Origin: a virus
Lineage: Duplodnaviria; Caudoviricetes
Strand: one strand, 5' to 3'
Length of the DNA stretch: 64,000 nucleotides
IMG/VR virus record: IMGVR_UViG_3300013121_000001
Coordinates: 1-64,000 of that record
Shown here: piece after piece, positions 1-64,000 of the stretch
Layout of the letters: every line of letters starts with the position of its first letter
Numbering within the stretch: position 1 is the first letter of the stretch
The notes under the pieces: model-generated
Database searches by the model: none
Seen by the model: the letters and a program-made list of their open reading frames with translations, nothing else
Told to the model about the DNA's origin: nothing
Made by a program: the position numbers and the translations under genes

Positions 1-1
1 A

Positions 2-3000
2 CACCCAAATGATAACTTATACCAACAAACTATACACGTTTACATACCACTCTACGATCCAGATAATCCGGATGCAGAGTATGTAATAACTGTGGATGTG
101 TGTTGCGGAGCTTGTAATGATTGCTGTAAATGTGAAACAATCACATGGCATCCACCTATCTGTACAGAAGAATGCGGAGAAGACCCAGACTGTTATTGTG
201 ATGATCCGTGTTTAGTATATAATCCTCTAACAGGTAATTGTGAGCCTTTGTGCCCAGCTGATAAGAAGTGCTGTCCAGAAGGTACAATAATTGAAGATGC
301 ATATACTGCAAGTATTGATGATTTAGACTCGCAATGTATAATTGCAACGATAGATCCTGACACCAATGACTTAATAGATGGTACATTTATATTTACACCA
401 GATGTTACAAACGTAAATTTGAATAGTCTTGTATGGACACTTGCACTTCCTATATCGTGTGGTGGATTACCAATGCCTAATGGTTGTCTTGATTGGTCAG
501 CATGTGCAGAAATATCATTGTTATCTGTAGACTCTTTAAATACGATAGAAGACTTTTTTGGTATATACACAATCACATGGATAAATGGAGCATTAAAAGT
601 TGAGTTGACAAAACAGATAGTTTCTCCACTATATCTGTATGTACATGTTGCATCAAGTATTTATTGTGACGACGTAAAAGCAAACTTTTCAATTTTAATT
701 AACCCTATAGATTTTGAATGTGGTAAAAGCATAGTAGTATCATCGTCAACATTCGCTGGAAGACCATTATGCAATGATGAAGCAGATTGTGCTGCAGTCA
801 TATCGGATGAAACTTATTGTGCCGAATGTTGCAATGATTTAGACTGTCCTTCAGGAAACTGTGTAGAAGGAGTATGTTTGTGCCCTCTAGACAATAGCGT
901 TCCAGATCCTATAACAGGACTATGCCCATGTCCCGATCCATTACCTTTATGTACTAACTGTACGCCTACTACTACATATCCTATACTTACACAAATTGGT
1001 GAAGATCCTGCATCTTGTATATTAAATTTTGAATATTATGATTATCAAACATGTACTTGTAAATGTCAAATTGGATATTGCTATCAGTTAATAATTGGTC
1101 CTGATGGAACTGTTACACAAACAGAATGTCAGATATGCCCAGTATGCGCAAATCCAGCAGAGATGTGGTATCAAGTTACTGCAGAAGGCAATATACTATA
1201 TGGCGTATCATGTCCTTCTTTATGTGAAATGTGTGTAAATAATGTATGTGTGCCAGTTGTTTGTGGTACAGGAACAATACCTAATCCAATACCTGGTAGA
1301 ACGTCTTGCTGTATTGCGGATCCATGTAATGAATTTAATTGTGACGATCCTAATGCAATTAACTATTGTCCAGAAATTGAAATTTTTGGATGTGGCTGTA
1401 ATTCTGCAACTACAGAATGTGTTTCTTGCTCTACAATAGATTGTGATGACCAAGAAGACTGTCCATTTGGATGCAATTGTGATACAGATATGGGTAAATG
1501 TGTACATAATCCGTGTGATACATATACATGTGAAGACGAAAACGATCCAGAATACTGTCCTCAAATAACAAACTGTGGTTGTGACGATGTGCTTGGATGT
1601 ATTCCTTGTGATACTGTACCGTGTCCTAATGGCGATGAATGTCCTGAAGGCTGTGCATGTGATGAGAATACAGAAACATGTGTTTATAATCCTTGCTTTA
1701 CAGCTTTATGCGCACCTGGTACACCAATAGAGAACTACTGTCCAGTAGTAGATGGTTGTGGTTGCGCTGATGAAGCGTGTATACCATGTAATACAGTACC
1801 ATGTCCTAACGGAAACGAGTGCCCTTATGGCTGTACGTGTGACGATAATACAAATATTTGTGTACAAGATCCGTGTGTAGTATTAGAGTTAGAATGTGGA
1901 TTGAATGTAGTAACAGCTACTTATCAGTTTAATTTATTACTTGAAGTAGCAAACAATGGAATACTTAATGTAACTATAGATCCTATTACTACTGAATGGC
2001 TACTTGATACTATTATATCAGGTCCTTTATCAGATATATTGGAATGGGAAATAAACCTTTCTCCATTTGTTGATGGATATATTTCTATTGATGACCTAAA
2101 CGCTTTTCTACCTGGAACTCCATTTAATGAAATACCTAATGGACTTAGTATAGACACTACGTTATTTGATTATGAGTTTATAATGGTGCGTTGTACAATA
2201 CTTAATACAGATATTGGTGGTACGCCAATATCAGTTACCTATAGATATCAAGATATTAACACAGAGATAACTGATCAATGGAAAGAAGGACTTGGAAGTA
2301 TATGTTATGCAATGTATACCATAGAACACAATCCAGAAATACCATTTGATAATGTTGTTACTTGGTATATAGATACAGACAATGATGAAGATATAGATCT
2401 TACTATAACTCCAACAGATCCAGAATTTGGTACACCTACTGTTGTAGGTTCAGTACCAGGATTTGGAGTAGCCTTTGCTGGCAACGAATATTTAATTATT
2501 ACATGTCCTGATCCGAGTAATTACACTGTAACAGCAGATGTAAATTCAGGCGAATGCTTAGAAGTAACTGCTTGTGGTACAGGCGAAGCGTGTCCATGTA
2601 CAGGATCTAGTAGTTGTAATGGAGTAACAATTACAGAACTAAATAGCCTAGAGGGTACTACATGGACAGTTGGACTAGACTTCTTTGATAGTAATGGCGA
2701 TCAGTTTCCTTGGAAGTGCGAACCTTTGTCTCCTGTTCAAGGTTGTGGTGGAACTGTAAACTCATATAATACCGACTGTGGTGGGTTAATTCCAATAGAG
2801 TATGCAACAGCTGCTCAAATTCCTGCACAACTTTGTTGTTTAAATGATTCGACAGATACGGGTACACCATGGGAAGATGCTGATCCATTACTTAATGACG
2901 ATTGGGGCGGACCGAATGTACAGTGTAATAATTGTTGTTGTGGATGGGCTTACTCAGGAGTTACTATTACGTCTATTAATGGATCTAATATTGTAGCAGA

Positions 3001-6000
3001 AATAACAAATTACGCAGAAGCAAAGATATGTTTTCAAATATTATTAAATGGTGCATCATATAGTATTAACGATGAGTGTTGTAAATATTATTGTGTAACA
3101 CCTCCAGAACCAACATGTGAAGACATGTCAGTTAGCCGATTTGAGATTGGATGTAATGAAGACAACACAGGATTTGAGTTTAGTTTTGATATTAATAATC
3201 CCAATAGTTCTGGTCCATATTCCATTGAAATTGCTAACAACGCAGTATGTTCAAATGCTTTGTGTAATCCATCTGATCCTGGCACTTGTGATTTTGGCGA
3301 TGGCTGTTACTGTCAACCCGATAGTGATACAACTTATCGTTGTCAGCCTCTTCAATATAGCATACCACTACCGCCAACCTATTGTACTGTACCTGGTATA
3401 CCAGCGTGGGCTTGTGAACCGTATGAGAATAATGATGTAATTGAAATAGTACCTCCTTTTCCATTGTTTCCATTAACTCCAGAAAGTACACAGACATTTA
3501 CAATTACTGATTTAACCACTGGTTGTAGTGTGCAATACACAGACGATATACCTTGTTGTCTTAACTATGAGTTAATAACGTATCCGAATTTATGCATAAA
3601 GGACGCAAATAACGCAATAGTTAATGGATACAATATATTTATTAATAGCAATTATGTTACAGAATTTACAATAGAAGTTACAATAGATTATTTGTTATTA
3701 CCATGGGGCCCAGTTACATCTATGTCTAATTATGTAACTTTTATAAGCCCATTACCCGGGTCATCAACTGGTGTTAATGGTGTGTATACTGGAGTAACTG
3801 CAGCAAGTGGTGTATTATTTGGCGGACTATCTGGAATATACCCTACAGACAATTGTTCAATCAATGGATTTCTATATATGTATGCAGATCTAAATAACTA
3901 TGACATTACTATTAATGTGTATCCAACCAATGCTCCTAACTGCAATCAAGTAATTACTTTAAATAATTACTTACAGTACGATTATAACATAGTGTGCGGT
4001 AATGAAGCTGTTGATATTACAATAGATGTATTAAACCATGTACTTGGAACTTTATATACAGTAACTGTAGATGCTTCTTGTGGTACTCCTATAGTAACAC
4101 AAACAGAGAACATCATACAAATAACAGGTTGTACTTCTACTGTAAGTGACGTATATATTACAATAGTAAACGCTGGTAATCCATTAAACAATGCGTCAAT
4201 ACTTATACCGGCATCTGAGATACAAACAGCCAGATTAGATTGTCCTTGTATGGATGTCGAAAGCTTCTACTCTTGTAATACAGATGAATTTAATATATTG
4301 GTTAATGGATCTAACTATGGTAACAACGTAAACTTTGTGCTAGAGCCTTTGAACTGTACGTGTAATAACTTAATATCCTTTACATTTACTGGTCCATATG
4401 GATCGTTTATATTTAGTGACTTTGACTGTAGTGTACCATCGGGTACAGTATACAGCTTTATTCTATATCCAGAGAACCATCCAGAATGTAACACTACTTT
4501 ATATGTAGATACGGATCCGCTAAACTGCGGTCCACTCTGTGAAGCAGAACCTACGTATACATACGATTGTGATTCAGGATTCTTATTTACCAATGCAGTT
4601 GGAGCTACAATATACTTTATAGATGGCGCATATACAGAATGCCCCGGGACTAATTGTTATGAAATAGAAGAAGGAATACCATGTCCTGGTGCAGGTTGTC
4701 ACGAAGGATCTGGCGTATTGTGGTTTGTTTATGACGAAACATGCTACGCACTATTAGGAATAACGAACTTTTCACATACAATTGAACAAGCAGAAACTAC
4801 ATTTCCAGATCCACCAGGTGTACTGCCATATCTAATATGTGGTGAGTCAGGTCCTGGTGATTATGTTACATTCCAGATTGTAGGTGGCACAGCTCCATTT
4901 AGCGTTACTGTAGATACAGATCCTCCTGGAGGTGGAAGTTTATTTCCTAATACTACAGTTAACACATCTGACACTACAGTAACTATTGGAATAGACAATC
5001 CTATTGCGGGAGATCACATTATTACAGTAGCAAGTACTGCGCCTAATATTATATGTGAACAAACAATACCAGTAACATATGACTGTGTTGTACCTTGTAA
5101 TAACGATCCGAGTTTGTTGATACAATGTGGTGGATGTGGTTTGCAACAGGTGTGGAGATTTGGTGGTCCGGGTGAATACATAACCTTAACTACTCAATTA
5201 GGCGAATTCTTAGCTAATGGCTCTCCATTAAGTGGTACTATACCTACAACATCGTTTGCTACATGGCAAAACAATGCGTATGTAACCACTACAATACCAG
5301 CATTAGGAGTAGATATAATTATCCATCAACCTGATATAAACAATCTTGAGTGGGAAATTTATGTAGTAGCTCCATGTTGTACTGAATGGGATACATTAGA
5401 GTTAGAATTTGGCTCATCTAATAACTTCTCATTAGGTACTAATTTAGGACTTATGTCTTGTCAACAAATTCAAACCTACGATGAACAGCATAAATGTTGT
5501 TTTTGTTTTACTGCAGCTAAAACTGGTGTTGTAACATCGCCAACTATTATAGACGAGATACAGTTTGGATGTAAGCACAATGCTACTAATTCTGTAATAT
5601 GGGCTACTGCACCTATGAATCCGGATAATATTACAACCGAATGTATAAATTGTAATGACATGGATCCAACATATTCACCATCTGTATTATACTTCCAGCG
5701 TGTAATAGAATACTCTGATGGATGTGCAGAACGTAATTTAGCATACTCGTTGCATGACAGTGGTGATACTAGAATATTGTGTAGACTTGGTATTCAAGGT
5801 TATTTCATAATAGAGCTAGAAAATATGGGAACACTCCCAATACCAGCAGGTACTGTATTTGATCTTGTATGGATAGGACTTGGAACTGGAACTATATTTG
5901 GCGCATCAACTAACTGTACAATTAACCCAAGTGGTACAGAGATTACAACAACTGGAATAGTAGACATAGGAGAGTTTATTGGATTCTATGTTAGATATAA

Positions 6001-6097
6001 TAATCCAGGATGTGTAATAAATAGTAACACAATAGAGATAACTACATCAGACATTACACTTAACTGGACTCCAATAACAATTACAAAAACATTATAA
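2..6097 (+). CDS. Giant Cys-rich, acidic virion fibre/adhesin-like protein (5'-truncated by the window edge)
   Basis: Frame is open from nt 2 (HPNDNLYQQTIHV...), so the GTG at 92 is not the true start. Contains EGF-like Cys repeats, beta-rich Ig-like blocks and an SprB-like segment (VTFQIVGGTAPFSVTV). Lies upstream of the tail genes. Confidence 0.65.
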   Translation, partial: HPNDNLYQQTIHVYIPLYDPDNPDAEYVITVDVCCGACNDCCKCETITWHPPICTEECGEDPDCYCDDPCLVYNPLTGNCEPLCPADKKCCPEGTIIEDAYTASIDDLDSQCIIATIDPDTNDLIDGTFIFTPDVTNVNLNSLVWTLALPISCGGLPMPNGCLDWSACAEISLLSVDSLNTIEDFFGIYTITWINGALKVELTKQIVSPLYLYVHVASSIYCDDVKANFSILINPIDFECGKSIVVSSSTFAGRPLCNDEADCAAVISDETYCAECCNDLDCPSGNCVEGVCLCPLDNSVPDPITGLCPCPDPLPLCTNCTPTTTYPILTQIGEDPASCILNFEYYDYQTCTCKCQIGYCYQLIIGPDGTVTQTECQICPVCANPAEMWYQVTAEGNILYGVSCPSLCEMCVNNVCVPVVCGTGTIPNPIPGRTSCCIADPCNEFNCDDPNAINYCPEIEIFGCGCNSATTECVSCSTIDCDDQEDCPFGCNCDTDMGKCVHNPCDTYTCEDENDPEYCPQITNCGCDDVLGCIPCDTVPCPNGDECPEGCACDENTETCVYNPCFTALCAPGTPIENYCPVVDGCGCADEACIPCNTVPCPNGNECPYGCTCDDNTNICVQDPCVVLELECGLNVVTATYQFNLLLEVANNGILNVTIDPITTEWLLDTIISGPLSDILEWEINLSPFVDGYISIDDLNAFLPGTPFNEIPNGLSIDTTLFDYEFIMVRCTILNTDIGGTPISVTYRYQDINTEITDQWKEGLGSICYAMYTIEHNPEIPFDNVVTWYIDTDNDEDIDLTITPTDPEFGTPTVVGSVPGFGVAFAGNEYLIITCPDPSNYTVTADVNSGECLEVTACGTGEACPCTGSSSCNGVTITELNSLEGTTWTVGLDFFDSNGDQFPWKCEPLSPVQGCGGTVNSYNTDCGGLIPIEYATAAQIPAQLCCLNDSTDTGTPWEDADPLLNDDWGGPNVQCNNCCCGWAYSGVTITSINGSNIVAEITNYAEAKICFQILLNGASYSINDECCKYYCVTPPEPTCEDMSVSRFEIGCNEDNTGFEFSFDINNPNSSGPYSIEIANNAVCSNALCNPSDPGTCDFGDGCYCQPDSDTTYRCQPLQYSIPLPPTYCTVPGIPAWACEPYENNDVIEIVPPFPLFPLTPESTQTFTITDLTTGCSVQYTDDIPCCLNYELITYPNLCIKDANNAIVNGYNIFINSNYVTEFTIEVTIDYLLLPWGPVTSMSNYVTFISPLPGSSTGVNGVYTGVTAASGVLFGGLSGIYPTDNCSINGFLYMYADLNNYDITINVYPTNAPNCNQVITLNNYLQYDYNIVCGNEAVDITIDVLNHVLGTLYTVTVDASCGTPIVTQTENIIQITGCTSTVSDVYITIVNAGNPLNNASILIPASEIQTARLDCPCMDVESFYSCNTDEFNILVNGSNYGNNVNFVLEPLNCTCNNLISFTFTGPYGSFIFSDFDCSVPSGTVYSFILYPENHPECNTTLYVDTDPLNCGPLCEAEPTYTYDCDSGFLFTNAVGATIYFIDGAYTECPGTNCYEIEEGIPCPGAGCHEGSGVLWFVYDETCYALLGITNFSHTIEQAETTFPDPPGVLPYLICGESGPGDYVTFQIVGGTAPFSVTVDTDPPGGGSLFPNTTVNTSDTTVTIGIDNPIAGDHIITVASTAPNIICEQTIPVTYDCVVPCNNDPSLLIQCGGCGLQQVWRFGGPGEYITLTTQLGEFLANGSPLSGTIPTTSFATWQNNAYVTTTIPALGVDIIIHQPDINNLEWEIYVVAPCCTEWDTLELEFGSSNNFSLGTNLGLMSCQQIQTYDEQHKCCFCFTAAKTGVVTSPTIIDEIQFGCKHNATNSVIWATAPMNPDNITTECINCNDMDPTYSPSVLYFQRVIEYSDGCAERNLAYSLHDSGDTRILCRLGIQGYFIIELENMGTLPIPAGTVFDLVWIGLGTGTIFGASTNCTINPSGTEITTTGIVDIGEFIGFYVRYNNPGCVINSNTIEITTSDITLNWTPITITKTL
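1318..1877 (+). repeat. Three degenerate ~60-aa (~180-nt) Cys-rich tandem repeats inside the fibre gene
   Basis: Units follow [DN]PC...C...YCP...CGC...C..C....C....CP.GC.CD.....CV. Nucleotide similarity is visible between about 1597-1697 and 1777-1877. Confidence 0.8.
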
Positions 6098-7059
6098 TGT
6101 CAGCATTAATTTACTTTATAAATAAAATACAAAACTGTGGGTGTTACATACTAACTATAGATAATGGAACTACACAAACGTATGAATACGTAACAAGCAA
6201 TTGTGATCCAGATCCTACGTGTTCTTGCTATCTTGAAACCATAACACAAACAGTAACACCGCCAACAGCAGCTACGTATATGTTACCTAATATGTATACA
6301 CCAGATGGTACAGTTACAGCTGATGGTAGTGTACAAATTCAATTTAATTGGAATGATCCAACAAGCTGTAAGTTTGACAACTTTGATGTAATGACGATAG
6401 ATATAGTAACAGGTATCTGGAGATCTAATTTATCTACTGGAATAGGAGCTACTTGGCCATTAATATATGAATGGTTAACAGGCCCACAAACTCCACCATT
6501 TGATAATGCTGAAGCCACAGCTCTTACAGCTAGCATAGTAAATTCAGATACAATGGAGTTAAGTGGTATGATTGCTATTCCATACGATGGTTATATTCCT
6601 GTTATGAATTACTATATAATACTTACAGATTATAATAACTGTAACGCAATAGTAAACGTAGAACACTTTATACCATATGAGTTAGGATATGCAGATTTAG
6701 GTAATGGATCGTGCGCTGTAGATGAAATCACATTTAACCTTAGAATAGAAAACAACTCATTAACAGCAATACCAGCAGGTACAGATTTTAATATAAGTTA
6801 TGCAAGTGGTGTGTTTACAATACCAGGTACAATTGAACATGTACTTGAAGATGTAGACTACTCTATAACAGCAGCAGGAGCCAATCCAGGCGAGATTATT
6901 CTACTTGAAGATTGGTTACCAGGAGAAGTACTTGCGTTTGATATAGTATTAAGTGATGTAGGATGTCTTACTACAGGAGATTTAGATGTTGAATTTACAC
7001 AATTTAATACCACATTATTTACACCCTTACCATTACAACTAACAATTACAATACTATAA
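6097..7059 (+). CDS. Putative virion/fibre-associated beta-rich protein with C-terminal Ig/CARDB-like domain
   Basis: TAATG-coupled to the upstream gene. C-terminal LRIENNSLTAIPAGTDF resembles IELENMGTLPIPAGTVF at the end of the upstream protein. Confidence 0.55.
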   Translation: MSALIYFINKIQNCGCYILTIDNGTTQTYEYVTSNCDPDPTCSCYLETITQTVTPPTAATYMLPNMYTPDGTVTADGSVQIQFNWNDPTSCKFDNFDVMTIDIVTGIWRSNLSTGIGATWPLIYEWLTGPQTPPFDNAEATALTASIVNSDTMELSGMIAIPYDGYIPVMNYYIILTDYNNCNAIVNVEHFIPYELGYADLGNGSCAVDEITFNLRIENNSLTAIPAGTDFNISYASGVFTIPGTIEHVLEDVDYSITAAGANPGEIILLEDWLPGEVLAFDIVLSDVGCLTTGDLDVEFTQFNTTLFTPLPLQLTITIL

Positions 7060-7060
7060 T

Positions 7061-7687
7061 ATGCCTTGCTGCAACAACGAATGTTTAGAACCCATATACG
7101 CATCATGCGTACAAGTAGATAGTTCTGGATTTCAGAACTTAAGTACAGAAAGTGAAACTCTCACAGATGTATTGAATAATATAGATGAAGTAATATTTAA
7201 TGCAGAATATGATTTAAGCAATACTAATGTTACAGTAAACTTACAAGGTATTGCAGGAGATTGCAGTACAAGTTTATCTGCTACATTAACATACACTAAT
7301 GGTGCAACTAATGATAGTATTAATATCGATATACCAGGTATTACATCAGGTACACCACTATTTCCAGCTTATGCAGTAAGTGTAAGTATATATAGTGGAG
7401 CTACATTTGTAGCGACAACTACTGATCTTAGTACTGCTATATCCTTTTTAGCTACATTAAATAATGGTACAGCACTAACAGTCTTAATAAACTTAACAGT
7501 GCTTGGTGGATCAGGACCATATCATAAGGTAGTTGTCATACCATCGTATAGTCCTAATGCTACTTTAACTGCAGAACTTGATTGTACAAACAACAGTGTG
7601 ATTACATTGCCTGTAATATCATTGTTTAGTTTGTTAATTAATAAGATTAATGATCTACAAAATCAAATAAACCTACTCTCCGAGTAG
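7061..7687 (+). CDS. Putative fibre/structural protein
   Basis: N-terminal Cys cluster (MPCCNNECLEPIYASCV), beta-rich middle, C-terminal short coiled coil (LINKINDLQNQINLL). Last gene before a terminator. Confidence 0.5.
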   Translation: MPCCNNECLEPIYASCVQVDSSGFQNLSTESETLTDVLNNIDEVIFNAEYDLSNTNVTVNLQGIAGDCSTSLSATLTYTNGATNDSINIDIPGITSGTPLFPAYAVSVSIYSGATFVATTTDLSTAISFLATLNNGTALTVLINLTVLGGSGPYHKVVVIPSYSPNATLTAELDCTNNSVITLPVISLFSLLINKINDLQNQINLLSE

Positions 7688-7713
7688 TATGAAATAGGGT
7701 TGTTATACTGATT

Positions 7714-7741
7714 AAAAGGGGAATATAACTTCCCCTTTTTT
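7714..7741 (+). terminator. Rho-independent terminator (possibly bidirectional)
   Basis: AAAAGGGGAA-TATAAC-TTCCCCTTTTTT hairpin with U-tract, 26 nt after the 7687 stop. Confidence 0.85.
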
Positions 7742-7779
7742 AGTTTTATATAAAACATTATGTAATTTTTTAAATAGTT

Positions 7780-7787
7780 TAACTTTG
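7780..7787 (+). promoter_or_regulatory. Possible Bacteroidota sigma70-type -7 promoter element
   Basis: TAACTTTG matches TAnnTTTG and lies between the terminator and the ATG at 7805. The -33 TTTG box is only imperfect (TATG). Confidence 0.4.
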
Positions 7788-7804
7788 TTAAAACAAAATA
7801 GTTT

Positions 7805-8554
7805 ATGACCTATAACGATATAATATCACAAGTAAAAACAATATTCTCTAGAGGCGTATGGTCAGATGATGATAGATTATCTGGAAGATATATCATACAG
7901 GTTGCACTAAGAAAACGCGCTAGAATATTAAAACAAGAACAAGAGAAAAAGAAACTTCAAGATAGATTCTCACGACAAAGAATACACTGTATAGAACTAA
8001 TTGATGCAGACAAACACGAGTGTGAGTGTATTCCAATAAAGTCAACTTGTAAGATACGACGTACCAAAGATAAAGTGCCTAGTCCAATAAAAGATTTTTT
8101 ATCTTCAGTAACATCTATTGATGGAGGTATTGTATACAGTCCAACTACATTTCAGAACTATGATAGTTATAAAAGACTATCACCACTTAGAGATAGACCA
8201 AAGTATTATATAGCAAATGAATATGTATATATAATTAATGATGATGATAAAGAATATATATCTATAGAAGGTGTATTTGAGGATCCACTTGAAGCAGGTA
8301 AAATATCTTGTAGTTCTGATACTTCAACATTAGAATGCTATGATGCGTTACAACAAGAGTTTAATATAAGTCCTGAACTAACTGACAGTATAATATTACT
8401 AACAATAGAAGAAATAATATCTACCTATAATAGAGGTCAGGAGGATAAATATAATGATGCATCATCTACAGATGTAGACTATACACAACTCAAAAAACAA
8501 ATAGATGCAATCAAAGGCAAAACCAAAAATAGTAACTACGACAGCACTTCTTAA
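7805..8554 (+). CDS. crAss-like tail ring/connector protein
   Basis: Motifs SDDDRLS, RTKDKVP, YYIANEYVYI and IEGVFEDP are typical of crAss-like ring proteins, and the position ahead of the tubular/stabilisation genes fits. Confidence 0.65.
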   Translation: MTYNDIISQVKTIFSRGVWSDDDRLSGRYIIQVALRKRARILKQEQEKKKLQDRFSRQRIHCIELIDADKHECECIPIKSTCKIRRTKDKVPSPIKDFLSSVTSIDGGIVYSPTTFQNYDSYKRLSPLRDRPKYYIANEYVYIINDDDKEYISIEGVFEDPLEAGKISCSSDTSTLECYDALQQEFNISPELTDSIILLTIEEIISTYNRGQEDKYNDASSTDVDYTQLKKQIDAIKGKTKNSNYDSTS

Positions 8555-8945
8555 AGAAATATCTATTGATAGATATTCTATGATTGACAAAGACTTTGTT
8601 AAGTTTGCTTATTCTTTATTAAAAGAATTCTTTTCTTTAGTAATTACAGGACTAACAGATAGTTATACTTATAAATTACCAATGAGATTAGGATTTATAA
8701 AGATTGAACAACTAAAAAGAAAGCCAGTTGATTGGGTAAACAGTGTTAAATTAAGGACAAAAATCATACATAAAAACTATAATACAGATGGGTATTTGTG
8801 TAGATTCACATGGAAGAAAAAGAACACATATACAATTTTTAATAATAAAAGTCATTACTCGTTTAGGCCAACGCGTACAATAAAACGTGCGTTTAGTAAA
8901 CTACTTCAAACAGAGTATAGACAATACACCCCAACAAGACAATAG
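8505..8945 (+). CDS. IHF/HU-like small basic protein of the crAss tail module
   Basis: Basic protein with YKLPMRLGFIKI and YSFRPTRTIKR, in the position crAss-like phages use for an IHF-like gene. Start uncertain. Confidence 0.55.
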   Translation: MQSKAKPKIVTTTALLKEISIDRYSMIDKDFVKFAYSLLKEFFSLVITGLTDSYTYKLPMRLGFIKIEQLKRKPVDWVNSVKLRTKIIHKNYNTDGYLCRFTWKKKNTYTIFNNKSHYSFRPTRTIKRAFSKLLQTEYRQYTPTRQ

Positions 8946-8946
8946 T

Positions 8947-9912
8947 ATGGATTATATATCAATTAAGTCTGCACTATCGGACTTCTTTTCCAATACAGGA
9001 AGAAAGGAAGAAGTAAACGAAGATAACATACTTCAATGGGCATCAGACTGTATGGAGAAGATTGGAAACTTTAGACAGTATAGCCCGAATATAACGTTAT
9101 TAGAACTTTCTAATTATAGAGCTAAATTGCCAAATGACTTCATTGCAGCTGAGTTACTTATGTTTACGTATACATCTACATCTTGCAACGATTTATCTCT
9201 TCAATTAAGCGAAACAATTACACAAGATCTAGAAGGTAGTTGTAGTGTAACAGTATCTAAAACTTGTGATGGTTGTTGTGGACAACATATAGTGGAGACT
9301 GTAGCTTCAGATGAGTTAGTAAAGTCACATCCTTGGATTGGATACTCAAGAGTTGTATTAACTAGTGATGCGTACAACAAGAGATTTAAAGATGAGTTTA
9401 TACCTATGAAGTTAAGTGACAAGGCAGCTGTAAAATATCACTTGAGTGATTGCGACAATGTTAGCTTACAATATTCAGATGTACTATATACTATAAAAGA
9501 TGGATACATTATAGCTAACGAAAAGTCTGGTAAAATACTTCTTTTCTATTTAGGACAAGTTGTTGATGAAGAAGGTTATCCAATGATACCTAATAAGATA
9601 GAGTACATCGATGCTATATATTATTATATAGAATATAAGATGGCTTGGGCAGACTATGTAGGTGAGAAGTCTCAATCCACAAGGATGTTATTTATAGACA
9701 CACAGAGAATGTCAAATGAAACTATAGCAAGATGCATTGCTAAAATGAATACGCCTACGTGGGCAGAAGCAATAGAAATAAGTGAGATGTGGAGACAAAG
9801 AATACCGCCGACTAATCTACGCGGCCCTAATTTAAATTATAATTTAGAAAGAAGTAAACTTGTAAATAATGCAAGATATAGGTCAGCAACAACCCTCTTT
9901 AGGAATAAATAG
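8947..9912 (+). CDS. Tail tubular (P22 gp4-like)/ring protein
   Basis: ATG at 8947 directly follows the previous stop. Motifs NYRAKLPNDF, YTIKDGYI and DEEGYPMIP...DAIYYYI. Confidence 0.7.
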   Translation: MDYISIKSALSDFFSNTGRKEEVNEDNILQWASDCMEKIGNFRQYSPNITLLELSNYRAKLPNDFIAAELLMFTYTSTSCNDLSLQLSETITQDLEGSCSVTVSKTCDGCCGQHIVETVASDELVKSHPWIGYSRVVLTSDAYNKRFKDEFIPMKLSDKAAVKYHLSDCDNVSLQYSDVLYTIKDGYIIANEKSGKILLFYLGQVVDEEGYPMIPNKIEYIDAIYYYIEYKMAWADYVGEKSQSTRMLFIDTQRMSNETIARCIAKMNTPTWAEAIEISEMWRQRIPPTNLRGPNLNYNLERSKLVNNARYRSATTLFRNK

Positions 9913-12900
9913 AGACTACTCTCCAGAATTTCAACAAGATGGTACATATACATTTGCACTTAATGCGATGAAAAGTATTGAAAATATTGAAGCATTACAA
10001 AATGAAATGAGTAATAGAAAATGTGTAGATCTACCGTATAAACTTATAGGTGCAATATTTATTAATGATGTATTTGTTGTGTTCCTAACAGATAACATTA
10101 ATAGTGAAATAGGAATATTTAATCCTGAACAATGCTCATATACTAAACTAGATGTTGCATGTAACTTAAATCTTAGTCAGTCTAACTTAGTACGTGGAGT
10201 ATCTAAAGTATTAAACTATTGTAATGAGCGCATTATCTATTGGACAGATGGTATAAATCCCTATAGATATCTAAATATAGATAGACTTGATGATGTACTT
10301 AACTGTAATTACTTAGATTTGTTTACGTGTAATCAGGACGAAGTAGTAGGAGAAGCCAGTTTAATTAGTGGCGGTGGGTTTTTATTAACAGGAGTATATC
10401 AAGTAATACTTAGGTATAATAATCAATCAGTAGTAAGCGCTCCAATATTTATTAGTAACATAGTACCTGTAATTGATGAGTCTATTGGAGAAGCATGGCA
10501 ACATATTGATGGTGCACCGGCATTAACAACAACCAATAAGTCTATAGAGTTAGTAATAACAGAAGGATTGAATCCAGCAAACAAAGCTGTAGATATAATA
10601 CTTGCATCTTATTTAAATGGGAAGTTAGAATTTAGAATAATAGATACTGTTGAGATAGTAGAAGATAGCCTAAAATATATTGTGTCCATTAATAATGGTA
10701 CAACGGTAGATCAAGTAACTCTTTCTTCATCTAGCTACAGAGTGGGAGAGATAATTACGGAACACAATGGAAGACTGTTGCTAGGTAATATTAAGAAGGC
10801 TAATAATATAAACTATCAAGCTTTAGCTAACAATATAAAGATTAAATGGGCTAGTGTAAAGATACCACTTGAAGAGACATACAAGACTGACTTTAGATTT
10901 AAGTCATTTATGAGAGATGAAGTATATGCATTTGCCATAGTTTGGAAGTTTTGTGATGGTACATACAGTCCAGCATATCATATACCTGGACCTAAAATGT
11001 CTGGATTACAACACGATGTGATACAATCTAAGCTTCTAATATCAGAAGGCATTACTGGGTTTGAAGCTGAGAATACATACGAAGATATAACATATAGTAA
11101 CTTATCAGACATTGTACCTGCAAATGATATAAATAACTATTTTGGATGTCCTACTCCTGCATGGAAAGTATTTAATATGGCAGCTACTACAGACTATCCA
11201 CACGAAGAAATGACTACAGAAGATCTATGCAATATTAATTATGCTACTAATATAAAGATTTGGGAGTCAGGCGAAATGTCATATCATCAATATGATGAAC
11301 GATATCCTACTATACAAGACTGTGATGGTGAATACATATATCCACACACAATAAATACGTGTGAGAATGACTATAGTATTAGCATACAAACATCTATTAA
11401 TATAGACGGTGATTTAGTAATTACTCCTACTATATTACCATATAACTATAATACAGAATTAGAAATAAACTATTATAATGGATCAGACTTATATGCTACT
11501 ACGCAAGCAGAAACAACAATTTCTATACCACAATATATATTTAACAATCCAGTAACCGTAGAGATAAGTTTAACTGGATTAGATAATAACTTATATACAC
11601 AAAGTTTTACTGTTGATTATACATCAACTATTATAACGGTACAAATGTTGTGCGAAGTTGGATTAGTTATTATGGATAAAGTAAGACACCATAGAATGCC
11701 CAGTATAGGGCTAACACCACACTTTGAAAACAGTGGGACATTTGTAGAGAATAAATGGTGCAATACGAATGTTGGAGGTAGTGACATTCTAATAGATGTT
11801 AATCCAAGTAATACGCCATCGTGGGGAAATAAGAAAATATACCCACTATCAATAGTTGTAGAAAATATACAATTACCACAAGATAGTGAAGTAGAAGTAG
11901 TAGGATATGAAATCGTTTATGTAAAGCGTACTGATTTAAATAGTACTATAATTGCAAAAGGTGTATTACATAACACTGCCATTGCAGCTATATCAGAAGG
12001 ACTACAGCTAGGTGTTATACCTTTGTGGGTAGTAAATGGTATGCCTAATAATAACTATCAGATACAGCCAGACTCAGATCAAAACCCATATTATATATTT
12101 AAGAATTCTTTTGGTACTGGTGCAGCATTATCAAACTTAGCGTATTGGAAAAGCAAACAGTATAAGTTTATGTCTCCAGATACAAGCTTTAAAAAACCAT
12201 CTATATTGAGTAATCATATGGTAGCTGAGGCAGTATTTAAAGGAGACGGTGTTTTATACAGACCGCTTAGCTGGACACCAGGTCCGGGCAACTCTACTCC
12301 TAACGCCTGCTTCTCTCATAATGTTAGTATTACAGATCTTGTATTTAGAAAATATAATATAAACTTTCCTGTAGTTAGAGCATCATATATGGATGCACAT
12401 ACTTTGTTAGAAGGATTTGAATATAAGTTTGTTAATATGTTTCAAGAAAGTGGTGTAGCATTGCAGCTTTCAAGACGTGCCTTGTGGAATTTATCTTATG
12501 CTGAAGATGAATCTTACAATTGTTGGGATGGATTACTTCCATATACAGGCATATCTTCTAATAACAATAGGCAGCCACAAGAACTCTTTACTGATAAATC
12601 ATTAGCAATATGGTGGACACCTACAACTAATTCAGAATGTATACAAGTAAATTGTGCAACAGCATATTATGCATCGTTAAAACGAGATGTTAAATATAAT
12701 TCAGTTAATACACTTGTATATAATAGAATAGGTTCATATAACAATGGAGTAAATATATTTGGAGATAGTTTTATCTGCTATTGGGCATATAGACGTACTC
12801 ACTTATTGTACTTAGAATCAGACGATCCTTACTATGGATATGTTCCTGGAGAGTGGGACGTAGAACCACCAAACTCTCTACTATTTCCAGGTATACCAGA

Positions 12901-14617
12901 CAATACCTTAATACACACAATAGTAGAAAGTAATATAGATGTTAATCTTAGACATGAAGGTGAACAGCCTAATGGAGAAACATATTATCCAAAACTATTT
13001 AATGGATCTTATCCTTTAGCCAGATCAATACACGGATATCTATCTGATTTTAGACTAACAAAAATACCAGATCCAGATAATGAAGATGATACTATACTTG
13101 CATTTGTTAATGAAGGTATTGATAATTATAATGCATATAATGAAGACTATTCATATACAGATATTATAAATGCATTTCCTACTATAAGTAGCCAAAGAGA
13201 CTTGTGTGATTGTGATAATAGTTTAAGAAATACATTTGTTGTATCAGAAGAGGACTCTAACGAATTTGATGGTTGGCGTGTATTTAAACCATTAAATTAT
13301 ATTGAGATACCAAGAAGTTCAGGTGAGCTAAAAAACTTGTTCTCGATGGGTAATAACTTGTTTGCACACACAACGAATAACATATGGAGACTTCTAACAA
13401 GTCAAACACAATTACAAACTAATAGTTCTAACGTGTATATAGGTACTGGAGATTTGTTCTCTTCAACACCCCAATACATATATTTAGTTACAGAAGGATT
13501 CGCTGGGTCACAGCAGTTTAATGGCTATCTATTAAATACTACGGGTTATCATTTTATTGATGCTTATGCAGGTAGAGTATTTAACTTTACAGAAGAGGGA
13601 ATGAAGACGTTAGAAAAAGGATTAATGAAGTGGTTAATAGAACATTCTAAGTTTGAATTAGTACAACAAGTCCCTGGCTATAATAACATTGATAATACAA
13701 TATTAGGTATAGGATGGCATTATGGATATGACCATGTATACAACAGAGTAATGATTACAAAGATTGATTATAAGTTTAAAGATGAATCATTGTTTGGAGG
13801 TACGTTATCTGAAACCGATTGTGTTGTAGGAAATATTTATTTACATCAAGATGGCAGGTTTGTAGTTATTGCAGATACTGATTGTAGCTATTCATTTATT
13901 GAATTAACAAACGAGGAGTATTTTTGTAACGTATCTTGGACACTCAGCTATTCTACACTCTTATCAATGTTCGTTTCATGGCATAGTTATATACCTTATA
14001 GATATATACAAACGCGTAACAAACTATTTTCAGTAGTTGATACAAGTATATATCAGCACAACATTCCTAATACTTACCAAACATTCTATGAAGAGTATAA
14101 GCCATTTATAATTGAGTTTCCTACAAAATCTAAAACAACACAGTGGACTGATAGTATGGAATATTATCAAGACGCATATGTTTATGATCCAAATTATAAA
14201 AAGGAACTATCAAGAAACATTACCTTTACACATGGCGTAATATATAATACTACTCAAAATTCAGGATTGTTTGAATTTGTATATAAGGACGACTCTCAAG
14301 AAGATAGTATGTACTTATCTATAAAAGAAGAATTGAATAAAGTAAGAGTTACACGTATTGAAAAATCCTGGTTCTATAATGAGTTTGTGGATAATGTAAT
14401 TGATAACACTATACCACACACAACATCTGAATGTATTGATCCCATAGACGAACAACCGAATATAGTAGCTATAGATGCAACAAAGCCATACTATAATAGG
14501 ATGTACTTTAGAGATAGTTATATTACTCAAAGATTAATATTAGATAGTGTACAATATAATAATGTAAGATTTGTTGTTAAAGTATTTGCAAGTACAATAA
14601 CTAAAAGTTTAAGATAA
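9869..14617 (+). CDS. Tail stabilisation (P22 gp10-like)/muzzle protein
   Basis: 1582 aa with motifs GINRD..P, IYWTDG.NPYRYLNID, FMRDEVYAFAIV...S.AYHIPG, RHHRMP, FGDSFI and SWTLSYS...SWHSYIP, characteristic of crAss-like stabilisation proteins. Confidence 0.8.
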   Translation: MQDIGQQQPSLGINRDYSPEFQQDGTYTFALNAMKSIENIEALQNEMSNRKCVDLPYKLIGAIFINDVFVVFLTDNINSEIGIFNPEQCSYTKLDVACNLNLSQSNLVRGVSKVLNYCNERIIYWTDGINPYRYLNIDRLDDVLNCNYLDLFTCNQDEVVGEASLISGGGFLLTGVYQVILRYNNQSVVSAPIFISNIVPVIDESIGEAWQHIDGAPALTTTNKSIELVITEGLNPANKAVDIILASYLNGKLEFRIIDTVEIVEDSLKYIVSINNGTTVDQVTLSSSSYRVGEIITEHNGRLLLGNIKKANNINYQALANNIKIKWASVKIPLEETYKTDFRFKSFMRDEVYAFAIVWKFCDGTYSPAYHIPGPKMSGLQHDVIQSKLLISEGITGFEAENTYEDITYSNLSDIVPANDINNYFGCPTPAWKVFNMAATTDYPHEEMTTEDLCNINYATNIKIWESGEMSYHQYDERYPTIQDCDGEYIYPHTINTCENDYSISIQTSINIDGDLVITPTILPYNYNTELEINYYNGSDLYATTQAETTISIPQYIFNNPVTVEISLTGLDNNLYTQSFTVDYTSTIITVQMLCEVGLVIMDKVRHHRMPSIGLTPHFENSGTFVENKWCNTNVGGSDILIDVNPSNTPSWGNKKIYPLSIVVENIQLPQDSEVEVVGYEIVYVKRTDLNSTIIAKGVLHNTAIAAISEGLQLGVIPLWVVNGMPNNNYQIQPDSDQNPYYIFKNSFGTGAALSNLAYWKSKQYKFMSPDTSFKKPSILSNHMVAEAVFKGDGVLYRPLSWTPGPGNSTPNACFSHNVSITDLVFRKYNINFPVVRASYMDAHTLLEGFEYKFVNMFQESGVALQLSRRALWNLSYAEDESYNCWDGLLPYTGISSNNNRQPQELFTDKSLAIWWTPTTNSECIQVNCATAYYASLKRDVKYNSVNTLVYNRIGSYNNGVNIFGDSFICYWAYRRTHLLYLESDDPYYGYVPGEWDVEPPNSLLFPGIPDNTLIHTIVESNIDVNLRHEGEQPNGETYYPKLFNGSYPLARSIHGYLSDFRLTKIPDPDNEDDTILAFVNEGIDNYNAYNEDYSYTDIINAFPTISSQRDLCDCDNSLRNTFVVSEEDSNEFDGWRVFKPLNYIEIPRSSGELKNLFSMGNNLFAHTTNNIWRLLTSQTQLQTNSSNVYIGTGDLFSSTPQYIYLVTEGFAGSQQFNGYLLNTTGYHFIDAYAGRVFNFTEEGMKTLEKGLMKWLIEHSKFELVQQVPGYNNIDNTILGIGWHYGYDHVYNRVMITKIDYKFKDESLFGGTLSETDCVVGNIYLHQDGRFVVIADTDCSYSFIELTNEEYFCNVSWTLSYSTLLSMFVSWHSYIPYRYIQTRNKLFSVVDTSIYQHNIPNTYQTFYEEYKPFIIEFPTKSKTTQWTDSMEYYQDAYVYDPNYKKELSRNITFTHGVIYNTTQNSGLFEFVYKDDSQEDSMYLSIKEELNKVRVTRIEKSWFYNEFVDNVIDNTIPHTTSECIDPIDEQPNIVAIDATKPYYNRMYFRDSYITQRLILDSVQYNNVRFVVKVFASTITKSLR

Positions 14618-17600
14618 TGGCTAAGAATAAAAATAAAAAAACAAATCAAAACGATAACTGGCAAGAAGTCGGAGACTTAAGTCCAGAACAAATAAGATCC
14701 TTACTAGCACAAGGATATGATGTAGAAGTTGATGGACAAATGTATTATGCATATGGCGGACAGGTTCGACAATACAGCGGAGGCGGCAACACTAAATATA
14801 CACCTACCATAGACAATACAGGAGGAACTAGACAGCCTACACATAGAGATGATACTAATTATAATACATTAAAATATCTATTGGAATTATTAGGTGATAC
14901 AGCAACAGACCAAATTCCAGGCAACATAGTACCTGGAGTAAAGGTAGGATATGATCTTACTACTCATGGACCAATAACAGCTACTTTAGATGTAGCCAAA
15001 GTTCCAGCTCCCTGGGTTGGAGATGCATTAATAAATATTATACAAGACATTTTTACAGAAAAGTGGGATAGAAAATATTTTGGTACTACGCCATCATTGC
15101 CTGGATTTATAGATAGTACACCTAAAAAGAGACAGAAAAATGTAATGGCTTTAGGCAGTCAAATTCCACAATACGGGGGTGGAGGTAAGACAAAGTTCAA
15201 TGATAGGATTACTGTAATAGATCCGAAGACTTCTGAAATGTTAGAATATGAACCTAACAATGATGCGTTATATAGTAGCAACGGTACGCAGCTAGACTCT
15301 GATGATTATCGACACATTGCAGAATTATCATCGTATAAGAAAGCTAATGAAGAACAGGATAAAGCAATAAATAAAAAGCTAGCACTTAATAAAAGATTGA
15401 ATGATGATAAAAGAACTGCAGTTATTATATACAACTCAGATGCTAAAGACTTAATAGAAGTAGGTTCTACTTCAGAAGAACGTGTAAAAGCATATGCTGA
15501 ACGAGACGCTATACACGATTCAAATCCTAAGATAAATCAACTTTATGAAAGGATGCAACAAATACTAAACAGCGAAGGTACAGATAACTGGGATGAATAT
15601 GCTAGACTTCTTCCAACCTATGAAACTCTGTTGAAACCAAAGATGTCCCCTCGTAACTACCAAATATTATTCGGTAAAGAAACTCAGACGTTTGGCAGTG
15701 AGGCACAGAGATTGATACAAGGACTAAAGAAAACTGGCAAGTTTGACGAATATGCTGTTTACCCAACTTATAAAGATACTACTGGAATGAGAGAAATATT
15801 AAGCAGTATGAAAAGTAAAGATACTCCATTCTTATTAGATCACAGTAGTAGAGAAAAAATGTTCGGCATACCTTTAAACGTATTAGCTGAAATGTTTAAT
15901 AGAGATTTTCCAACGACTGTAAACAATGAACCATGTTATTGGGGATCTTGTTTTGGTGAAAACTTTATACCTGGATTTGTAGAAGGATCAAATCGTCCTG
16001 CATACGGTACATCTACAATGATGTGGAAAGGTCCAAGCACACGGTATTCAGATGTGCTAGATATAGTGTATCCACCAGGAGGTGATGCTGAAACAGATAG
16101 AAAACTGTATACGCCTAATGAAGAAAAAAATAAAGTAGATCAATATGGAAAAGGTGGGTTAGTTAAGGGTGGTACAGAGAAAGTACGGCAATATCAAAGA
16201 TGGTTAAATCAAAACTATAATGCTGGGTTAAAGGAAGATGGAGCATGGGGACCGAAAACACAAGCAGCATATGAGAAGTATGTAGTAGGTGCAGCATCTG
16301 ATTATGAGAACTATGTTATAAGTAACACACAGACAGAGAAACCTATTCCAAATAAAACTCCTGTTGTAGTGTCTAACAACGCTCCCACACCTACAGCTAT
16401 AAAATCCACAATGCCTGTGGTTAAAAAAGATACGACGCCTGTTGTGAAACCTATGCCAATGGATACATTTATTAAAGATATGGTACGTAACAATGGCTGG
16501 ATCCCTCAGCAATTACCAGGTGAAACAATAGGATTTTACACAGATCCTAATCCAGTAACTAAAGGATATCCATTTCCTAATTTTGTAATACCTTACAATA
16601 ATCAGTCTAATGTTAATACAACAATACCTGTTGTACAACCGACACAAACAAAATCTGCAAAGCAGACAAAGGAAGACTTTAAAACTATAGCAGAAGAGGT
16701 ACGCAAAGAAGCTGAACAAAGACTAAAAGAATATTATAATACAGATAATGTATCTGTAACAATAAGCGAGATAAACAGATCATTAGCAAACCAGTCAAAC
16801 GCTAAGAACAAAGGGGTTAGCAAAACTACGTTTGGTTCACACAATCTTGGAATGGCAGCTGATTATGATATTACAATAAATGGTAAGAAGCAGACAGGCA
16901 GTACACAAAAATCACTTGATCCATATAGAATATTAGGTGGTGTAGCAAAAGACTTTGGAATGTTTTGGGGATTGAAGTGGGACGCCAGACATATAAGTCC
17001 AAATAGGTATACTTCTCAAGTACTACAAAATAATCCTAGCTTAGCTGAGGATCCTAATGCGTATGCAATATATGCACAACACGCAGAAACAGCACCTGCA
17101 AACTTGCAACGTACATTGCAAGTGTTAGATTCTCTTTATAATGTTAATCCATCCAGATCTTATTATGGAGATCCTATAAAAGAGGAAGAATTACTTACAC
17201 CTTTATATCCTAAGACATATGCATATGGAGGTGAAACTTTATTTGGTGGCAATCTATTACCTGATTTTACTATTACAGCAGCACCAAGTTCACTAACAAA
17301 TTATCCTACAATAAATAAGGACTTAATACCTGATAATCCAATGACAGTTATTCCACCACCCTATACAGATCAATACAATCATAGTGATAAGATATTACCG
17401 AATGGGGTGCCGTATATGATTGCAAGCGAGCAATCTCGTAATCAATATCTCAACTCAATGAATCCAGTATCTCAACAAACACAACAGTTTAGGGATTATC
17501 CATCAACGTTTGCAGAGTTAGTTGCTGCAGTAGAGTCAGACTTTGGTAGACTAACATCTAATGCAAGCAGTAGTGCCGTTGGTGATTATCACTTTCTAAA

Positions 17601-17982
17601 GAAATATAATTGGGACAAAGTTAAAGAACAATTTCCATATCTAAAGTCATGGGACGACTTTAAAAACTGTAAGAGTTGTCAAGATGATTTTATTACTCAC
17701 ATGGAAAATACATGGTATGCAGATTCTGTAAAGACCATACGTAAGAATAATCTTGGTAAACAGTATAATGATTTATGGTTAAAGGCCTGTATACATAGTA
17801 AGGGTAGAGAAGGATGTATGGAATGTTTACGTCAAGGTAATTGTGACAAGTCTACATATAAGGCAGATGGCACAAGATTAAACATGGGATTGAGTGAATA
17901 TATGACTACCGCACAAGAGAGGGTAAAAAAAAGAAAACAACAACAACAAAAACTATATGGGGTGGATACAAAAAGCAACTAA
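14617..17982 (+). CDS. Modular cargo/ejection protein with PG-binding, M15-like peptidase and lysozyme-like domains
   Basis: PG_binding_1-like VRQYQRWLN..GLKEDGAWGPKTQAA. M15/LAS-type R-S...SHNLGMAAD...WDARH. SLT/lysozyme-like AVES...SSAVGDYHF. Repeated YxxGG motifs. Confidence 0.7.
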   Translation: MAKNKNKKTNQNDNWQEVGDLSPEQIRSLLAQGYDVEVDGQMYYAYGGQVRQYSGGGNTKYTPTIDNTGGTRQPTHRDDTNYNTLKYLLELLGDTATDQIPGNIVPGVKVGYDLTTHGPITATLDVAKVPAPWVGDALINIIQDIFTEKWDRKYFGTTPSLPGFIDSTPKKRQKNVMALGSQIPQYGGGGKTKFNDRITVIDPKTSEMLEYEPNNDALYSSNGTQLDSDDYRHIAELSSYKKANEEQDKAINKKLALNKRLNDDKRTAVIIYNSDAKDLIEVGSTSEERVKAYAERDAIHDSNPKINQLYERMQQILNSEGTDNWDEYARLLPTYETLLKPKMSPRNYQILFGKETQTFGSEAQRLIQGLKKTGKFDEYAVYPTYKDTTGMREILSSMKSKDTPFLLDHSSREKMFGIPLNVLAEMFNRDFPTTVNNEPCYWGSCFGENFIPGFVEGSNRPAYGTSTMMWKGPSTRYSDVLDIVYPPGGDAETDRKLYTPNEEKNKVDQYGKGGLVKGGTEKVRQYQRWLNQNYNAGLKEDGAWGPKTQAAYEKYVVGAASDYENYVISNTQTEKPIPNKTPVVVSNNAPTPTAIKSTMPVVKKDTTPVVKPMPMDTFIKDMVRNNGWIPQQLPGETIGFYTDPNPVTKGYPFPNFVIPYNNQSNVNTTIPVVQPTQTKSAKQTKEDFKTIAEEVRKEAEQRLKEYYNTDNVSVTISEINRSLANQSNAKNKGVSKTTFGSHNLGMAADYDITINGKKQTGSTQKSLDPYRILGGVAKDFGMFWGLKWDARHISPNRYTSQVLQNNPSLAEDPNAYAIYAQHAETAPANLQRTLQVLDSLYNVNPSRSYYGDPIKEEELLTPLYPKTYAYGGETLFGGNLLPDFTITAAPSSLTNYPTINKDLIPDNPMTVIPPPYTDQYNHSDKILPNGVPYMIASEQSRNQYLNSMNPVSQQTQQFRDYPSTFAELVAAVESDFGRLTSNASSSAVGDYHFLKKYNWDKVKEQFPYLKSWDDFKNCKSCQDDFITHMENTWYADSVKTIRKNNLGKQYNDLWLKACIHSKGREGCMECLRQGNCDKSTYKADGTRLNMGLSEYMTTAQERVKKRKQQQQKLYGVDTKSN

Positions 17983-18103
17983 AAGTATAGAGAAAAGAGG
18001 AACCAAAGGTAAGTGTACTCCAATAACAAAACCAGGATGCACTGGTAAAGCTAAAACTTTAGCTCTGACGTTTAAGAAAATGGCTAAACAAAGAAAAAAA
18101 TAA
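17957..18103 (+). CDS. Small basic protein (48 aa) missed by the ORF track
   Basis: Hand translation: MGWIQKATKSIEKRGTKGKCTPITKPGCTGKAKTLALTFKKMAKQRKK. It fills the gap exactly, with its stop 1 nt before the next ATG. Confidence 0.7.
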   Translation: MGWIQKATKSIEKRGTKGKCTPITKPGCTGKAKTLALTFKKMAKQRKK

Positions 18104-18104
18104 T

Positions 18105-20474
18105 ATGGCAAGAATAAGAAAATCAGTTCCAAAGTATGAACTTGGAATAGAATCAGTAGAAGATAAACGTAGGTCAGATTTATACGGAGATTTATCTCAT
18201 GCTTTTATTACAGGTACTACAGCTTTGGCAAATGTAGGAACATTTAAAGAAAATGAAATACTACAAGGCATTGGTCAAGGATCACAGTTAGGTGGTTCCA
18301 TTGGTTCACTTGCTGGACCAATAGGTGGGTTAATCGGCGCAGGTGCTGGCGCTATCGGTGGTGCTATGTTTGGTGCAGCGCAAAAGAAAAAGCGAGAAGC
18401 TATTGAAGAGAGACAACGCGAAATGCAGCGTGCTGCAGCTTTAGATCAATTTAGAAATGCAAACACGTTTGGGCTAGACTTTGGACAATCTCCGATTACA
18501 TTTGATAACGGTACAACAAATCCACTTACTCCACACAACCCTGATTTTATAACTGTAACAGAAACACGTCCGCCACCAAAGGAAACTATCGCATACTATA
18601 AATCTCAAATAGAACATAATGATAGAGTCATGGAGCAGTTCGCTCAAGCAAGACAACAGTATGTTATTGATCAACTTAACTCATTAGTTAAGAGTATGAT
18701 TGAACCTGCTGACAGAAAGACAAAGAAAGATAATGTAGATAAAACAGAAACGATACAGCTAAGTAATAGAGATGTATCAAGAGCTTCTGGTAAAGCTAAG
18801 AAGTTCTTCTTTGAAGATGGAGGTACAATAGAAGCACAACTAGAAAAAAGAAACGGTGTAGTAGAACCAATACTTACACCAGATAATAAGTTAATAGATA
18901 GCAAGGCTCGTACTACACACGAAAACCAAGATCCTAGTAATGTTACAGATGAGTTAAAACCAGGCTCTAAAATATTTAGCGCTAAGAAATATAAAAGTAA
19001 TTCAATAGGAATTGCAGCACAAGTAGCTAAAAAACTTGGTGTAAATATTGATGACAAATCAATAAATAAGGTATTAGATAAACAACCTAGTAGTATATCG
19101 CCAGCAGAATTAGCTAACTTAGCTAAGAAGTATCAAACAAAAAATACTGTAAATTCATTTGATACAGACATACTTAAACAACGTTCGTTTAGTAGATATA
19201 CAGACATTGCTGAACAGGTAAATAGTCTGGTTAGTCCAGATGAAAAAACTATAACGCAACTACCAAATCAACAACAAGCAGTACCACAATTTGCAGATGG
19301 TACGGATGGATGTGCTGGACATACAGCACAGTTGAAAGGTATCATGGTTAATGGAAGGTTTGCATGGGATCAAGTAGTATCTTGCCCAGCTGGATGCGTA
19401 ACAACTGATACACCAGTAGGTAAAGTAGGTGATATTATTAGTGTATCTTGCGTGAAGTCTGGCGGTTCAAGTAATAAAGGTCCAAGTAATACACCATCTA
19501 AACCTTCAGATGGGACTAAAAAGGATCCAATAAAGGATGAAACCACATATGAAACTTGTTATAGTAGGTGTATACAAGCAATGGCGGGTATATCTCCTGA
19601 ATCTGCAGATGTTGTGTGTTCTACACGATGTGAAAAGTACAAGTCGCCATCAGAACTAGGTGGAGATAGAATAGGTGGATTTACCACAACAGGTCCTAGT
19701 GGTAGTAAAATAGCTGGTACAGTAAAAGACCAATTTCCAGACTATAGACTAAAACCACCGTTTGATATGTATCACAACTATAATTGTGAATTGTGTAAGT
19801 CATCCATGCGTGAGCAGGGCAAACCAGAGTATCTATGTAATGATATTTGTGGGGGTGAGATCCCTAATACGACTAAAGAAAAAGATATAGAACGTAGAAG
19901 AATATCACCTGACACTTTAAACTTTGCATTAGCTAACTCAGCTAACATATTTAATCTAATGAAAACCAGACAACAGCAAATGTATCCATATGTGCATACA
20001 CCATTTAAGAAAACAGATACTGTACCTATTAGTACAGCAGATCATATATTAAGTAGTGCTCATCCTATTATGCAAGATTACTTAAGATCAGGTAGTCCTG
20101 CTGGATTAGCAATGTCAATGCAAGCTTACAACTCTGCGTTACAAGGTAGAAATGAATATGTTAATCAATTGCAAAACATAAATAAAAACATAGATGTGCA
20201 GAATACATCTGCGTTTAATAGAAATGCAGAAGTTAATGCAACTAACTTTAACAACTGGGGTCAAGATGCTACAGCATTAAGTAATGCTAAGTTAATGGCT
20301 GGACCACAAACTATGGCAAAGGCTGCTGAGAATTCACAGGAGTATGTTGCAACTGTATATAAGAGATTATACGAGAAACAACTTTCAGACTACTTACAAA
20401 AAGCTGCTGGATTACCAGCTGGATCTTTTCCAACTATTTCACTACCAGCTTGGATGTACGAACAAAACACATAA
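18105..20474 (+). CDS. Cargo/ejection protein with glycine-zipper transmembrane segment
   Basis: GIGQGSQLGGSIGSLAGPIGGLIGAGAGAIGGAMFG followed by a charged coiled coil. Also FEDGG/FADG motifs and a Cys-rich insert. Position is typical of crAss cargo protein 1. Confidence 0.6.
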   Translation: MARIRKSVPKYELGIESVEDKRRSDLYGDLSHAFITGTTALANVGTFKENEILQGIGQGSQLGGSIGSLAGPIGGLIGAGAGAIGGAMFGAAQKKKREAIEERQREMQRAAALDQFRNANTFGLDFGQSPITFDNGTTNPLTPHNPDFITVTETRPPPKETIAYYKSQIEHNDRVMEQFAQARQQYVIDQLNSLVKSMIEPADRKTKKDNVDKTETIQLSNRDVSRASGKAKKFFFEDGGTIEAQLEKRNGVVEPILTPDNKLIDSKARTTHENQDPSNVTDELKPGSKIFSAKKYKSNSIGIAAQVAKKLGVNIDDKSINKVLDKQPSSISPAELANLAKKYQTKNTVNSFDTDILKQRSFSRYTDIAEQVNSLVSPDEKTITQLPNQQQAVPQFADGTDGCAGHTAQLKGIMVNGRFAWDQVVSCPAGCVTTDTPVGKVGDIISVSCVKSGGSSNKGPSNTPSKPSDGTKKDPIKDETTYETCYSRCIQAMAGISPESADVVCSTRCEKYKSPSELGGDRIGGFTTTGPSGSKIAGTVKDQFPDYRLKPPFDMYHNYNCELCKSSMREQGKPEYLCNDICGGEIPNTTKEKDIERRRISPDTLNFALANSANIFNLMKTRQQQMYPYVHTPFKKTDTVPISTADHILSSAHPIMQDYLRSGSPAGLAMSMQAYNSALQGRNEYVNQLQNINKNIDVQNTSAFNRNAEVNATNFNNWGQDATALSNAKLMAGPQTMAKAAENSQEYVATVYKRLYEKQLSDYLQKAAGLPAGSFPTISLPAWMYEQNT

Positions 20475-20477
20475 ACA

Positions 20478-23400
20478 ATGGCAGATAGATTTTTTTACGA
20501 TATACCATTAGTAGACTTTAAGCCTGGCACTCCAGATGTAGATATGAACTTTCTTAAGTCATTAGCTGATGACTATAGACAGACTGTCGAGAAAGCTGAT
20601 GCTGCCAAAGAAGATATAATAAATAAGCTGGGTAGTCTTAACCTGCATCAAACATTTTCAGATGATTATGCACAGTACATGAAAAATGTAGAAACACAAA
20701 TAGATCAGCTTGATAATAAGTATCAGGGAAAGATGATTGATAGAAACTATAAGAATGAATTATCTTCAATGATACGCAATATTCAAAACGATCCTAATCT
20801 TAGATACATGGCTAATACAAGTAAAGAATTGTTTACTTATGAAGACATGGTTAGAACTAAGACTGATTACTTAGAATATAATGATCCAATGCTTAGTACA
20901 TATAAATCTGTATTAGAAAGACAGAAAGGTACTAAGCCTAGGTTTACAGCTACAAATATATATAGTGATGTAAATCCTAATGAGCAGATTAGACTTATAG
21001 CAAAGGATATAAATATAACAGAAGATACAGAATATAAATTTGACCCTGTTGCAGGAACAGTTGAAACTATAGATAAGAAAACAAGAACTGCATCAGACAT
21101 TACCTCGAAGATGAAACCAGTAATGGAATCATTTCGTGGTACTCAAGCTGGACAACAATTAGAAAGAGAAGCTAAGTGGAAAAAGAAACCAGATGGATCT
21201 TCGTATACTTATGAAGAATTATTTATTGATAGAGTAAATGGCGTTTCAAAATTACTTGAAGTCAACAATGTTAAGAAACAATTGTCTGTAAACCCAGCTA
21301 AAGAAGTAGAGCTAAAACAGAATCAAATTGATTTAGAGGCTGCAAAGCTACTACAGGATAAGGAACAGTTTGATAAACAGTTTGCACAAATGGTTAAACA
21401 AGCGAAGAATGATGATATAATTAAACTACAAACCCTTGCACTACAGTGGCAAACTCTTGGATTTGAGGTAGAAAAGTTTAATGCTGAAATGTTAGCACAG
21501 TATAATAAGAATGGGATGGAAGCTGCGCTTGATCTAATGGGTAAAAGAATACAGCAACAGAAGAACGGAATGTATTCACCTGGAGGAAGTGGAGGAGGAA
21601 GTGGAGGCGGTACTGGAGGTCAAGCACTTGGATACAACGAACGATTCCAGGGTCCTGGCGTACAAGCAGTAACACCAGACCTACCTGAAAATTCTTATAC
21701 GTCAAGATTAACTGAATCGGCAAAAGTTTCAGATGCAAGAGCAGCAGATATTAAACATAGACTTACTTCAAGTAACATATATAATGACGATCAGTTAACA
21801 CAAATTGAAGCATATTTAAATAGTATAGGTACACCAGATCAAGCAAAGCTTGGTAGTAATCCATTTACTATGAAGTATGTAAAATCAAATGGTGAGGTTG
21901 TTGTTGCACAGGGAACATTAGAACAAGCAATGTCTAATGACCCAATGTTAGTGCAGTATAGTCAAGCATACTTGGAAGGTAACAGAACGTATAAACAATT
22001 TGAAGATGTACTGTTTGAATCAACTAATAATTTTTTAGGTAAGTTTGCGGCTGATGATGAGACATTACAACAATGGTTAGATAATGGAATTCTGACTCGT
22101 GATATGTATAAATCTACAACATATAAAAATGCAGGCGGATATGGCATAGACGAACAGAAGTTAATGGAATACTATGGTGCATCTGTTACAAAAAATAAAT
22201 CACGCCGTATTATAGAAGTTGATGCGAAGGCTATAAATACAGATTATGTTGGGCCAACGCAAGTATACTATAATCAATTAGAATCAGCTGTAAATGAAAA
22301 CAAACCTATTGAAGTATTTTTACCTAGCGGATTGTCTGGAACTATTTCAGTACAACAAGCTAAAATAGCTTTAGCTAAAGCAGACCAACAAATATATAAT
22401 GAGATCATGAATAGTAATCCATACCTAAAGGAATGGAATAAATCTAAGACTGGAGCTGTAGCAAGTAGATTTGGTTCACAAGGTACTATAGTAAAAGGAT
22501 ATATGATGGACCCAAAAGGTGATGATGGATTATCTTCGCTTGAAACTAAATATACAAACGGACTAAATTTTAGTCTGGAAGGACTTGATCTATATAGTAC
22601 AACAACTGGGCTACCTTATAGAGCTGTAGGCGATGGACTAATATCAGAAACAACTTCTACTGGTGAAGCTACAGGAAATAAGTATAGTTATATCCAACCT
22701 GGAATTATATATCTTGATAGTACAGGTAGACTTGCAATGCAAGTTAAACTTTATACAATAGATCCAAAGAGTGCAAAACAAGGTGAAGTGCCGGCATCAA
22801 TACAAGCCACGTTATTAGATAGTGACAAATCTAATATACAAAGTGTGTTTCTTGCGCCACTGTTTGCAAATGTATATGGTCAAACTGTTGGAAAAGGAAT
22901 AGCTTCATTCTTTTCAGATAATGCAAAATGGGTAGCTAATAATGTATCATACATTAATACTGGAGAATCGGTGCAAGTACCTTATGACAGTAATACAAGT
23001 GTTATAAAACAAGTAGATGGTACATATCAAGTTTTAAATAAATCGACAGGAGAGACTATATCTGCAAATAGTGATTTTCAATTGGCGGAAGTACTATCCC
23101 GTGTAGATTATGCAGCTACTGCTACATATACTGAACCACAAATACCTACCATTAATTTAGATGCTGTGGGTCAAGTTCAAGCACACATAAAAGAATTGGA
23201 TGAATTAATAAGTGATTATATGAAAACCACAAATGAACTACCAAAAGATGTAACTACAACTACAACAACATCTAACGGTACGACTACTACTAAAACAGCA
23301 AATCCTGATTTAGTAAAACAGATAATCTTTGAAAGAGTCTTTAAGACAGCCGTGTCTGATAAAGAGAGTGGTGGCAATCCTGGAGCTGTAAATCTTAAAG

Positions 23401-24620
23401 GTGAGACGTTAAGTAATGGTACACAATTACCAGCTACAAATGCAGCTGGAGAATTTCAATTTGTACCTAGTGTTTGGAATGATAAGATTAGAGAGTGGGC
23501 TAGAGATTATGGTAAGGGAGACAACTATACCATATATAGTCCGACAGGAAACGGTCAATACGATAAAGCTGGACCAGACTATAATGACTTCTTAAAGGAT
23601 TCTGGGTTTCAACAATATGTAATGAACAGAGCATTAGAACAATATATAAGTACATATAATAAACTTCCTGCTGAGTTACGTAATATTGTAGGTCCATCGG
23701 AATTTTCTGTACTTGCACATTCTATTGGAGAGCCTACAGCTAAAGCCTACTATGAATTAAAGGCAGGACTAAAGACAGAAGATCAATTAACAGATAAACA
23801 AAGAATGTTAATACCAATAGGAGAAAAGTATTTAGAAGATATAAATAAAAGGTTAGGAAAGTCTAAGCCAAAGTCTACAACTCAACCAGCTAATGGTGCT
23901 ACAGGTAGTGCGCCTACTAAACAAAAAGCTATAGTAGATAATAAATTAAAAGACTTGCCAAAGGGCGATAAACTTACAATGGCGAATGGACAAACATATA
24001 CAAAGACTGAACCAGCTGGTAAGCCCAATCCAGAAATTCCAGATTGGAAGCAACAACCAGAAAATACAATTATTGATTTAGAATCAGATACATATCTAGA
24101 AGGCATTATGAATGATTGGGTATATGCTGTAAAACAATCTATGAAAGAAGGAAAATTATCTTCTCAGTATAGTGAAGAGGAAATAGACAACGGTATAAAG
24201 ACATATGTAATGAACAGACTAGAAGAGATTTATACAAGAGAAGAGCCCATAACAGTATCAGCCATGCTAGATAAGGTTTTAAATGATGCCATACATATAG
24301 AAGATGACGACTTTAGATATAGTCGGTATATAAAAGCGGCGCGTCTTGGGATTGGTCCACTTACCGAACAACTTCTAGTTGATCTTTCACTGTACGACGG
24401 TATTAATATACCGTGGGACTTCTTAAAAGAGTATCCACATCTATCCTGGGTACCATTAGAAACGCTTAAAAAGATTACACAAGCTGATGATTATTACGAA
24501 GCACTTAAACTACTTGCAGGTAACGTTGATAACATGAGTGGATCTGATTGGCAACAGTTTATATACGACTTCAACACGCTTGTTAGTGCAGAAATAGAAA
24601 AAGAAAAAAACAGTAAATAA
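20478..24620 (+). CDS. Cargo/ejection protein with lysozyme/SLT-like domain
   Basis: Helical N-terminus and KESGGNPGAVN...NAAGEFQFVPSVW (about 23360-23480). No cysteine seen. Confidence 0.65.
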   Translation: MADRFFYDIPLVDFKPGTPDVDMNFLKSLADDYRQTVEKADAAKEDIINKLGSLNLHQTFSDDYAQYMKNVETQIDQLDNKYQGKMIDRNYKNELSSMIRNIQNDPNLRYMANTSKELFTYEDMVRTKTDYLEYNDPMLSTYKSVLERQKGTKPRFTATNIYSDVNPNEQIRLIAKDINITEDTEYKFDPVAGTVETIDKKTRTASDITSKMKPVMESFRGTQAGQQLEREAKWKKKPDGSSYTYEELFIDRVNGVSKLLEVNNVKKQLSVNPAKEVELKQNQIDLEAAKLLQDKEQFDKQFAQMVKQAKNDDIIKLQTLALQWQTLGFEVEKFNAEMLAQYNKNGMEAALDLMGKRIQQQKNGMYSPGGSGGGSGGGTGGQALGYNERFQGPGVQAVTPDLPENSYTSRLTESAKVSDARAADIKHRLTSSNIYNDDQLTQIEAYLNSIGTPDQAKLGSNPFTMKYVKSNGEVVVAQGTLEQAMSNDPMLVQYSQAYLEGNRTYKQFEDVLFESTNNFLGKFAADDETLQQWLDNGILTRDMYKSTTYKNAGGYGIDEQKLMEYYGASVTKNKSRRIIEVDAKAINTDYVGPTQVYYNQLESAVNENKPIEVFLPSGLSGTISVQQAKIALAKADQQIYNEIMNSNPYLKEWNKSKTGAVASRFGSQGTIVKGYMMDPKGDDGLSSLETKYTNGLNFSLEGLDLYSTTTGLPYRAVGDGLISETTSTGEATGNKYSYIQPGIIYLDSTGRLAMQVKLYTIDPKSAKQGEVPASIQATLLDSDKSNIQSVFLAPLFANVYGQTVGKGIASFFSDNAKWVANNVSYINTGESVQVPYDSNTSVIKQVDGTYQVLNKSTGETISANSDFQLAEVLSRVDYAATATYTEPQIPTINLDAVGQVQAHIKELDELISDYMKTTNELPKDVTTTTTTSNGTTTTKTANPDLVKQIIFERVFKTAVSDKESGGNPGAVNLKGETLSNGTQLPATNAAGEFQFVPSVWNDKIREWARDYGKGDNYTIYSPTGNGQYDKAGPDYNDFLKDSGFQQYVMNRALEQYISTYNKLPAELRNIVGPSEFSVLAHSIGEPTAKAYYELKAGLKTEDQLTDKQRMLIPIGEKYLEDINKRLGKSKPKSTTQPANGATGSAPTKQKAIVDNKLKDLPKGDKLTMANGQTYTKTEPAGKPNPEIPDWKQQPENTIIDLESDTYLEGIMNDWVYAVKQSMKEGKLSSQYSEEEIDNGIKTYVMNRLEEIYTREEPITVSAMLDKVLNDAIHIEDDDFRYSRYIKAARLGIGPLTEQLLVDLSLYDGINIPWDFLKEYPHLSWVPLETLKKITQADDYYEALKLLAGNVDNMSGSDWQQFIYDFNTLVSAEIEKEKNSK

Positions 24621-27600
24621 TGGGTAAAACTAATTTAATAAATCCGTATCAGGATATCATAGACTTTGCTAATGCTCAATCTGGTGCAAGGTTTAATCCA
24701 TTTGATAATAGAGTACCATTAGCTGGTGCGTCTACTATGAGCACTGCGCCAAGTAGTGGTATAGATATAAGGCAATCAGAGTTTCAGATTCCTAGTAACA
24801 TCACTCCAGAAGACTTGCCTTATTATCAGGCAGCTCAACAAGACAATTGGTCAAGATTAGGTAGGACACTTGGCAACTTACCATTTAATGTTGGATTCGG
24901 TATACTAGAAACATTTGGATATCTAGGTTCTATGCCAGACTTAATATGGGGTGGTGACTTTGATAATGCGCTAACAAGTTGGGCAAGAGAAAAGAGAAAC
25001 GCAGTAGCTGGTCAAGTATACGAACCTGTATACGGAAAGAGTACTGTTGAACACTTAAGTAATCCTGCATGGTGGATTGTAAATGGTGGAGGTTTAGCTG
25101 AAAGTATTTCAGAGTTTGGCATTACTACAATACCAATTGCAGGAGCCTTAGGTAAAGCCGCACAACTTGCAGCAAATGTAGCTAAAGTTACTGCTCGTAC
25201 AGCGACAGGATTAAATCTTGGAGCTAGAGTATTAACTGGTGTAACAACGGGATATATGGAAGGTGCAATGAGTGGTGCACAAATATACCAACAAACTTAT
25301 GAAGATGGTTTGTCGAAAGGCTTAGGCATAGAAGCAGCACAAAAGAATGCAGCAGAAGCTGCAGCTACTACTACAAGAATAAATACAGTATTGATGGGTA
25401 TATCAAATGCTGCAATGTTAGGACCCGCATTCTTCAGTGCAGATAAAGTAGCACGAGCTGAACGTTATGCACAACAGATGGGATTGTCACAAGCTGTAGG
25501 AGAAACGAATGAACAGTTTATTAAACGTTTAGAAGCTGCTTCGATAGAAGATGCGCTTAAGAACAATACCTATAAGATATTTGGTAAGTATGATTCTGGT
25601 ATACGCAGAGGCTCGCTAGACTGGTTAAAAGAATCAACCATGGAAGCTGGAGAAGAAGTAGCTAACGTATTTGCAGAGCAGCGTGGTTTACAAGCAGGTG
25701 GTGTAACAGAAAAAAAAGGCATACTTGAAACACTGTCCGATGTATTAAGCTCGCCTGAAGGACAAATGTCTGCACTACTTGGAGCATTTGGCGGTATAGG
25801 CGAAGCTTCTATAATTAGTAGAATACCTTGGCATAGATACCAAGAAACAAAAGAAACAACTGATGCAGAAGGTAGACCTATTACTGAACCAGTAGGTGCT
25901 AAACAATGGGTATCAGCAAAGACATTAGAAGATAAAGAAGTTCAAGAAAAGTTTGAGCAATTCAAAGGAACTATAATAAGAGATGTAAAACAGTTTGAAG
26001 AAGGACAAAAGAATCTAAGTACATTAAAGACTAGACTTATTAATGCAGAGGAAGATGATAAAGAATGGTTGAAGACTCAAATAGAATTGCAAACACAAAA
26101 GCTATTTGACTTTTCAGCATATCAATCATTACAAACAGGAAACTTAAAAGCTATCCGAGAATTATTTCAAGGTGTGGCGGAATTAGATAATACAGAAGTG
26201 TTGTCTGATAAGATTGACCAACAAATTGCAACTCTTAAGTCAACTCGTGATACATTGCCAGAAGATGGAAAAGCTGCAATTAATATAGAAATTGAAAGAC
26301 TTGAAAGAGAAAGTGCTAAATACTCTGGCATGACAGCCGCCATGGCTGCCGGTCTTGCAGATAGTACTAGCGATAATGCATACAAGACAAGAGCAGAAAA
26401 TCAAATAGAGAAGCTCAATTCTCTTGAAAAGATATACGATGATACAATGGCTAGATATAATTATGGCGATGAGCTAACATATGGGTTAGCTAAATATATA
26501 TTCTCTGCTAAAGCAGAACTATTAAATATTGGCGTAGCTGTAGAAGAACTAACTAAGTTTGAACAGAACTTGGCTGCAAAGATTGATGCACAAATGGCAG
26601 CAGATAATCTGCCTATGGATTTACAAGCTTACGTTAAGAACCAGTCGGCATACATGAGTCTTAGTAATAGATTAAATACTCTTTTAGAGAAGCACACAAA
26701 GATTAGAGACAATATTGATAGTATGACAGAATCAGAACTATTATCTGCCATGCATGAGATGGGTGTACCTACCTCTACATTACCTGTAGATTCTACAAAG
26801 GAACAACTTATAGAAGCTTTAACTGATTATACAAATACTACAGCGGCAGTTATAGGTGCTAAGATGGAAGACGCTTCAGATGAACTATTAAATGCTATTA
26901 CATCTTACGCAAACTCTAAGGCGATAAATAAGCCATTACCATTAAATAGTACTGCAACTCCTACACCAGATTTAGAAGAAGCCAAAGCACAACTGGAAGC
27001 TGCGTTTAAAAAAGAACAAAAAAATCTATATGGATTAGCTACAGTAAGAACAAGGCTTGAGAATTTAAAAGCAATGCAAACACATCTTGATAACAGTATT
27101 AATAAACTCGCATCTGCAAAAGGACGTAAGCAGTTTATAGAATTCGTAAAGAAACAATTAGAAGATAGAGCAAAGACATCTGCGCAACAGAAAACGGAGG
27201 TAGATAGCAAGAACATTACTGAACGTAGGTTTGCCAATGAGTTGAGAATGAAAGGATATGATAAAGATTTCGTTAACGCTTTAATGAAAGCACTAACAGA
27301 AGGTACTGCATTACCACAACAATATAGAAATACAAATGTATTTGTACAAGGTTCTCGAGGTAACTTTACTGGTAAACGTTATCGTATTTATATTGACGAG
27401 AACGGTAAGGCTACTATAAGTGAACTTAAGCCTAAAGGTAAAAAACGTAGTAGATGGGAACTTACTGGTAGTAGTAGTGTTAAGTTCACCGATAAGAAAG
27501 ATAAGCAAGTATATAGAAATGTAAAGGATAAGAAGACAGGTAAATTTAAAAAAGTATTAGATAAGAATACAGAGCTTCGTGGTAAGATAAATGTACATGC

Positions 27601-30600
27601 ATTTATGCGTTCAATGAGAGTTCTGTCTGTACAAGAAAACAATGACTACAATGCAACATCAAAACTTAGAGTTAAACGAACAGTTGCAAAGCAAGCGGCA
27701 TATCAAATGATTAGACAACTACAAGATAGACAAGCAAATGCACAAGCTGTTGTTGCAATGAGAACGGCAGATATAGAAAAGATGCAGAATGTCCAAGCAG
27801 ACTTTGTTACTGTATTTACAAATTTATTTAATACGTTTAACTTAGATCCTACAGCATTATCATCAGTATTATCTAGACTTAATGATGCATTTGATAATTA
27901 TAAAGAAGAAATAAATAGAATCGAAACAGATAATAGCTTAGACGATCAGGCTAAGACATCACAATCAATTATCGGAGCGACTGTGTTTGAAGAAGCAATA
28001 GAAGATCTTAGATATGATGTGATTGAAATGTTCTATAATACTATTTCTGCGAGGCACCAAGCTGCGGATACTACACTTAGTACTGAGGATGCAATGGATA
28101 AAGCAGCAGAAGAGCTTGAAGCGTTTACTAAAGCTAATGCTAGTGCAAACTTGTTGTTTGATACAGAGGCACATGCAAAAAATGCAGTTATATTAATGAA
28201 TCGTTCAAGAACTATTAACGATTTACAGAAAGAATTAGATGCTGCACAAAATGATTTCGAACATCTACAACAACGTATAGAAGCTGTTACATCTTATCTA
28301 CAAGATCTTTCTAACTTACCACTAACATCTTTTAATACAGCGCCTATAGTAGAACTTAGATTAGCTGTCGAAGGAGAATTAAAAGATGATTTTCCATTTG
28401 AGTTTGCTTCGTTTATGGATAATACTATACAGACAGGTAGACAAGAGCTTGCCATATTTATGTTACAGCTTTATGAAGAAGTTGAGAAAATGCCAGACAC
28501 GTCTCCCGAAAAAGATCAAATGAAGACGCTACTTAATTCTTTGTCTACTAAGTATGGTATGACACAATTAGATATACTTGATGCTCGGATTACTATATTA
28601 GCGGATAGAGGTAAGCCAAATCTAGGAGTAGTTGAAAATCTAACCTCAGTTCGTGTGGCTAAAGCTTTAAAGACTTTAGCTGATAAAGGATTTAAGCTGG
28701 ATACACTTGAAGATTTAATTAAAGCCGAAGAAATATTATTAATGCGTGATTTGCTAGAACAAGAACGTGTTAACATGCAAGCTGAAATAGATGCATTACA
28801 AGAAGACTTAAATCAATTACGTGAATTTAGAAACCTTCAAGTTAGAAATCTAGCGTTACTTGCTAAGACGGCAAAGAACGCATCCTTGTTTGATATGACA
28901 GTAGTGGAAGACTTTAAAGGACATCTTGAAAGTAATTATAAAGATTTAAATCTTCCTAATCCAGAAGAAATATTAAAGGCATTGGCATTAGATGATGAAG
29001 ACAGTATTGCATATAATGCTATGTATGCAGCATTACTTGAATATAGAAACGGTAATGTAACACAAGTACAACAAGACATACAAGAATTTAAAACAAGATT
29101 TGCGGATAGGCATATAGACTCTGACACTGTGACAGAACTTTTACAGGATCAGATTAATGCTCTAACTGTAGCAAAGGATGAAATGCTTAGAAATACAATA
29201 AAGAGACAAGCATTATTTGTAACGCTAATGAATAAGTACATCACTGGATTACAGGATGAGTCTATGTTCAAAGCGATATACTACAAGAAGCTAAAAGATC
29301 TTGGATCTCATGCTGAAAGTAATTTTATAAACAATTTTGATCTAGACTTCAATGAAGATATTGAACCAGATTATTATACAGTAGCACGTAAAACAAGTAC
29401 AGAGTTTTCTACTACAGGTATGGAGGATATATTCACACCGAACAATCCTGCGTATGTAGACGAGAAAGGTAATCTTGTTATGGCTAAAGGTATACGTGGT
29501 ATTAACAAAGATGATGGTACTATACTTAATCCAAACGATCCTGTAGATCGAGTTATCATAGAGAAACATCTTCCTATGGAAAGATGGTTTAGATTTACTT
29601 CATCAAATGAGACAAGAAAATTAATCAAGGAAGGTAAAGTTAATCTAAAACTACAATCCATAAAGAAGGCATTAGAGTATGCAGAAACAATAATTAATGA
29701 TGTTAATTCTAGCGAATCGAAGAAGCTTACTTATGGGGTGCTAAAGAAAGAGCTTGAAGCTATGATTAAAAGTATTGAAGATGCAAACCCTGCAAACTCT
29801 GATGAGATATTAGCTAATACTGTTATAGCAATACCTGTAACAAGTAATGGTGATATGACACACGCTGCTTACTTTGATGCAGATATAAACGCTACACAAG
29901 CTGCAATACCTTGGACAGTACTTAGAAAGTCTACAACAGTATTCCCTAGAAATCAAATGGGTGATACTGAATTAGACTTAGAAAAACTAGGTGTTGGATC
30001 TAGGCGAATTGCTGCAGCAGAACGTAATTTAAAGTTTGAAGTAGCTGGAAATACTGTAACTATATTTACAGATAAAGAGAAGACTAAGAAATATACATTT
30101 CCTAATGGAGATACTTCGTATACGATACAGTCTGCTACACAAAAACAACGCTATACTGAGCTACAACAACTACGTAGAAGGATTGCGATAGACATGTTAA
30201 GAGCAGAGTATGAAACCTTTATTAAAGATATAGTAAATAGTGATGATCCACAATATGTAGAGATAAAAGCAACAACACCTGGAACGAACTTAATGGTACA
30301 CGAGATCACACCAAGTGGACCAAAGATGTTGAAAAGAAAAATGAGTGAGATATCCGTTACACAAGATACAGGAGACTTTAAAGGAAAACTATACATAGCA
30401 CAACGTGATGGATTAACCATTGATGGCGTACAATATTCACAATTCTCTCCTGGTCAATTAGTATATAAAGGGGTTAACGATGAAACTTATTTAGCAATGA
30501 CTAAGAATCTAGAGGACCTAGATCCTACATTAAGAGACAGATTTATAGACGTATTCTTATATGCACTATTATTAGCAGGTACTGTTACAACACCACTTGG

Positions 30601-33600
30601 TAGCATTAATGTTAGAACAGCTACTCACAAGGGACAATACGGAGAGAAGATACAAAGAAATGATGATGTACCCTCAGACATGGTGCCAGTGTTTCCGTCT
30701 AAATCTGCGCTGTCTATTCTTGAAACATTTCTAAACTATGGCAGAAAGCGTGATAATGGTGGTAAGTTCAATCCTAATAAAGATCAGATCTTTATTGAGA
30801 GTGGTAATGTGGTAATGATACGTAGGAATGCAGCTGGTGTATATGATAGAACAGAGATTAGTCTGTCAAGTATCATAGTAAATGGAACTATAGATAAGAA
30901 TAACGCAGATGTAAAAAAGATAATTGACTATTTAAGTAAAAAGCACATGAACGTAAACTCACGTATGCTGTTGTTTAGTAACAACAATAATATGTTCTTT
31001 TTACCTAAGGTTAAAAACAATCTTGTTGTAGGTAATAGAATTAGTATCGGTGATAGACACGGTATTGAAATGGAATTCCAGAATCAGAATTATAAGACAT
31101 GGTTATCACGTAATGTTCTAGAAGTTGCTAAGATGCCTGAAGCTAAACCAGGTGAGAAACTAAGCAGAACTTCAGGACAAAAAAACTTAATATACAGCGA
31201 TGAACTAAGTGATACATTTATTGTACCAAAGACAAAAGCTAAAACTACAAAGGCACAACCTACTGTACAGCAACAACAAAATGTTAATTCACAAGTTAAC
31301 ACAAAGAAACAACCGTCATCGAACACAACTAAAAGTTCGAGAGCTTGGTCTTCTCTATCTGCTGATGAGAAGGACGATATTAAAATAAAGTTTATGTCTT
31401 CTGCACGTGCTGTTGGTTTACCTACACAACAGTTAGACATAGAAGTAGAAAAATGGTACAACGAAAATGTTTATAGCGCAGGTGCTCCTAAAAAGTTTCC
31501 AGCATCTATAAAACAAGATGTTGAAAGAATAATAGAGACACAAGAAGCTAAAGATAATCTAAGAGATATATTTGGAGATCAGTTTGTACAAGACCACTTT
31601 GAAATGATAAGTGGATTAATACATGGAGAAGACATAGGCTACTTCACAGATGATGGTAAGATATTACTTAGTACTCAATCGTTTGCTGGAGTAGAATATC
31701 ACGAAGCATTCCACAGAGTATGGCGTATATTTGTACCTGCTGCACAGAGAGAAGAAATAATTACAGAGTTTAAAACACGTGCAAACTGGAAAGCTTTAGT
31801 AGAAGCTAAACAAGATGAAGGTTATCGAACTAAAAGTGAGGCAGAAATAATAGAGGAGATATTGTCTGACGAGTTCATGGATTATATGATGAACAAAAAG
31901 ACAAAGCTAAAAGATAAACAACGTACTTGGTTTCAAAAACTAATTGACTTTCTGCGTAATCTATTTAGTCCAGATAAATCTTATCCAACTAAAGTAGAAA
32001 GATTGTTTGCTGAGATTTCTCAAGGCAAATATAAAAACATGTCTGGAAGTGTAGATCCAATATTCCTTTATAAGGGGGCACCAAAGAAAGCAAAGATGCC
32101 TGTTCCAGACAGTGTGTCTGGTGGATATAGACTTCAGGATATAGTAATTAATGACACTGTATATCAAGAGTTTAGAAACGGATTTGCATTATCAATACTA
32201 CGTAGCCTAAGAGACTCAGGTAGGTTGTATGCAACAATATCAGGAATGAGTACAGACATAGAAGATGTGTTTAAAAACAAACTTGTAGAAATTGTAGACA
32301 AACTTCGAAACGTAAAGGCTACTGAAGCAATACCTATGCGTGAGTACGCAGAATCTATATTAGATATTTATGACAAGATAGATGAGATAGAATCTATAGA
32401 AGATAAGTCAGAGGCAGAAAAACGACAATTAGTAATACTGAGAAGACTGTTAAATAACAATGAAATTATTAATGGATATAAAGCATTTATGAAAGACTTA
32501 GGTATAGATAATAACGATGTTACTACATCTAATTTAACTATTGAAGAAATGCTAGATACTGATAATGGGCCAATAAAAGACGACGCAACCTATAGAGTAA
32601 CGTTTGAACTAGATCCTCGTACTAGTATGAAATCTTTAATGAGATTACTTATTGCCACTCTACCTGAAGTACAACTTACTATAGGTACATCACGTCCTGG
32701 ATTACCAGCTAGAAAGGTATACACACCATTAGGTGGAACTATACTATCAAACATAGCACAGCCAGCTAATTGGAATAATACAGTATCCTTATTACTAAAA
32801 GAGATGGCAGGTGTACCACCAATCTTTGTACGTACAAGATTAGATACACTTGGAAGTAAGTTCCCTATGCTAAGAGAATTAGTAACTTACTTGCTACATG
32901 AGGACAATACTCCTGTACTTAATTTATTTACAAGTGCATTTCATAATCACAATTATGAAATGAGCATACAAATGATGAGAATAGATAAAGGTAAAGATGT
33001 AAGTGTATATTCAGCAAATGCAAATATAAATAGTGGTATTGGTACAATACAGCTTAGAATGCGTTCGTATATTGAGCAACAATTAACTGCAGATAATAAA
33101 TCTGCAATTTATGATTACTTTAACAAGATACCTACGATAGGCTCAGGTAGCTATAATCAAGACCAGCTAACTAAGATATTGGGATTCTTAGGTATTGAGA
33201 TACCACCAATATTTCTTGAAGTAGGTACAGATGGTAAACCTATGTTTATGCGTTCAGAGTTCTTAGTATCAAGTTATGATACCACAACTGGTGGTACTAC
33301 ACCTAAGGATTTATCTTTCTTAGCTAGAACTCTTGTTGGCGAGATTATAAAACATACAAGTTCATATAACTCTCGTATTAATAACTTGGATGGAATCTTT
33401 AATGGGGACGTAGTTAAGGGAACACTAAATCAATTAGCAGAGGTAGTTGCTAAGATGACGCCATCTAAGAGCGTATCTATTATGAATGGACAGAATAAGA
33501 TGTACTATCCTATAAATCAACACAGCTATCAAACAGTAATGCTAGACGATATATCGTTTGTATTGCAAGCATCTACTGCAGAGATAAATGAAATGTACAA

Positions 33601-36600
33601 TATGTTGTTTAAACAAGAGGAAGGTAGTATTATATTTGACATGTTTGATAAATCTATAGCTGCAACACGAACTCGTGAATTAGAAATAAAGATTGAAAAT
33701 AGAATTAGAGATGACTATAGAAGATATAATATAGTTCCAACACCTGAAAGAACAAACCGACTTAAGATCTTATACTATACTTATCCATATATATTTATGA
33801 GTAATAATAATTATAATTCTGTATGGAAACAACAGATAATTAGATATGAGTTAGGTACCGAACTTCCTATACAAATAGTAATTAAAGATAGTTTAAAACT
33901 TGAAACAGATAAGAATGGACAACATCTATCTGATTTATACGCATCTGATTTATTCACTGTCATATTGTCTAGTACAGTATATGGAGAGTATAAGTCTGTA
34001 CAACACGCTGAACGTGCAATATATTACTTTTATAAGACTAAAGACTTTATTCCTTATAATATTGATATGTTTAATAATAAGGGTAACATTGATGAAATGA
34101 ATCCAATACTTTCCAATAAAATTATAAATACTGTATTAGGATATTTAACAGATGAACTATTAGCATATCATTCTAGAACACATGAGCATACAAACTACAG
34201 TGGGTTTGGAGACAAGAAAAAATACAATGGATTGTTTAATGATATTATACAAGGTAATAGCAGTATAAGTAGATCAATTAATGCTTTTATAGAACAACTG
34301 TCTAGTCCTAATATTACACATCAAGGTGCGCAGAATCTAATTAGAGAATACTTGGCTAATAATACAGTGCTTAGAGAGAATATAATAGCATACGTTGTTA
34401 ATAAGTCTAATGAGTTTGTAACAAAATTACAAGAAGAGCATGGACTACTAACTAGTAGCACTCCAGTATTTAATGAGTCCGCACTTAGTATACAGGATTC
34501 TAATAATAGTACAAGTACGATTGCTAGAATAGCTTGGATTAATACCTGGATAACTCACATAGAGGAAACTAAACTATTCTCTGGACCAGTACAATTATAT
34601 GGTAGTGCTGGTACATTCTGGAAACGTATGGTTACACAGTCATCAACAGGTAATTTGCTTAATAATTCTCCTGCCATACTACATAACATTAATACGTATA
34701 ATCAAGAAACGGCAAATACATTTGGTGTTGTATATGGCAAGGAAGAAAAAGGATTACTATCTGAAATAGTTTTTGTAGAAGAAAAAGCAGATGCAGTAGC
34801 TTATAGAGAACTTGTACACGAACAAATGGTGTCTTCATATACTCAATTATTTATTAATGCAGGATATGATCAACTTGATGCACAAAGCCTTGCTCTACAA
34901 CAAGCAGATAAATATGCTGCAGGTTATAGTAGTGTAAATGAGAACGATGGTATAGGTTGGATAAATCCATTTGCATATAGAGCATACATGATAATGGCAG
35001 AGAAATGGACAGAAGAAATGCAAGAAGTATTTGACTTTGAAATGTATGTGTATGCAGATGCGTTAAGAAATATATATAAACATGAAAGTGCAATTCGTCG
35101 TGCATTAGAACAAGGATTGCCTATTCAAAATGCAAGAAACGTAGCTGCTGCACAAGATAGGTATACACCTATAGATGAACTATTTAATAGATTCATGAAA
35201 GATAAAGGAAAGAAAAATGTAAACTCTGTTGAGTGGTTTCATAAGCACGCAGAAGCTATGACTATGTTAAAGCCACAATACGTAGGACAAGTATATAGTC
35301 ACAAGTCAAATAAGAATCCGTCACTAGCTGATATTATGTTAGATGAAAATATAGAACATTTTATCGGTGGTAGAAAGATGGCATATGATTACCTGTCTCC
35401 ATATGTACTTAGAGGTGAGAAACCATCAGAGCGTACCAAACAATTTGACATGCTTAGATTTATGGTATTTCATGGAATAGATCATATGGTAATGGGTAGT
35501 GGCGCCAAGTTCGGTACAGTAGATCAAGTAAAATGGTATAACAAAGAAGGACAGTTTAATGTAGACGATTTAGTAGATAGTAAAGCTGGATTAAACTTAA
35601 ATTATGTAGCACATTTAGACTGGAGACATTTAAAGAATCAGGTTGATATACATACACATCAGGAAGCTAAAGTAGTTGACTCATCACAGTCAAGAAAAAA
35701 CAAGGTGGCTACTGTTATGAATAATGGAGTACCTATTGACTTTGATAGATTAATAGGAGAGACAGATGAAGAATATAAAGATAGGTGGAATGAACATAGA
35801 CTAAACGCAGAACGTATAGCTAAAAGAAGTAGGAAACCTATTGAAACTTCAAGTACGTTATATAATCTTAAGGAAGAATATAAGTCTATACAGGCTGAAA
35901 TTACTTATAGGTTAATAACAGAGCTTGAGTCTAGTATTGGATTTAGTAGAGCTAGCGGATTATATACAGAAGATTTAGATAAGATAATAAGTGTTCTAAA
36001 ACAGAATGCTAAGAATAGAAATTATTCATCTAACCTAATTGAAATGATCGAAGACATAAAGAATACAAAGGCTTATGACTTCTTACCTGGAAGAAAAAGA
36101 ATAGAGAGCTTACTTACTTCACTTGTATCACGCGAGACGATATCTCAAAAGAGATTAGGCATAGATCTTCCACAAGCACCGTCTACTGGTCTTGAATCTA
36201 TTAGTAGTCCTATGCGTATTGCTGGGGATGAGGGTAAGTTAAGATTCTATCGTCCTAATGTTGCAGAAAACACTACAAGTTCTGAAGTAATTATGCCATT
36301 ACCAGAAGCTTATATGGTACAAATAAACAGATACTATCTAAATAAGTTTATAAAAGCTGGTGGTAAGAAAGAAGCCTTTAATATATTTAAAGCTGTCGAA
36401 ATGTTAAATAATGATATTGCAGATCCAAACAGTGGAATTAATATTGAGATGTTAGGTCTTCGTATTCCTAACCAGCAGCTATCATCTAATGATTGGATGC
36501 GTGCTGTTAAGTTTTATGTGCCAATTAAAAATAGCTATGTATATGTACCACATTACATAGTAGTTAAAGTAGGATCTGACTTTGACATTGACAAATTAAA

Positions 36601-39600
36601 AATTTATTTACCACATCTAGATGATAATCTAAATCCTATTGAAATGGACAATGATTTACCAACACCAAGAGATGTAGTTAGATACAAAGATCAAACTATA
36701 TTTGAGGGATTAGAAGTTAAGATTGATGACAACACATCTGTATATAATGCATTAGATAATAATGATGACTTAATGAATGATCTGACTGTTAACATACTTG
36801 AAATAATAGACATGCTTATATCGAATGATATAAATGTTGTACTTGAAGATGGAAGTAATATAGAAAATAGTGAACTCTCTGTTCGACTATTTGACTATAA
36901 AAAATTAACTATAAAAGATTTAAGTACTATAATAGATGCACTCGACAAAGTATTTATAGGACACGGATTTATTGACTTAAGTAATGAGACAGTTAGTATT
37001 TCTTTATCACAACAAGAATTTAATGATCTTGCATTACTATTAGATGAGCTTAGTTCATTAAGAGACGAAGCAGTTGAGAAAACAGTAATACCTGCTGATA
37101 TGGCTGTATTACAACAGAAACTTAAAAGTGAAGTAGGTGATCCACTTAAGTGGTCATCAACAGAGGCTTTACATAATCGAGTGTTAGAAATTGAGAGAGA
37201 TATTTTATTAAACCATAGAAACTTTGCTAGTCTTGTTAAGCCTGTATCAATGGAATTAGCTACTCAAGTTGCAGAGGAACACGGTATTAATGAAAAAGTC
37301 AACGTAAAAAATTTATCAAAAGCAGTAGATCCTTTAACTAATATGGAAAATGCAATATACTTTGTACACGCAAAAATGGGTGTTGGTAGAGTTGCATTAA
37401 CTATAAATATTAAGGCAGTATCATTAGATTTAGATGTTTCTTTAAACAAAGAAGTGTTTAGTGCATCCGAAGATAGAATAGTTAAAGTAAGAAACTTATT
37501 CTCATCTAATCCAGATGTGACATTTTCAGATCTACTAGATGGTACTGGTACTATAACACTTGATAACTCATCTGAGACACTTACACTACAAGTAGATGCT
37601 GTTAAGAATCCAATATCAGTACATTTAGGAATGAATCTACAAACACTTAACTTGATAGGATATCTAATAAATATAGGAGTTTCCTTCCCAGATGTAATTG
37701 GATTGTTTCAGACACCAGTTATAAGTGACTACTTACAAAGTATTAAATTAAGAACAAGTAAGTACATTGGAGCTTCCAATGGATTTGTGTCTAAAGCTAA
37801 TATTAAGAAAGAGTTTTATGATGAGTGGTTAATAAACAAGGCAAAATCATTAGGGCCTACGCAGGCAAAAGAATTATATAAGTTCTTAGCTGAAATTACA
37901 GAAGACGACGATCAGCAAATACTATCGTATAAAGACGTACATAAGTTACGTGAAGCAATGCTTAAACCCGGATTAGGTGCATTGGATAATAGAAAAGGAA
38001 ATGAGTTAGATAAAGCTAAACAAGAGTTAGTGATGTTATTATACATGTTTGACTTGATACCAACAGGAGACGAGTTTACTGATTTCTTATTAGCTGCTGC
38101 AGCAGATACACGTGTACATAAAAGTCTTGAGGCTGCAGAACGTATGCAATCATCTATTAACTCTTATCTTACACAGTCTTTTACTACACCTAAAATTGTA
38201 TCAGCTAACTCATTTAAGTCTATAATGGATAAGAGTATTGTGGGCTCATTCTTCGAATCACAGAGAGAGTATACTGCTCTTATCAAACCGTTGTATAGAA
38301 TGGATAAGATTAATATACGGGTTGGTAATACAGAAGTTCCAATATTTGCAGAGCTTAGAGAATTATTTAGACAAATGACACCAATAGGATCTACATCACA
38401 AGAGATACAGAGATATGAAGATTCGTTCATAGATGATTTAATAGTATATCTAACGTATAGAGTATTAGAGGATGCAATAAATCCTACACATCCAATGGGT
38501 ATACAACCTAGTAATTTCTCTAAGAATATTCTAGAAGTTGCAAAAACATTTTTATCTTTAAAAGATGCGTCCATAGATGCTAAAACACTTTTAGATATTA
38601 TTAAAAGGTCTGGTGTTAATCTAGGTATTACTAATTCGAAAGATCCAAAGAACAGAATACTTCTTGAGAAGAAAGTAACGCCACAAAATAAGGAAGTAAG
38701 AGTTGCACGTATTGTTGATAGAACACTACCTAATGTAGAAATAGAAGACATGATTTCTAGTATTTCACAGCGCTTAAATAATGCTAGTAACATAGCAGAT
38801 ATGCGTGCTGCTTTATCATTATTCTTTGTGTCAACTATGCAATCTGGTATTAGTAATTCACCCTACTCATTTAGTAAAGTAATGCCATATACGGGTGCAG
38901 TTAAGGATATATTAATTAAGTCTATGGAACTAGTAGAAAACTTATCCGATGAGAACAAACTTAATCTTGCTAAAGAATTCTTTGATTGGTTCTTACGTGC
39001 TAATCCATATGTAAATGGTAATGAATCTAGACAGCGTAGAAATATTAAATTTTTTAGATTAATATCACCATATCACTGGTCATTAAAGAATGGAGTATTT
39101 AGTTTGATTGACAACAATTCAAGAACTAATGTTACTCATACTATTATTGGTAGTTCTTTCCATAAAGAATTTAATACTCGAGGTAATGCAAAATTAATTG
39201 ATTCACTTTTTAATGCTTATCTAAGTACTAAAGGCATAGTTATAGGTAGCGAATCAACTACTATTGTACCAGTTATTAATGGTATTATTACGTCTGGTGT
39301 GATAGGTCCAAGCAGTGCTGCGCTAATAGTAGCGCGTAATCACAATATACCTATTTCAGGTTATGCACATCCAGAGGGCAAGGTAGCTGAAAAGAGAATG
39401 CATAGAAAGAAACTTGAGAATGAAGGATTAGAGTTTTCAGAAGAAAAGTTTGTTGAAAAGAATATAGAAAAATCTGATGGTGTCGTATTTATAACTACTG
39501 ATAAAAACTCTAGCGCACACAAAATATTATCTGGTATAGCTACAACAAGTAAGAAACCATATCTACTTATAAATATGAATACAGAGTTAGGACAAAACAC

Positions 39601-39736
39601 TAATAACCTATATGACTTTTTCAGTACAAATAATATTAAATCTCCTTACTTTGTTGGAGATGAGACATCTGATGCTGAGAAATATACCGTTCAATTACTA
39701 AACAACTTTCTAAACAATCTAACAGAGTGTGAATAA
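24620..39736 (+). CDS. Giant virion-packaged DNA-dependent RNA polymerase polyprotein (crAss/phi14:2 gp66-like)
   Basis: GLRIPNQQLSS and catalytic GSDFDIDK (DFDID at 36578-36592). Zincin-like HEAFH (31700-31714) with downstream EEILSDEF. C-terminal SLOG-like domain. Confidence 0.9.
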   Translation: MGKTNLINPYQDIIDFANAQSGARFNPFDNRVPLAGASTMSTAPSSGIDIRQSEFQIPSNITPEDLPYYQAAQQDNWSRLGRTLGNLPFNVGFGILETFGYLGSMPDLIWGGDFDNALTSWAREKRNAVAGQVYEPVYGKSTVEHLSNPAWWIVNGGGLAESISEFGITTIPIAGALGKAAQLAANVAKVTARTATGLNLGARVLTGVTTGYMEGAMSGAQIYQQTYEDGLSKGLGIEAAQKNAAEAAATTTRINTVLMGISNAAMLGPAFFSADKVARAERYAQQMGLSQAVGETNEQFIKRLEAASIEDALKNNTYKIFGKYDSGIRRGSLDWLKESTMEAGEEVANVFAEQRGLQAGGVTEKKGILETLSDVLSSPEGQMSALLGAFGGIGEASIISRIPWHRYQETKETTDAEGRPITEPVGAKQWVSAKTLEDKEVQEKFEQFKGTIIRDVKQFEEGQKNLSTLKTRLINAEEDDKEWLKTQIELQTQKLFDFSAYQSLQTGNLKAIRELFQGVAELDNTEVLSDKIDQQIATLKSTRDTLPEDGKAAINIEIERLERESAKYSGMTAAMAAGLADSTSDNAYKTRAENQIEKLNSLEKIYDDTMARYNYGDELTYGLAKYIFSAKAELLNIGVAVEELTKFEQNLAAKIDAQMAADNLPMDLQAYVKNQSAYMSLSNRLNTLLEKHTKIRDNIDSMTESELLSAMHEMGVPTSTLPVDSTKEQLIEALTDYTNTTAAVIGAKMEDASDELLNAITSYANSKAINKPLPLNSTATPTPDLEEAKAQLEAAFKKEQKNLYGLATVRTRLENLKAMQTHLDNSINKLASAKGRKQFIEFVKKQLEDRAKTSAQQKTEVDSKNITERRFANELRMKGYDKDFVNALMKALTEGTALPQQYRNTNVFVQGSRGNFTGKRYRIYIDENGKATISELKPKGKKRSRWELTGSSSVKFTDKKDKQVYRNVKDKKTGKFKKVLDKNTELRGKINVHAFMRSMRVLSVQENNDYNATSKLRVKRTVAKQAAYQMIRQLQDRQANAQAVVAMRTADIEKMQNVQADFVTVFTNLFNTFNLDPTALSSVLSRLNDAFDNYKEEINRIETDNSLDDQAKTSQSIIGATVFEEAIEDLRYDVIEMFYNTISARHQAADTTLSTEDAMDKAAEELEAFTKANASANLLFDTEAHAKNAVILMNRSRTINDLQKELDAAQNDFEHLQQRIEAVTSYLQDLSNLPLTSFNTAPIVELRLAVEGELKDDFPFEFASFMDNTIQTGRQELAIFMLQLYEEVEKMPDTSPEKDQMKTLLNSLSTKYGMTQLDILDARITILADRGKPNLGVVENLTSVRVAKALKTLADKGFKLDTLEDLIKAEEILLMRDLLEQERVNMQAEIDALQEDLNQLREFRNLQVRNLALLAKTAKNASLFDMTVVEDFKGHLESNYKDLNLPNPEEILKALALDDEDSIAYNAMYAALLEYRNGNVTQVQQDIQEFKTRFADRHIDSDTVTELLQDQINALTVAKDEMLRNTIKRQALFVTLMNKYITGLQDESMFKAIYYKKLKDLGSHAESNFINNFDLDFNEDIEPDYYTVARKTSTEFSTTGMEDIFTPNNPAYVDEKGNLVMAKGIRGINKDDGTILNPNDPVDRVIIEKHLPMERWFRFTSSNETRKLIKEGKVNLKLQSIKKALEYAETIINDVNSSESKKLTYGVLKKELEAMIKSIEDANPANSDEILANTVIAIPVTSNGDMTHAAYFDADINATQAAIPWTVLRKSTTVFPRNQMGDTELDLEKLGVGSRRIAAAERNLKFEVAGNTVTIFTDKEKTKKYTFPNGDTSYTIQSATQKQRYTELQQLRRRIAIDMLRAEYETFIKDIVNSDDPQYVEIKATTPGTNLMVHEITPSGPKMLKRKMSEISVTQDTGDFKGKLYIAQRDGLTIDGVQYSQFSPGQLVYKGVNDETYLAMTKNLEDLDPTLRDRFIDVFLYALLLAGTVTTPLGSINVRTATHKGQYGEKIQRNDDVPSDMVPVFPSKSALSILETFLNYGRKRDNGGKFNPNKDQIFIESGNVVMIRRNAAGVYDRTEISLSSIIVNGTIDKNNADVKKIIDYLSKKHMNVNSRMLLFSNNNNMFFLPKVKNNLVVGNRISIGDRHGIEMEFQNQNYKTWLSRNVLEVAKMPEAKPGEKLSRTSGQKNLIYSDELSDTFIVPKTKAKTTKAQPTVQQQQNVNSQVNTKKQPSSNTTKSSRAWSSLSADEKDDIKIKFMSSARAVGLPTQQLDIEVEKWYNENVYSAGAPKKFPASIKQDVERIIETQEAKDNLRDIFGDQFVQDHFEMISGLIHGEDIGYFTDDGKILLSTQSFAGVEYHEAFHRVWRIFVPAAQREEIITEFKTRANWKALVEAKQDEGYRTKSEAEIIEEILSDEFMDYMMNKKTKLKDKQRTWFQKLIDFLRNLFSPDKSYPTKVERLFAEISQGKYKNMSGSVDPIFLYKGAPKKAKMPVPDSVSGGYRLQDIVINDTVYQEFRNGFALSILRSLRDSGRLYATISGMSTDIEDVFKNKLVEIVDKLRNVKATEAIPMREYAESILDIYDKIDEIESIEDKSEAEKRQLVILRRLLNNNEIINGYKAFMKDLGIDNNDVTTSNLTIEEMLDTDNGPIKDDATYRVTFELDPRTSMKSLMRLLIATLPEVQLTIGTSRPGLPARKVYTPLGGTILSNIAQPANWNNTVSLLLKEMAGVPPIFVRTRLDTLGSKFPMLRELVTYLLHEDNTPVLNLFTSAFHNHNYEMSIQMMRIDKGKDVSVYSANANINSGIGTIQLRMRSYIEQQLTADNKSAIYDYFNKIPTIGSGSYNQDQLTKILGFLGIEIPPIFLEVGTDGKPMFMRSEFLVSSYDTTTGGTTPKDLSFLARTLVGEIIKHTSSYNSRINNLDGIFNGDVVKGTLNQLAEVVAKMTPSKSVSIMNGQNKMYYPINQHSYQTVMLDDISFVLQASTAEINEMYNMLFKQEEGSIIFDMFDKSIAATRTRELEIKIENRIRDDYRRYNIVPTPERTNRLKILYYTYPYIFMSNNNYNSVWKQQIIRYELGTELPIQIVIKDSLKLETDKNGQHLSDLYASDLFTVILSSTVYGEYKSVQHAERAIYYFYKTKDFIPYNIDMFNNKGNIDEMNPILSNKIINTVLGYLTDELLAYHSRTHEHTNYSGFGDKKKYNGLFNDIIQGNSSISRSINAFIEQLSSPNITHQGAQNLIREYLANNTVLRENIIAYVVNKSNEFVTKLQEEHGLLTSSTPVFNESALSIQDSNNSTSTIARIAWINTWITHIEETKLFSGPVQLYGSAGTFWKRMVTQSSTGNLLNNSPAILHNINTYNQETANTFGVVYGKEEKGLLSEIVFVEEKADAVAYRELVHEQMVSSYTQLFINAGYDQLDAQSLALQQADKYAAGYSSVNENDGIGWINPFAYRAYMIMAEKWTEEMQEVFDFEMYVYADALRNIYKHESAIRRALEQGLPIQNARNVAAAQDRYTPIDELFNRFMKDKGKKNVNSVEWFHKHAEAMTMLKPQYVGQVYSHKSNKNPSLADIMLDENIEHFIGGRKMAYDYLSPYVLRGEKPSERTKQFDMLRFMVFHGIDHMVMGSGAKFGTVDQVKWYNKEGQFNVDDLVDSKAGLNLNYVAHLDWRHLKNQVDIHTHQEAKVVDSSQSRKNKVATVMNNGVPIDFDRLIGETDEEYKDRWNEHRLNAERIAKRSRKPIETSSTLYNLKEEYKSIQAEITYRLITELESSIGFSRASGLYTEDLDKIISVLKQNAKNRNYSSNLIEMIEDIKNTKAYDFLPGRKRIESLLTSLVSRETISQKRLGIDLPQAPSTGLESISSPMRIAGDEGKLRFYRPNVAENTTSSEVIMPLPEAYMVQINRYYLNKFIKAGGKKEAFNIFKAVEMLNNDIADPNSGINIEMLGLRIPNQQLSSNDWMRAVKFYVPIKNSYVYVPHYIVVKVGSDFDIDKLKIYLPHLDDNLNPIEMDNDLPTPRDVVRYKDQTIFEGLEVKIDDNTSVYNALDNNDDLMNDLTVNILEIIDMLISNDINVVLEDGSNIENSELSVRLFDYKKLTIKDLSTIIDALDKVFIGHGFIDLSNETVSISLSQQEFNDLALLLDELSSLRDEAVEKTVIPADMAVLQQKLKSEVGDPLKWSSTEALHNRVLEIERDILLNHRNFASLVKPVSMELATQVAEEHGINEKVNVKNLSKAVDPLTNMENAIYFVHAKMGVGRVALTINIKAVSLDLDVSLNKEVFSASEDRIVKVRNLFSSNPDVTFSDLLDGTGTITLDNSSETLTLQVDAVKNPISVHLGMNLQTLNLIGYLINIGVSFPDVIGLFQTPVISDYLQSIKLRTSKYIGASNGFVSKANIKKEFYDEWLINKAKSLGPTQAKELYKFLAEITEDDDQQILSYKDVHKLREAMLKPGLGALDNRKGNELDKAKQELVMLLYMFDLIPTGDEFTDFLLAAAADTRVHKSLEAAERMQSSINSYLTQSFTTPKIVSANSFKSIMDKSIVGSFFESQREYTALIKPLYRMDKINIRVGNTEVPIFAELRELFRQMTPIGSTSQEIQRYEDSFIDDLIVYLTYRVLEDAINPTHPMGIQPSNFSKNILEVAKTFLSLKDASIDAKTLLDIIKRSGVNLGITNSKDPKNRILLEKKVTPQNKEVRVARIVDRTLPNVEIEDMISSISQRLNNASNIADMRAALSLFFVSTMQSGISNSPYSFSKVMPYTGAVKDILIKSMELVENLSDENKLNLAKEFFDWFLRANPYVNGNESRQRRNIKFFRLISPYHWSLKNGVFSLIDNNSRTNVTHTIIGSSFHKEFNTRGNAKLIDSLFNAYLSTKGIVIGSESTTIVPVINGIITSGVIGPSSAALIVARNHNIPISGYAHPEGKVAEKRMHRKKLENEGLEFSEEKFVEKNIEKSDGVVFITTDKNSSAHKILSGIATTSKKPYLLINMNTELGQNTNNLYDFFSTNNIKSPYFVGDETSDAEKYTVQLLNNFLNNLTECE

Positions 39737-40056
39737 TGGCGTGTAGAATAATAAGAGATTCAAATAAAGAGATAGTAAGTGTATTGGCTCCCAATGGGGA
39801 GCCATCACAACTATTTGGAGATATAATGGTTGACGTTAATGACACAGAAGAGGCATTGGATATTTATAGATCTATCAATAGTGATTATAAATTACTTGAG
39901 TTAAAAGAAACAAAAGGCTATACTGATAGTAACCAAGAATTAAGATGGAATACTATAAAGGATAATTATATAAATAATACTGTAAGTGAATCAAGTATTG
40001 TAGATAAAGAATTACTACAAGATCTAGTAGATAACGGACATTTAAATTGCGAATAA
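39736..40056 (+). CDS. Small RNAP-associated cargo protein (106 aa)
   Basis: TAATG-coupled to the RNAP gene. Contains APNGEPSQLF; Cys only at residues 3 and 105. Confidence 0.7.
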   Translation: MACRIIRDSNKEIVSVLAPNGEPSQLFGDIMVDVNDTEEALDIYRSINSDYKLLELKETKGYTDSNQELRWNTIKDNYINNTVSESSIVDKELLQDLVDNGHLNCE

Positions 40057-40057
40057 T

Positions 40058-43000
40058 ATGGCAGGAAGTTGTAATATAAATTTTAGAACATTAGTAAATG
40101 TAGCTGGTGACAGTGGTGCATTTGCGTCTGCATTACTTAAACAAATGGATAATGCAACAACTGTAGAACTGTTAGACTTCCTACATAACAATTCTACACT
40201 AGATTTAGATAGTGATAGATACAAGCTTGGATCAAAGATAATGAAGCAACGTCCGTCTAGTCTTGCAGGAAAGTTGTATGAGTATCATGGTGGACAAGAT
40301 AGACTTGCATTACCCGATACTAATATACAAACAGATGCAGGTACACTTGTACATGAGATAGCAGCGTCAACTGGACAGCTATTGACTTCTAAACTAAAGC
40401 CTGGTCAACTAGTAACAAATGAAATGATATCGTCTATATCTAGACAGTTACTTCAGATTGCTAATGATTATCCTGGCTCTACTAAGTTAGACATATATGC
40501 AATTAATACAGTTGCCTCTACAGTTGCTGCACTTATAAATGAAGCAATAACCACACAGAATAAAATTAATCCGAATGTATTACCTACATTTAGATTTGAA
40601 CATAGACTTTTAAATCCTGTTAAAGACATTGGAGGTACAGCAGACATGTTGGTATTATACTCCGACAATACTGCATCTTACTTTGACTATAAAACATTTG
40701 AGCCTGCTGGAGTTGATAAAGGATGGAATGAAGATAGTGGCAACTATATAAAGAATTATGGAGCTTATAAGTCATACCGTAGAGAGAAGTGGGAAGTTAG
40801 TATACCAGCGTATATACAGATATTAAAAGATACATATAAAGTCGTAGGCATAAGACATGCCCGTGCAATACCGATTGCAACATTCTTCAAGAAGACGGAT
40901 GAGTATGTAGCAGCTGTAAAGAACAAGGATAAATTAAAGATGGAGCAGCTACAGGCTAAAGGAAAGACTAGAACAGCTACAGTATCAAGTATAGAAACCT
41001 TTGTGTTAAACAATAGTCTATTACTGCCAGCTGTAATTCAAGTAGAATCTACAGGTGATAATGTATTAGATAAGTTTATAGCTGACAGGTACAAGGAAAT
41101 AGAAGAACTACGTCGTGCTGGCGGTAGTTCAGAATCAAGAGCTAGGAATAGAGCTAGAATAGAAGAACTACAGATTGCAATTGATAGATTAACTACAGCT
41201 AAAGACATAGGCGCTATAATAGATTTAGCTAATAAACTTATAATAGAATCGTCTTCACTATTAAAGGCAATATCAGAGAACAAAGATATTGACAACAGAC
41301 TTGAAAGTATTAGACAACTTAGAAATGAGTTGTCTTATTATAAAGACATAACAGATTTAACTGCAAGATATCTTTCGTCACTAACTGATCAAAATTTAAA
41401 ATCAAAAGTATCTAGTTCATTAGGGGAAGTTCTTACTAAGATGTCAATAGCTAAGTCAGCACTTGATACTGTATACTTAAATGAGATGTCTACTAATAAC
41501 CTAATACACAAAGGAGTATCTAAGCAAGAATTGGATGCTGGCGTAATTCTATTTGAACAAGATGATTTATTGCAGAAGTGGGCTAAAGGTGCATCAAATA
41601 GTAATAATCCTTTTCTTGTACAAATGAAATCCGTTCATGATAAGTTAGAGAAACAGAAGCGTGATATGCTGAAAGAGTTTGAACGTGATAGTGAGAAGTA
41701 TTTTACTGGATTACAAGAGTTTATGAAACAAGTAGGCTGGAGTGAGCAAGAGTTTATTAAGTTTATTGTTAATAAGCGTGGTAATCTTGTTCATAAGTTT
41801 AGCTCTGAAATGTATGATCTTATTAATACTGCAATACGTGAACGTAATTCGTCATTCTTTATTAATAATTATACAGTAAAAGATAACTATGAAGCATCAT
41901 ATAAAAGACGTCTTGCTAGAAAAGAAGTTGAGTTAAAGACTAGGTTTAATATTACCGAAGATACAAAGGATAAGAGCAATGTTAAGAAGTATGAAGAAGC
42001 ACTACAAAATTGGATAGAGGATAATGCATTGTTTATAGATGGACATGTTAACGAAGTTGCTTGGTCTAAACAATCTAATGTTAGATACTTCTTAAGAAGA
42101 ACTGCAGAATTTGAAAGTAAGTACTATAGTTCACAATATAATTTTATGACCAAGCATCCAAAGTTAAAAGACTGGTATGATTTCTGGCAACGTACTATGT
42201 ACTCTGCAAAAGACATGTTAGGTGGTAATGAAAAGGTTACAGCTAACTTAATACCTTGGGTAGCTAAAGAGTCCTTAGAACTTGCTGTAGCACGTGGTGG
42301 TAATGTAGCACAAGACATGCTTAATGCAGTATCGATGAATCAAGATGATCCTACAGAAGAATACGATGCATTTGGCAATCTAATTAAATCAGTACCAATA
42401 ATGTATCTAAGTCCATTTAAACGTAAGACAGCAGAAGGAAAGTTTGAAGATGATTTGGATAAGAAGTCATTCAACCTTCAAAAATCTCTGATGCTGTTTA
42501 TGGAAATGGCGATTAACTATGATCTAAAAACAAAATCTGAAGCGTCAATAATGGCAATTAAAGATATGATGGTAGACTTTGGACAAGTATATCAATTAAC
42601 AAAACAAGGACATGTTATTATAGATCCTGTAACAGGTAGACCAAAGACGGGAAATGAAGTATCTAAAGATATAATAGATACGTTTAATGATTATATGAAC
42701 TTCTATTGGTATGGAATGAGAATCTCTACACCTGACAAAACTATTAATGCATTTGGTAGAGAAGTATCAATGCAAAAATCATTATTAGCAGCTAAGAATA
42801 TGTATGCTCGTAAGGTTCTTGCGTTCTCATTACATGCGCCACTTGCATCATGGGCTGTTGGTAGAGTTATAACTACTGTACAAGGTAGTAAAGGATTACT
42901 GTTTGATCATACCATGCACGCAAATGCAATTAAGTGGTGGGCAGAATCTAAAGCTTCTACGTTCTCTAGTTCAGGTTCTAATGGAAAGAAATATAAAGCG

Positions 43001-44200
43001 TTCTTAACTTATTTTGATCCACAGAATGAATCACTTGTAGATAGAATAAACTCTAAGTATCAGTCGTCAAGAATTGATAAGTATTTAGGTAATCGTGCAC
43101 AGTTTGCATTCTTTCACCATGCAGATGAGGCTGTAATTGATACGCTCGCAATAGCTATAGCACAGAACTATGGTATTAAAGACGGTGTACTGAGACACAA
43201 AGATAATCTAGAACAGAACGACAAATCTTTGTGGGAATTATTTACTGTATCTGAGAAAGATGGTGAGGTAGTAATGGATATTGAACTACCAGGCAATTAT
43301 ACTGAAGAGCAAAAGAAAGAATTGAAGGATCAGATATGGATTAAGTATAGAAAGATAGTGCGAGAAGCACAACGATCTGTAATAGGATCTATTTCTGACG
43401 AAGAAATATCTCTACTTAGTACAAATTTATATGGTAATCTTGCACTACAATTTAGAACTTGGTTACCTAATGTGGCATATGAAATGTTTAAAGGACTGAA
43501 GTATGATGAAACATATGATGCAGTAGATATAGGTAGATTAACTGCATTAGCTGATTCGTTCAAAGGATTAGATAGAAAGTCTGGGCTGGGTAAGCACGGT
43601 ACACATATGATATCTACTATGGTTAAACTTCTTGGTGAGGTTTTATTTATTGGTAGAGTGTTTGGATACGATAGACAACTAATAGATACTGAACGTGCAC
43701 AGAATGTATTTAGTCAGTGGCAAGAAAAACATCCGCAGTTAGCTAAGAATGTTACGTTTGACGATTATGTAAAAGCAAGACGTAGACAGATGATAGCTCT
43801 AATTTCACAACTAAGAATACTAGCTATGCTAACTGTAATGATGATGGTTGTGTCGATGGATTGGGATGATGACGATGAAAAGGATTATCGAAAATCATTT
43901 GCAACTAGACACGGATTCAGAATATTAAATAGAATCTATACAGAGTTTGCATCAATGTTGAACCCTGGCGAACTAAATAAGCTTATATCTGGTGGACCAA
44001 TACCTACATGGGGATTAATTACAAGTGTAGCTAAACTATTTAATAACAGCTTAGATGAAATAAGAGACACCTTATTAGGAGAGAACTCATCACAAGATGA
44101 AACTCCTTTCTTTTACTATACTATTGATTTTATTCCATTATTAGATAGACTTAGAAAAATAATGGAGCTTACAGATGCAGACAAGAGATCAACAAGATAG
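40058..44200 (+). CDS. Large RNAP-associated cargo protein with N-terminal PD-(D/E)xK nuclease-like domain
   Basis: GTLVH...FEHRL...GGTADMLV...FDYKT, followed by a long helical region with LALQFRTWLP. Last + strand gene. Confidence 0.65.
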   Translation: MAGSCNINFRTLVNVAGDSGAFASALLKQMDNATTVELLDFLHNNSTLDLDSDRYKLGSKIMKQRPSSLAGKLYEYHGGQDRLALPDTNIQTDAGTLVHEIAASTGQLLTSKLKPGQLVTNEMISSISRQLLQIANDYPGSTKLDIYAINTVASTVAALINEAITTQNKINPNVLPTFRFEHRLLNPVKDIGGTADMLVLYSDNTASYFDYKTFEPAGVDKGWNEDSGNYIKNYGAYKSYRREKWEVSIPAYIQILKDTYKVVGIRHARAIPIATFFKKTDEYVAAVKNKDKLKMEQLQAKGKTRTATVSSIETFVLNNSLLLPAVIQVESTGDNVLDKFIADRYKEIEELRRAGGSSESRARNRARIEELQIAIDRLTTAKDIGAIIDLANKLIIESSSLLKAISENKDIDNRLESIRQLRNELSYYKDITDLTARYLSSLTDQNLKSKVSSSLGEVLTKMSIAKSALDTVYLNEMSTNNLIHKGVSKQELDAGVILFEQDDLLQKWAKGASNSNNPFLVQMKSVHDKLEKQKRDMLKEFERDSEKYFTGLQEFMKQVGWSEQEFIKFIVNKRGNLVHKFSSEMYDLINTAIRERNSSFFINNYTVKDNYEASYKRRLARKEVELKTRFNITEDTKDKSNVKKYEEALQNWIEDNALFIDGHVNEVAWSKQSNVRYFLRRTAEFESKYYSSQYNFMTKHPKLKDWYDFWQRTMYSAKDMLGGNEKVTANLIPWVAKESLELAVARGGNVAQDMLNAVSMNQDDPTEEYDAFGNLIKSVPIMYLSPFKRKTAEGKFEDDLDKKSFNLQKSLMLFMEMAINYDLKTKSEASIMAIKDMMVDFGQVYQLTKQGHVIIDPVTGRPKTGNEVSKDIIDTFNDYMNFYWYGMRISTPDKTINAFGREVSMQKSLLAAKNMYARKVLAFSLHAPLASWAVGRVITTVQGSKGLLFDHTMHANAIKWWAESKASTFSSSGSNGKKYKAFLTYFDPQNESLVDRINSKYQSSRIDKYLGNRAQFAFFHHADEAVIDTLAIAIAQNYGIKDGVLRHKDNLEQNDKSLWELFTVSEKDGEVVMDIELPGNYTEEQKKELKDQIWIKYRKIVREAQRSVIGSISDEEISLLSTNLYGNLALQFRTWLPNVAYEMFKGLKYDETYDAVDIGRLTALADSFKGLDRKSGLGKHGTHMISTMVKLLGEVLFIGRVFGYDRQLIDTERAQNVFSQWQEKHPQLAKNVTFDDYVKARRRQMIALISQLRILAMLTVMMMVVSMDWDDDDEKDYRKSFATRHGFRILNRIYTEFASMLNPGELNKLISGGPIPTWGLITSVAKLFNNSLDEIRDTLLGENSSQDETPFFYYTIDFIPLLDRLRKIMELTDADKRSTR

Positions 44201-44229
44201 AAAAAAAAAGCCCGAGCACTGCTCGGGCT
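44201..44229 (-). terminator. Rho-independent terminator at the convergence of the two gene arms
   Basis: AGCCCGAGC-ACT-GCTCGGGCT hairpin next to an A9 run (U9 on the - strand). Confidence 0.85.
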
Positions 44230-44524
44230 AAACATTCTTTCTATCTATGATTCTATATCTTTTGTATATTACTTCTTTCTTATCAATTCCTTTACGTAGT
44301 ACTGGTCTTTGTATACCTAACTGTTCTACCATAGATATAATAGTATTAAAGTAATAAACCTTATTAGTTTCTAAATCATATACCTTATATCTATCTTCTT
44401 TGTTTTCTTCGAATGGGTTATCTCCCATTACATCTCCTCCTTCTTTTAGAAGATCTTGGAACCAGCCAGCTAATTCGTCTGGCTTAATTCCGAATCTTTC
44501 CATTATCTCTTCTTTACTTGTCAT
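44228..44524 (-). CDS. Small protein with NUMOD1-like DNA-binding segment
   Basis: Probable start MTSKEE at 44524. C-terminal VYDLETNKVYYFNTIISMVEQLGI is NUMOD1-like; no nuclease domain seen. Confidence 0.45.
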   Translation of the reverse strand: MTSKEEIMERFGIKPDELAGWFQDLLKEGGDVMGDNPFEENKEDRYKVYDLETNKVYYFNTIISMVEQLGIQRPVLRKGIDKKEVIYKRYRIIDRKNV

Positions 44525-44882
44525 ATTTCTGTAGTATGTTGTGAACAGTAGTTTGTAATCCACGGCTTTCTTTACCTGCAAAATATGCGGACACTATAAT
44601 ATCTTCTGCGTCTGAAGCACTTAAAGGAACTAATTTTTTTAGATAGTCTATTTCAGACTTCAAATCAGATATAATACTTACAAGCTCATCAATTTTATCT
44701 TGATAGTTATCTACTTCTTTACTATGCTTAATATTATTTTCATCTATTAAGTCATACATATTTGATTCAAATAGAATTTTTATTTCTATCATATTATTAC
44801 ATTCTTCAAGAGCTTTCTTTAAAGCTATTATTTCTGCATTCTTAGCTTTTAAAGATTGTAATATCGCTTCTACGTTATTCAT
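44514..44882 (-). CDS. Hypothetical coiled-coil protein
   Basis: Tightly overlapped ORF with heptad pattern. Confidence 0.6.
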   Translation of the reverse strand: MNNVEAILQSLKAKNAEIIALKKALEECNNMIEIKILFESNMYDLIDENNIKHSKEVDNYQDKIDELVSIISDLKSEIDYLKKLVPLSASDAEDIIVSAYFAGKESRGLQTTVHNILQKYDK

Positions 44883-45157
44883 TTTATATTATTTAAATTG
44901 TAAGCATTAATTATAGAATCTGTGTCTACTACTCGCCAACAACTATTACAACGTACGGCATTGCAAGTTTCTCTTGATTTACTGCCACATTCTTGTATCA
45001 TTGATAAGTTTTCAAGAACAGCTTCTAACTGTGCTTTACAATGAAGTATAGCAAATTCAGTCATTAATGGTACCATTAAATCTATCATTCCTACTACACT
45101 ATTCTCTTTTAAAAACTCTTCTGCTGTTGGTAGTTTATTAGCTAATGGTTCTTTCAT
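44879..45157 (-). CDS. Hypothetical protein
   Basis: Overlapping operon ORF with a small Cys cluster. Confidence 0.6.
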   Translation of the reverse strand: MKEPLANKLPTAEEFLKENSVVGMIDLMVPLMTEFAILHCKAQLEAVLENLSMIQECGSKSRETCNAVRCNSCWRVVDTDSIINAYNLNNIK

Positions 45158-45416
45158 GTACCAACTTTTGTTTTAGCCATTCATCTATCTCTTCATTAGG
45201 ATCGATTGAGTATGTATCAGGCAACCTTTCGTTTATAAATTTTAATAGTTGAACAACTTCTTCGTCTGTATACATTCTTTTAGCCTGCCAATCAGCTCCA
45301 AACTCTACACATTTTAGCATTCTTTTAGCTATTGAATTTGTTTCTGAAGAATCAAAAGAAAATTTCATTGTATTCTCTATAAAATCTGTGGCTTCTTTTA
45401 TAAGTAATTCTTTCAT
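45138..45416 (-). CDS. Hypothetical protein
   Basis: Operon ORF; contains FGADWQAKRMYTDEEV. Confidence 0.6.
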   Translation of the reverse strand: MKELLIKEATDFIENTMKFSFDSSETNSIAKRMLKCVEFGADWQAKRMYTDEEVVQLLKFINERLPDTYSIDPNEEIDEWLKQKLVHERTIS

Positions 45417-45425
45417 TTGTTTTAT

Positions 45426-46124
45426 TTAAAGTTTTATTAGATTACCAAATGATGTTAGTCCTTGTGCAAAATATTCGTCTGTTACACACGAACCATTAGA
45501 ATATATAATATCTCCAATACTATGTTTCATAATACCTGCATTAATCACCCATTCATTGCTATGAATATGACCAAAGCACACTGCTCGTATACCACCACCT
45601 CTATATACAATAAGATTACCTAAGGTTCTATCTCCTACGTGTGTTATACCGCCCCAATCATCTGCATACGCATCAAATATATTTAGCGGCGGTCCGTGTG
45701 TAAGCAATATGTCTGTATCTTCAGGTACAGCATCCCACACTTTACTCATATCCTCTCTAGGCATCTGGAATGCCCAATCAAAATATGCTGGCGTATATGG
45801 TGTACCATATATCTTTAATCCTTCAATCTCTACATAGCTATCTTCTAAATAGACAATACCTGCTTCTTCGAAGTCAGCCTTTGTAAACAGTTCTTTCTGT
45901 ATACAAACGTCATGATTACCTGCTACAAATATCTTATGCTTTACAGGTACATTTTTGTACCAACCTACAAAACTTTTTAGTTCGAGTAGATTTATCTGTT
46001 CGTTTTTACTGTTTGCAGCATCGCCAGTAAATACTACAATATCTATGTCTTTAAACATAGACGTTGGTATTTCTTTATGAAATCCATGTGTATCTGAAAA
46101 ATGATATATGTTTATATTACTCAT
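45426..46124 (-). CDS. Calcineurin-like metallophosphoesterase
   Basis: All five motifs present: SDTHG, GD, AGNHD, LTHGPP, FGHIH. Confidence 0.9.
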   Translation of the reverse strand: MSNINIYHFSDTHGFHKEIPTSMFKDIDIVVFTGDAANSKNEQINLLELKSFVGWYKNVPVKHKIFVAGNHDVCIQKELFTKADFEEAGIVYLEDSYVEIEGLKIYGTPYTPAYFDWAFQMPREDMSKVWDAVPEDTDILLTHGPPLNIFDAYADDWGGITHVGDRTLGNLIVYRGGGIRAVCFGHIHSNEWVINAGIMKHSIGDIIYSNGSCVTDEYFAQGLTSFGNLIKL

Positions 46125-46527
46125 ACCCTATTTCTTTTAAGAAGTTAGATAGTTGAGATGTAATTGATTTTGTATCTACATAAACATCTCCGTCTTCACC
46201 ATAATAAGTTTCACTAGTAGTTCTACCATATCTATCAGGTTTATTTAATTTAACATTCCTAATAATTTTATCAGTATATTTTTCTAACAATTGTTTAAGT
46301 TCTTCTGGTGTGAAGACGTAAATTTTTGTCGGTTTAAACCATTCTTGTGCATAAGATGGATAGTCATGTTCATCTTTTAATCCTCCATCCGTGCTAATTG
46401 ATTTAGCAATAAATTTATAACCCGATTTATCGATAGCAAATACATGATCAGCCATATTGCCATCTAATAGTTCAGGTAATTCTTCACTTACTTTAGTAGG
46501 TATATAAACTGTTTTTAGTTGTTTCAT
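46117..46527 (-). CDS. Hypothetical protein
   Basis: Overlapping operon ORF. Confidence 0.6.
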   Translation of the reverse strand: MKQLKTVYIPTKVSEELPELLDGNMADHVFAIDKSGYKFIAKSISTDGGLKDEHDYPSYAQEWFKPTKIYVFTPEELKQLLEKYTDKIIRNVKLNKPDRYGRTTSETYYGEDGDVYVDTKSITSQLSNFLKEIGYE

Positions 46528-46781
46528 AACAATCTTTTTATAGGTATAAAGTATGATGCGGATTCTAAAGCAAGGATGGCTTCTTCTTCAAACCAAGCTT
46601 GTTCCATATATTCTTGTGACTTAGGCCAAGGTACTAACACGTAACCTATCTTAGCAAGAGCTAACAGATGCATAATAGATTTTAGATCTGGATCTGTATC
46701 AATGTCATCTATTGAATAACGTAAATTAAGTGCTTTACTTATTAAGCCTATTATGTGTTTAAATCTTGAATTTTTACTCAT
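46524..46781 (-). CDS. Hypothetical protein
   Basis: Overlapping ORF; contains YVLVPWPKSQEYMEQAWF. Confidence 0.6.
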   Translation of the reverse strand: MSKNSRFKHIIGLISKALNLRYSIDDIDTDPDLKSIMHLLALAKIGYVLVPWPKSQEYMEQAWFEEEAILALESASYFIPIKRLL

Positions 46782-47331
46782 AGTTTAAAATTTTAAACTG
46801 ATTATCTATTTCAATAATTGAAACGGAATTAAGTTCTTCTATTACTTGCTGGAATGAAGGCTCACCAATAGCATTGTTGGCTGCCCCTAATCCAAAAACT
46901 TTATTAATATCTTTTTGAGTATATTTGTTGTTATCATCTATTGTTACATACCATTTGCCTTCTCTAAAGATAAAGACTTGAGGTAATGAATATACTATAG
47001 AATTATCATTATAAGTAACATTACCTGATTTAATTAAGTTAATCATAGACTGATCTAGAATTATTTCTCTTTCAGTATATGGATTAATTACTGGGACACC
47101 TTCAAATTGAAGTTGTGATTGTGCAATTATTTTATTACCTATTGCATAAGAATCAATGTCATAATTAAACCTATACGTAAGTTCTGAATTATGCGGTTCA
47201 TTATACATCCATTCTCCTTTAGAGAATCCTGTAGGATTCTTATCTATCCAACATAAAACTCCATAAATTTCTTCTGGGTAGTAGATTTTACTACCTTGTA
47301 GTAAAATTGTGCTTTTAGTTATTTTTTTCAT
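46774..47331 (-). CDS. Hypothetical protein
   Basis: Overlapping operon ORF. Confidence 0.6.
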   Translation of the reverse strand: MKKITKSTILLQGSKIYYPEEIYGVLCWIDKNPTGFSKGEWMYNEPHNSELTYRFNYDIDSYAIGNKIIAQSQLQFEGVPVINPYTEREIILDQSMINLIKSGNVTYNDNSIVYSLPQVFIFREGKWYVTIDDNNKYTQKDINKVFGLGAANNAIGEPSFQQVIEELNSVSIIEIDNQFKILNYE

Positions 47332-47939
47332 ATTAATTTTTTTATTACAAAGTAATGTTTACTCCACTCACCTTCTATTTTCCATGTGCCTGATTCCACA
47401 CGAAAATCTAAGGCTTCCAACGCTTTACTAAAGCCTTTTGTATATGCATTAACATATTCATATAATTCAATATCCGTGTGTTGTATACCAATACTGTCAA
47501 ACGCAGTATCGTATGCCATGTGACTTATGTTGAATTTTCCAATAGTTCTTTGATCTTCTAAAGATAGTTGAGAAAAGTCTATCTCACTATTTTCTGCAAC
47601 TATTGGCAAAGCTTTTTGTATTACTGTAGAATGTGGAGTTGCATATGGAAATCCATTTATTACAAAGAAAGAGTTTACATGCTTAGTATTATCTTTGCTT
47701 TGCTGTATCTTATTGTGAATCCATTTTAGATCCCCAACTATTATTGTACGAGGCCCCTCTAGAAAACGCATACCATTAGGTATGTCTTCTGTTTCTAATT
47801 CACATGTTATTACCCAGTGATCTGGTAATACCACTTGTTTTATTTTGTGCAACATGTAATTTTTTCCTTCAGTTCTTTTCATGTTGAGCTTGGATTTAAT
47901 TTTATCCAACGGGTAATCTTTTCTTTCTAGTTTTTTCAT
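47328..47939 (-). CDS. Hypothetical protein
   Basis: ATGA-coupled operon ORF. Confidence 0.6.
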   Translation of the reverse strand: MKKLERKDYPLDKIKSKLNMKRTEGKNYMLHKIKQVVLPDHWVITCELETEDIPNGMRFLEGPRTIIVGDLKWIHNKIQQSKDNTKHVNSFFVINGFPYATPHSTVIQKALPIVAENSEIDFSQLSLEDQRTIGKFNISHMAYDTAFDSIGIQHTDIELYEYVNAYTKGFSKALEALDFRVESGTWKIEGEWSKHYFVIKKLI

Positions 47940-47957
47940 ATTAAGTTTTGATTTAGG

Positions 47958-48206
47958 TTATTCAATTCCTTCAAATAATTTATCCATTAAAGTAGTAGGA
48001 AAAATAATTGATGAGTACTTATTGTTTTGCTCATTTATTTTTCCTCGTAACTCTATAGTTGTTTTGTGAACTTTTCCTAAAGATCTTTCAACTATTTTAA
48101 ATGATTCAATCATTCCACATAAAACATTATATTCTCTGTTTTTTTCATCAAGTAAATGCAGTTCATCCGAAGTGAACTTAGAGTAATATTTGTTTAGATT
48201 TTCCAT
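47958..48206 (-). CDS. Hypothetical protein
   Basis: ORF with an AT-rich leader, directly downstream of the tRNA-like element. Confidence 0.55.
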   Translation of the reverse strand: MENLNKYYSKFTSDELHLLDEKNREYNVLCGMIESFKIVERSLGKVHKTTIELRGKINEQNNKYSSIIFPTTLMDKLFEGIE

Positions 48207-48225
48207 AATTTATGTATTTGTTTAG

Positions 48226-48383
48226 TAGCCGGGATAGGATTTGAACCTATATTCTCCATCAATTCAGCACCGTCTTGGTCGAGAACTTAATAGATGCTTG
48301 TGCTGCGTAATCTATTAATGCGTCTACCAATGTCTACGGCCCCAGTTTTTATCCCAGCGCCATGACAATTTCGCCACCCGACT
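48226..48383 (-). ncRNA. Enlarged tRNA-like RNA (Leu-type scaffold, no canonical anticodon loop)
   Basis: 7-bp acceptor stem AGTCGGG/CCCGGCT plus discriminator A. Perfect T arm ATAGG-TTCAAAT-CCTAT. Split D arm TGGCGAAATTG...GTAGACGC. 9-bp anticodon-position stem and long variable arm. No encoded CCA. Confidence 0.75.
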
Positions 48384-48393
48384 ATCCTTATTA

Positions 48394-48618
48394 TTACAAA
48401 TAATTTTCTTGTAAGAATTTTATTAATTCTTTTACAGATTCATTGTCTAATTGAATGTATGATTCATTTCCAATAGTTATCTGTAAAGAATGTCCTCGTT
48501 TCATATTTCCACGAAAACTATAAAACCGTACTGTTTCCTCTCTACAAGTAGGTACAGGGTTGTCATCTTCTCTGGGTACTTCTACTTGCCCCGTAAGTTC
48601 AACCAATAGTTTTGACAT
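48394..48618 (-). CDS. Hypothetical protein
   Basis: 74-aa ORF in the operon. Confidence 0.6.
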   Translation of the reverse strand: MSKLLVELTGQVEVPREDDNPVPTCREETVRFYSFRGNMKRGHSLQITIGNESYIQLDNESVKELIKFLQENYL

Positions 48619-48627
48619 AATTTGTTT

Positions 48628-48903
48628 TTAGTTTTCAGCTTTACTATCATATATATATTGCTTCAGATTATTTAATTCAATCTGTAATACCTCAATTTCA
48701 AATTCTACTGCTTCTATTTCAGTAGCAGAGTACTCTTCAAGTACTCTTATTTCGTCTCCAATTTTGTGTCCTGGCTTTACTTGAAAGTATGATTTGCCTT
48801 TAGCATCTTGATATACTTTAGTATACCAAAGTCCATCCTTTGGAAAAGACTCGTTGTCTTTTACTACGTGAACTTTATTATCGGCTGTTATTATTCTGTA
48901 CAT
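48628..48903 (-). CDS. Hypothetical protein with C-terminal short coiled coil
   Basis: Overlaps the end of the aaRS-like gene. Confidence 0.6.
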   Translation of the reverse strand: MYRIITADNKVHVVKDNESFPKDGLWYTKVYQDAKGKSYFQVKPGHKIGDEIRVLEEYSATEIEAVEFEIEVLQIELNNLKQYIYDSKAEN

Positions 48904-49897
48904 ATTTTTCTAAAAAGTTTAAAGCTTTTATTAATCTATTTATACCTATGCCACCACCTAAGGTAATCATAGGATTCTCTTCGAGTACTTTGAAGTACTG
49001 TTTCAGTTCATACTCTACTCTTTTCTCGCCAAACTTATCAATTAAGTTCTGGGCATATTGTCCGCCTTGTATGTTATAAAATCTTTCTCTCATTACTTTA
49101 CTATCATTTGAACGTACTGCCGAACCAATGACTTCCATCATCACTATCTGTCCTGTTGGCATTTCAACAGGTAGTAATACATCTATCTTATAGAATGTAT
49201 CCGTTACAGTATCACCGGTATAATTAATATGCTGCATGTTCCAATACGGCTCGTCTATGCCACGGAAGTTAGTGATTAATACTGGAGTATAATCGCCATC
49301 TTGCGCTAGCCTAGCCTCGTCTATGGAGGTTACAGGGCCATTAGGATTAATGTCGCGTGCAGACATCATTCTAACCTTAGTACCAAAGCCAAAGGCTTTA
49401 ATAATATCTAATAAAGTAGATACTAATTTAGCATATGCTTCGTCTATTCTTGTTCCAGCAATAGCTTCAAAGTCAAGCAATAAAAACTTAGCAAGATGTC
49501 TACCATCAATTATCTTACGATAGTCTTCATGTCTAAAACTTGGAGCTATACAATACATGCCATGATACTTACCAAGTTTAAACTCTAAGTCTGTACGTAT
49601 CAACCACTCCATATACATTTGAGTAGTCTGATCTAACGGAAATTCAATCTTATTTGTAAGATCTTCTATGTTAGTACATACAAAATGCCTAAACATATTT
49701 TCATCTATGGTCGAGTATTCAGTTGGTACTCCATAGGTTACCATGTTTGTACTATCTTCACATGCAGATAGTATAGTAGGAATTAAAGGAGGTGCTACCT
49801 GTACATAATTATATTCTGTGTTGTTAGCAATATATTTTTGCCACAATCTTATCACTTTATTAAAGTCTTTGATACTTATATTTTCGTATACTGCCAT
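48878..49897 (-). CDS. Class IIb aaRS paralogue (AsnRS/AspRS catalytic domain only; archaeal AsnA-like)
   Basis: LDQTTQMYME, motif 2 PSFRHE...RHLAKF...DFE, EVIGSAVR and motif 3 GGGIGINRL. About 339 aa from the ATG at 49897, leaving no room for an OB-fold anticodon domain. Confidence 0.8.
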   Translation of the reverse strand: MAVYENISIKDFNKVIRLWQKYIANNTEYNYVQVAPPLIPTILSACEDSTNMVTYGVPTEYSTIDENMFRHFVCTNIEDLTNKIEFPLDQTTQMYMEWLIRTDLEFKLGKYHGMYCIAPSFRHEDYRKIIDGRHLAKFLLLDFEAIAGTRIDEAYAKLVSTLLDIIKAFGFGTKVRMMSARDINPNGPVTSIDEARLAQDGDYTPVLITNFRGIDEPYWNMQHINYTGDTVTDTFYKIDVLLPVEMPTGQIVMMEVIGSAVRSNDSKVMRERFYNIQGGQYAQNLIDKFGEKRVEYELKQYFKVLEENPMITLGGGIGINRLIKALNFLEKYVQNNNSR

Positions 49898-49940
49898 TAT
49901 ATTATTAAGTTTATATTTATAGAATAATCTTTGTAAGATT

Positions 49941-49967
49941 AATATCCCCACTCTTTGTGGGGATATT
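49941..49967. terminator. Perfect 11-bp hairpin (terminator-like or processing site) upstream of the aaRS-like gene
   Basis: AATATCCCCAC-TCTTT-GTGGGGATATT, 4 nt after a - strand stop codon. Weak U-tract. Confidence 0.5.
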
Positions 49968-49971
49968 GAGT

Positions 49972-50142
49972 TTAATCAAGAAGATTATCTTCTATTGCTT
50001 CTTCAAGCAATGCTAATTTAAGTTCATCGAATTCATTTTGTAATGTATCAAGCTTATTCATAAGTTTAATTGTGTTCAATGTACCTAACAACGAAACGAT
50101 TGAAGTTAAGAATAATCCTAATGCAAGAATGTTAATAACCAT
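49972..50142 (-). CDS. Small membrane-anchored protein (56 aa) missed by the ORF track
   Basis: MVINILALGLFLTSIVSLLGTLNTIKLMNKLDTLQNEFDELKLALLEEAIEDNLLD; fills the intergenic gap. Confidence 0.6.
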   Translation of the reverse strand: MVINILALGLFLTSIVSLLGTLNTIKLMNKLDTLQNEFDELKLALLEEAIEDNLLD

Positions 50143-50143
50143 G

Positions 50144-50461
50144 TTATAATGTATCTATTTCTTCTAAAACTTTTACTACATCGTCGTAGCCATTACGTAA
50201 TAAACAAGTTAATACATAATTATTTAATGCAACTCTTAACGGATCCTGTACTACATGTGATACAGGAATAACTTTATTATTACCATTTAATAAATTCTCT
50301 GGCATATTGTTAATAAGCAATGTTCGTTGCTTAATATCAACTGCTTCAACATACCACAACTGTCCATGATACAGAACAGTAAACCTTTCACCACGCGTAC
50401 ATGTCTTAGACCATATACTAATAAGAAATTCATTCATATTAGTTATATTAGAATTAAGCAA
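50144..50461 (-). CDS. Hypothetical protein
   Basis: Operon ORF. Confidence 0.55.
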   Translation of the reverse strand: MLNSNITNMNEFLISIWSKTCTRGERFTVLYHGQLWYVEAVDIKQRTLLINNMPENLLNGNNKVIPVSHVVQDPLRVALNNYVLTCLLRNGYDDVVKVLEEIDTL

Positions 50462-50775
50462 CCATATCTATTGACAAATCTTAATCCTTTTACTGCAAAC
50501 ATATCACCGTCTTCCTGAATAATTGTATATACTTTACCCGTATTATTATTTATTTCTTCAACATCATCTACATTATTTGGTAAGTATATATATTTATCAA
50601 GTCCATCCAGTTCTTTATGCCTTTCATTTACTTTACATTTACTAACGAATGTATCTGTAATGTCACAATATAATTCTGTTTCTACTTTGTTAACTGTTTG
50701 TTTTACAAATGTAGATTCCAGTTTCTTAAGCTTTCTTTTTAGCTTTTTTAGTTGCTTAGTTTCGTATTTGCTCAT
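50443..50775 (-). CDS. Hypothetical protein
   Basis: Operon ORF ending KGLRFVNRYGCLI. Confidence 0.55.
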   Translation of the reverse strand: MSKYETKQLKKLKRKLKKLESTFVKQTVNKVETELYCDITDTFVSKCKVNERHKELDGLDKYIYLPNNVDDVEEINNNTGKVYTIIQEDGDMFAVKGLRFVNRYGCLILI

Positions 50776-50962
50776 ATTCTTTTGTGGTCTTATTGTATAT
50801 TAACGTATCACCATTAACTATAATGGTCTTCTTCTGAAACGATATGTCATGCACACGCTTCATGTTGTGACATATAAAATCTGGTGCTAGTAATTCTAGT
50901 ACTATAAGTATAACAATCGTTACTATTATATTGGGTATGATTCTATAGAGAGCGTATATCAT
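50756..50962 (-). CDS. Small membrane protein
   Basis: N-terminal hydrophobic helix IIVTIVILIVLELL. Confidence 0.55.
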   Translation of the reverse strand: MIYALYRIIPNIIVTIVILIVLELLAPDFICHNMKRVHDISFQKKTIIVNGDTLIYNKTTKEYEQIRN

Positions 50963-51101
50963 TTATTCTTGGGTTTTGTTTGTTAGAGCTCTTGTCTTCA
51001 ATAAGACTTTTTATAATCCTCATCTGTGACCATATCACAGATATACTTACTATATTTAGTATTAGTAAAAATATTTCTAGTACTGTTAGTTTATATTCCA
51101 T
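50943..51101 (-). CDS. Small membrane protein (52 aa) missed by the ORF track
   Basis: MEYKLTVLEIFLLILNIVSISVIWSQMRIIKSLIEDKSSNKQNPRINDIRSL; TAATG-coupled to the upstream gene. Confidence 0.6.
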   Translation of the reverse strand: MEYKLTVLEIFLLILNIVSISVIWSQMRIIKSLIEDKSSNKQNPRINDIRSL

Positions 51102-51295
51102 TATTTAACTTGTATTACTGTGTTTATTCCATCTTCTTCGATACGCTCACGTATATCGCTTGACGTAAGATCTTTAAAATTAGATCCTTTACATACTACA
51201 CACTTATAGTTACTAACATGATTAATGTTTTCACAATTAATACATAGCTTATAGCTATTCAGAGACTTTTGTATATGTGCTAAATCCACCTGCAT
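51101..51295 (-). CDS. Small zinc-ribbon protein
   Basis: CINC-x10-CVVC. Confidence 0.6.
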   Translation of the reverse strand: MQVDLAHIQKSLNSYKLCINCENINHVSNYKCVVCKGSNFKDLTSSDIRERIEEDGINTVIQVK

Positions 51296-51728
51296 TTTTA
51301 TAACGTTCTTTTAGTTGTGTTTCTATGTGTAATAGATTGTCTGATGTAATATTATAGTAGTTTACATCGTCTATCAACTCTGCTAATGTAGGAGTTTGGT
51401 ATGGATAATTAAACTCTAGTAATTTTCTGAATTGATTCTCAATAATGTGATCTATATCAGATGTACGTTCAATAGTTTCTTTTGGATAGTAATATTTAAA
51501 CTCCCTTGTTAATCTTACCTCAATACTATTTATTAGCTCATCTGATTCGTTGGATATTATATCATAAGCTTTTAACAACGCCTTAGCTATAAAGTTATTC
51601 TCTTTAAATCTATTTAAATCAGCAACATAATTATAGCTGTTCAAATAATTTGCTTTAGCAAGTTCATTCTCATTCTCAAAAAACTCTTTAAGTTTAGATG
51701 CAACTGCTTTAACCTTTCCTACTGACAT
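51255..51728 (-). CDS. Hypothetical helical protein
   Basis: 157-aa ORF downstream of an intergenic hairpin. Confidence 0.6.
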   Translation of the reverse strand: MSVGKVKAVASKLKEFFENENELAKANYLNSYNYVADLNRFKENNFIAKALLKAYDIISNESDELINSIEVRLTREFKYYYPKETIERTSDIDHIIENQFRKLLEFNYPYQTPTLAELIDDVNYYNITSDNLLHIETQLKERYKNAGGFSTYTKVSE

Positions 51729-51759
51729 GCTCTAATCTTTTATATTGTTGTTGTATATA

Positions 51760-51785
51760 GGACAGCGTAGTCTGAAACGCTGTCC
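51760..51785. promoter_or_regulatory. GC-rich intergenic hairpin (terminator or RNA-processing element)
   Basis: GGACAGCGT-AGTCTGAA-ACGCTGTCC in a ~95-nt gap; no strong U-tract. Confidence 0.45.
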
Positions 51786-51823
51786 CGTAAAGTGTTTGGT
51801 ATACTTTCTCAGGAGATACTTTA

Positions 51824-52501
51824 TCATGCCAAAGTCTTTCTATTATTTGGCTCTTTGTTTTCGGTAGTTTTTTCTTTAGCATAGTAAGTTTCTTTTTCCA
51901 TTAAAAACTCTGGAAAGAATCTTGTATCACTAACAATAGTATTGGGTTCTACTGATAGTAGTTTCTCTAGTTTTTTCCATTGATGTTTAAGGGTGTTGTT
52001 ATTTGTTACTACAGCATAAGCTATGCCATCTTTTTGACATAGTTTTTTGTATTCAGGTGTAACTTCATTGTATCTAGATGATGTAATTACATCATAATCT
52101 ACATGGTGCTTATCAGGTATATTATATATGAATATAATATTATTATTGTCGTAATAATAATTACGGCACAGTTCAAATAGATCAGAAAATAAAGAATTAC
52201 CTGTTGCAGTTTTCTTCTTTGATTGATTAAAAGGCACAACGATATATATCTTGTAACGTTTCTCTATTACAGAATCCATCGCATATAGATATATATTTGT
52301 ATTGTAAAATTCAATTTTGATCTTATCAAAAAACTTTGATAAAAACGGTATGAACATTACCGAACTAATATTACCAGCATAGTGTAATATATCTGCTATA
52401 CTACATTGTTCAATTACGTCTTTTAGTGTATCATCATCAGGCAAAATTAATTCTTTTAGATTGGTTCTTACCAGGGGTTGAGTGCTATTGCGCCTGACCA
52501 T
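51824..52501 (-). CDS. Conserved-looking hypothetical protein next to the exonuclease
   Basis: Contains YNIPDKHHVDYDVITSSRYNEVTPEYK; replication-module context. Confidence 0.55.
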   Translation of the reverse strand: MVRRNSTQPLVRTNLKELILPDDDTLKDVIEQCSIADILHYAGNISSVMFIPFLSKFFDKIKIEFYNTNIYLYAMDSVIEKRYKIYIVVPFNQSKKKTATGNSLFSDLFELCRNYYYDNNNIIFIYNIPDKHHVDYDVITSSRYNEVTPEYKKLCQKDGIAYAVVTNNNTLKHQWKKLEKLLSVEPNTIVSDTRFFPEFLMEKETYYAKEKTTENKEPNNRKTLA

Positions 52502-53535
52502 TCTAATTCTTCTTCTTCTTGTTTAGTATAAAACGTTGTTCTATCCTTGTTATGGATACTTTGTTGATATATAAGTTCTTCGATTAAAGTATCAAATCCT
52601 GGTATTACTGGGTAAACTTGAAAGACTTTACTGCCTGTAATAGGACCAGCTATAAAGTGTCTATTGCCTGGAATTATACCATATAATCCTCCTCGTAACA
52701 TTTCTGGGGTACATCTGTATGGCATTGGAGCCACACCTATCTCTTCGTCAAGCGTACTTTCAACAACAAATATGAATGGTTGAATTATAAATCCATCCAA
52801 ATCTATTTGTATCTTAGGACATTCAGCTTCACCTTTTATCAGTGCTTCACATCCCATTGTATATTGTGCTGCTTGTATATCATACCTACGATCTCTAACT
52901 GATTTAGGAAATAATCTTGTAGGTTTAGATAACGTTTTGTAGTCGATTGGTGTAATTGTTTTATTGCGTAAGCTTATGTTTAGTTGATCTAATTCGGCTT
53001 TACATCCTACACCTTTATACGTAAAGTATATGTCAACATGATTATATATTATATACTTATCTCTATCAAATAAATCTTTAATGTGTTTATTAGTAGTTAC
53101 ACTTTGGTATATTCTTACTACTCTATCTAATTCTTCTTCTGTTAAAAGAATATTATCTTTAGTTGTATCAGTAAGTATGTCGTAATACCACTGTACTGTT
53201 TCTCTAAACTTAGGTATGAACGTAGTATCTTTATAGTTAGAGTAGGAATTAGTAGATTCTCTAGCAAAGAGAATATTCTCTTCGGTATCAGGTAAATCAT
53301 TGTCTACTAGAAACTGTACTACTTCGTACATCTTACCCTGTGGTCTTGCCTCAAGCGTACTTACTCTGTCCATTAAAGTATCTAGTCCATATGCTAATGC
53401 TATGTCTACTGCTGTGCCCATAGCGAAGTGTGATTTTCTTGTCTTTGTTCTTTCTCTTTCCTTAAAGAATTTGTGCGGACTGTTTATTAACAGTAAATCT
53501 GATCTACTAATCTCTGGTCTGTCTCTGTAATTCAA
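52468..53535 (-). CDS. PD-(D/E)xK exonuclease (RecE/ExoVIII-like)
   Basis: ISRSDL, FAMGTAVD, CKAELDQL...IDYKT, YDIQAAQY, FIFVVE. Confidence 0.8.
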   Translation of the reverse strand: MNYRDRPEISRSDLLLINSPHKFFKERERTKTRKSHFAMGTAVDIALAYGLDTLMDRVSTLEARPQGKMYEVVQFLVDNDLPDTEENILFARESTNSYSNYKDTTFIPKFRETVQWYYDILTDTTKDNILLTEEELDRVVRIYQSVTTNKHIKDLFDRDKYIIYNHVDIYFTYKGVGCKAELDQLNISLRNKTITPIDYKTLSKPTRLFPKSVRDRRYDIQAAQYTMGCEALIKGEAECPKIQIDLDGFIIQPFIFVVESTLDEEIGVAPMPYRCTPEMLRGGLYGIIPGNRHFIAGPITGSKVFQVYPVIPGFDTLIEELIYQQSIHNKDRTTFYTKQEEEELEWSGAIALNPW

Positions 53536-53872
53536 TTTGTTTTAATATATTTATTAGATCATCAAGCGGTAGTATAGCAAGATTATCTTCATACTTACTT
53601 GATTTCTTATGCAGTACTATAATAGGATAGTCTACCTTATCGTATTCATTTTTTAGTCTGGTGTGAATATCCTTTATTAACTTACTGTAATTTATGCCAC
53701 GAGTATACCCGTTTTTACATTGGATATAGTATGGAACTCTGTCTATATCAACACCACAACTATCTAGTAATCTATTAGATTGTCTTGTTGTTGATGCTTT
53801 ACTAAAGCCTATTGATTTTAGTATACTTACAATATATCGTTCAAACCGATGTCCTTTTTCTCTTACGTCCAT
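53507..53872 (-). CDS. Hjc-like Holliday junction resolvase
   Basis: KGHRFER...GVDI...IQCK...PIIVLHK. Confidence 0.75.
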   Translation of the reverse strand: MDVREKGHRFERYIVSILKSIGFSKASTTRQSNRLLDSCGVDIDRVPYYIQCKNGYTRGINYSKLIKDIHTRLKNEYDKVDYPIIVLHKKSSKYEDNLAILPLDDLINILKQIELQRQTRD

Positions 53873-53874
53873 AA

Positions 53875-54567
53875 TTAAAATGGTAAGTCGTCATCCTCAT
53901 TATACCATGTTATGGGTTCTAATCCATGTCGTATTAATAACTCATTTGCTTGTTGAAATCTAGGTTCAAACTTTAACTCTGGCTGATATGTAGTTGCAGC
54001 TGGGTGTACTGTGACTAAAGCATCATGTCCAATTGGTAGTTCTCCTACTGCATCTAGTGCTTGCTTGCCCCATAACATCCATACAAGATATGGTTTTTGC
54101 TTTAATGTAGAAATTACAGTTTCTGTAAATGGTTTCCATATATGTATGTGAGACCCAGGCTTTTTCTTTTCTACAGATAATGCTGTATTAATTAAGAGAA
54201 CGCCTTGATCTGCTAAATCATAGAAGTTTGTATATCTATAATATCTTTTGTCAAATTCTTTTGACATTGTATCTAGTATGATTCTTAATGATGGAGGTAG
54301 CTTGCCTCCATCTGTAGAGAATGCAAGTCCGTTAGCACTTCCATCGTGATAAGGGTCTTGTTCTACTATTACTACTTTAGTTTTATCATACGAACAATAT
54401 TTAAAAGCGTTGTAAGCTTTATCTGCTGGAGGATAGATTATCTTATTCTCTGATTCTAATGCTAAGTAATCTCTAATCTTATCAAACTCTTCGCTAATTA
54501 TAAAGCTTTCTAATTGTTCATACCACGATGTTCCTAATCTGTCTAACATCAGTTGTTCTAATTCCAT
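53875..54567 (-). CDS. ung: Family 1 uracil-DNA glycosylase
   Basis: KVVIVEQDPYH, ANGLAFS, PPSLR, QGVLLINTALSV, WGK.A, HPA. Confidence 0.9.
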   Translation of the reverse strand: MELEQLMLDRLGTSWYEQLESFIISEEFDKIRDYLALESENKIIYPPADKAYNAFKYCSYDKTKVVIVEQDPYHDGSANGLAFSTDGGKLPPSLRIILDTMSKEFDKRYYRYTNFYDLADQGVLLINTALSVEKKKPGSHIHIWKPFTETVISTLKQKPYLVWMLWGKQALDAVGELPIGHDALVTVHPAATTYQPELKFEPRFQQANELLIRHGLEPITWYNEDDDLPF

Positions 54568-55519
54568 CTAACAAGTTGTTTATTATTGATGTTAAATACT
54601 GTAATCCAAATACTTTTGCTATATCGCTTGGATCTTTTAATTTTTTATCGCCATCGTACAGTGTAGGTAGTATTACATATGGACATGAATAATACTCGCT
54701 GTGTATTTCAGCATTAGTAATGCCAGCATTATCATTATCGTACAGTAATATCATATTTGATCTTGGCATAGCAAGAGCTGTTTCTGAATGTGGCGCATCT
54801 GCCAAGAATCCACATTCTTCTAATACCATTACATCTTTTAATGACGATGTTCGTATTACAAGTTCGTCAGTAACTCCTTTAAATCCCTGTAATTCTTTAC
54901 AGTTAGATCTCCATTTGCTTTTTTTATTTGCAAATGGTCTGTATACTTTATAGTTGTTACTTCCAAAATCGTACACATAGATTGGTTGATGTTCGCTATG
55001 GTTGTATACTTCTATACCATACTTAGTTTCAACCCAAACTGTTTTACAAGGATACACATTGTATTTGTTTAGGGTTTTTTTAGTTATATGATACTGGAAG
55101 AAGTAATCATTATCACTAAAGTCTGAGTATCTTTGATACTTAATAGTACGTGTCTGTACTAATGTGTCTAGATCATATGGTTCTATTTCATTTATTACAG
55201 GTGCTACATCACAATTAATATCAGTATCGTATCCAAGCCCAAGATTATACTCGATGTTTAGATAAGTCAGGGCTTGGGGTAAAGATACCCCAAGCCTATA
55301 TGAACATATAGCAATACAATCTCCGAAGAATCTACTACCATAGTCACAAAACATTAGCACTCCACCACGCATTGTAAACCAACAACCAGGTGTTTTATCT
55401 AATCTAAATGGATTAGTATATCGTATACCAAATATCACTTTAGATTCAAAGAATCTTTCCATTACTTCTATCTGGTTTACTCTTGCTAGTACGTTCTCAA
55501 CTGTAAGTTTCCTATCCAT
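54518..55519 (-). CDS. dnaG: DnaG-like primase (crAss type)
   Basis: N-terminal NPFRLDKTPGC, then SSLKDVMVL, Toprim YDNDNAG and KDPSD. Confidence 0.75.
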   Translation of the reverse strand: MDRKLTVENVLARVNQIEVMERFFESKVIFGIRYTNPFRLDKTPGCWFTMRGGVLMFCDYGSRFFGDCIAICSYRLGVSLPQALTYLNIEYNLGLGYDTDINCDVAPVINEIEPYDLDTLVQTRTIKYQRYSDFSDNDYFFQYHITKKTLNKYNVYPCKTVWVETKYGIEVYNHSEHQPIYVYDFGSNNYKVYRPFANKKSKWRSNCKELQGFKGVTDELVIRTSSLKDVMVLEECGFLADAPHSETALAMPRSNMILLYDNDNAGITNAEIHSEYYSCPYVILPTLYDGDKKLKDPSDIAKVFGLQYLTSIINNLLDGIRTTDVRQIRNIVV

Positions 55520-55520
55520 A

Positions 55521-56402
55521 CTACCAACCTGAGCTTGATGGTTTAGGTCTGTCTATTACAGTGTTTTCTTGTGGCATAGAAGGATTATATTTTCTAAGTG
55601 TGAAGTCACCATTAGAAGTTTTATTGTCCTTCCATGCTCTTTTATCAAGTGCGTCTCTTAGTCTATTATAATTAGTAGTATCTTCACTCATTGGCATGGA
55701 ATATACACTTTGATAACTTGCATCTTCAGTTTCTTTGATACCCAACAAGGCTTTAAATCCTCTTGGATCTCTGTCTTCTCTCTGAAGATTGTCTTTAATT
55801 ATTGAATTAATTTCCTTCACATCTCCCTTAGCAATTTTTATGAATGGAGTTTCTAGATCTATCTCTTGAATATAGAGCCATCGCTCTAATAATGTTAGAA
55901 GATCTTTCTCTCCTTGCATAGCAATGTGTGTTTTAGCATCGTTAAAATCTAATCGAGTCTTTCCTTTTCGTGCTGCTGTATGTGCAGCAACATCTCCACC
56001 AGGAACCCACTCCATCTCACAGCTGTTAGTATTTACATACCACACTCCTTTAACACTTCCATCATCGTTATTAATAATATCTTTCTTGTCTCTTGCCCAG
56101 AAAGAATAGCAAATGTATTCTACATTTGCAGTTTCATCATTTATCAAGTTTTTATGTTGAAATATATTTCCAGACTCATCTGTTGTGTATACAAGTTTAC
56201 ACCACATATCTAGCTTATAACTAGTAGATCCTTGAGGATCAGTAAATGTATACTTGATTGGATTTTCAAAGTTCTTCGCACCTCTTGTTACTAACATAAG
56301 TTGCTCATTGGTTGGATTAAACGCAATAGGCACTAAGTTAGCAACTCCAACAAATAAGTTTCTTTGAAACGATTTCTTTTCTTTACCTTGAATCTTTGCC
56401 AT
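55521..56402 (-). CDS. Putative ssDNA-binding protein
   Basis: LFVGVANLVPIAFNPT..., and position between the ATPase and primase as in crAss-like replication modules. Function is inferred from context. Confidence 0.4.
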   Translation of the reverse strand: MAKIQGKEKKSFQRNLFVGVANLVPIAFNPTNEQLMLVTRGAKNFENPIKYTFTDPQGSTSYKLDMWCKLVYTTDESGNIFQHKNLINDETANVEYICYSFWARDKKDIINNDDGSVKGVWYVNTNSCEMEWVPGGDVAAHTAARKGKTRLDFNDAKTHIAMQGEKDLLTLLERWLYIQEIDLETPFIKIAKGDVKEINSIIKDNLQREDRDPRGFKALLGIKETEDASYQSVYSMPMSEDTTNYNRLRDALDKRAWKDNKTSNGDFTLRKYNPSMPQENTVIDRPKPSSSGW

Positions 56403-56404
56403 GA

Positions 56405-57163
56405 CTAATTACTAGTTTGTGGTGTAATGTTATTAGCCTTATTAATTGAGCTAACGATTAATGAGAAATCATTAGGTATTCTAATATTGTCAAACGTACC
56501 TTCTGGTGTACGACAAGTGTCATTACCATCACCAGCAGTACGTAGATAACCAACAGGTCTTCCATTTACAATATTAACTCCCGAATAAAATGTGTATTCA
56601 GATCCACCTTCTACATGCATTTTTGTAGCCATTCTTCCAAGCACTCTAAGCTTTTGGCTAGTTGTACCTTCAGCATTTCTATATTCTTCAGTGTGTCCAA
56701 TTAAAAATGCTATTGGATTATCATCGAGTTTAATACTAAACTCTGGCGTATCAATGCCTTTCTTCATTGCTTTGACATCGTCAATAATATTAGAGTACTT
56801 TGTAGGAATTCTCATTAATGGTCCCGGTGATACTTTAGTACCGTACAACTCCAGATGATTTGCTGGTCTAGCAAATGTAGGATTCTTTTTATCTGCGTTG
56901 AACCAAACATACTCACCAGGAGTAAGTCCTTTGATTCCAAAGGACTTACCTGAGCCTTCCTTACCAAGTATAAGTACTAATTCAAAGCCTAAATCTTTTA
57001 GACGTTCGATGAACAAATACAAATCAACACCATAGTCTGTCCAATCATCATGTTGTGCCTTGCCTTTCTTCTCTAGAATCTCAGCATGCTGTACATTTTG
57101 AATAGCATTTAGTGTATCTACTATAATAGACTTGATATTGTATTGTTTTTTGTTCTTTGACAT
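56405..57163 (-). CDS. P-loop ATPase (Sak4/AAA_24-like), segment-permuted
   Basis: Walker A GKEGSGKS, Walker B-like IIVDT placed N-terminal to it, FLIGHTE, and RTPEGTF...IPNDF. Confidence 0.7.
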   Translation of the reverse strand: MSKNKKQYNIKSIIVDTLNAIQNVQHAEILEKKGKAQHDDWTDYGVDLYLFIERLKDLGFELVLILGKEGSGKSFGIKGLTPGEYVWFNADKKNPTFARPANHLELYGTKVSPGPLMRIPTKYSNIIDDVKAMKKGIDTPEFSIKLDDNPIAFLIGHTEEYRNAEGTTSQKLRVLGRMATKMHVEGGSEYTFYSGVNIVNGRPVGYLRTAGDGNDTCRTPEGTFDNIRIPNDFSLIVSSINKANNITPQTSN

Positions 57164-57164
57164 A

Positions 57165-57560
57165 CTATTTTTTATTTAGTAATTCGTTATCAAGTTTAAG
57201 TTTTGTATCTGTAAAAGCTGTCATCATAATATAAAACATACTTAGATAGCTTTCTACTAGTTCTTTAATGTTTGCCGCATTAGGTTTGTTATTGATGAAG
57301 TACATGGACTTTCGTTCCATTATCTCATCAAGTATTTTTGGTATCATAAGCATTGCTGCAGCACTCCACGGCTCTGCTTGTATTTGTTTGGTTGAATCCA
57401 AAGGATCCGTTTTTAATCCACCATTCATTGGCATATTTACAAATCGGTACACGAGTTTTAATAACTCTGGATTTATGCCTGGATTGACGGGAGGCGTTGT
57501 AGTTTCAGGTTTTTTGTCTTCCAATTTAAACGTTGATTTTTGGTCTGTAAAGCTAAACAT
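57165..57560 (-). CDS. Hypothetical protein
   Basis: Operon ORF between the helicase and the ATPase. Confidence 0.6.
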   Translation of the reverse strand: MFSFTDQKSTFKLEDKKPETTTPPVNPGINPELLKLVYRFVNMPMNGGLKTDPLDSTKQIQAEPWSAAAMLMIPKILDEIMERKSMYFINNKPNAANIKELVESYLSMFYIMMTAFTDTKLKLDNELLNKK

Positions 57561-58611
57561 AATTAGCGTAGTTTATTGTTTGTGGATTTGGTAGTTCTTC
57601 AAACCAGCTATAGGTAAACCAAGTGCCCACTCTAACTCTGGCCCTACCAAATCTGTTCTTTAATATTGTTAAACTTCTATAACAGTCTGATCTGTCTCCA
57701 AACTTTTTAAGATCATATCTGTTGTGTTCAGTTATACCATATCGTTGTGGCATATCAAGTGCAATTACTACCATATAATCTCTTGCTATAGCCTTGTTAT
57801 CGCCGAGAGTACTTAGACTACATTCATTCTTATTAAACTTATTGTACTCTGCACTTTCACCTTCAGCTGCTTGTTGATGTACTGCACACACTGAATACCC
57901 ATAATACTTAATGCATTCACCAAGTAAATATTCACTTGACATTCTGCCCATACACTTCCTTAAGTCTGAAGTTTTATCTGTAGAATGAAGTAAATTTAGG
58001 TGGTCAACAATTATAATAGTATAATCATTGTTTGATACGTAACTATCAAACTCTTCACCTGGTTCTACCTCTACATCTTTAGAGTAAAACTTACCGTGTC
58101 TTGCTGCATGTTGTCTAATTATAGACATAATACCTTCCGGCGTAGATACACCAGCAAATATTTCTAGCACACTTGCAAGACCATTAAAATACCCACGAAG
58201 CTCTTCTATCTTTGACAAGATAGTACTATCTAATGGAGTATCCAAACTATTTAATTGATTATAATCAACTGTGATATTGTATTTATCAGATAGTTCTGCA
58301 ATTACTAGACTATCAATAAATTGTTCTTTTGTTTCTTCTAAACAGAAATACAATATCTTTAACTTAAAGGCATTGCTTGTCTTTCTATACTTGGTGTAAT
58401 AGTAAAATGGTATTCTTACAAAGAGAAACTTTGTAAGTGGAGTTTTACCCACATTAGTATAGGATGTTACACAATAATAAGTACTCTTTACTATACCTAT
58501 TAAATGCTTTGAAAGTCTTGGTAAAAATTCTTTAAATGGAATACAATTTAAACCTCCAGACTTTGCAACTTCTATACTGTTTTTGTACTGAAGTATTCTT
58601 TTGTCTAACAT
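57553..58611 (-). CDS. dnaB: SF4 (DnaB-like) replicative helicase
   Basis: SYTNVGKT (Walker A), YFCLEE, IIIVDHL (Walker B), VHQQ, ILKNRFG. Confidence 0.8.
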   Translation of the reverse strand: MLDKRILQYKNSIEVAKSGGLNCIPFKEFLPRLSKHLIGIVKSTYYCVTSYTNVGKTPLTKFLFVRIPFYYYTKYRKTSNAFKLKILYFCLEETKEQFIDSLVIAELSDKYNITVDYNQLNSLDTPLDSTILSKIEELRGYFNGLASVLEIFAGVSTPEGIMSIIRQHAARHGKFYSKDVEVEPGEEFDSYVSNNDYTIIIVDHLNLLHSTDKTSDLRKCMGRMSSEYLLGECIKYYGYSVCAVHQQAAEGESAEYNKFNKNECSLSTLGDNKAIARDYMVVIALDMPQRYGITEHNRYDLKKFGDRSDCYRSLTILKNRFGRARVRVGTWFTYSWFEELPNPQTINYANYV

Positions 58612-59132
58612 TACACATCGTATATAGATATATCTTTAAATGTATCATCAGACTTTGTGTACCATTCGTACAAATCCCCAGTCCTTATATCTCTATTAGA
58701 TATCTTACCATCGCCTTGAGGTAGAATAAAGAACTCAGGTTTACGTCCTGTTCTTCCTTTCTCAATGCAGTCTTGTAAGTATCTACGAGTAGCAGTCATT
58801 ACTCTTTCTTTCATATCAGAAGTATTAGATACTTTCGTCATAAACAAATTCATTCTGTCAATACAGTTTTGTTTATTACCTAAACCCATACTTAATCCGT
58901 ATGTATTAAGAATATTGAACAGGTCTCGCCACTCATCTATCCACAATTCTACTGCTTCTAATGGCTTGACCTGTTCGGTTTCTTTCAATAGATAGGCTGT
59001 CTCCTTCATAGGATGTAATCTATCATGTAGCTCTATCTCACCTAGTAAATCTAGGTGTAATAACAAACACTTCATTGCTAATTCATTTGAGTCTACAATC
59101 TGAATTAGTTGTTGCGTTGTTAACATTACCAA
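58611..59132 (-). CDS. Hypothetical protein upstream of the helicase
   Basis: TAATG-coupled to the helicase; contains WIDEWRDLF and ATRRYL. Confidence 0.6.
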   Translation of the reverse strand: MVMLTTQQLIQIVDSNELAMKCLLLHLDLLGEIELHDRLHPMKETAYLLKETEQVKPLEAVELWIDEWRDLFNILNTYGLSMGLGNKQNCIDRMNLFMTKVSNTSDMKERVMTATRRYLQDCIEKGRTGRKPEFFILPQGDGKISNRDIRTGDLYEWYTKSDDTFKDISIYDV

Positions 59133-60052
59133 TTACCTTGGTTTTCTAATATATATATAAATTTCTTTCTGGGTTTTAGCCCAGTGTGTAATTCAAGTAA
59201 TTGAATTAATTCCATTGTACCCTCTACTACATCAGACTTATCGGACTTAATAGTAGATTTCAATATGCTGATAGCTTGTTTTGTATCATCAATTTGTGCA
59301 ACGGTAGAACTTAAATTCGTTACATATCTACCGTCTAATGCTTGGTACTCCTTCAATGCTTCCTCTCTTTGTTCGAGTGCAACTCGAATACGTTCATTCT
59401 TTTCTGGATGCATTAACGATCTCTTTTCAATTGCCTTGATACGTGCAATTGTATTGTTTTTTGTTTTAATCATATCATTGACTTCTTTTAATCTTAAAGT
59501 ATCATCTATCTTTTGCCTTTCAAGTTCTTTAAGATTGTTCTCTAATTCTAACAGGCGTGTTACATTAGTAATTATATTAGTACATATAGGATGTAGTTCT
59601 ATTAACAAATCATTAAGATCTGCTATTGCATTATACAATTTATCCTTATCCTCTACTTCACTATTCTTATCTAATGATAGTAGTGTGTTACCTATTATCA
59701 TCGTAGTAGGATTACCATTAAATCTACGTGCCTTACTACTCCTAGTTATTTTACTTAATACACCAGGTTTAAAGGCAGTGTTAACAGTAATTGTTTCTAG
59801 ACAATCAGTGCACTGTCTAGCTACTAATTCCACTATAGAATACATATCACTTTTAGATTGAAATGTACCTTCTGATTTTATATCAGTCATGTATCTTGGT
59901 ACACGTAGTGGATCTTTTCTAAGTTTTTTCGCTAACTTTTTTCTCTGTGTTAGTCCTCCAAATATTGGAATAGTCAAGAATTTATTCAGTTCTTCAAATA
60001 CAACAGACGCTAATCCTTTATCTATAACACCTGTAGCATCAGCTGTTTTCAT
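59126..60052 (-). CDS. Coiled-coil protein; possibly the C-terminal part of a frameshift fusion with 60184-61257
   Basis: Long heptad regions. The frame stays open upstream to 60268 with no ATG/GTG/TTG. Confidence 0.6.
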   Translation of the reverse strand: MKTADATGVIDKGLASVVFEELNKFLTIPIFGGLTQRKKLAKKLRKDPLRVPRYMTDIKSEGTFQSKSDMYSIVELVARQCTDCLETITVNTAFKPGVLSKITRSSKARRFNGNPTTMIIGNTLLSLDKNSEVEDKDKLYNAIADLNDLLIELHPICTNIITNVTRLLELENNLKELERQKIDDTLRLKEVNDMIKTKNNTIARIKAIEKRSLMHPEKNERIRVALEQREEALKEYQALDGRYVTNLSSTVAQIDDTKQAISILKSTIKSDKSDVVEGTMELIQLLELHTGLKPRKKFIYILENQGNW

Positions 60053-60176
60053 CAGTACAGCAGATACATATTCAATAAAGAATTTATCTTCTTTTAGCTT
60101 TAAATGTTCCGAAACATTTAAAGCAAGTAGCTTTATATCAGCTACAATCTTTTTACTATCCTCTGTTAATTCCTTT

Positions 60177-60211
60177 GGGTTAACTACGGCGTTAACCCCG
60201 GAGGAGGGTTT
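60177..60211 (-). promoter_or_regulatory. Candidate -1 ribosomal frameshift signal
   Basis: A_AAC_CCT heptamer (60211-60205), 6-nt spacer, hairpin GGGTTAAC-GCCGTA-GTTAACCC. Confidence 0.5.
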
Positions 60212-61257
60212 ACGTTCCCACCTGGAGGAGGAGGAGGAGGAGGAGTTGTATTTACAGGAGGAGTTGTATTAGTGATAGGCGCAGGACCACGAGCTGTATT
60301 TGCAGCTTGCGCACTAGTACCAATGAAGTTTTGTTGCGCTGAATTGTAAGATATCCAACGCATCAACTTCATTAACCACACTAATTCACCGCTGAGTAAA
60401 CCTAACGCACTTGCGAATATATCCATAAGAATCATTGCAAGTGTAATAAGAGTACGATTACTGAAATCAGTAGAGAACTGATTTACTTTTCTTGCAAACA
60501 AGTCACTTGAAATATTGGGATCCAAGTTTGCTAATGGAATCTCAAACGTAAGTAATTGATTCCAGTGAAAGTCTAACGCATAAATACCTGCGCCAAATAT
60601 AATAGACATAGCGAATGCAAAGATCTCTTCATATGTAGCACCTTTAGCATTGTAGCAATAGATTATTGCAGCAATACCAAGAGCTGCACATATAGTAAAG
60701 AAAGTCATACTGGTTGCAGCAGCACTAGTTAAGCCACCAGTGTATGACATATATAAAAACATTGCAATAGTTAATAGTGTACCTACAATAAATACAACAG
60801 GTAACGGTTTAATATTTTTCCTTTCCTGTTTTGTTATAGGATCTATTTTGCTTTCTATAAAGAAAGCATAGTTCTTTGCAATGTTTGGATCGAAGTCAGG
60901 ACGTTTTAATGCTGTTGTATCATACATCATCATTAACAATAAAGGCATCAAATAAGTTGATACCGTACCAACTAATTGCATTGTAATAACCAATGCTTCG
61001 GATATGTCTGTCCATCCAACTGATACCATTCTATCATGCATTGTCTCACCAACAAACCATGAAAATAATAAAGAAGCAATTAGCAATGCCAAAGACCCAC
61101 CTACTGCAAGAAATTTTGCAGGATTCCCCATAGCATTTGCTACGATTTTCCACATCTTCATCTGGTTCTTTACATCACCAGATTCGTAGTAAGCACTTAT
61201 GATAGCACCTATAACTACGAGACCTACAAGAATTAATCCTAATATTGTTAGTGTCAT
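60184..61257 (-). CDS. Multi-pass membrane protein with Pro-rich C-terminal linker
   Basis: About 7 hydrophobic segments. Probable start MTLTIL at 61257 (TAATG-coupled to polA). Ends ...TTPPPPPPPGGNVNPPPGLTP. Confidence 0.75.
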   Translation of the reverse strand: MTLTILGLILVGLVVIGAIISAYYESGDVKNQMKMWKIVANAMGNPAKFLAVGGSLALLIASLLFSWFVGETMHDRMVSVGWTDISEALVITMQLVGTVSTYLMPLLLMMMYDTTALKRPDFDPNIAKNYAFFIESKIDPITKQERKNIKPLPVVFIVGTLLTIAMFLYMSYTGGLTSAAATSMTFFTICAALGIAAIIYCYNAKGATYEEIFAFAMSIIFGAGIYALDFHWNQLLTFEIPLANLDPNISSDLFARKVNQFSTDFSNRTLITLAMILMDIFASALGLLSGELVWLMKLMRWISYNSAQQNFIGTSAQAANTARGPAPITNTTPPVNTTPPPPPPPGGNVNPPPGLTP

Positions 61258-63167
61258 TACTTTATCCAGGTTTTGTTTATGTGCATAGAACATTCCATTT
61301 CTACGTCATTGGTTAGAAATTCATTTGCAGCATTTATTATAATTCTTTTAGCTGCTTCTGCAATTTCAGGAGTGTTTTCTGGTACCTCAAATACTATCTC
61401 ATCGTATACTGTCATACGTATTTTACAATCATACTCTGGTATTGTATATGCAAAATACTCATAAAGTCTAATGAGACATAACTTTAACATGTCTGCATTT
61501 GTTGATTGCATTGGCAGGTTAAATAGTTGACGTACAAGTCTGTGTCTATTATGATAATATACTCCAGCTTTCTTGTGTTCATTATACTCTTCTAATATAA
61601 GAAGTCTATTAGATACATCATTAGCTCTAGCTATTCCATTCATCATTGATTGATTTACAAATGATTCTAAATAGTCTAATGCTGAAACTAATCTTTCACG
61701 AATAGCTTTATAAACTTTTTTAGCTATTGGTCTTTGTATGTTTAGTACTTCTGCTATACGTGCATCTGTTGCACCATAAATTATACCAAACAAAACTCGC
61801 TTGTGTATAGATCTTTTATCTGCATTCACAGTACTTGATACTGTAAATCCTGGATCCTCGGTTATAATTCTATATGATACTGTAGCTAGTTCAGAGTGTA
61901 AGTCTAAGTGTCCTGACACTCCAGCCTTTAATACAGGGTCATTACTTGCTGATGCTAAGATACGCAATTCTGCTCCACTTAAATCACAAGTTACCATAGA
62001 ATAACCAGGTCTTGCTACAAAACATTTTCGTATCTCTGGTTTTTGTGGTATGTTTTGTAGGTTCACATAAGTCTTTTTATTTGTTTTCTTATGTGATATA
62101 TCTGATGATATTAATCTACCTGTAGCAGATATATTTTGCTGTATATTAGTACGTATTATACCATTGTTTACAGTACTTAGAAATGTAGTTCCATAAGTAC
62201 TTACTAATTTAGCATACTCTTTTACTTTTAATAAAAGGTGTATTAAACTTTTTAAGTCTGCATTAGTTCCATAAGATGAATACTTTTCCAATGTTTGCTT
62301 TCTTGTATTCTTTATTAATGGATCTATTGCCTGCATTAGAGTTAATAGTTGTGTTGGACTATTTAGATTAATGTATCTTAAATCATCCTTTGATTTAACT
62401 TTGAAATCTTTTGAGTACTCAACCTCATTAAGTCTATACTTAATATATATCTTTTCTAAGAAGCTATATACATTACTTAAATATCTTAAGTGTTCTTGTG
62501 TAAAGTGCTCTGTGTTTCTTTCGTGTTGTTCCACGTCATAACATATACCCTCCTCACACATTTCTGCAAGTATTGGCGTTAGCCTGTTTTCTAATCTAAT
62601 ACACCCTATCTCTTGTATTCCTAACTCTTCGCATAGATCTTTTTCAAGTGCTTGTTGTCCAGCTACAATATCTTCAAGATAAATTATATCGTTTACCATA
62701 TATTCTATCTGTTCCTTGCTAAGCTCTTGTCCAAATTTAAATGAAGTTTGAAGTTCCTTGCTTATGTTGTTACCAGTATAAGTGTATACTAAATTCTTGT
62801 ATGATCTGTCAAAGTTCATGCCCTTAGTAAGTACACATTCTGTTTGATATGTATCTATTACATTCCATGTACCAACCTTACAATTCATGTAGTATTTAAT
62901 GAATGGTAAATCAAATAATAAGTTGTGTCCTATTATTGTTTTTGAAGACAGCTCACACATCAACATATATATTTCAGATGTTGATTCTGTCATAGGAATT
63001 AAGAATTGCGTACTCTTATTTCCTAGTGTGATCGCAACTATTTGATCTTCAAGATAGTTTAAACCTTCAGTTTCTATATCAAGACATACTGTGTCTACTG
63101 ATTCAAGCCAATCTATGATCTCCCAAACAGCGCAACTAACAATGGTGTTATTTGTGCTTTTGTACAT
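61257..63167 (-). CDS. polA: Family A DNA polymerase with 3'-5' exonuclease
   Basis: ExoI CLDIETEG, ExoII GHNLLFD, ExoIII YMVND. Polymerase motifs TGRL, LQNIP, A DLSGAELRILA, B RSIHKRVLFGIIYG, C VYDE. Confidence 0.92.
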   Translation of the reverse strand: MYKSTNNTIVSCAVWEIIDWLESVDTVCLDIETEGLNYLEDQIVAITLGNKSTQFLIPMTESTSEIYMLMCELSSKTIIGHNLLFDLPFIKYYMNCKVGTWNVIDTYQTECVLTKGMNFDRSYKNLVYTYTGNNISKELQTSFKFGQELSKEQIEYMVNDIIYLEDIVAGQQALEKDLCEELGIQEIGCIRLENRLTPILAEMCEEGICYDVEQHERNTEHFTQEHLRYLSNVYSFLEKIYIKYRLNEVEYSKDFKVKSKDDLRYINLNSPTQLLTLMQAIDPLIKNTRKQTLEKYSSYGTNADLKSLIHLLLKVKEYAKLVSTYGTTFLSTVNNGIIRTNIQQNISATGRLISSDISHKKTNKKTYVNLQNIPQKPEIRKCFVARPGYSMVTCDLSGAELRILASASNDPVLKAGVSGHLDLHSELATVSYRIITEDPGFTVSSTVNADKRSIHKRVLFGIIYGATDARIAEVLNIQRPIAKKVYKAIRERLVSALDYLESFVNQSMMNGIARANDVSNRLLILEEYNEHKKAGVYYHNRHRLVRQLFNLPMQSTNADMLKLCLIRLYEYFAYTIPEYDCKIRMTVYDEIVFEVPENTPEIAEAAKRIIINAANEFLTNDVEMECSMHINKTWIK

Positions 63168-63846
63168 AGGGTCTTATCTTCTCTACTTCCGTAAATGTTA
63201 CTAACTTTGCTACGTGCCAGTTGTTTGGATCTCTTAACATACTTGCTGGTATTTGATCGTATGTGTTAGGGATAGTCATCAATGATCTAATCATTGGATT
63301 ATCACCTATTACTTCCTGTATATTAGGAATGTAATTAAATCTATAGGCTTGTGCATGAAACTTTTTTGGAGGTTCATTTAGATCTATAAGTTCTAATGAG
63401 CCATAGGTTCCACCACATACTACATAATCTGTAGACGTCATTGAATTGTTCTGTGGCTTACGTTTAAATATTAAGCCATACTCAGTTAATACTACTGATG
63501 CTTCCGTTTCATCATACGCTAACATTAAAGTATCTTCACAAGTTAGTGTAACATCCTTAGCTTCTATACCTTGCCTCTTATTAAGTGCAGTACACACTAA
63601 ATCACACACTTGCTGTTCAGTAATTGTATCAGTAAGTATGGACAGCACACCATTAGATGGTGCATCTAATGGTGTTTTGTGTTCAGATGATGCTATTATA
63701 ATAATAGAATCAGCATTTAATATTTGTCCTGTAACTACACTAAACTCTGTTATGTATTTCTTACATGACTTACCTGTTGCCATATCTTTATGAAAGTATG
63801 ACATATAGTTTCCTATCTGTATTCTATCTTTTAGTTTTATGTTCAT
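63148..63846 (-). CDS. Hypothetical protein
   Basis: 232-aa ORF overlapping the polA start. Confidence 0.6.
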   Translation of the reverse strand: MNIKLKDRIQIGNYMSYFHKDMATGKSCKKYITEFSVVTGQILNADSIIIIASSEHKTPLDAPSNGVLSILTDTITEQQVCDLVCTALNKRQGIEAKDVTLTCEDTLMLAYDETEASVVLTEYGLIFKRKPQNNSMTSTDYVVCGGTYGSLELIDLNEPPKKFHAQAYRFNYIPNIQEVIGDNPMIRSLMTIPNTYDQIPASMLRDPNNWHVAKLVTFTEVEKIRPYVQKHK

Positions 63847-63998
63847 TCTATTACTCTTTTTAGTTTACTAAATGTGGAACTACTATCTGGTATTATTGTA
63901 AAGTTCCAGCTAATAGTTACTACTTTCTCTGAGACATGAATAACTTTCTTGTCTCTAATGTGTACCCATTTCTCAATAGTTGTATCATTTACTACTGT
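63843..63998 (-). CDS. Partial hypothetical protein (5'-truncated)
   Basis: Open frame ...TVVNDTTIEKWVHIRD...KRVIE, ATGA-coupled to the next gene. Confidence 0.5.
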   Translation of the reverse strand, partial: TVVNDTTIEKWVHIRDKKVIHVSEKVVTISWNFTIIPDSSSTFSKLKRVIE

Positions 63999-64000
63999 AT

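Follow-up and report, generated by a model that had tools for sequence, protein, structure and literature searches.

Facing terminal cysteines in the RNA polymerase cargo block of crAss-like phages are candidate disulfide links between ejected proteins

Introduction

What role could be played by the only four Cys in four consecutive, very large phage proteins, when each of the four sits at a terminus that faces the next protein? This question is raised by the genes that we call P1 to P4, all on the plus strand of the window, a 64,000-nucleotide stretch of a Caudoviricetes genome (IMG/VR record IMGVR_UViG_3300013121_000001). A scarcity of Cys has precedent among ejected phage proteins. In the Schitoviridae, the giant virion RNAPs and the proteins ejected with them contain 0.00075% Cys, compared with 0.865% in the proteome, a depletion presumed to result from their transit across the cell envelope (PMC11445570). 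The sequence-only reading of this locus had stated that the N4-type virion RNAP is Cys-free, which the same study bears out (PMC11445570). P1–P4 thus resemble the N4 gp50 vRNAP and DEV gp71–gp73 in being Cys-depleted. However, the N4-type polymerase is a single polypeptide of unrelated fold with no terminal Cys, whereas the block described here is made of pieces whose ends carry paired Cys.

Results

The four Cys of the block lie at facing termini. P1 (20478..24620) encodes a cargo-type protein of 1380 aa, directly upstream of the proposed chain, with no Cys. P2 (24620..39736), the first link, is 5038 aa long and its sole Cys is the penultimate residue, Cys5037 (...LTECE*; codon 39728..39730). 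P3 (39736..40056) is a two-ended adaptor of 106 aa with Cys3 (MAC...; 39742..39744) and the penultimate Cys105 (...LNCE*; 40048..40050), both invariant in alignment A3, and P4 (40058..44200), the last link, is a protein of 1380 aa whose sole Cys, Cys5 (MAGSC...; 40070..40072), is invariant in alignment A5. The proposed partners are P2 Cys5037 with P3 Cys3 (pair 1) and P3 Cys105 with P4 Cys5 (pair 2). The earlier claim that P1–P4 hold four Cys, all at facing termini, was exactly reproduced by translation and counting of the 7,904 aa, and no internal Cys had been missed by eye; the N terminus of P2, the C terminus of P4 and all of P1 have none. At the control rate of 1.18%, ~93 Cys would be expected, and the proteins adjoining the block contain 0.7–7.7% Cys (for example, 144 Cys in the 1874 aa of the ORF at 473–6097). 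Given four Cys, the probability, calculated post hoc, of finding all of them at most 5 residues from the four facing termini is ~(20/7904)^4, or ~4e-11. P1 lies outside the chain, as it lacks a terminal Cys and P2 lacks an N-terminal one. It is weakly similar to the phi14:2 structural protein gp68, and an unlinked, Cys-free P1-type protein also precedes the first chain member in loci L025, L051 and L090.

Homology searches indicate what the proposed chain members are. By blastp, P2 residues 3933–4373 match residues 1310–1662 of phi14:2 gp66, and P2 also matches crAss001 gp50 and gp47. The RNAP catalytic motif DFDID of P2 (residues 3987–3991; 36578..36592, plus strand) is identical to 1361-DFDID-1365 of gp66, the solved virion RNAP of phi14:2 (bioRxiv 10.1101/2020.03.07.982082), and GSDFDIDK is invariant in the RNAP core alignment A2. 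Upstream of it, the zincin-like HEAFH (residues 2361–2365; 31700..31714, plus strand) is part of a YHEAFH that aligns with crAss001 gp47 at 2157 and is a landmark for the split points of relatives. Because it carries both DFDID and the zincin-like YHEAFH, P2 is judged from its sequence to join, in one fusion protein, a zincin-like part (crAss001 gp47-like) to a two-barrel virion RNAP (gp50/phi14:2 gp66-like). Sequence searches of P1–P4 against PHROGs, Pfam and the PDB gave a single match, the cpYpsA/SLOG domain (PF12694) at the end of P2 (residues 4889–5021). In the C-terminal alignment A4 of the P2 family, Tyr139 and the terminal Cys are the only invariant residues.

P3 consists of an N-terminal module, MAC.I.R...VLAPNG.PS.L, followed by a flexible C-terminal tail; its AF2 model has a pLDDT of 65, with residues 5–54 ordered and residues 80–106 below 50. 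In many relatives, P3 is the N-terminal module of one fused P3+P4 protein. P4 had been called nuclease-like, which found no support: Pfam, PHROGs and the PDB returned no match, and its nearest named relative is crAss001 gp49 (E = 3e-9), annotated "putative RNA-polymerase subunit." P4 also matches the last cargo protein of cr108_1 (E = 7e-23). A search of IMG/VR with the single P4 sequence gave no match and was insufficient, and the relatives there were found by an alignment-based search; a nucleotide search of 38000–44200 against phage records gave no match. From 49% down to 20% identity, every P4 homologue has a lone Cys, located at position 3–5 (position 5 in those at 46–49% identity, position 3–4 in those at 26%). 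P2–P4 is, on the evidence of these homologies, the RNAP cargo block of a crAss-like podophage, of the gp47/gp50/gp49 type. Virion presence and host delivery of cargo-block proteins have been shown for phi14:2 and crAss001 only; in crAss001 virions, the cargo proteins were detected by mass spectrometry (PMC10172136). By analogy with these relatives, P2–P4 are predicted to be carried inside the capsid and to leave it through the tail, entering the host.

The arrangement of Cys seen in the window recurs in relatives as a nearly general rule. We surveyed 98 loci with 226 giant cargo ORFs (501,887 residues), in which 249 Cys are terminal and 36 internal (0.007% internal, compared with 1.18% in controls). 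The crAss-like block is cut into two to five pieces, and at 141 of 143 protein junctions one Cys lies in the last 1–19 residues of one protein and another at position 3–7 of the next. These junctions comprise 133 distinct pairs of terminal peptides, drawn from 38 clusters with <50% RNAP-core identity; in a control set of 287 ORFs, a Cys is present at the N terminus in 6.3% and at the C terminus in 9.4%. Throughout the 98 loci, first chain members lack an N-terminal Cys and last members a C-terminal Cys, and the side stubs beyond the Cys pairs are very short, 2–12 residues in all but one case. The rule is kept in the cultured phages phi14:2, crAss001, DAC15, crAss002, p-crAssphage and FpV4. In the homologous phi14:2 proteins gp67–gp66–gp65, 5,398 aa contain four Cys, all at facing termini, and in crAss001 gp47–gp50–gp49 the Cys lie at position −3 of gp47, at positions 5 and −9 of gp50 and at position 5 of gp49. 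The window differs from both phages in that the first two proteins are fused, giving the 5038-aa P2, and the 106-aa adaptor is split off the last protein. Terminal Cys are not mentioned in the published structural papers on phi14:2 and crAss001.

There is next to no chance that the terminal Cys lack a role at the protein level, being either fortuitous or by-products of nucleotide signals at coupled gene junctions. In favor of this reading, the genes in the window abut or overlap (TAATG). However, the pattern is still present in crAss001 and DAC15, whose first member is encoded on the opposite strand, as well as in loci where ferritin-like, DUF5675 or homing-endonuclease genes stand between members, so that the feature is independent of the gene junction. 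Moreover, it spans 38 clusters that are deeply diverged and share no other conservation in their junction sequences, and control rates of 6–9% per end are incompatible with 141/143.

The Cys pairs follow the places where the polypeptide is cut. Relative to YHEAFH, the block may be unsplit or may be split ~84, ~230 or ~700–1300 aa upstream or 184 aa downstream; every such split carries a Cys pair and unsplit giants carry none, while fused P3+P4 orthologues keep Cys3 alone. The sequence-only reading had predicted that Cys pairs would track split points and be absent in fused orthologues, and relatives proved to display both. No Cys pair accompanies interruptions that affect the DNA alone, namely one frameshift and the group I introns or LAGLIDADG inserts found within DFDID. 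The gap in locus L068 is a frameshift, with coding sequence continuing upstream; an intron there was considered and discarded, as Rfam gave no intron. In addition, the link order that the Cys predict for crAss001 (gp47, gp50, gp49) is the order of the fusion in P2–P4. Because the terminal Cys are conserved at splits and absent in fusions, these comparisons strongly support the view that facing Cys are direct partners. Two points weigh against the head-to-tail chain: conservation of Cys alone gives no reason to prefer head-to-tail over other pairings, and a three-member chain with a circularized middle protein and a first-to-last link would have the same Cys count.

Half pairs are absent from the survey except in two related loci, L013 and L033, in which the upstream giant has no C-terminal Cys, a point against the chain, and the gap holds a small ORF with a CxxC motif (GCHxC). 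This ORF, located where the upstream Cys is missing, is what one might expect if each terminal Cys bound a third partner, such as a portal or inner-capsid protein, a small CxxC protein or a cofactor. So is the lone C-terminal Cys, with no obvious partner, of the gp45-like cargo proteins of p-crAssphage and crAss002. Even so, we regard a third partner as extremely unlikely, because it predicts none of the strict complementarity that is found: N- and C-terminal Cys are equal in number, the outer ends are free, and both Cys are lost together in fusions.

A split intein, or protein trans-splicing, was considered for P3, which starts MAC and ends ...HLNC-E, and was rejected: P3 matches no Pfam family, the positions of His and Asn vary across junctions, the C-terminal Cys occurs anywhere from −1 to −19, and the downstream Cys is at position 3–7 rather than being the first residue.

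A related arrangement is structurally characterized in cyanopodophage A4 (Anabaena phage A-4L), which likewise has consecutive giant ejection proteins with lone facing terminal Cys. Its gp27 and gp26 have one Cys each, three residues from the C terminus in gp27 and at position 5 in gp26, and relatives at 23–27% identity keep the pair. The cryo-EM structure of the A4 virion contains a disulfide between gp27 Cys1715 and gp26 Cys5, which fixes a helix at the C terminus of gp27 in a cleft of gp26, as part of the five-fold symmetric pre-ejectosome (PMC12002296). Unlike the proposed P2–P4 chain, that of A4 has a single link and includes neither a polymerase nor a small adaptor. Comparison of the P4 and A4 gp26 families with hhalign detected no homology (probability 0.12%), and the A4 proteins had no blastp match among all the cargo proteins collected. 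The A4 paper presents one stabilizing bond and states no rule (PMC12002296). The earlier statement that such links were not known to have been described thus needs qualification. It holds for the Crassvirales, for which we found no description of the terminal-Cys pattern in the literature, and for the rule as such, but one disulfide of this kind is already published for A4 (PMC12002296). Intersubunit disulfides also occur in the tail of crAss001 virions (PMC10172136). By analogy, the Cys pairs of crAss-like phages are likely to be disulfides.

The alternative of a metal ion, such as Zn or Fe, held jointly by the facing Cys would link the proteins without an oxidant, and gut crAss-like phages keep the pairs despite their anoxic surroundings. 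We nevertheless judge it very unlikely: there is one Cys per side, Cys is the only conserved residue in the termini of the 133 junctions, with no His, further Cys or acidic residue conserved nearby, and in the A4 structure a disulfide was modelled for the pair (PMC12002296). A zinc knuckle or other Cys-based metal site was likewise discarded, as no CxxC or His ligands are conserved at these junctions.

Prediction of a complex between the C-terminal 179 aa of P2, the N-terminal 250 aa of P4 and P3 scored 0.02, a result uninformative about binding. No thioredoxin or thiol oxidase was found when ten small neighboring ORFs were scanned with Pfam. Recombinant phi14:2 gp66, free and in the presence of DTT, is active, so that catalysis can proceed without linkage.

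Discussion

Collectively, these comparisons lead us to the reading, to which we assign a probability of about 70%, that P2–P4 are ejected crAss-like cargo proteins whose two Cys pairs are most likely intermolecular disulfides in the virion, each joining one C terminus to the next N terminus. In this model, the cargo proteins would have been purged of Cys, as other ejected phage proteins have, and each clasp would occupy a site that in other lineages is unbroken peptide backbone. Because the clasps replace backbone, the P2–P4 set would behave as one N-to-C polymer of ~6,500 residues. The bonds would form after assembly or lysis, between termini that are already docked, and would hold the pieces together, in order and at 1:1 stoichiometry, both in storage and on the way through the tail. 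Once in the next host, the bonds would be opened by the reducing cytoplasm, which would free the polymerase. Ejection as a single thread followed by reductive release would be reminiscent of AB-type translocated proteins, in which an interchain disulfide holds the chains together during membrane translocation and reduction in the cytosol frees the catalytic chain. The principle is alike, although the proteins are unrelated and the machinery is different, and this use of the bond in the phage chain is what we infer. A point against a disulfide chain is that the host cytoplasm and the gut are both reducing.

The bonds might instead be staples of a folded cargo assembly in the capsid, serving stability or packaging stoichiometry, with the proteins separating before or during ejection, so that there would be no thread and no reductive release. 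The A4 bond, with its gp27 helix in a gp26 cleft of a five-fold pre-ejectosome, staples folded proteins and fits a storage staple as well as a translocation thread (PMC12002296), and Bayfield et al. assign gp47, gp49 and gp50, as folded alpha-helical proteins, to the cargo zone of the capsid (PMC10172136). A staple, however, could occupy any site in an interface, whereas the Cys are always a few residues from facing termini. Furthermore, the proteins are otherwise purged of Cys and the pair replaces backbone at splits, which fits a linear polymer passing through a narrow channel. We consider the purely stapling role rather unlikely.

The model of a disulfide-linked chain can be extended, more tentatively, into a general proposal, which we think possible but on balance doubtful: that in all crAss-like phages, and independently in the Saffermanviridae cyanopodophages, the internal proteins, polymerase included, are injected as one covalent, redox-cleavable thread of nearly a megadalton. 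Cys clasps would substitute for peptide bonds at gene cuts, and they would fix the order of entry and allow host thiol reductases to release the thread piece by piece. If this is true, it would be a general solution, and would also account for the free splitting and fusing of the cargo genes.

No phages are more abundant in the human gut than the Crassvirales, and the structural papers explicitly call it an open question how the five cargo proteins of these phages are stored, ordered and delivered (PMC10172136; PMC13434306). The rule, nearly free of exceptions, pinpoints the residues that should join the polymerase block and predicts the link orders gp47–gp50–gp49 in crAss001 and gp67–gp66–gp65 in phi14:2. 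It also aids annotation, identifying chain members and true start codons (the annotated start of crAss002 gp33, for example, is apparently 32 codons too early) and telling protein splits apart from introns or frameshifts. Thus, whether the polymerase block of these phages is a covalent chain becomes a question that is testable in phages already in culture.

Cysteine content and identity of the cargo proteins

Four abutting ORFs on the + strand of the window encode consecutive proteins of the cargo type, that is, proteins packed in the capsid and ejected into the host. P1 (20478–24620, 1380 aa) has no Cys, P2 (24620–39736, 5038 aa) has only Cys5037 (...LTECE*), the small adaptor P3 (39736–40056, 106 aa) has Cys3 (MAC...) and Cys105 (...LNCE*), and P4 (40058–44200, 1380 aa), the last member of the chain, has only Cys5 (MAGSC...). 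The sequence-only reading had put the total at four Cys in 7,904 aa, and counting in the translations returned exactly that number, with no internal Cys missed. At the frequency of our control ORFs (1.18%), a stretch of 7,904 residues would contain about 93; the window's other ORFs contain 0.4–7.7% Cys, and a fibre-like protein (473–6097) has 144 in 1874 aa. Four Cys would all fall within 5 residues of the four facing termini with a probability of ~4e-11, a post hoc figure, and the pattern was therefore tested in other loci.

When the proteins were searched against Pfam, PHROGs and PDB sequences, the sole match was a circularly permuted YpsA (cpYpsA/SLOG) domain at residues 4889–5021 of P2 (39284–39682, + strand; Pfam PF12694, E = 9e-12). 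This last domain of P2 directly precedes the Cys-bearing tail and has a further match in PDB 3imk, a “putative molybdenum carrier protein.” P2 carries at residue 3987 the motif DFDID, which is catalytic in the phi14:2 virion RNA polymerase gp66 (1361-DFDID-1365; bioRxiv 10.1101/2020.03.07.982082); P2 3933–4373 aligns with gp66 1310–1662 and with crAss001 gp50, and GSDFDIDK is invariant across seven aligned RNAP-core proteins. The zincin-like motif YHEAFH, at P2 residue 2361, has a counterpart in crAss001 gp47, and P4 is akin to crAss001 gp49 (E = 3e-9) as well as to the final cargo protein of cr108_1, a gut phage. As judged from these motif and alignment matches, the crAss RNAP cargo block is represented by P2, in which its gp47-like and gp50-like parts are fused, and by P4, its gp49-like last member; for the description of P4 as nuclease-like we found no support. 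By virion mass spectrometry, the crAss001 cargo comprises gp45, gp46, gp47, gp49, and gp50, which its authors expect to traverse the tail partly unfolded (PMC10172136). In a predicted model of P3 (pLDDT 65), an ordered N-terminal module begins right after Cys3, and Cys105 lies in a low-confidence C-terminal tail.

Facing terminal cysteines are conserved

Homologues of P4 at 46–49% identity each have a single Cys, always at position 5, and at 20–26% identity one Cys is present, at position 3 or 4. In these loci the upstream giant protein ends in ...NCKIP*, ...LREC* or ...PPTCTI*, the adaptor (97–129 aa) starts with M[AS]C and ends in ...NC[EKS]*, and the last protein starts with MA..C. Across the aligned last 179 residues of the giant proteins, the only invariant positions are one Tyr and the terminal Cys.

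Loci were collected from IMG/VR by alignment to P4 (11 loci) or to the RNAP core (80 loci), and all were surveyed by script. The survey spans 98 loci, which fall into 38 clusters at <50% identity of the RNAP core, and 226 giant + strand ORFs totaling 501,887 residues. These ORFs hold 249 terminal and 36 internal Cys (0.007%), against 1.18% Cys in 287 control ORFs outside the cargo block. At 139 junctions one member has a Cys within its final 12 residues and the next has a Cys at position 2–6, and 2 further junctions lie marginally beyond those limits (Cys at −19; Cys7). Among the 133 distinct terminal-peptide pairs, 101 have the C-terminal Cys within the final three residues and 129 have the N-terminal Cys at positions 3–5; comparable N- and C-terminal Cys occur in 6.3% and 9.4% of control ORFs, respectively. 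Terminal-Cys conservation at the gene junctions of crAss-like RNAP loci, as predicted from the window, was thus borne out, and chance is a much less likely source of the pattern. No residue adjoining the terminal Cys is conserved in the 133 pairs, and a metal site shared between the facing Cys is likewise a much less likely explanation for them.

The outer ends of the chains lack these residues: no first member with a visible N-terminus has an N-terminal Cys and no last member has a C-terminal one, apparent exceptions being locus-edge truncations or cases in which the filter excluded a next protein that does start with Cys. Gut lineages tolerate a few internal Cys and keep the terminal ones. 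The only two rule-breaking loci are L013 (5607–5791) and L033 (13280–13462), where the C-terminal Cys is missing from the upstream giant and a 185-nt gap before a MACQIKRK protein holds a conserved 57–60 aa ORF with GCHxC, possibly encoding a small partner with a redox or capping role. Two gp45-like cargo proteins have a single Cys near the C-terminus, the 861-aa protein of p-crAssphage (L102 4988–7573, ...QSCR*) and crAss002 gp30 (L103 5301–6974, ...FRCGGKKKIA*); no N-terminal-Cys partner for them was found among the neighbouring proteins of either phage.

The rule holds irrespective of gene arrangement. The genes of the first members, crAss001 gp47 and DAC15_61, lie on the strand opposite to that of the other two members, yet their products end in a lone Cys (LRCNS* and KECLE*); in both phages Cys5 and a C-terminal Cys are found in the second member, and a Cys at position 4 or 5 in the third. 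The order of links read from these Cys in crAss001 (gp47, gp50, gp49) is the fusion and adjacency order of the same parts in the window. In L004, L005, L011–L014, and L033, members are separated by ferritin-like, DUF5675 or endonuclease genes, and the rule still holds. Read across these arrangements, the Cys pattern is not a gene-junction artefact. The interleaved ferritin-like (PF00210, ~165 aa) and DUF5675 genes belong to one clade (L004/L005 8535–10004; L011–L014, L033), and their products have internal, not terminal, Cys.

Named phages follow the rule. In phi14:2, gp67 ends in ...NTIC*, gp66 has MAC... and ...QECK*, and gp65 starts with MSC..., giving 4 Cys in 5,398 aa. In p-crAssphage LMMB, ...FSCM* is followed by MSC. 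In Flavobacterium phage FpV4 (L105, gp32–gp33), which has a crAss-type RNAP cargo block, a 4287-aa protein whose only Cys is at −2 (...KNCN*) precedes a MAC... protein; records do not file the FpV4-like Flavobacterium psychrophilum phages under Crassvirales. In crAss002, gp32 ends in ...FVCS*, and after a terminator-like hairpin an in-frame MSC lies 32 codons into the annotated gp33 (residues 33–35; L103 15996–16094). Because of the terminal-Cys rule, this internal Met is probably the true start, annotated 32 codons too early.

Cysteine pairs follow protein breaks

Loci contain one to four links, and the position of breaks can be compared using YHEAFH, which always lies 1,300–1,800 aa upstream of DFDID. 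The break upstream of the polymerase is absent in the window, L030, L072, and others; it falls ~84 aa before YHEAFH in L005, L022, L025, L029, and L033, about 200–270 or about 670–1,330 aa before it elsewhere, and 184 aa after it in crAss001. A Cys pair is present at every break, and unbroken giants have no Cys at the corresponding site. The same holds downstream: P3 is an N-terminal module (M[AS]C.I.R...VLAPNG.PS.L) that forms the start of a P4-like protein of 1,228–1,842 aa in L002, L016, L052, L071, L075, L081, L082, and L090. Cys3 is the sole Cys in seven of these eight fusions, the L016 protein having an extra one at 1525, far from the junction region, and the split forms gain ...NC.* and MA..C at the new junction.

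Breaks in the DNA alone carry no Cys pair, be they inserts, introns or frameshifts. An insert bearing a LAGLIDADG endonuclease lies exactly inside DFDID in three environmental relatives (L005 5494–6585, L011 4055–5169, L012 3248–4166), as does a group I intron of ~320 nt in cr108_1 (L008 14682–15000; Rfam RF00028, 80 bits), whose two RNAP exons are annotated as separate hypothetical proteins. In L068 (6830–7094), two giant ORFs are 243 nt apart and protein-like sequence extends upstream of the second ATG in the frame of that ATG; the gap most likely reflects a single gene with a frameshift or an assembly error rather than a split at the protein level.

The expectation that Cys pairs would follow split points and vanish in fused orthologues therefore agrees with the loci compared. 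Collectively, the sequence comparisons show that the facing Cys are conserved partners, gained with protein breaks and lost with fusions, and give strong support to the pairing originally proposed; attachment of the terminal Cys to third partners is much less likely.

Discussion

Cys suppression in the ejected proteins of Schitoviridae has been ascribed to passage through the envelope (PMC11445570), and disulfides between subunits occur in the tail and at the portal vertex of crAss001 virions (PMC10172136). Direct evidence that a facing pair is a disulfide comes only from cyanopodophage A4 (Anabaena phage A-4L), where cryo-EM revealed a gp27 Cys1715–gp26 Cys5 bond in the pre-ejectosome that locks the gp27 C-terminal helix into gp26 (PMC12002296). 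In A-4L, the only Cys of gp27 (1717 aa) lies three residues from the end of the protein, and that of gp26 (1114 aa) is Cys5; Pf-WMP3, Pf-WMP4, and TR020 keep the pair at 23–27% identity to the A4 proteins. The records of these three phages label the gp27-like and gp26-like proteins “ParB-like partition nuclease” and “tail fiber protein; host specificity,” and the A4 structure puts homologues of these Saffermanviridae proteins in the internal pre-ejectosome. The crAss block, like A4, has lone facing terminal Cys on consecutive cargo proteins. However, the crAss proteins show no detectable homology to those of A4, so the device either arose by convergence or is very old. By analogy with A4, the partner Cys likely form disulfides in the crAss particle.

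Ejection proteins purged of Cys were already known, as was the single disulfide of A4. The terminal Cys of crAss-like phages are not mentioned in the phi14:2, crAss001 or 2026 N4 papers, and full-text literature searches returned no description of them. What is new is that the rule is order-wide, extends to as many as four links, includes small adaptors, and tracks gene fission. The main alternative to a function in ejection is that the same bond serves only as a staple for storage. We infer instead a single thread with reductive release. In such a thread, the termini would pre-dock in the reducing cytoplasm, and oxidation, after packaging or lysis, would lock them. Since the bonds lie at the protein termini themselves, the paired stubs amounting together to 2–12 residues in all junctions but one, the linked set would retain the topology of one N-to-C polypeptide. 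It could thus thread the tail in order and with 1:1 stoichiometry, and the cytoplasm of the next host would then reduce the links and free the polymerase.

Follow-up and report, generated by a model that had tools for sequence, protein, structure and literature searches.

A 158-nt tRNA-shaped RNA gene without an anticodon lies on the minus strand at positions 48226 to 48383 of the window, which is the whole 64,000-nt stretch of phage DNA analyzed here. According to its sequence and architecture, this element is most likely a diverged, single-copy member of a phage family in which a tRNA-Leu frame surrounds hypervariable middles, and we consider it probable that it is expressed as a non-decoding RNA and matured by tRNA-processing enzymes. 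The window copy is unusual in being single and outside any tRNA array, in carrying a hairpin within its D loop, and in standing 495 nt downstream of a gene for an aaRS-like catalytic core.

Genome setting

The window covers the first 64 kb of a record of 102,158 bp with direct terminal repeats, and near-identical DNA is found in activated-sludge runs from at least 11 studies, no RNA data set being among the runs listed. The sole ordinary tRNA gene of the 102-kb record, Arg-TCT, is located at 77343 to 77415, 29 kb from the element, of which the genome holds one copy. Around the element, the minus-strand block encodes a DNA polymerase, a helicase, a primase, a Sak4-like protein, and an exonuclease. 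The element fills the space between its neighboring genes, and no ORF overlaps it; it begins 10 nt past the stop codon of the ORF at 48394 to 48618, and 19 nt separate its end from the next ATG (ORF 47958 to 48206).

Upstream on the same strand lies the gene for a class IIb aaRS-like catalytic core of 357 amino acids (48878 to 49951, minus strand, recognized by PF00152). Two small minus-strand ORFs intervene between this gene and the element, one of 91 amino acids (48628 to 48903) and the other of 74 amino acids (48394 to 48618), and neither gave a significant family match. No terminator was predicted between the enzyme gene and the element, and the promoter and terminator scans around the element revealed nothing above shuffled controls.

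Anatomy and fold of the element

Positions of the element are numbered along the minus strand (i 1 to 158), so that the window position equals 48384 - i; the whole element is supported by the Rfam tRNA model, our own family model R2 (see below), and the minimum free energy (MFE) fold. By direct reading, the 5' strand of the acceptor stem is AGTCGGG (48377 to 48383; A1, G2, U3, C4, G5 to G7), and its 3' strand CCCGGCT is followed by the discriminator A73 and then by CUA, not CCA (48226 to 48233). The stem thus comprises 7 bp, including U3-G70. U8-G9, the 5' strand of the D stem (GCG), and the opening D-loop bases AAATTG occupy 48366 to 48376. Reading and fold then place a 38-nt insert in the D loop (i 19 to 56, 48328 to 48365), a bulged hairpin with the pairings TGTC/GACA and ATGGC/GCCGT that ends in a duplicated ATTG, and it is this duplicated ATTG-G that supplies G18G19. 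The remainder of the D loop, GTAGA, and the D-stem 3' strand CGC follow at 48320 to 48327. A central arm replaces the anticodon arm (48287 to 48318), its 9-bp stem being formed by TTAATAGAT and ATCTATTAA around the 14-nt loop UACGCAGCACAAGC, and the variable arm (48251 to 48286) pairs GTTCTC with GAGAAT to enclose 24 nt. The T arm, ATAGG-TTCAAAT-CCTAT (48234 to 48250), is perfect by reading, Rfam alignment, and fold.

The unconstrained ViennaRNA MFE fold gave exactly this cloverleaf with its three arms expanded. The fold energy was -49.1 kcal/mol, compared with -38.8 +/- 3.6 kcal/mol for dinucleotide shuffles (z -2.86), and 2 of 200 shuffles folded as well as the element. None of the 15 frame pairs is broken, and the three added hairpins are likewise complete. 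A first-pass annotation, made from the letters alone, had described a 158-nt tRNA shape with three expanded arms and pairing kept in every arm; each feature that it listed was confirmed base for base on the minus strand, and the pairing was reproduced by the unconstrained fold.

The central arm (AAUAGAUUACGCAG) also shows 14 nt of perfect complementarity to the mRNA of a gene for a 5038-amino-acid protein (31952 to 31965, plus strand, in ORF 24620 to 39736). As an antisense target in the phage's own genome, this match (E 0.008, uncorrected for three queries) was rejected as too weak, and it may be due to chance.

The element has no anticodon and cannot decode

The Rfam tRNA model (RF00005) aligns with 48226 to 48383 of the minus strand from end to end, at 28.5 bits (E 0.002), half a bit short of the cut-off of 29 bits, and at gathering thresholds Rfam gave no match to the element. 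ARAGORN reported no tRNA and no tmRNA over the window, and when introns were allowed, its default stringency yielded no gene and lowered thresholds yielded noise only. The canonical parts are nevertheless present, including the 7-bp acceptor stem, a T loop of the UUCRANY type, and a D stem with G18G19. What is absent from the central arm is a 5-bp stem with a 7-nt anticodon loop bearing U33, an anticodon, and purine 37, and a YU-NNN-R loop is obtained neither by shifting the register nor by excising an insert. Because no such loop exists and none is restored by removing inserts, the element cannot decode: it is an anticodon-less RNA. The idea of a non-decoding tRNA mimic was thus borne out in its non-decoding part, while the suggestion that the RNA acts as a decoy for anticodon nucleases is unlikely, since no anticodon stem-loop is left for them to recognize.

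Several other classes of RNA were considered and rejected. Read as an intron-bearing tRNA, the element would regain an ordinary D arm once its D-loop insert was taken out, yet the central arm cannot be cut anywhere so as to leave a 7-nt loop with U33. A tmRNA was found by neither ARAGORN nor Rfam, and the pair in the element is U3-G70, whereas that of tmRNA is G3-U70. For the bacterial Y RNA-like YrlA, there was no Rfam match up to E 10 in 47500 to 49100, and YrlA ends in a Ro-binding stem whereas the element ends in an acceptor stem. None of the other Rfam families match the element.

The element shares with class II tRNA-Leu the 7-bp acceptor stem, U8, the D-arm sequence, G18G19, T54 to C56, A73, and a long variable arm; it differs in having no anticodon stem-loop, in its 38-nt D-loop insert, and in its length of 158 nt. 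A73, G18G19, and T54 to C56 are marks relevant to LeuRS, and E. coli LeuRS reads the placement of G18G19. Charging by LeuRS is uncertain because the insert sits at exactly this site and may disturb the core. A73 and the elbow would thus allow leucylation, but the D-loop insert makes it doubtful.

A phage family with a tRNA-Leu frame and hypervariable middles

A pattern taken from the 3' end of the element was run over IMG/VR and gave at least 156 matches in at least 120 stretches, with the pairing 5' strand present in at least 144. The family has the form AGTCAGG-UGGCGGAAU(U)GGUAGACGC, then 30 to 130 unrelated bases, then ACAGGUUCGAAUCCUGU-CCUGACU-A. Among the matches listed, the lengths range from 65 to 181 nt, and often two to six copies lie within a few kb, usually on the same strand inside tRNA arrays. 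The 5' half and the D arm are nearly invariant although they lie outside the search pattern, while the middles differ. The frame is marked by A1-U72, G2-C71, C4-G69, and A73 without an encoded CCA, A73 being followed by CAA or CGA; the D arm is UGGCGRAAU(U)GGUAGACGC, also given as UGGCGRAAUUGGUAGACGC, and the T loop is UUCRAAU. Judged from these sequences, the family is real and large. Its members keep the acceptor, D, and T arms and replace the middle recurrently across phages, in agreement with the earlier view that the element is not simply a decayed tRNA-Leu. Likewise, the D-loop insert with its duplication, singled out in the first reading, has counterparts in loci L144, L160, and L110, where inserts also come with a short duplication of D-loop bases.

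Members of the form AGTCAGG...CCTGACTA were seen in L099, L105, L110, L128, L131, and L153 and in about 110 further loci (within L092 to L211), L099 carrying six family copies in 5 kb. Some of the middles form subfamilies with compensatory changes, such as GTTGAA/TTCAAC in L100 and L132 versus GAGCAA/TTGCTC in L135, with the loop GCTGGGTAA. The two halves of the family frame together are absent from 50,697 GenBank phage records, and full-text literature searches found no paper on the family.

Phage tRNA-like stable RNAs have been known for fifty years, as T4 species 1 and 2 and T5 RNA1 and RNA2, and we know of no role established for any of them. By sequence comparison, T5 RNA1 and RNA2 together with T4 species 1 and 2 (rnaC and rnaD) are the closest published relatives of the element. 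The T5 RNAs (NC_005859, 30501 to 30644 and 32959 to 33083) are annotated as "tRNA-like stable RNA with unknown functions." Like the element, they have an acceptor-like stem, a class II D arm (CCGGAAUUGGUAGACGG in RNA1), and a perfect T arm; two long hairpins replace their anticodon and variable arms, they measure 125 to 144 nt, and they accumulate as stable RNAs. Unlike the element, they lie in a tRNA array, have other acceptor sequences, and carry no D-loop insert. The T4 RNAs (NC_000866, 70908 to 71171) are small stable RNAs encoded beside tRNA genes; rnaC resembles the element in its tRNA-type T arm and paired ends, but neither rnaC nor rnaD has a recognizable class II D arm. Our own model of the frame family (R2) scored T5 RNA1 and RNA2 at 23 to 26 bits (26 for RNA1), compared with 49 for the element, gave a partial 22-bit match to rnaC, and did not match rnaD. 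With R2 scores of only 22 to 26 bits where they match, the T5 and T4 RNAs are of the same kind as the element but not of the same sequence family. With respect to an already described family, therefore, the kind does match the T5 stable RNAs, but the sequence family does not.

The neighboring enzyme and its linked tRNAs

The window enzyme matches Pfam PF00152 at 35.4 bits (cut-off 25) over residues 91 to 344 and has no anticodon-binding domain. It retains the conserved residues of motif 2 (R/E/RH) and motif 3 (GGGIGxxR) and shows weak NCBIfam matches to AsnA and AsnRS. This enzyme family is found in phages at no fewer than 550 IMG/VR loci, as well as in P-SSM7, P-SSM2, P-SSM5, and huge phages. 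Among the 80 best loci (L012 to L091), 42 have a tRNA within 250 nt 3' of the enzyme gene, at a median gap of 6 nt, and the same enzyme-tRNA module is present in P-SSM7 (L008:2929-3819) and P-SSM2 (L009:2896-3795). These enzyme-linked tRNAs are characterized by U1-A72, G73, an encoded CCA, a class II D arm, a long variable arm, a length of 77 to 111 nt, and a conserved anticodon loop YUGUUUN (GUU, U37). Their covariation is strong: in 15 of 20 pairs both sides change, and pairing is kept in 99.3% of cells. Full-text searches of the literature found no paper on the enzyme-tRNA pair.

In the enzyme tree, tRNA adjacency is confined to one clade, and the window enzyme is placed with P0002 (54% identity) and P0003 (44%), its closest relatives, on a separate long branch. 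The enzymes of this branch are about 80 amino acids longer than the cyanophage ones, with a motif-2 loop that is 2 residues longer and insertions at alignment columns 82 to 110 and 282 to 291. In class IIb synthetases, the motif-2 loop reads the acceptor end.

Compared with the linked tRNA-Asn(GUU) genes (a "tRNA-Asn" at 117,xxx in P-SSM7, that of P-SSM2, and those of the 42 IMG/VR loci), the element likewise follows a gene of this enzyme family on its own strand and shares the class II D arm. It has none of their identity marks (U1-A72, G73, encoded CCA, YUGUUUN loop), showing instead A1-U72, A73, and CUA and no such loop. Its distance from the enzyme gene is 495 nt with two ORFs between, the median in the 42 loci being 6 nt. 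Another long element with linked-type ends (UGUAGGG...CCCUACA-G) was noticed at L004:9558-9712 (minus strand): it measures 155 nt, has an anticodon-type stem-loop with GUC where GUU stands and a variable arm of about 80 nt, and lies in an array of 19 tRNAs with no aaRS-like gene within the 10 kb examined.

Assignment of the element

Two models of our own, R1 of the enzyme-linked tRNAs and R2 of the frame family, were used to place the element. R1 gave it 31.8 bits (E 7.6e-5), compared with 70 to 97 for the linked tRNAs, and R2 gave it 49.3 bits (E 3.6e-9), compared with 72 or more for the core AGTCAGG members. Ordinary T4 and T5 tRNAs reached 9.5 to 31 bits with R2, but the enzyme-linked tRNAs reached 37 to 49, from which R2 does not separate the element; the models alone thus provide no clean separation between the two groups. 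Counted by hand, the element agrees with the family consensus at about 45 of 52 frame positions, whereas with the enzyme-linked tRNAs it agrees at 38 of 52 at most. Six of the seven bases in the 5' strand of its acceptor stem match the family consensus AGTCAGG, and its D arm is the class II D arm of the family, TGGCGRAAUUGG. The replacement of the middle by unrelated hairpins is common to the element and the family, some members of which also have D-loop inserts. The element differs from the core family in G5-C68, U3-G70, and the T stem AUAGG/CCUAU, and in being single and outside arrays, whereas the family is usually multicopy within tRNA arrays. The identity marks, the consensus positions, and the R2 score together make the frame family the most likely assignment of the element, which would be a diverged member.

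When the three hairpins of the element were compared with 2.27 Mb of fetched loci by blastn-short, only chance-level 12- to 15-mers were obtained. In the same 2.27 Mb, the stem GTTCTC/GAGAAT before a T arm occurs only in the enzyme-linked tRNAs of L017, L062, and L078, which makes shared descent or exchange of the variable arm plausible.

Relatives and sequence variation

A blastn search with 47900 to 48700 against GenBank phages gave no match, nor did the window enzyme as a single query in IMG/VR or the enzyme-clade alignment A3 in JGI metagenomes; in genome contigs, A3 found one truncated locus without downstream DNA. The 3' pattern CCCGGCTA retrieved only unrelated tRNAs and 3' halves of tRNA-Met from IMG/VR and metagenomes, and the pattern of the 5' part and insert had one chance match inside coding sequence.

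In run X12, which belongs to a different study (P6), the sequence is identical over 48236 to 48383. A relative was found in run X15 as a contig of 103.6 kb that is about 96% identical and differs at 4 of the 158 element positions. A13G in the D loop is a shift toward the family consensus, and U3C changes U-G to C-G, while G5A and U48C each create an A-C mismatch. The divergence of the element is 2.5%, compared with 3.6 to 6.4% in the flanks, a difference that is not significant, and the comparison neither shows nor excludes selection on the fold. Compared with the window, the X15 contig is longer by 217 bases directly 3' of the element (at about 48222) and by 277 bases between the ORFs 47958 to 48206 and 47328 to 47939 (at about 47960).

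Proposed function and alternative explanations

We propose that the element shares a transcript with the small genes of the leftward block and is excised by host tRNA enzymes, RNase P cutting at A1 and a second cut falling after A73. CCA would then have to be added, because it is not encoded, and an RNA of about 160 nt would persist, to which the tRNA frame gives processing and stability. The working part may be the three hairpins, in the D-loop insert, the central arm, and the variable arm, and excision would also separate the upstream message from the downstream one. Expression has a precedent in T5 RNA1 and RNA2 and T4 rnaC and rnaD, which are annotated stable RNAs of the same build, and processing by RNase P and RNase Z, one of the roles first suggested for the element, is plausible. 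In favor of this proposal, which seems to us rather probable, we count the exact anatomy that folds unaided, the full-length matches to tRNA models, and the gap filled without an overlapping ORF; against it stand the overlap of the R2 scores with those of linked tRNAs, the single copy, the hairpins without matches, and the two mismatches in X15.

The metagenomic matches point to a widespread phage design in which a constant tRNA frame carries exchangeable folded RNA, and the window copy shows that the D loop, besides the anticodon and variable positions, can carry inserts. If the frame serves only processing and stability, it would be a natural counterpart of the laboratory "tRNA scaffold," and if the RNA is charged, a virus would be putting aminoacylation to a new use outside translation. 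The window copy is useful because it is single and belongs to a compact genome, of 102 kb, found repeatedly in activated sludge; the adjoining gene, moreover, encodes an enzyme for which the acceptor end of the RNA could in principle be a target.

The tRNA shape might also be no more than a cut mark for RNase P and the 3' enzyme in a polycistronic message, with no role for the excised RNA. This reading would fit the tight spacing of the element in a series of genes with one orientation, as well as the scans in which no nearby promoter or terminator signal exceeded chance, and tRNA-like punctuation is established for mitochondrial transcripts; but as a mark, an ordinary tRNA or an acceptor/T minihelix alone would suffice, and three well-paired hairpins of about 85 nt in all are superfluous for cleavage, which makes this explanation very unlikely. 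Alternatively, the element could be a relic, a tRNA-like gene from the frame family or from an enzyme partner that has lost its role and survives only by being young. It is a single copy with no orthologue found in the searches run, it scores under the Rfam cut-off, two of the four X15 differences weaken predicted pairs, and its substitution density is not clearly below that of the flanks. Yet every frame pair and added hairpin is intact, and inserts with pairing would not arise from decay; ORFs closely flank the element on both sides, and the identical sequence recurs in the X12 run of another study. Taken together, a relic appears unlikely.

A further explanation ties the element to the upstream enzyme, as the dedicated substrate or aminoacyl carrier of the class IIb aaRS-like core. 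It would have descended from a class-II-shaped tRNA-Asn(GUU), lost decoding, and be recognized through its acceptor end and elbow. The two genes share a strand with no predicted terminator between them, catalytic motifs 2 and 3 of the enzyme are intact, and an odd GUU tRNA accompanies the enzyme gene in the 42 related loci described above. No enzyme-linked tRNA is present in the window genome, where the element is the only R1 match, and the stem of the element's variable arm recurs only in linked tRNAs; moreover, in L012 and L063, too, an expanded A73 element lies within 1.6 kb of the enzyme gene. However, the acceptor end of the element is not the invariant U1-A72/G73/CCA of the linked tRNAs, its R1 score is far from theirs, and the adjacency belongs to an enzyme clade other than that of the window enzyme. 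The sisters of L012 and L063 have no nearby tRNA-like gene, even by R1 with filters off, and no aaRS-like gene was found in 1.06 Mb around 120 family loci. At the genome level, too, the enzyme gene and the family RNA co-occur only loosely: the enzyme gene is present in one of four large family-bearing records, and of five enzyme-bearing records, four contain R2 matches (E 0.001 or better, best scores 46.6 to 76.4 bits), which lie tens of kb away from the enzyme gene wherever the positions were compared. Coupling of the element to the enzyme is possible but unsupported, and we give this explanation a small chance.

A stricter version, which we regard as quite unlikely, would have the two form a closed pair derived from the enzyme and tRNA-Asn(GUU) module, in which the enzyme loads an Asn- or Asp-like amino acid onto a non-decoding, tRNA-shaped carrier. 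Such a pair could keep an activated amino acid for use off the ribosome, or it could shield the enzyme's partner from host defenses that target tRNAs. The module proposed as its source occurs in cyanophages and many uncultured phages. In P-SSM2 (L009, NC_006883.2), the tRNA-Asn of the module is annotated at 164094 to 164179, inside the CDS PSSM2_205 and displaced by about 2 kb; ARAGORN puts it at 162082 to 162169, directly after the "tRNA ligase" gene, a position that fits the tag order (PSSM2_199).

Follow-up and report, generated by a model that had tools for sequence, protein, structure and literature searches.

A candidate programmed −1 ribosomal frameshift between a membrane protein gene and a coiled-coil gene in the replication module of an uncultivated phage

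Gene Organisation of the Locus

The window analysed here is a stretch of 64,000 nt, and the record from which it comes is that of an uncultivated 102-kb phage. All features described below lie on its minus strand. A membrane protein ORF (60184..61257) starts at ATG 61257, which overlaps the polA stop (TAATG), and its translation of 357 aa ends in ...TTPPPPPPPGGNVNPPPGLTP* at the TAG at 60186-60184. Hydropathy and a positive-inside count indicate that the protein probably has about seven TM helices in an N-out/C-in arrangement, so that its C-terminus is predicted to be cytoplasmic. No family match was found in Pfam or PHROGs, and the AF2 model (pLDDT 72.5, with residues 316-357 disordered) gave no Foldseek match in the PDB. 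The disordered C-terminal linker is rich in Thr, Asn and Pro, and is encoded by a low-complexity stretch (60187..60300) in which (CCT)6CCA poly-Pro is followed by a tail, N-PPP-G-L-T-P, that is conserved in the 0 frame.

In the −1 frame no stop occurs between 60268 and the TAA at 59128-59126, which overlaps the next ATG, and the translation reads ...PSSGVNAVVNPKELTEDSKKIV...; this is the frame of ORF 59126-60052, which encodes a coiled-coil protein. The first canonical start in this frame is the ATG at 60050..60052, leaving a gap of 131 nt (60053..60183) after the membrane gene in which the −1 frame remains open, no ATG, GTG or TTG occurs, and the composition is coding-like. The starts that gene callers choose for the coiled-coil gene are arbitrary, at ATG or TTG (products of 308 and 334 aa). 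The AF2 model of the downstream protein shows a coiled-coil hairpin with pLDDT >90 at residues ~185-342 of the 360-aa read, and an N-terminal helical part of low confidence. The protein has no Pfam or PHROG match, a Foldseek search of the PDB with the model gave only generic coiled-coil hairpins, and the Atlas yielded only coiled-coil look-alikes. An earlier note had placed the pair between polA and the helicase; adjacency to polA was confirmed, whereas direct adjacency to the DnaB-like helicase was not, as a 173-aa ORF (58611-59126) intervenes between it and the coiled-coil ORF.

Candidate Slippery Site and Downstream Structure

The overlap of the two frames contains a single in-frame heptamer, the candidate slippery site A_AAC_CCT (60205..60211; 0-frame codons GTA AAC CCT), which also contains the tetramer C_CCT and is followed by two more Pro codons. 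A 6-nt spacer (CCTCCG, 60199..60204) separates it from an 8-bp hairpin (60177..60198) with arms GGGTTAAC (60198-60191) and GTTAACCC (60184-60177) and a 6-nt loop, which could be extended by three more pairs (UCC/GGA). The 0-frame TAG lies within this hairpin, TA in the loop and G in the 3′ arm. The 40 nt 3′ of the heptamer fold at −14.9 kcal/mol (z = −2.1 against dinucleotide shuffles), which places them among the most stable 0.6% of the operon's 40-nt windows. This anatomy is directly visible in the DNA, and every sequence statement of the earlier note was reproduced, from the ORF, poly-Pro tail, heptamer and spacer to the TAG-containing hairpin and the open −1 frame. A shift at the heptamer would lead into a −1 frame coding region of 359 codons (59126..60208), and 351 + 359 = 710 aa agrees with the two products of about 357 and about 710 aa proposed there.

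In-frame heptamers of the X_XXY_YYZ form occur 72 times in the 20,518 codons of the window, a background of 0.35% per codon. The median length of the −1 frame after them is three codons, and only this site and one ordinary gene overlap are followed by more than 60 open −1 codons.

The remark of the earlier note that Y = C is atypical is borne out by reporter data from E. coli, where A_AAC_CCU gave only 0.06-0.7% shifting (0.057, 0.080 and 0.72% with no stimulator, the IS911 stimulators and the IS3 pseudoknot), CCCAAAC gave 0.18, 0.15 and 0.49% in the same stimulator order, and CCCCCCA gave 0.12-1.8%, over a background of 0.04-0.07% (PMC4066793). C_CC.U is among the six shift-prone tetramers in that species (PMC4066793). 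These rates are literature values for E. coli and may differ with the tRNAs of the phage host.

Conservation in Related Lineages

Three lineages were compared at the DNA level, namely the window, L002 (from a scan of genome contigs) and L003 (from a metagenome scan), and five further lineages as proteins only. The order polA, membrane gene, coiled-coil gene, ORF of ~170 aa and DnaB-like helicase is the same in all three, and identity among their membrane proteins is 30-44%. In each case the coiled-coil ORF occupies the −1 frame and lacks an ATG of its own. The ORF overlaps are 60268-60184 in the window, 6945-7005 in L002 and 1602-1683 in L003, part of this openness being automatic from the (CCN)n codons. 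Every lineage has an in-frame heptamer 18-30 nt ahead of the stop, the distance being 30 nt for a heptamer in both L002 and L003; that of L002 (6966-6972) is identical to the A_AAC_CCT of the window, while L003 has C_CCA_AAC (1644-1650) and C_CCC_CCA (1659-1665). Frame relation, heptamer and synteny are thus conserved in three lineages, and the check on homologues raised by the earlier note came out for a retained signal, the heptamer and −1 relation being kept in L002 and L003, and not for a fused form, which was not found.

The downstream structures are not homologous. The heptamer is separated from the structure by 6 nt in the window, within the range of about 5-9 nt typical of −1 frameshift cassettes, by 0-3 nt in L002 and by 4 nt in L003. 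L002 has a 15-bp stem of −26.8 kcal/mol (z = −4.2; 0/200 shuffles as stable), and L003 a structure of −18 kcal/mol (z = −2.3) in a folding window that was picked after looking. By empirical rank the three stand at 0.6%, 0.9% and 4% (window, L002 and L003, respectively).

Homologues of the membrane protein include P0005-P0011, and the closest relative is an 81-kb ENA contig carrying P0003 and P0005. Across these proteins the linker varies and the tail [ND]P..G.T[PI]* is conserved; within one homologue cluster the number of TPP repeats differs, always in frame. The nine full-length membrane homologues, which come from ENA, Logan, NCBI and JGI assemblies, terminate without exception at the same tail. 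Past the heptamer, conservation is seen in the 0-frame tail (G-x-T-[PI]*) but not in the −1 frame, which argues that the short (357-aa) form is clearly functional. No in-frame fused homologue was present among 1.84 billion representatives, where all seven matches were of 108-360 aa, and a word search for longer forms returned no fused protein. Searches of INPHARED phages with DNA and protein, scans of IMG/VR with single proteins and alignments, and one further metagenome scan gave no relative, and 400 more genomes sampled from the order of L002's genome held no other copy.

Coding Character of the Gap

In the downstream frame, the gap of the window has a codon-usage log-odds of +18.3, which compares with 17.5 +/- 5.0 for real in-frame windows and with −22 and −30 off-frame. 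The coding signal begins at the first codon past the 0-frame stop, and the gap of L003 leans toward coding likewise. Homologues of the downstream protein are 53% (P0003), 22% (L003, E = 1e-9) and ~20% (L002) identical. P0003 matches 26 codons upstream of ATG 60052, with 15/24 residues conserved, and has Ile at the position of that Met, which is probably internal. No conservation was detectable between the window and L003 in the N-terminal ~100 residues of the downstream ORF; an apparent similarity of their gap peptides was dropped since BLASTP gave no support.

The stop-free stretch upstream of the first ATG comprises 72, 65 and 102 codons in the window, L002 and L003, whereas in 46 other genes the median is 3.5 and none exceeds 20. 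Between the 0-frame stop and the first ATG there are 43, 44 and 74 open codons, for which the joint chance is ~1e-7 at ~0.1 stops per off-frame codon. All 46 neighbouring genes checked start at ATG, behind A-rich leaders that are SD-less. Since the genes at the locus lack SD sequences, translation in the host probably does without SD pairing, a situation described for Bacteroidia (PMC7797042, PMC6847099). Arguments from SD-like sequences (GAGGA before ATT 60148 and GGAGG runs past the stops of L002 and L003) were abandoned because the leaders are SD-less; the GGAGG runs pair with the C-rich Pro codons.

Frameshift or Separate Initiation

The reading that we favour, with a probability of roughly 0.68, is that the membrane gene and the following coiled-coil gene are joined by a programmed −1 ribosomal frameshift giving 357-aa and 710-aa products. 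From the sequence we infer that ribosomes shift here, the base at which they slip and how often they do so; the rate is probably low.

The alternative that survives best, though we regard it as unlikely, is that these are two genes and that translation of the coiled-coil protein begins on its own near the upstream stop, at a non-ATG or near-cognate codon, possibly coupled to termination of the membrane gene if the terminating ribosome opens the local RNA structure. Candidate starts are ATT 60148 or ATA 60136 in the window, TTG 7026 in L002 and TTG 1767 in L003, and the two TTGs, lying in the downstream frame 21 and 84 nt past the respective stops, fit such a start. So does P0003, for which a start was called 26 codons upstream of the window Met, and the same can be said of the lack of a fused homologue, the weakness of the heptamers in E. 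coli and a 0-frame C-terminal tail conserved as for a stand-alone protein. The codons themselves look unlike starts, however. Against scores of 1.0 +/- 2.3 for true starts, the contexts of ATT 60148 and ATA 60136 score −7.9 and −9.5 (the lowest 10% and 4% of internal positions), and TTG 7026 and TTG 1767 score −3.9 and −6.0 and resemble internal codons; the L003 TTG falls at a position that is Leu in both the window (TTA) and P0003. Separate initiation would also have to dispense with ATG, GTG and TTG across the 131 nt of the window, where 46/46 other genes use ATG, and is at odds with a gap that is coding from the first codon past the stop. Nor does it account for the recurrence of the −1 relation together with an in-frame heptamer in 3/3 lineages.

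A start at the first ATG (60052 in the window, 7140 in L002 and 1908 in L003) is much less probable still. The preceding 131-224 nt would then be a non-coding structured spacer, such as an attenuator, an internal promoter or the remnant of an old fusion. An ATG does precede the deeply conserved part of the protein in each lineage, that of L003 has a start-like context (90th percentile), and the region contains stable structure. These points are outweighed by the long open frames before the ATG in three lineages, where other genes have 20 codons or fewer, by the in-frame codon usage of the gap, and by P0003, which keeps the peptide upstream of 60052 and lacks that Met. ATG 60052 itself has a poor context (−6.8, against 0.9 +/- 2.7 for true starts), and such gaps are unique in these otherwise overlapping operons; independent initiation there, which the earlier note had named as a possible refutation, is not supported.

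Splitting of a single 710-aa gene by a recent inactivating mutation, or by one wrong base in sequencing or assembly, is highly improbable. The record is indeed a metagenome assembly, and the G4 and CCT tracts are short and repetitive, but the site has no long homopolymer, no fused form was found, independent assemblies end alike after the low-complexity linker in all nine full-length homologues, and L002 and L003 show the same split with the same −1 relation. Because the arrangement is retained in these two distant relatives, the recoding is probably genuine and not an assembly artefact. The −1 frameshift interpretation of the earlier note is therefore favoured by the in silico checks on both assembly error and independent initiation.

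Three other routes were considered and set aside. Transcriptional slippage is unlikely as there is no A/T run, read-through of the TAG was rejected because the 0 frame stops again six codons later, and bypassing of the gene 60 type because 60183-60053 holds no CCG landing codon matching the pre-stop CCG.

Proposed Mechanism

Under the frameshift reading, most ribosomes would read N-P-P-P-G-L-T-P and terminate at TAG 60184, giving the 357-aa, ~7-TM protein with a cytoplasmic Pro-rich tail. A minority would slip back by one base on A_AAC_CCU (60211-60205), tRNA-Pro re-pairing from CCU to CCC. At the slip site the ribosome would be slowed by the 8-bp hairpin that lies 6 nt further on, and poor Pro-Pro bond formation at the PPPG motif, which starts at the shift codon, may add to this. 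Ribosomes that have shifted would then translate ...NVNPSSGVNAVVNPK... and run on across the gap, which has no canonical start, to enter the coiled-coil ORF; the junction peptide of the trans-frame product would be ...GGNVNPSSGVNAVVNPK. In the resulting 710-aa product a coiled-coil hairpin would be tethered to the membrane domain via the Pro-rich linker; a long Pro-rich linker ending in a stop would make sense if it were at times extended by a domain. Should the shift be real, current annotation misses ~50-100 translated codons and the fusion product.

A doubtful variant is that proline stalling drives the shift more than a classical two-tRNA slip. The sole C_CCN context of the linker directly precedes further Pro codons in 3/3 lineages (C_CCU CCU CCG GGG, encoding NPPPG, in the window; C_CCU CCG CCG in L002; C_CCC CCA in L003). 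A ribosome stuck at an EF-P-dependent Pro-Pro step might escape with tRNA-Pro one base back, into a Ser-Ser frame. The share of membrane protein bearing the coiled coil would then report host EF-P or proline status, and the site would be a recoding switch in a phage replication module that senses the nascent chain and an elongation factor.

Comparison with Known Systems

The 0-frame stop within a hairpin, just past a Gly/Pro-rich nascent peptide, recalls the T4 gene 60 bypass, but no matching landing codon is present here, and a simple −1 shift explains the frame relation.

With OrfA-OrfAB of IS3 and IS911, and with tau/gamma of E. coli dnaX, the site shares an X_XXY_YYZ heptamer, a spacer, a downstream stem and the prospect of a fixed product ratio, and dnaX is also a replication gene. 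Those systems use A_AAA_AAG, and dnaX and IS911 add an upstream SD-like stimulator, whereas the genes here are SD-less. The dnaX shift truncates its protein, whereas the shift proposed here would extend it.

Phage phi29 organises its replication at the membrane with p16.7, a coiled-coil DNA-binding protein that is anchored there. The predicted long product is similar in combining a membrane anchor, a linker and a cytoplasmic coiled coil, and in being encoded among replication genes. By association, from the conserved position between polA and the helicase, it may serve as the membrane anchor for replication that the earlier note suggested. No sequence or fold similarity to p16.7 was seen (Pfam, PHROGs and Foldseek), and p16.7 has a single TM segment and is made without recoding. 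If the frameshift reading is true, a membrane-tethered coiled-coil protein would be produced at a fixed low ratio to the free membrane anchor, which would offer a way into the question of how replication may be organised at the membrane in such phages.

A parallel in gene arrangement is the tail assembly chaperone pair G/GT, which occurs in lambda-like phages as well as many other tailed phages and has the heptamer G_GGA_AAG in lambda. There too the ORFs overlap, with the second in the −1 frame and devoid of a start, slippage takes place a few tens of nt ahead of the 0-frame stop (mean distance 26 nt in the PRFect paper, PMC10885494), a major short form is accompanied by a minor C-terminally extended form, and the arrangement is kept while the sequence diverges. 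The genes described here are unrelated and lie in a replication module between polA and the DnaB-like helicase, their short product is a membrane protein of the polytopic kind, and the heptamer is of the weak X_XXC_CCN or C_CCA_AAC type. Identification of the pair as tail assembly chaperones was rejected given this position, which is not the interval between the major tail and tape measure genes, and the lack of a PHROG or Pfam match. If correct, the frameshift reading would mean that weak C-rich heptamers beside poly-Pro codons are usable for programmed recoding, and would add to the tail-chaperone paradigm a conserved −1 frameshift site of another setting, among the replication genes of an uncultivated, SD-less phage clade.

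Replication operon and gene starts

The window covers the first 64 kb of an IMG/VR virus record (102,158 bp, direct terminal repeats) and carries a densely packed replication operon at 63846–44228 (−), in the order polA (61257–63167, −; PF00476 plus a 3′–5′ exonuclease domain), membrane ORF, coiled-coil ORF, a 173-aa ORF without family (58611–59126, −), and then DnaB-like helicase, Sak4-like ATPase, primase and exonuclease. Its gene junctions are TAATG or ATGA overlaps, or else are spaced by a few nt. Leaders are A/T-rich and lack a Shine-Dalgarno (SD) motif, and starts are nearly all ATG, both in the window (44228–63846, −; 92–44200, +) and in the contigs of two distant relatives, L002 and L003. 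This points to a host that initiates translation as Bacteroidia do, the SD-less pattern being known from that group (PMC6847099, PMC7797042). On the plus strand, 24620–39736 is one uninterrupted reading frame of 5,038 codons, flanked by other very long ORFs (92–6097, 9869–14617, 14617–17982, 20478–24620 and 40058–44200).

The candidate shift site

The earlier note proposed a programmed −1 frameshift (−1 PRF) joining the membrane ORF to the coiled-coil ORF, and all of its coordinates were borne out on re-reading the sequence. The membrane ORF (61257–60184, −) encodes 357 aa, ending in ...TTPPPPPPPGGNVNPPPGLTP*. Within it, the candidate slippery heptamer A_AAC_CCT (60211–60205, −; 0-frame codons GTA AAC CCT) is followed directly on its 3′ side by the spacer CCTCCG (−) and a perfect 8 bp hairpin, GGGTTAAC/GTTAACCC (60198–60177, −), which encloses the TAG. 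The hairpin alone (centroid) has −12.4 kcal/mol, or −14.9 kcal/mol including three further UCC/GGA pairs (z = −2.1), and its stretch is within the most stable 0.6% of the operon's 40-nt windows. The −1 frame is stop-free from 60268 to 59126, with no ATG, GTG or TTG upstream of 60052, and slippage at the heptamer would yield 710 aa in all, the junction reading ...NVNPSSGVNAVVNPK... This is the sole canonical heptamer within the ORF overlap, and the −1 frame following it runs for 359 codons, against a median of 3 for the in-frame heptamers of the window (72 in 20,518 codons).

Elsewhere in the operon, gene 47328–47939 (−) has an in-frame A_AAA_AAA 5 codons upstream of its stop, with the next gene (46774–47331, −) in the −1 frame. 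Since the second gene carries an ATG within the ATGA junction, the pair seems to overlap in the usual way.

Coding signal in the gap

Codon usage was scored as log-odds trained on the window's other genes. Across the overlap (60268–60185) the membrane frame is favoured (+25.5 vs −19.1), while the gap (60181–60053) scores +18.3 in the downstream frame, where 129-nt reference windows give 17.5 ± 5.0 for genuine in-frame sequence and −22 and −30 off-frame. Because the scores flip, the coding frame changes between about 60210 and 60184. The strongest statistic is the stop-free extension upstream of the first ATG of the coiled-coil gene, which is 72, 65 and 102 codons in the window, L002 and L003, compared to a median of 3.5 and a maximum of 20 for 46 ATG-started genes of the three loci. 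Of this extension, 43, 44 and 74 codons lie past the 0-frame stop, the off-frame stop frequency being ~0.09–0.12 per codon. The region from membrane stop to first ATG has been kept open, and is therefore translated in all three lineages, even without an ATG.

Independent initiation at a non-ATG codon near the membrane stop is an unlikely alternative: the first 51 nt past the stop already score +8.8 in the downstream frame (in-frame mean 6.9 ± 3.1), and the candidate codons ATT 60148 and ATA 60136 score −7.9 and −9.5 with a start-context matrix derived from 35 ATG starts (true starts 0.9 ± 2.7, internal positions −3.7 ± 3.2). In both relatives every gene except the coiled-coil ORF starts with ATG, and the first canonical start of that ORF is a TTG in internal-like context (−3.9 in L002, −6.0 in L003). 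SD-like G-rich runs occur right after the 0-frame stop, GGAGGUGGGGG in L002 (6973–7037) and GGGAGGG in L003 (1655–1695). These runs pair with C-rich Pro codons upstream, and no in-frame start was found at a usable distance 3′ of them.

Initiation at ATG 60052 itself, the first available, with the preceding stretch a non-coding spacer, is improbable given the coding signal of the gap; this ATG scores −6.8, and P0003, a 53% identical homologue of the coiled-coil protein, aligns from 26 residues N-terminal to Met 60052 (LAL.V.EHLKLKE.K.FI.Y) and has Ile opposite that Met. An assembly error or recent mutation is very improbable, and error is disfavoured because the membrane homologues, taken from assemblies at ENA, Logan, NCBI and JGI, share the same C-terminal tail.

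Conservation among relatives

Word-based and exhaustive HMM searches recovered a small membrane-protein family, with identities to the window protein of 84% (P0005), 76% (P0006), 42% (P0007) and 30–38% (P0008–P0011); P0012 is a fragment. The full-length homologues are all 330–360 aa, and none of them is fused. Their C termini consist of a variable P/T/S/N-rich linker and a conserved tail, [ND]-P-x-x-G-x-T-[PI]*. Across P0001, P0005–P0012 and P0020 the final ~8 residues stay conserved where overall identity is 30%, the linker preceding them being hypervariable. Members of the P0009 cluster differ, in frame, in how many TPP repeats they carry, with the tail constant. Conservation of the 0-frame tail past the shift site shows that the short form is functional by itself, and fits a two-product design.

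L002, a phage-like contig binned in a 'Neisseriaceae' MAG, is probably misbinned in this 'Neisseriaceae/Burkholderiales' genome, judging by SD-less leaders like those of the window. Its membrane ORF (6001–7005) carries a heptamer identical to that of the window (A_AAC_CCT, 6966–6972), the −1 frame is open over 6945–8111, and a 15 bp stem, CCGCCGCCUCCAAAU/AUUUGGAGGUGGGGG, lies immediately 3′ of the heptamer (−26.8 kcal/mol, z = −4.2; 0/200 shuffles equally stable). In L003, a JGI contig, the membrane ORF (694–1683) has two heptamers, C_CCA_AAC (1644–1650) and C_CCC_CCA (1659–1665), with the −1 frame open over 1602–2939; a stem, CAGUCCCCCC/GGG.AGGGACUG, starts 4 nt past the first (−18 kcal/mol, z = −2.3, in a folding window picked after inspection). 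The downstream structures of the three lineages are non-homologous. Synteny is retained in both relatives, with polA 5′, and a ~170-aa ORF and helicase (53–54% identity to the window counterparts) 3′ of the coiled-coil ORF; the 173-aa ORF is thus well conserved, its match to L003 2941–3438 being 53% over 110 aa.

The comparative evidence, drawn from the three lineages readable as DNA, supports a −1 frameshift joining both ORFs, and on sequence grounds a conserved −1 PRF is our preferred reading of the pair, with a probability of roughly two in three.

Predicted proteins and proposed mechanism

The membrane part has about seven hydrophobic segments, and positive loops indicate a predicted N-out/C-in topology, which would place the linker and any fused domain in the cytoplasm. 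Its AF2 model (pLDDT 72.5) had no match in the PDB. The downstream part is modelled as a coiled-coil hairpin (pLDDT >90, residues ~185–342) with a helical, poorly modelled N-terminal region, and gave generic coiled-coil matches only. The sole pointer to a possible role in replication at the membrane is the conserved gene position.

A −1 shift within the last ~10 codons of the membrane gene is the simplest account, and the A-site tRNA-Pro on the heptamer would keep full pairing on moving from CCU to CCC. In E. coli, six tetramers respond to a pseudoknot, C_CC.U among them, but the full heptamers are weak there: with the IS3 pseudoknot AAACCCU reaches 0.72% and CCCAAAC 0.49% (PMC4066793). Either the long form would be required at only ~1%, or the rate may be boosted by context, which includes the host tRNAs, the hairpin and the PPPG stall motif that begins at the shift codon. 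While −1 PRF is itself known, the gene family and context in which it is proposed here are new.
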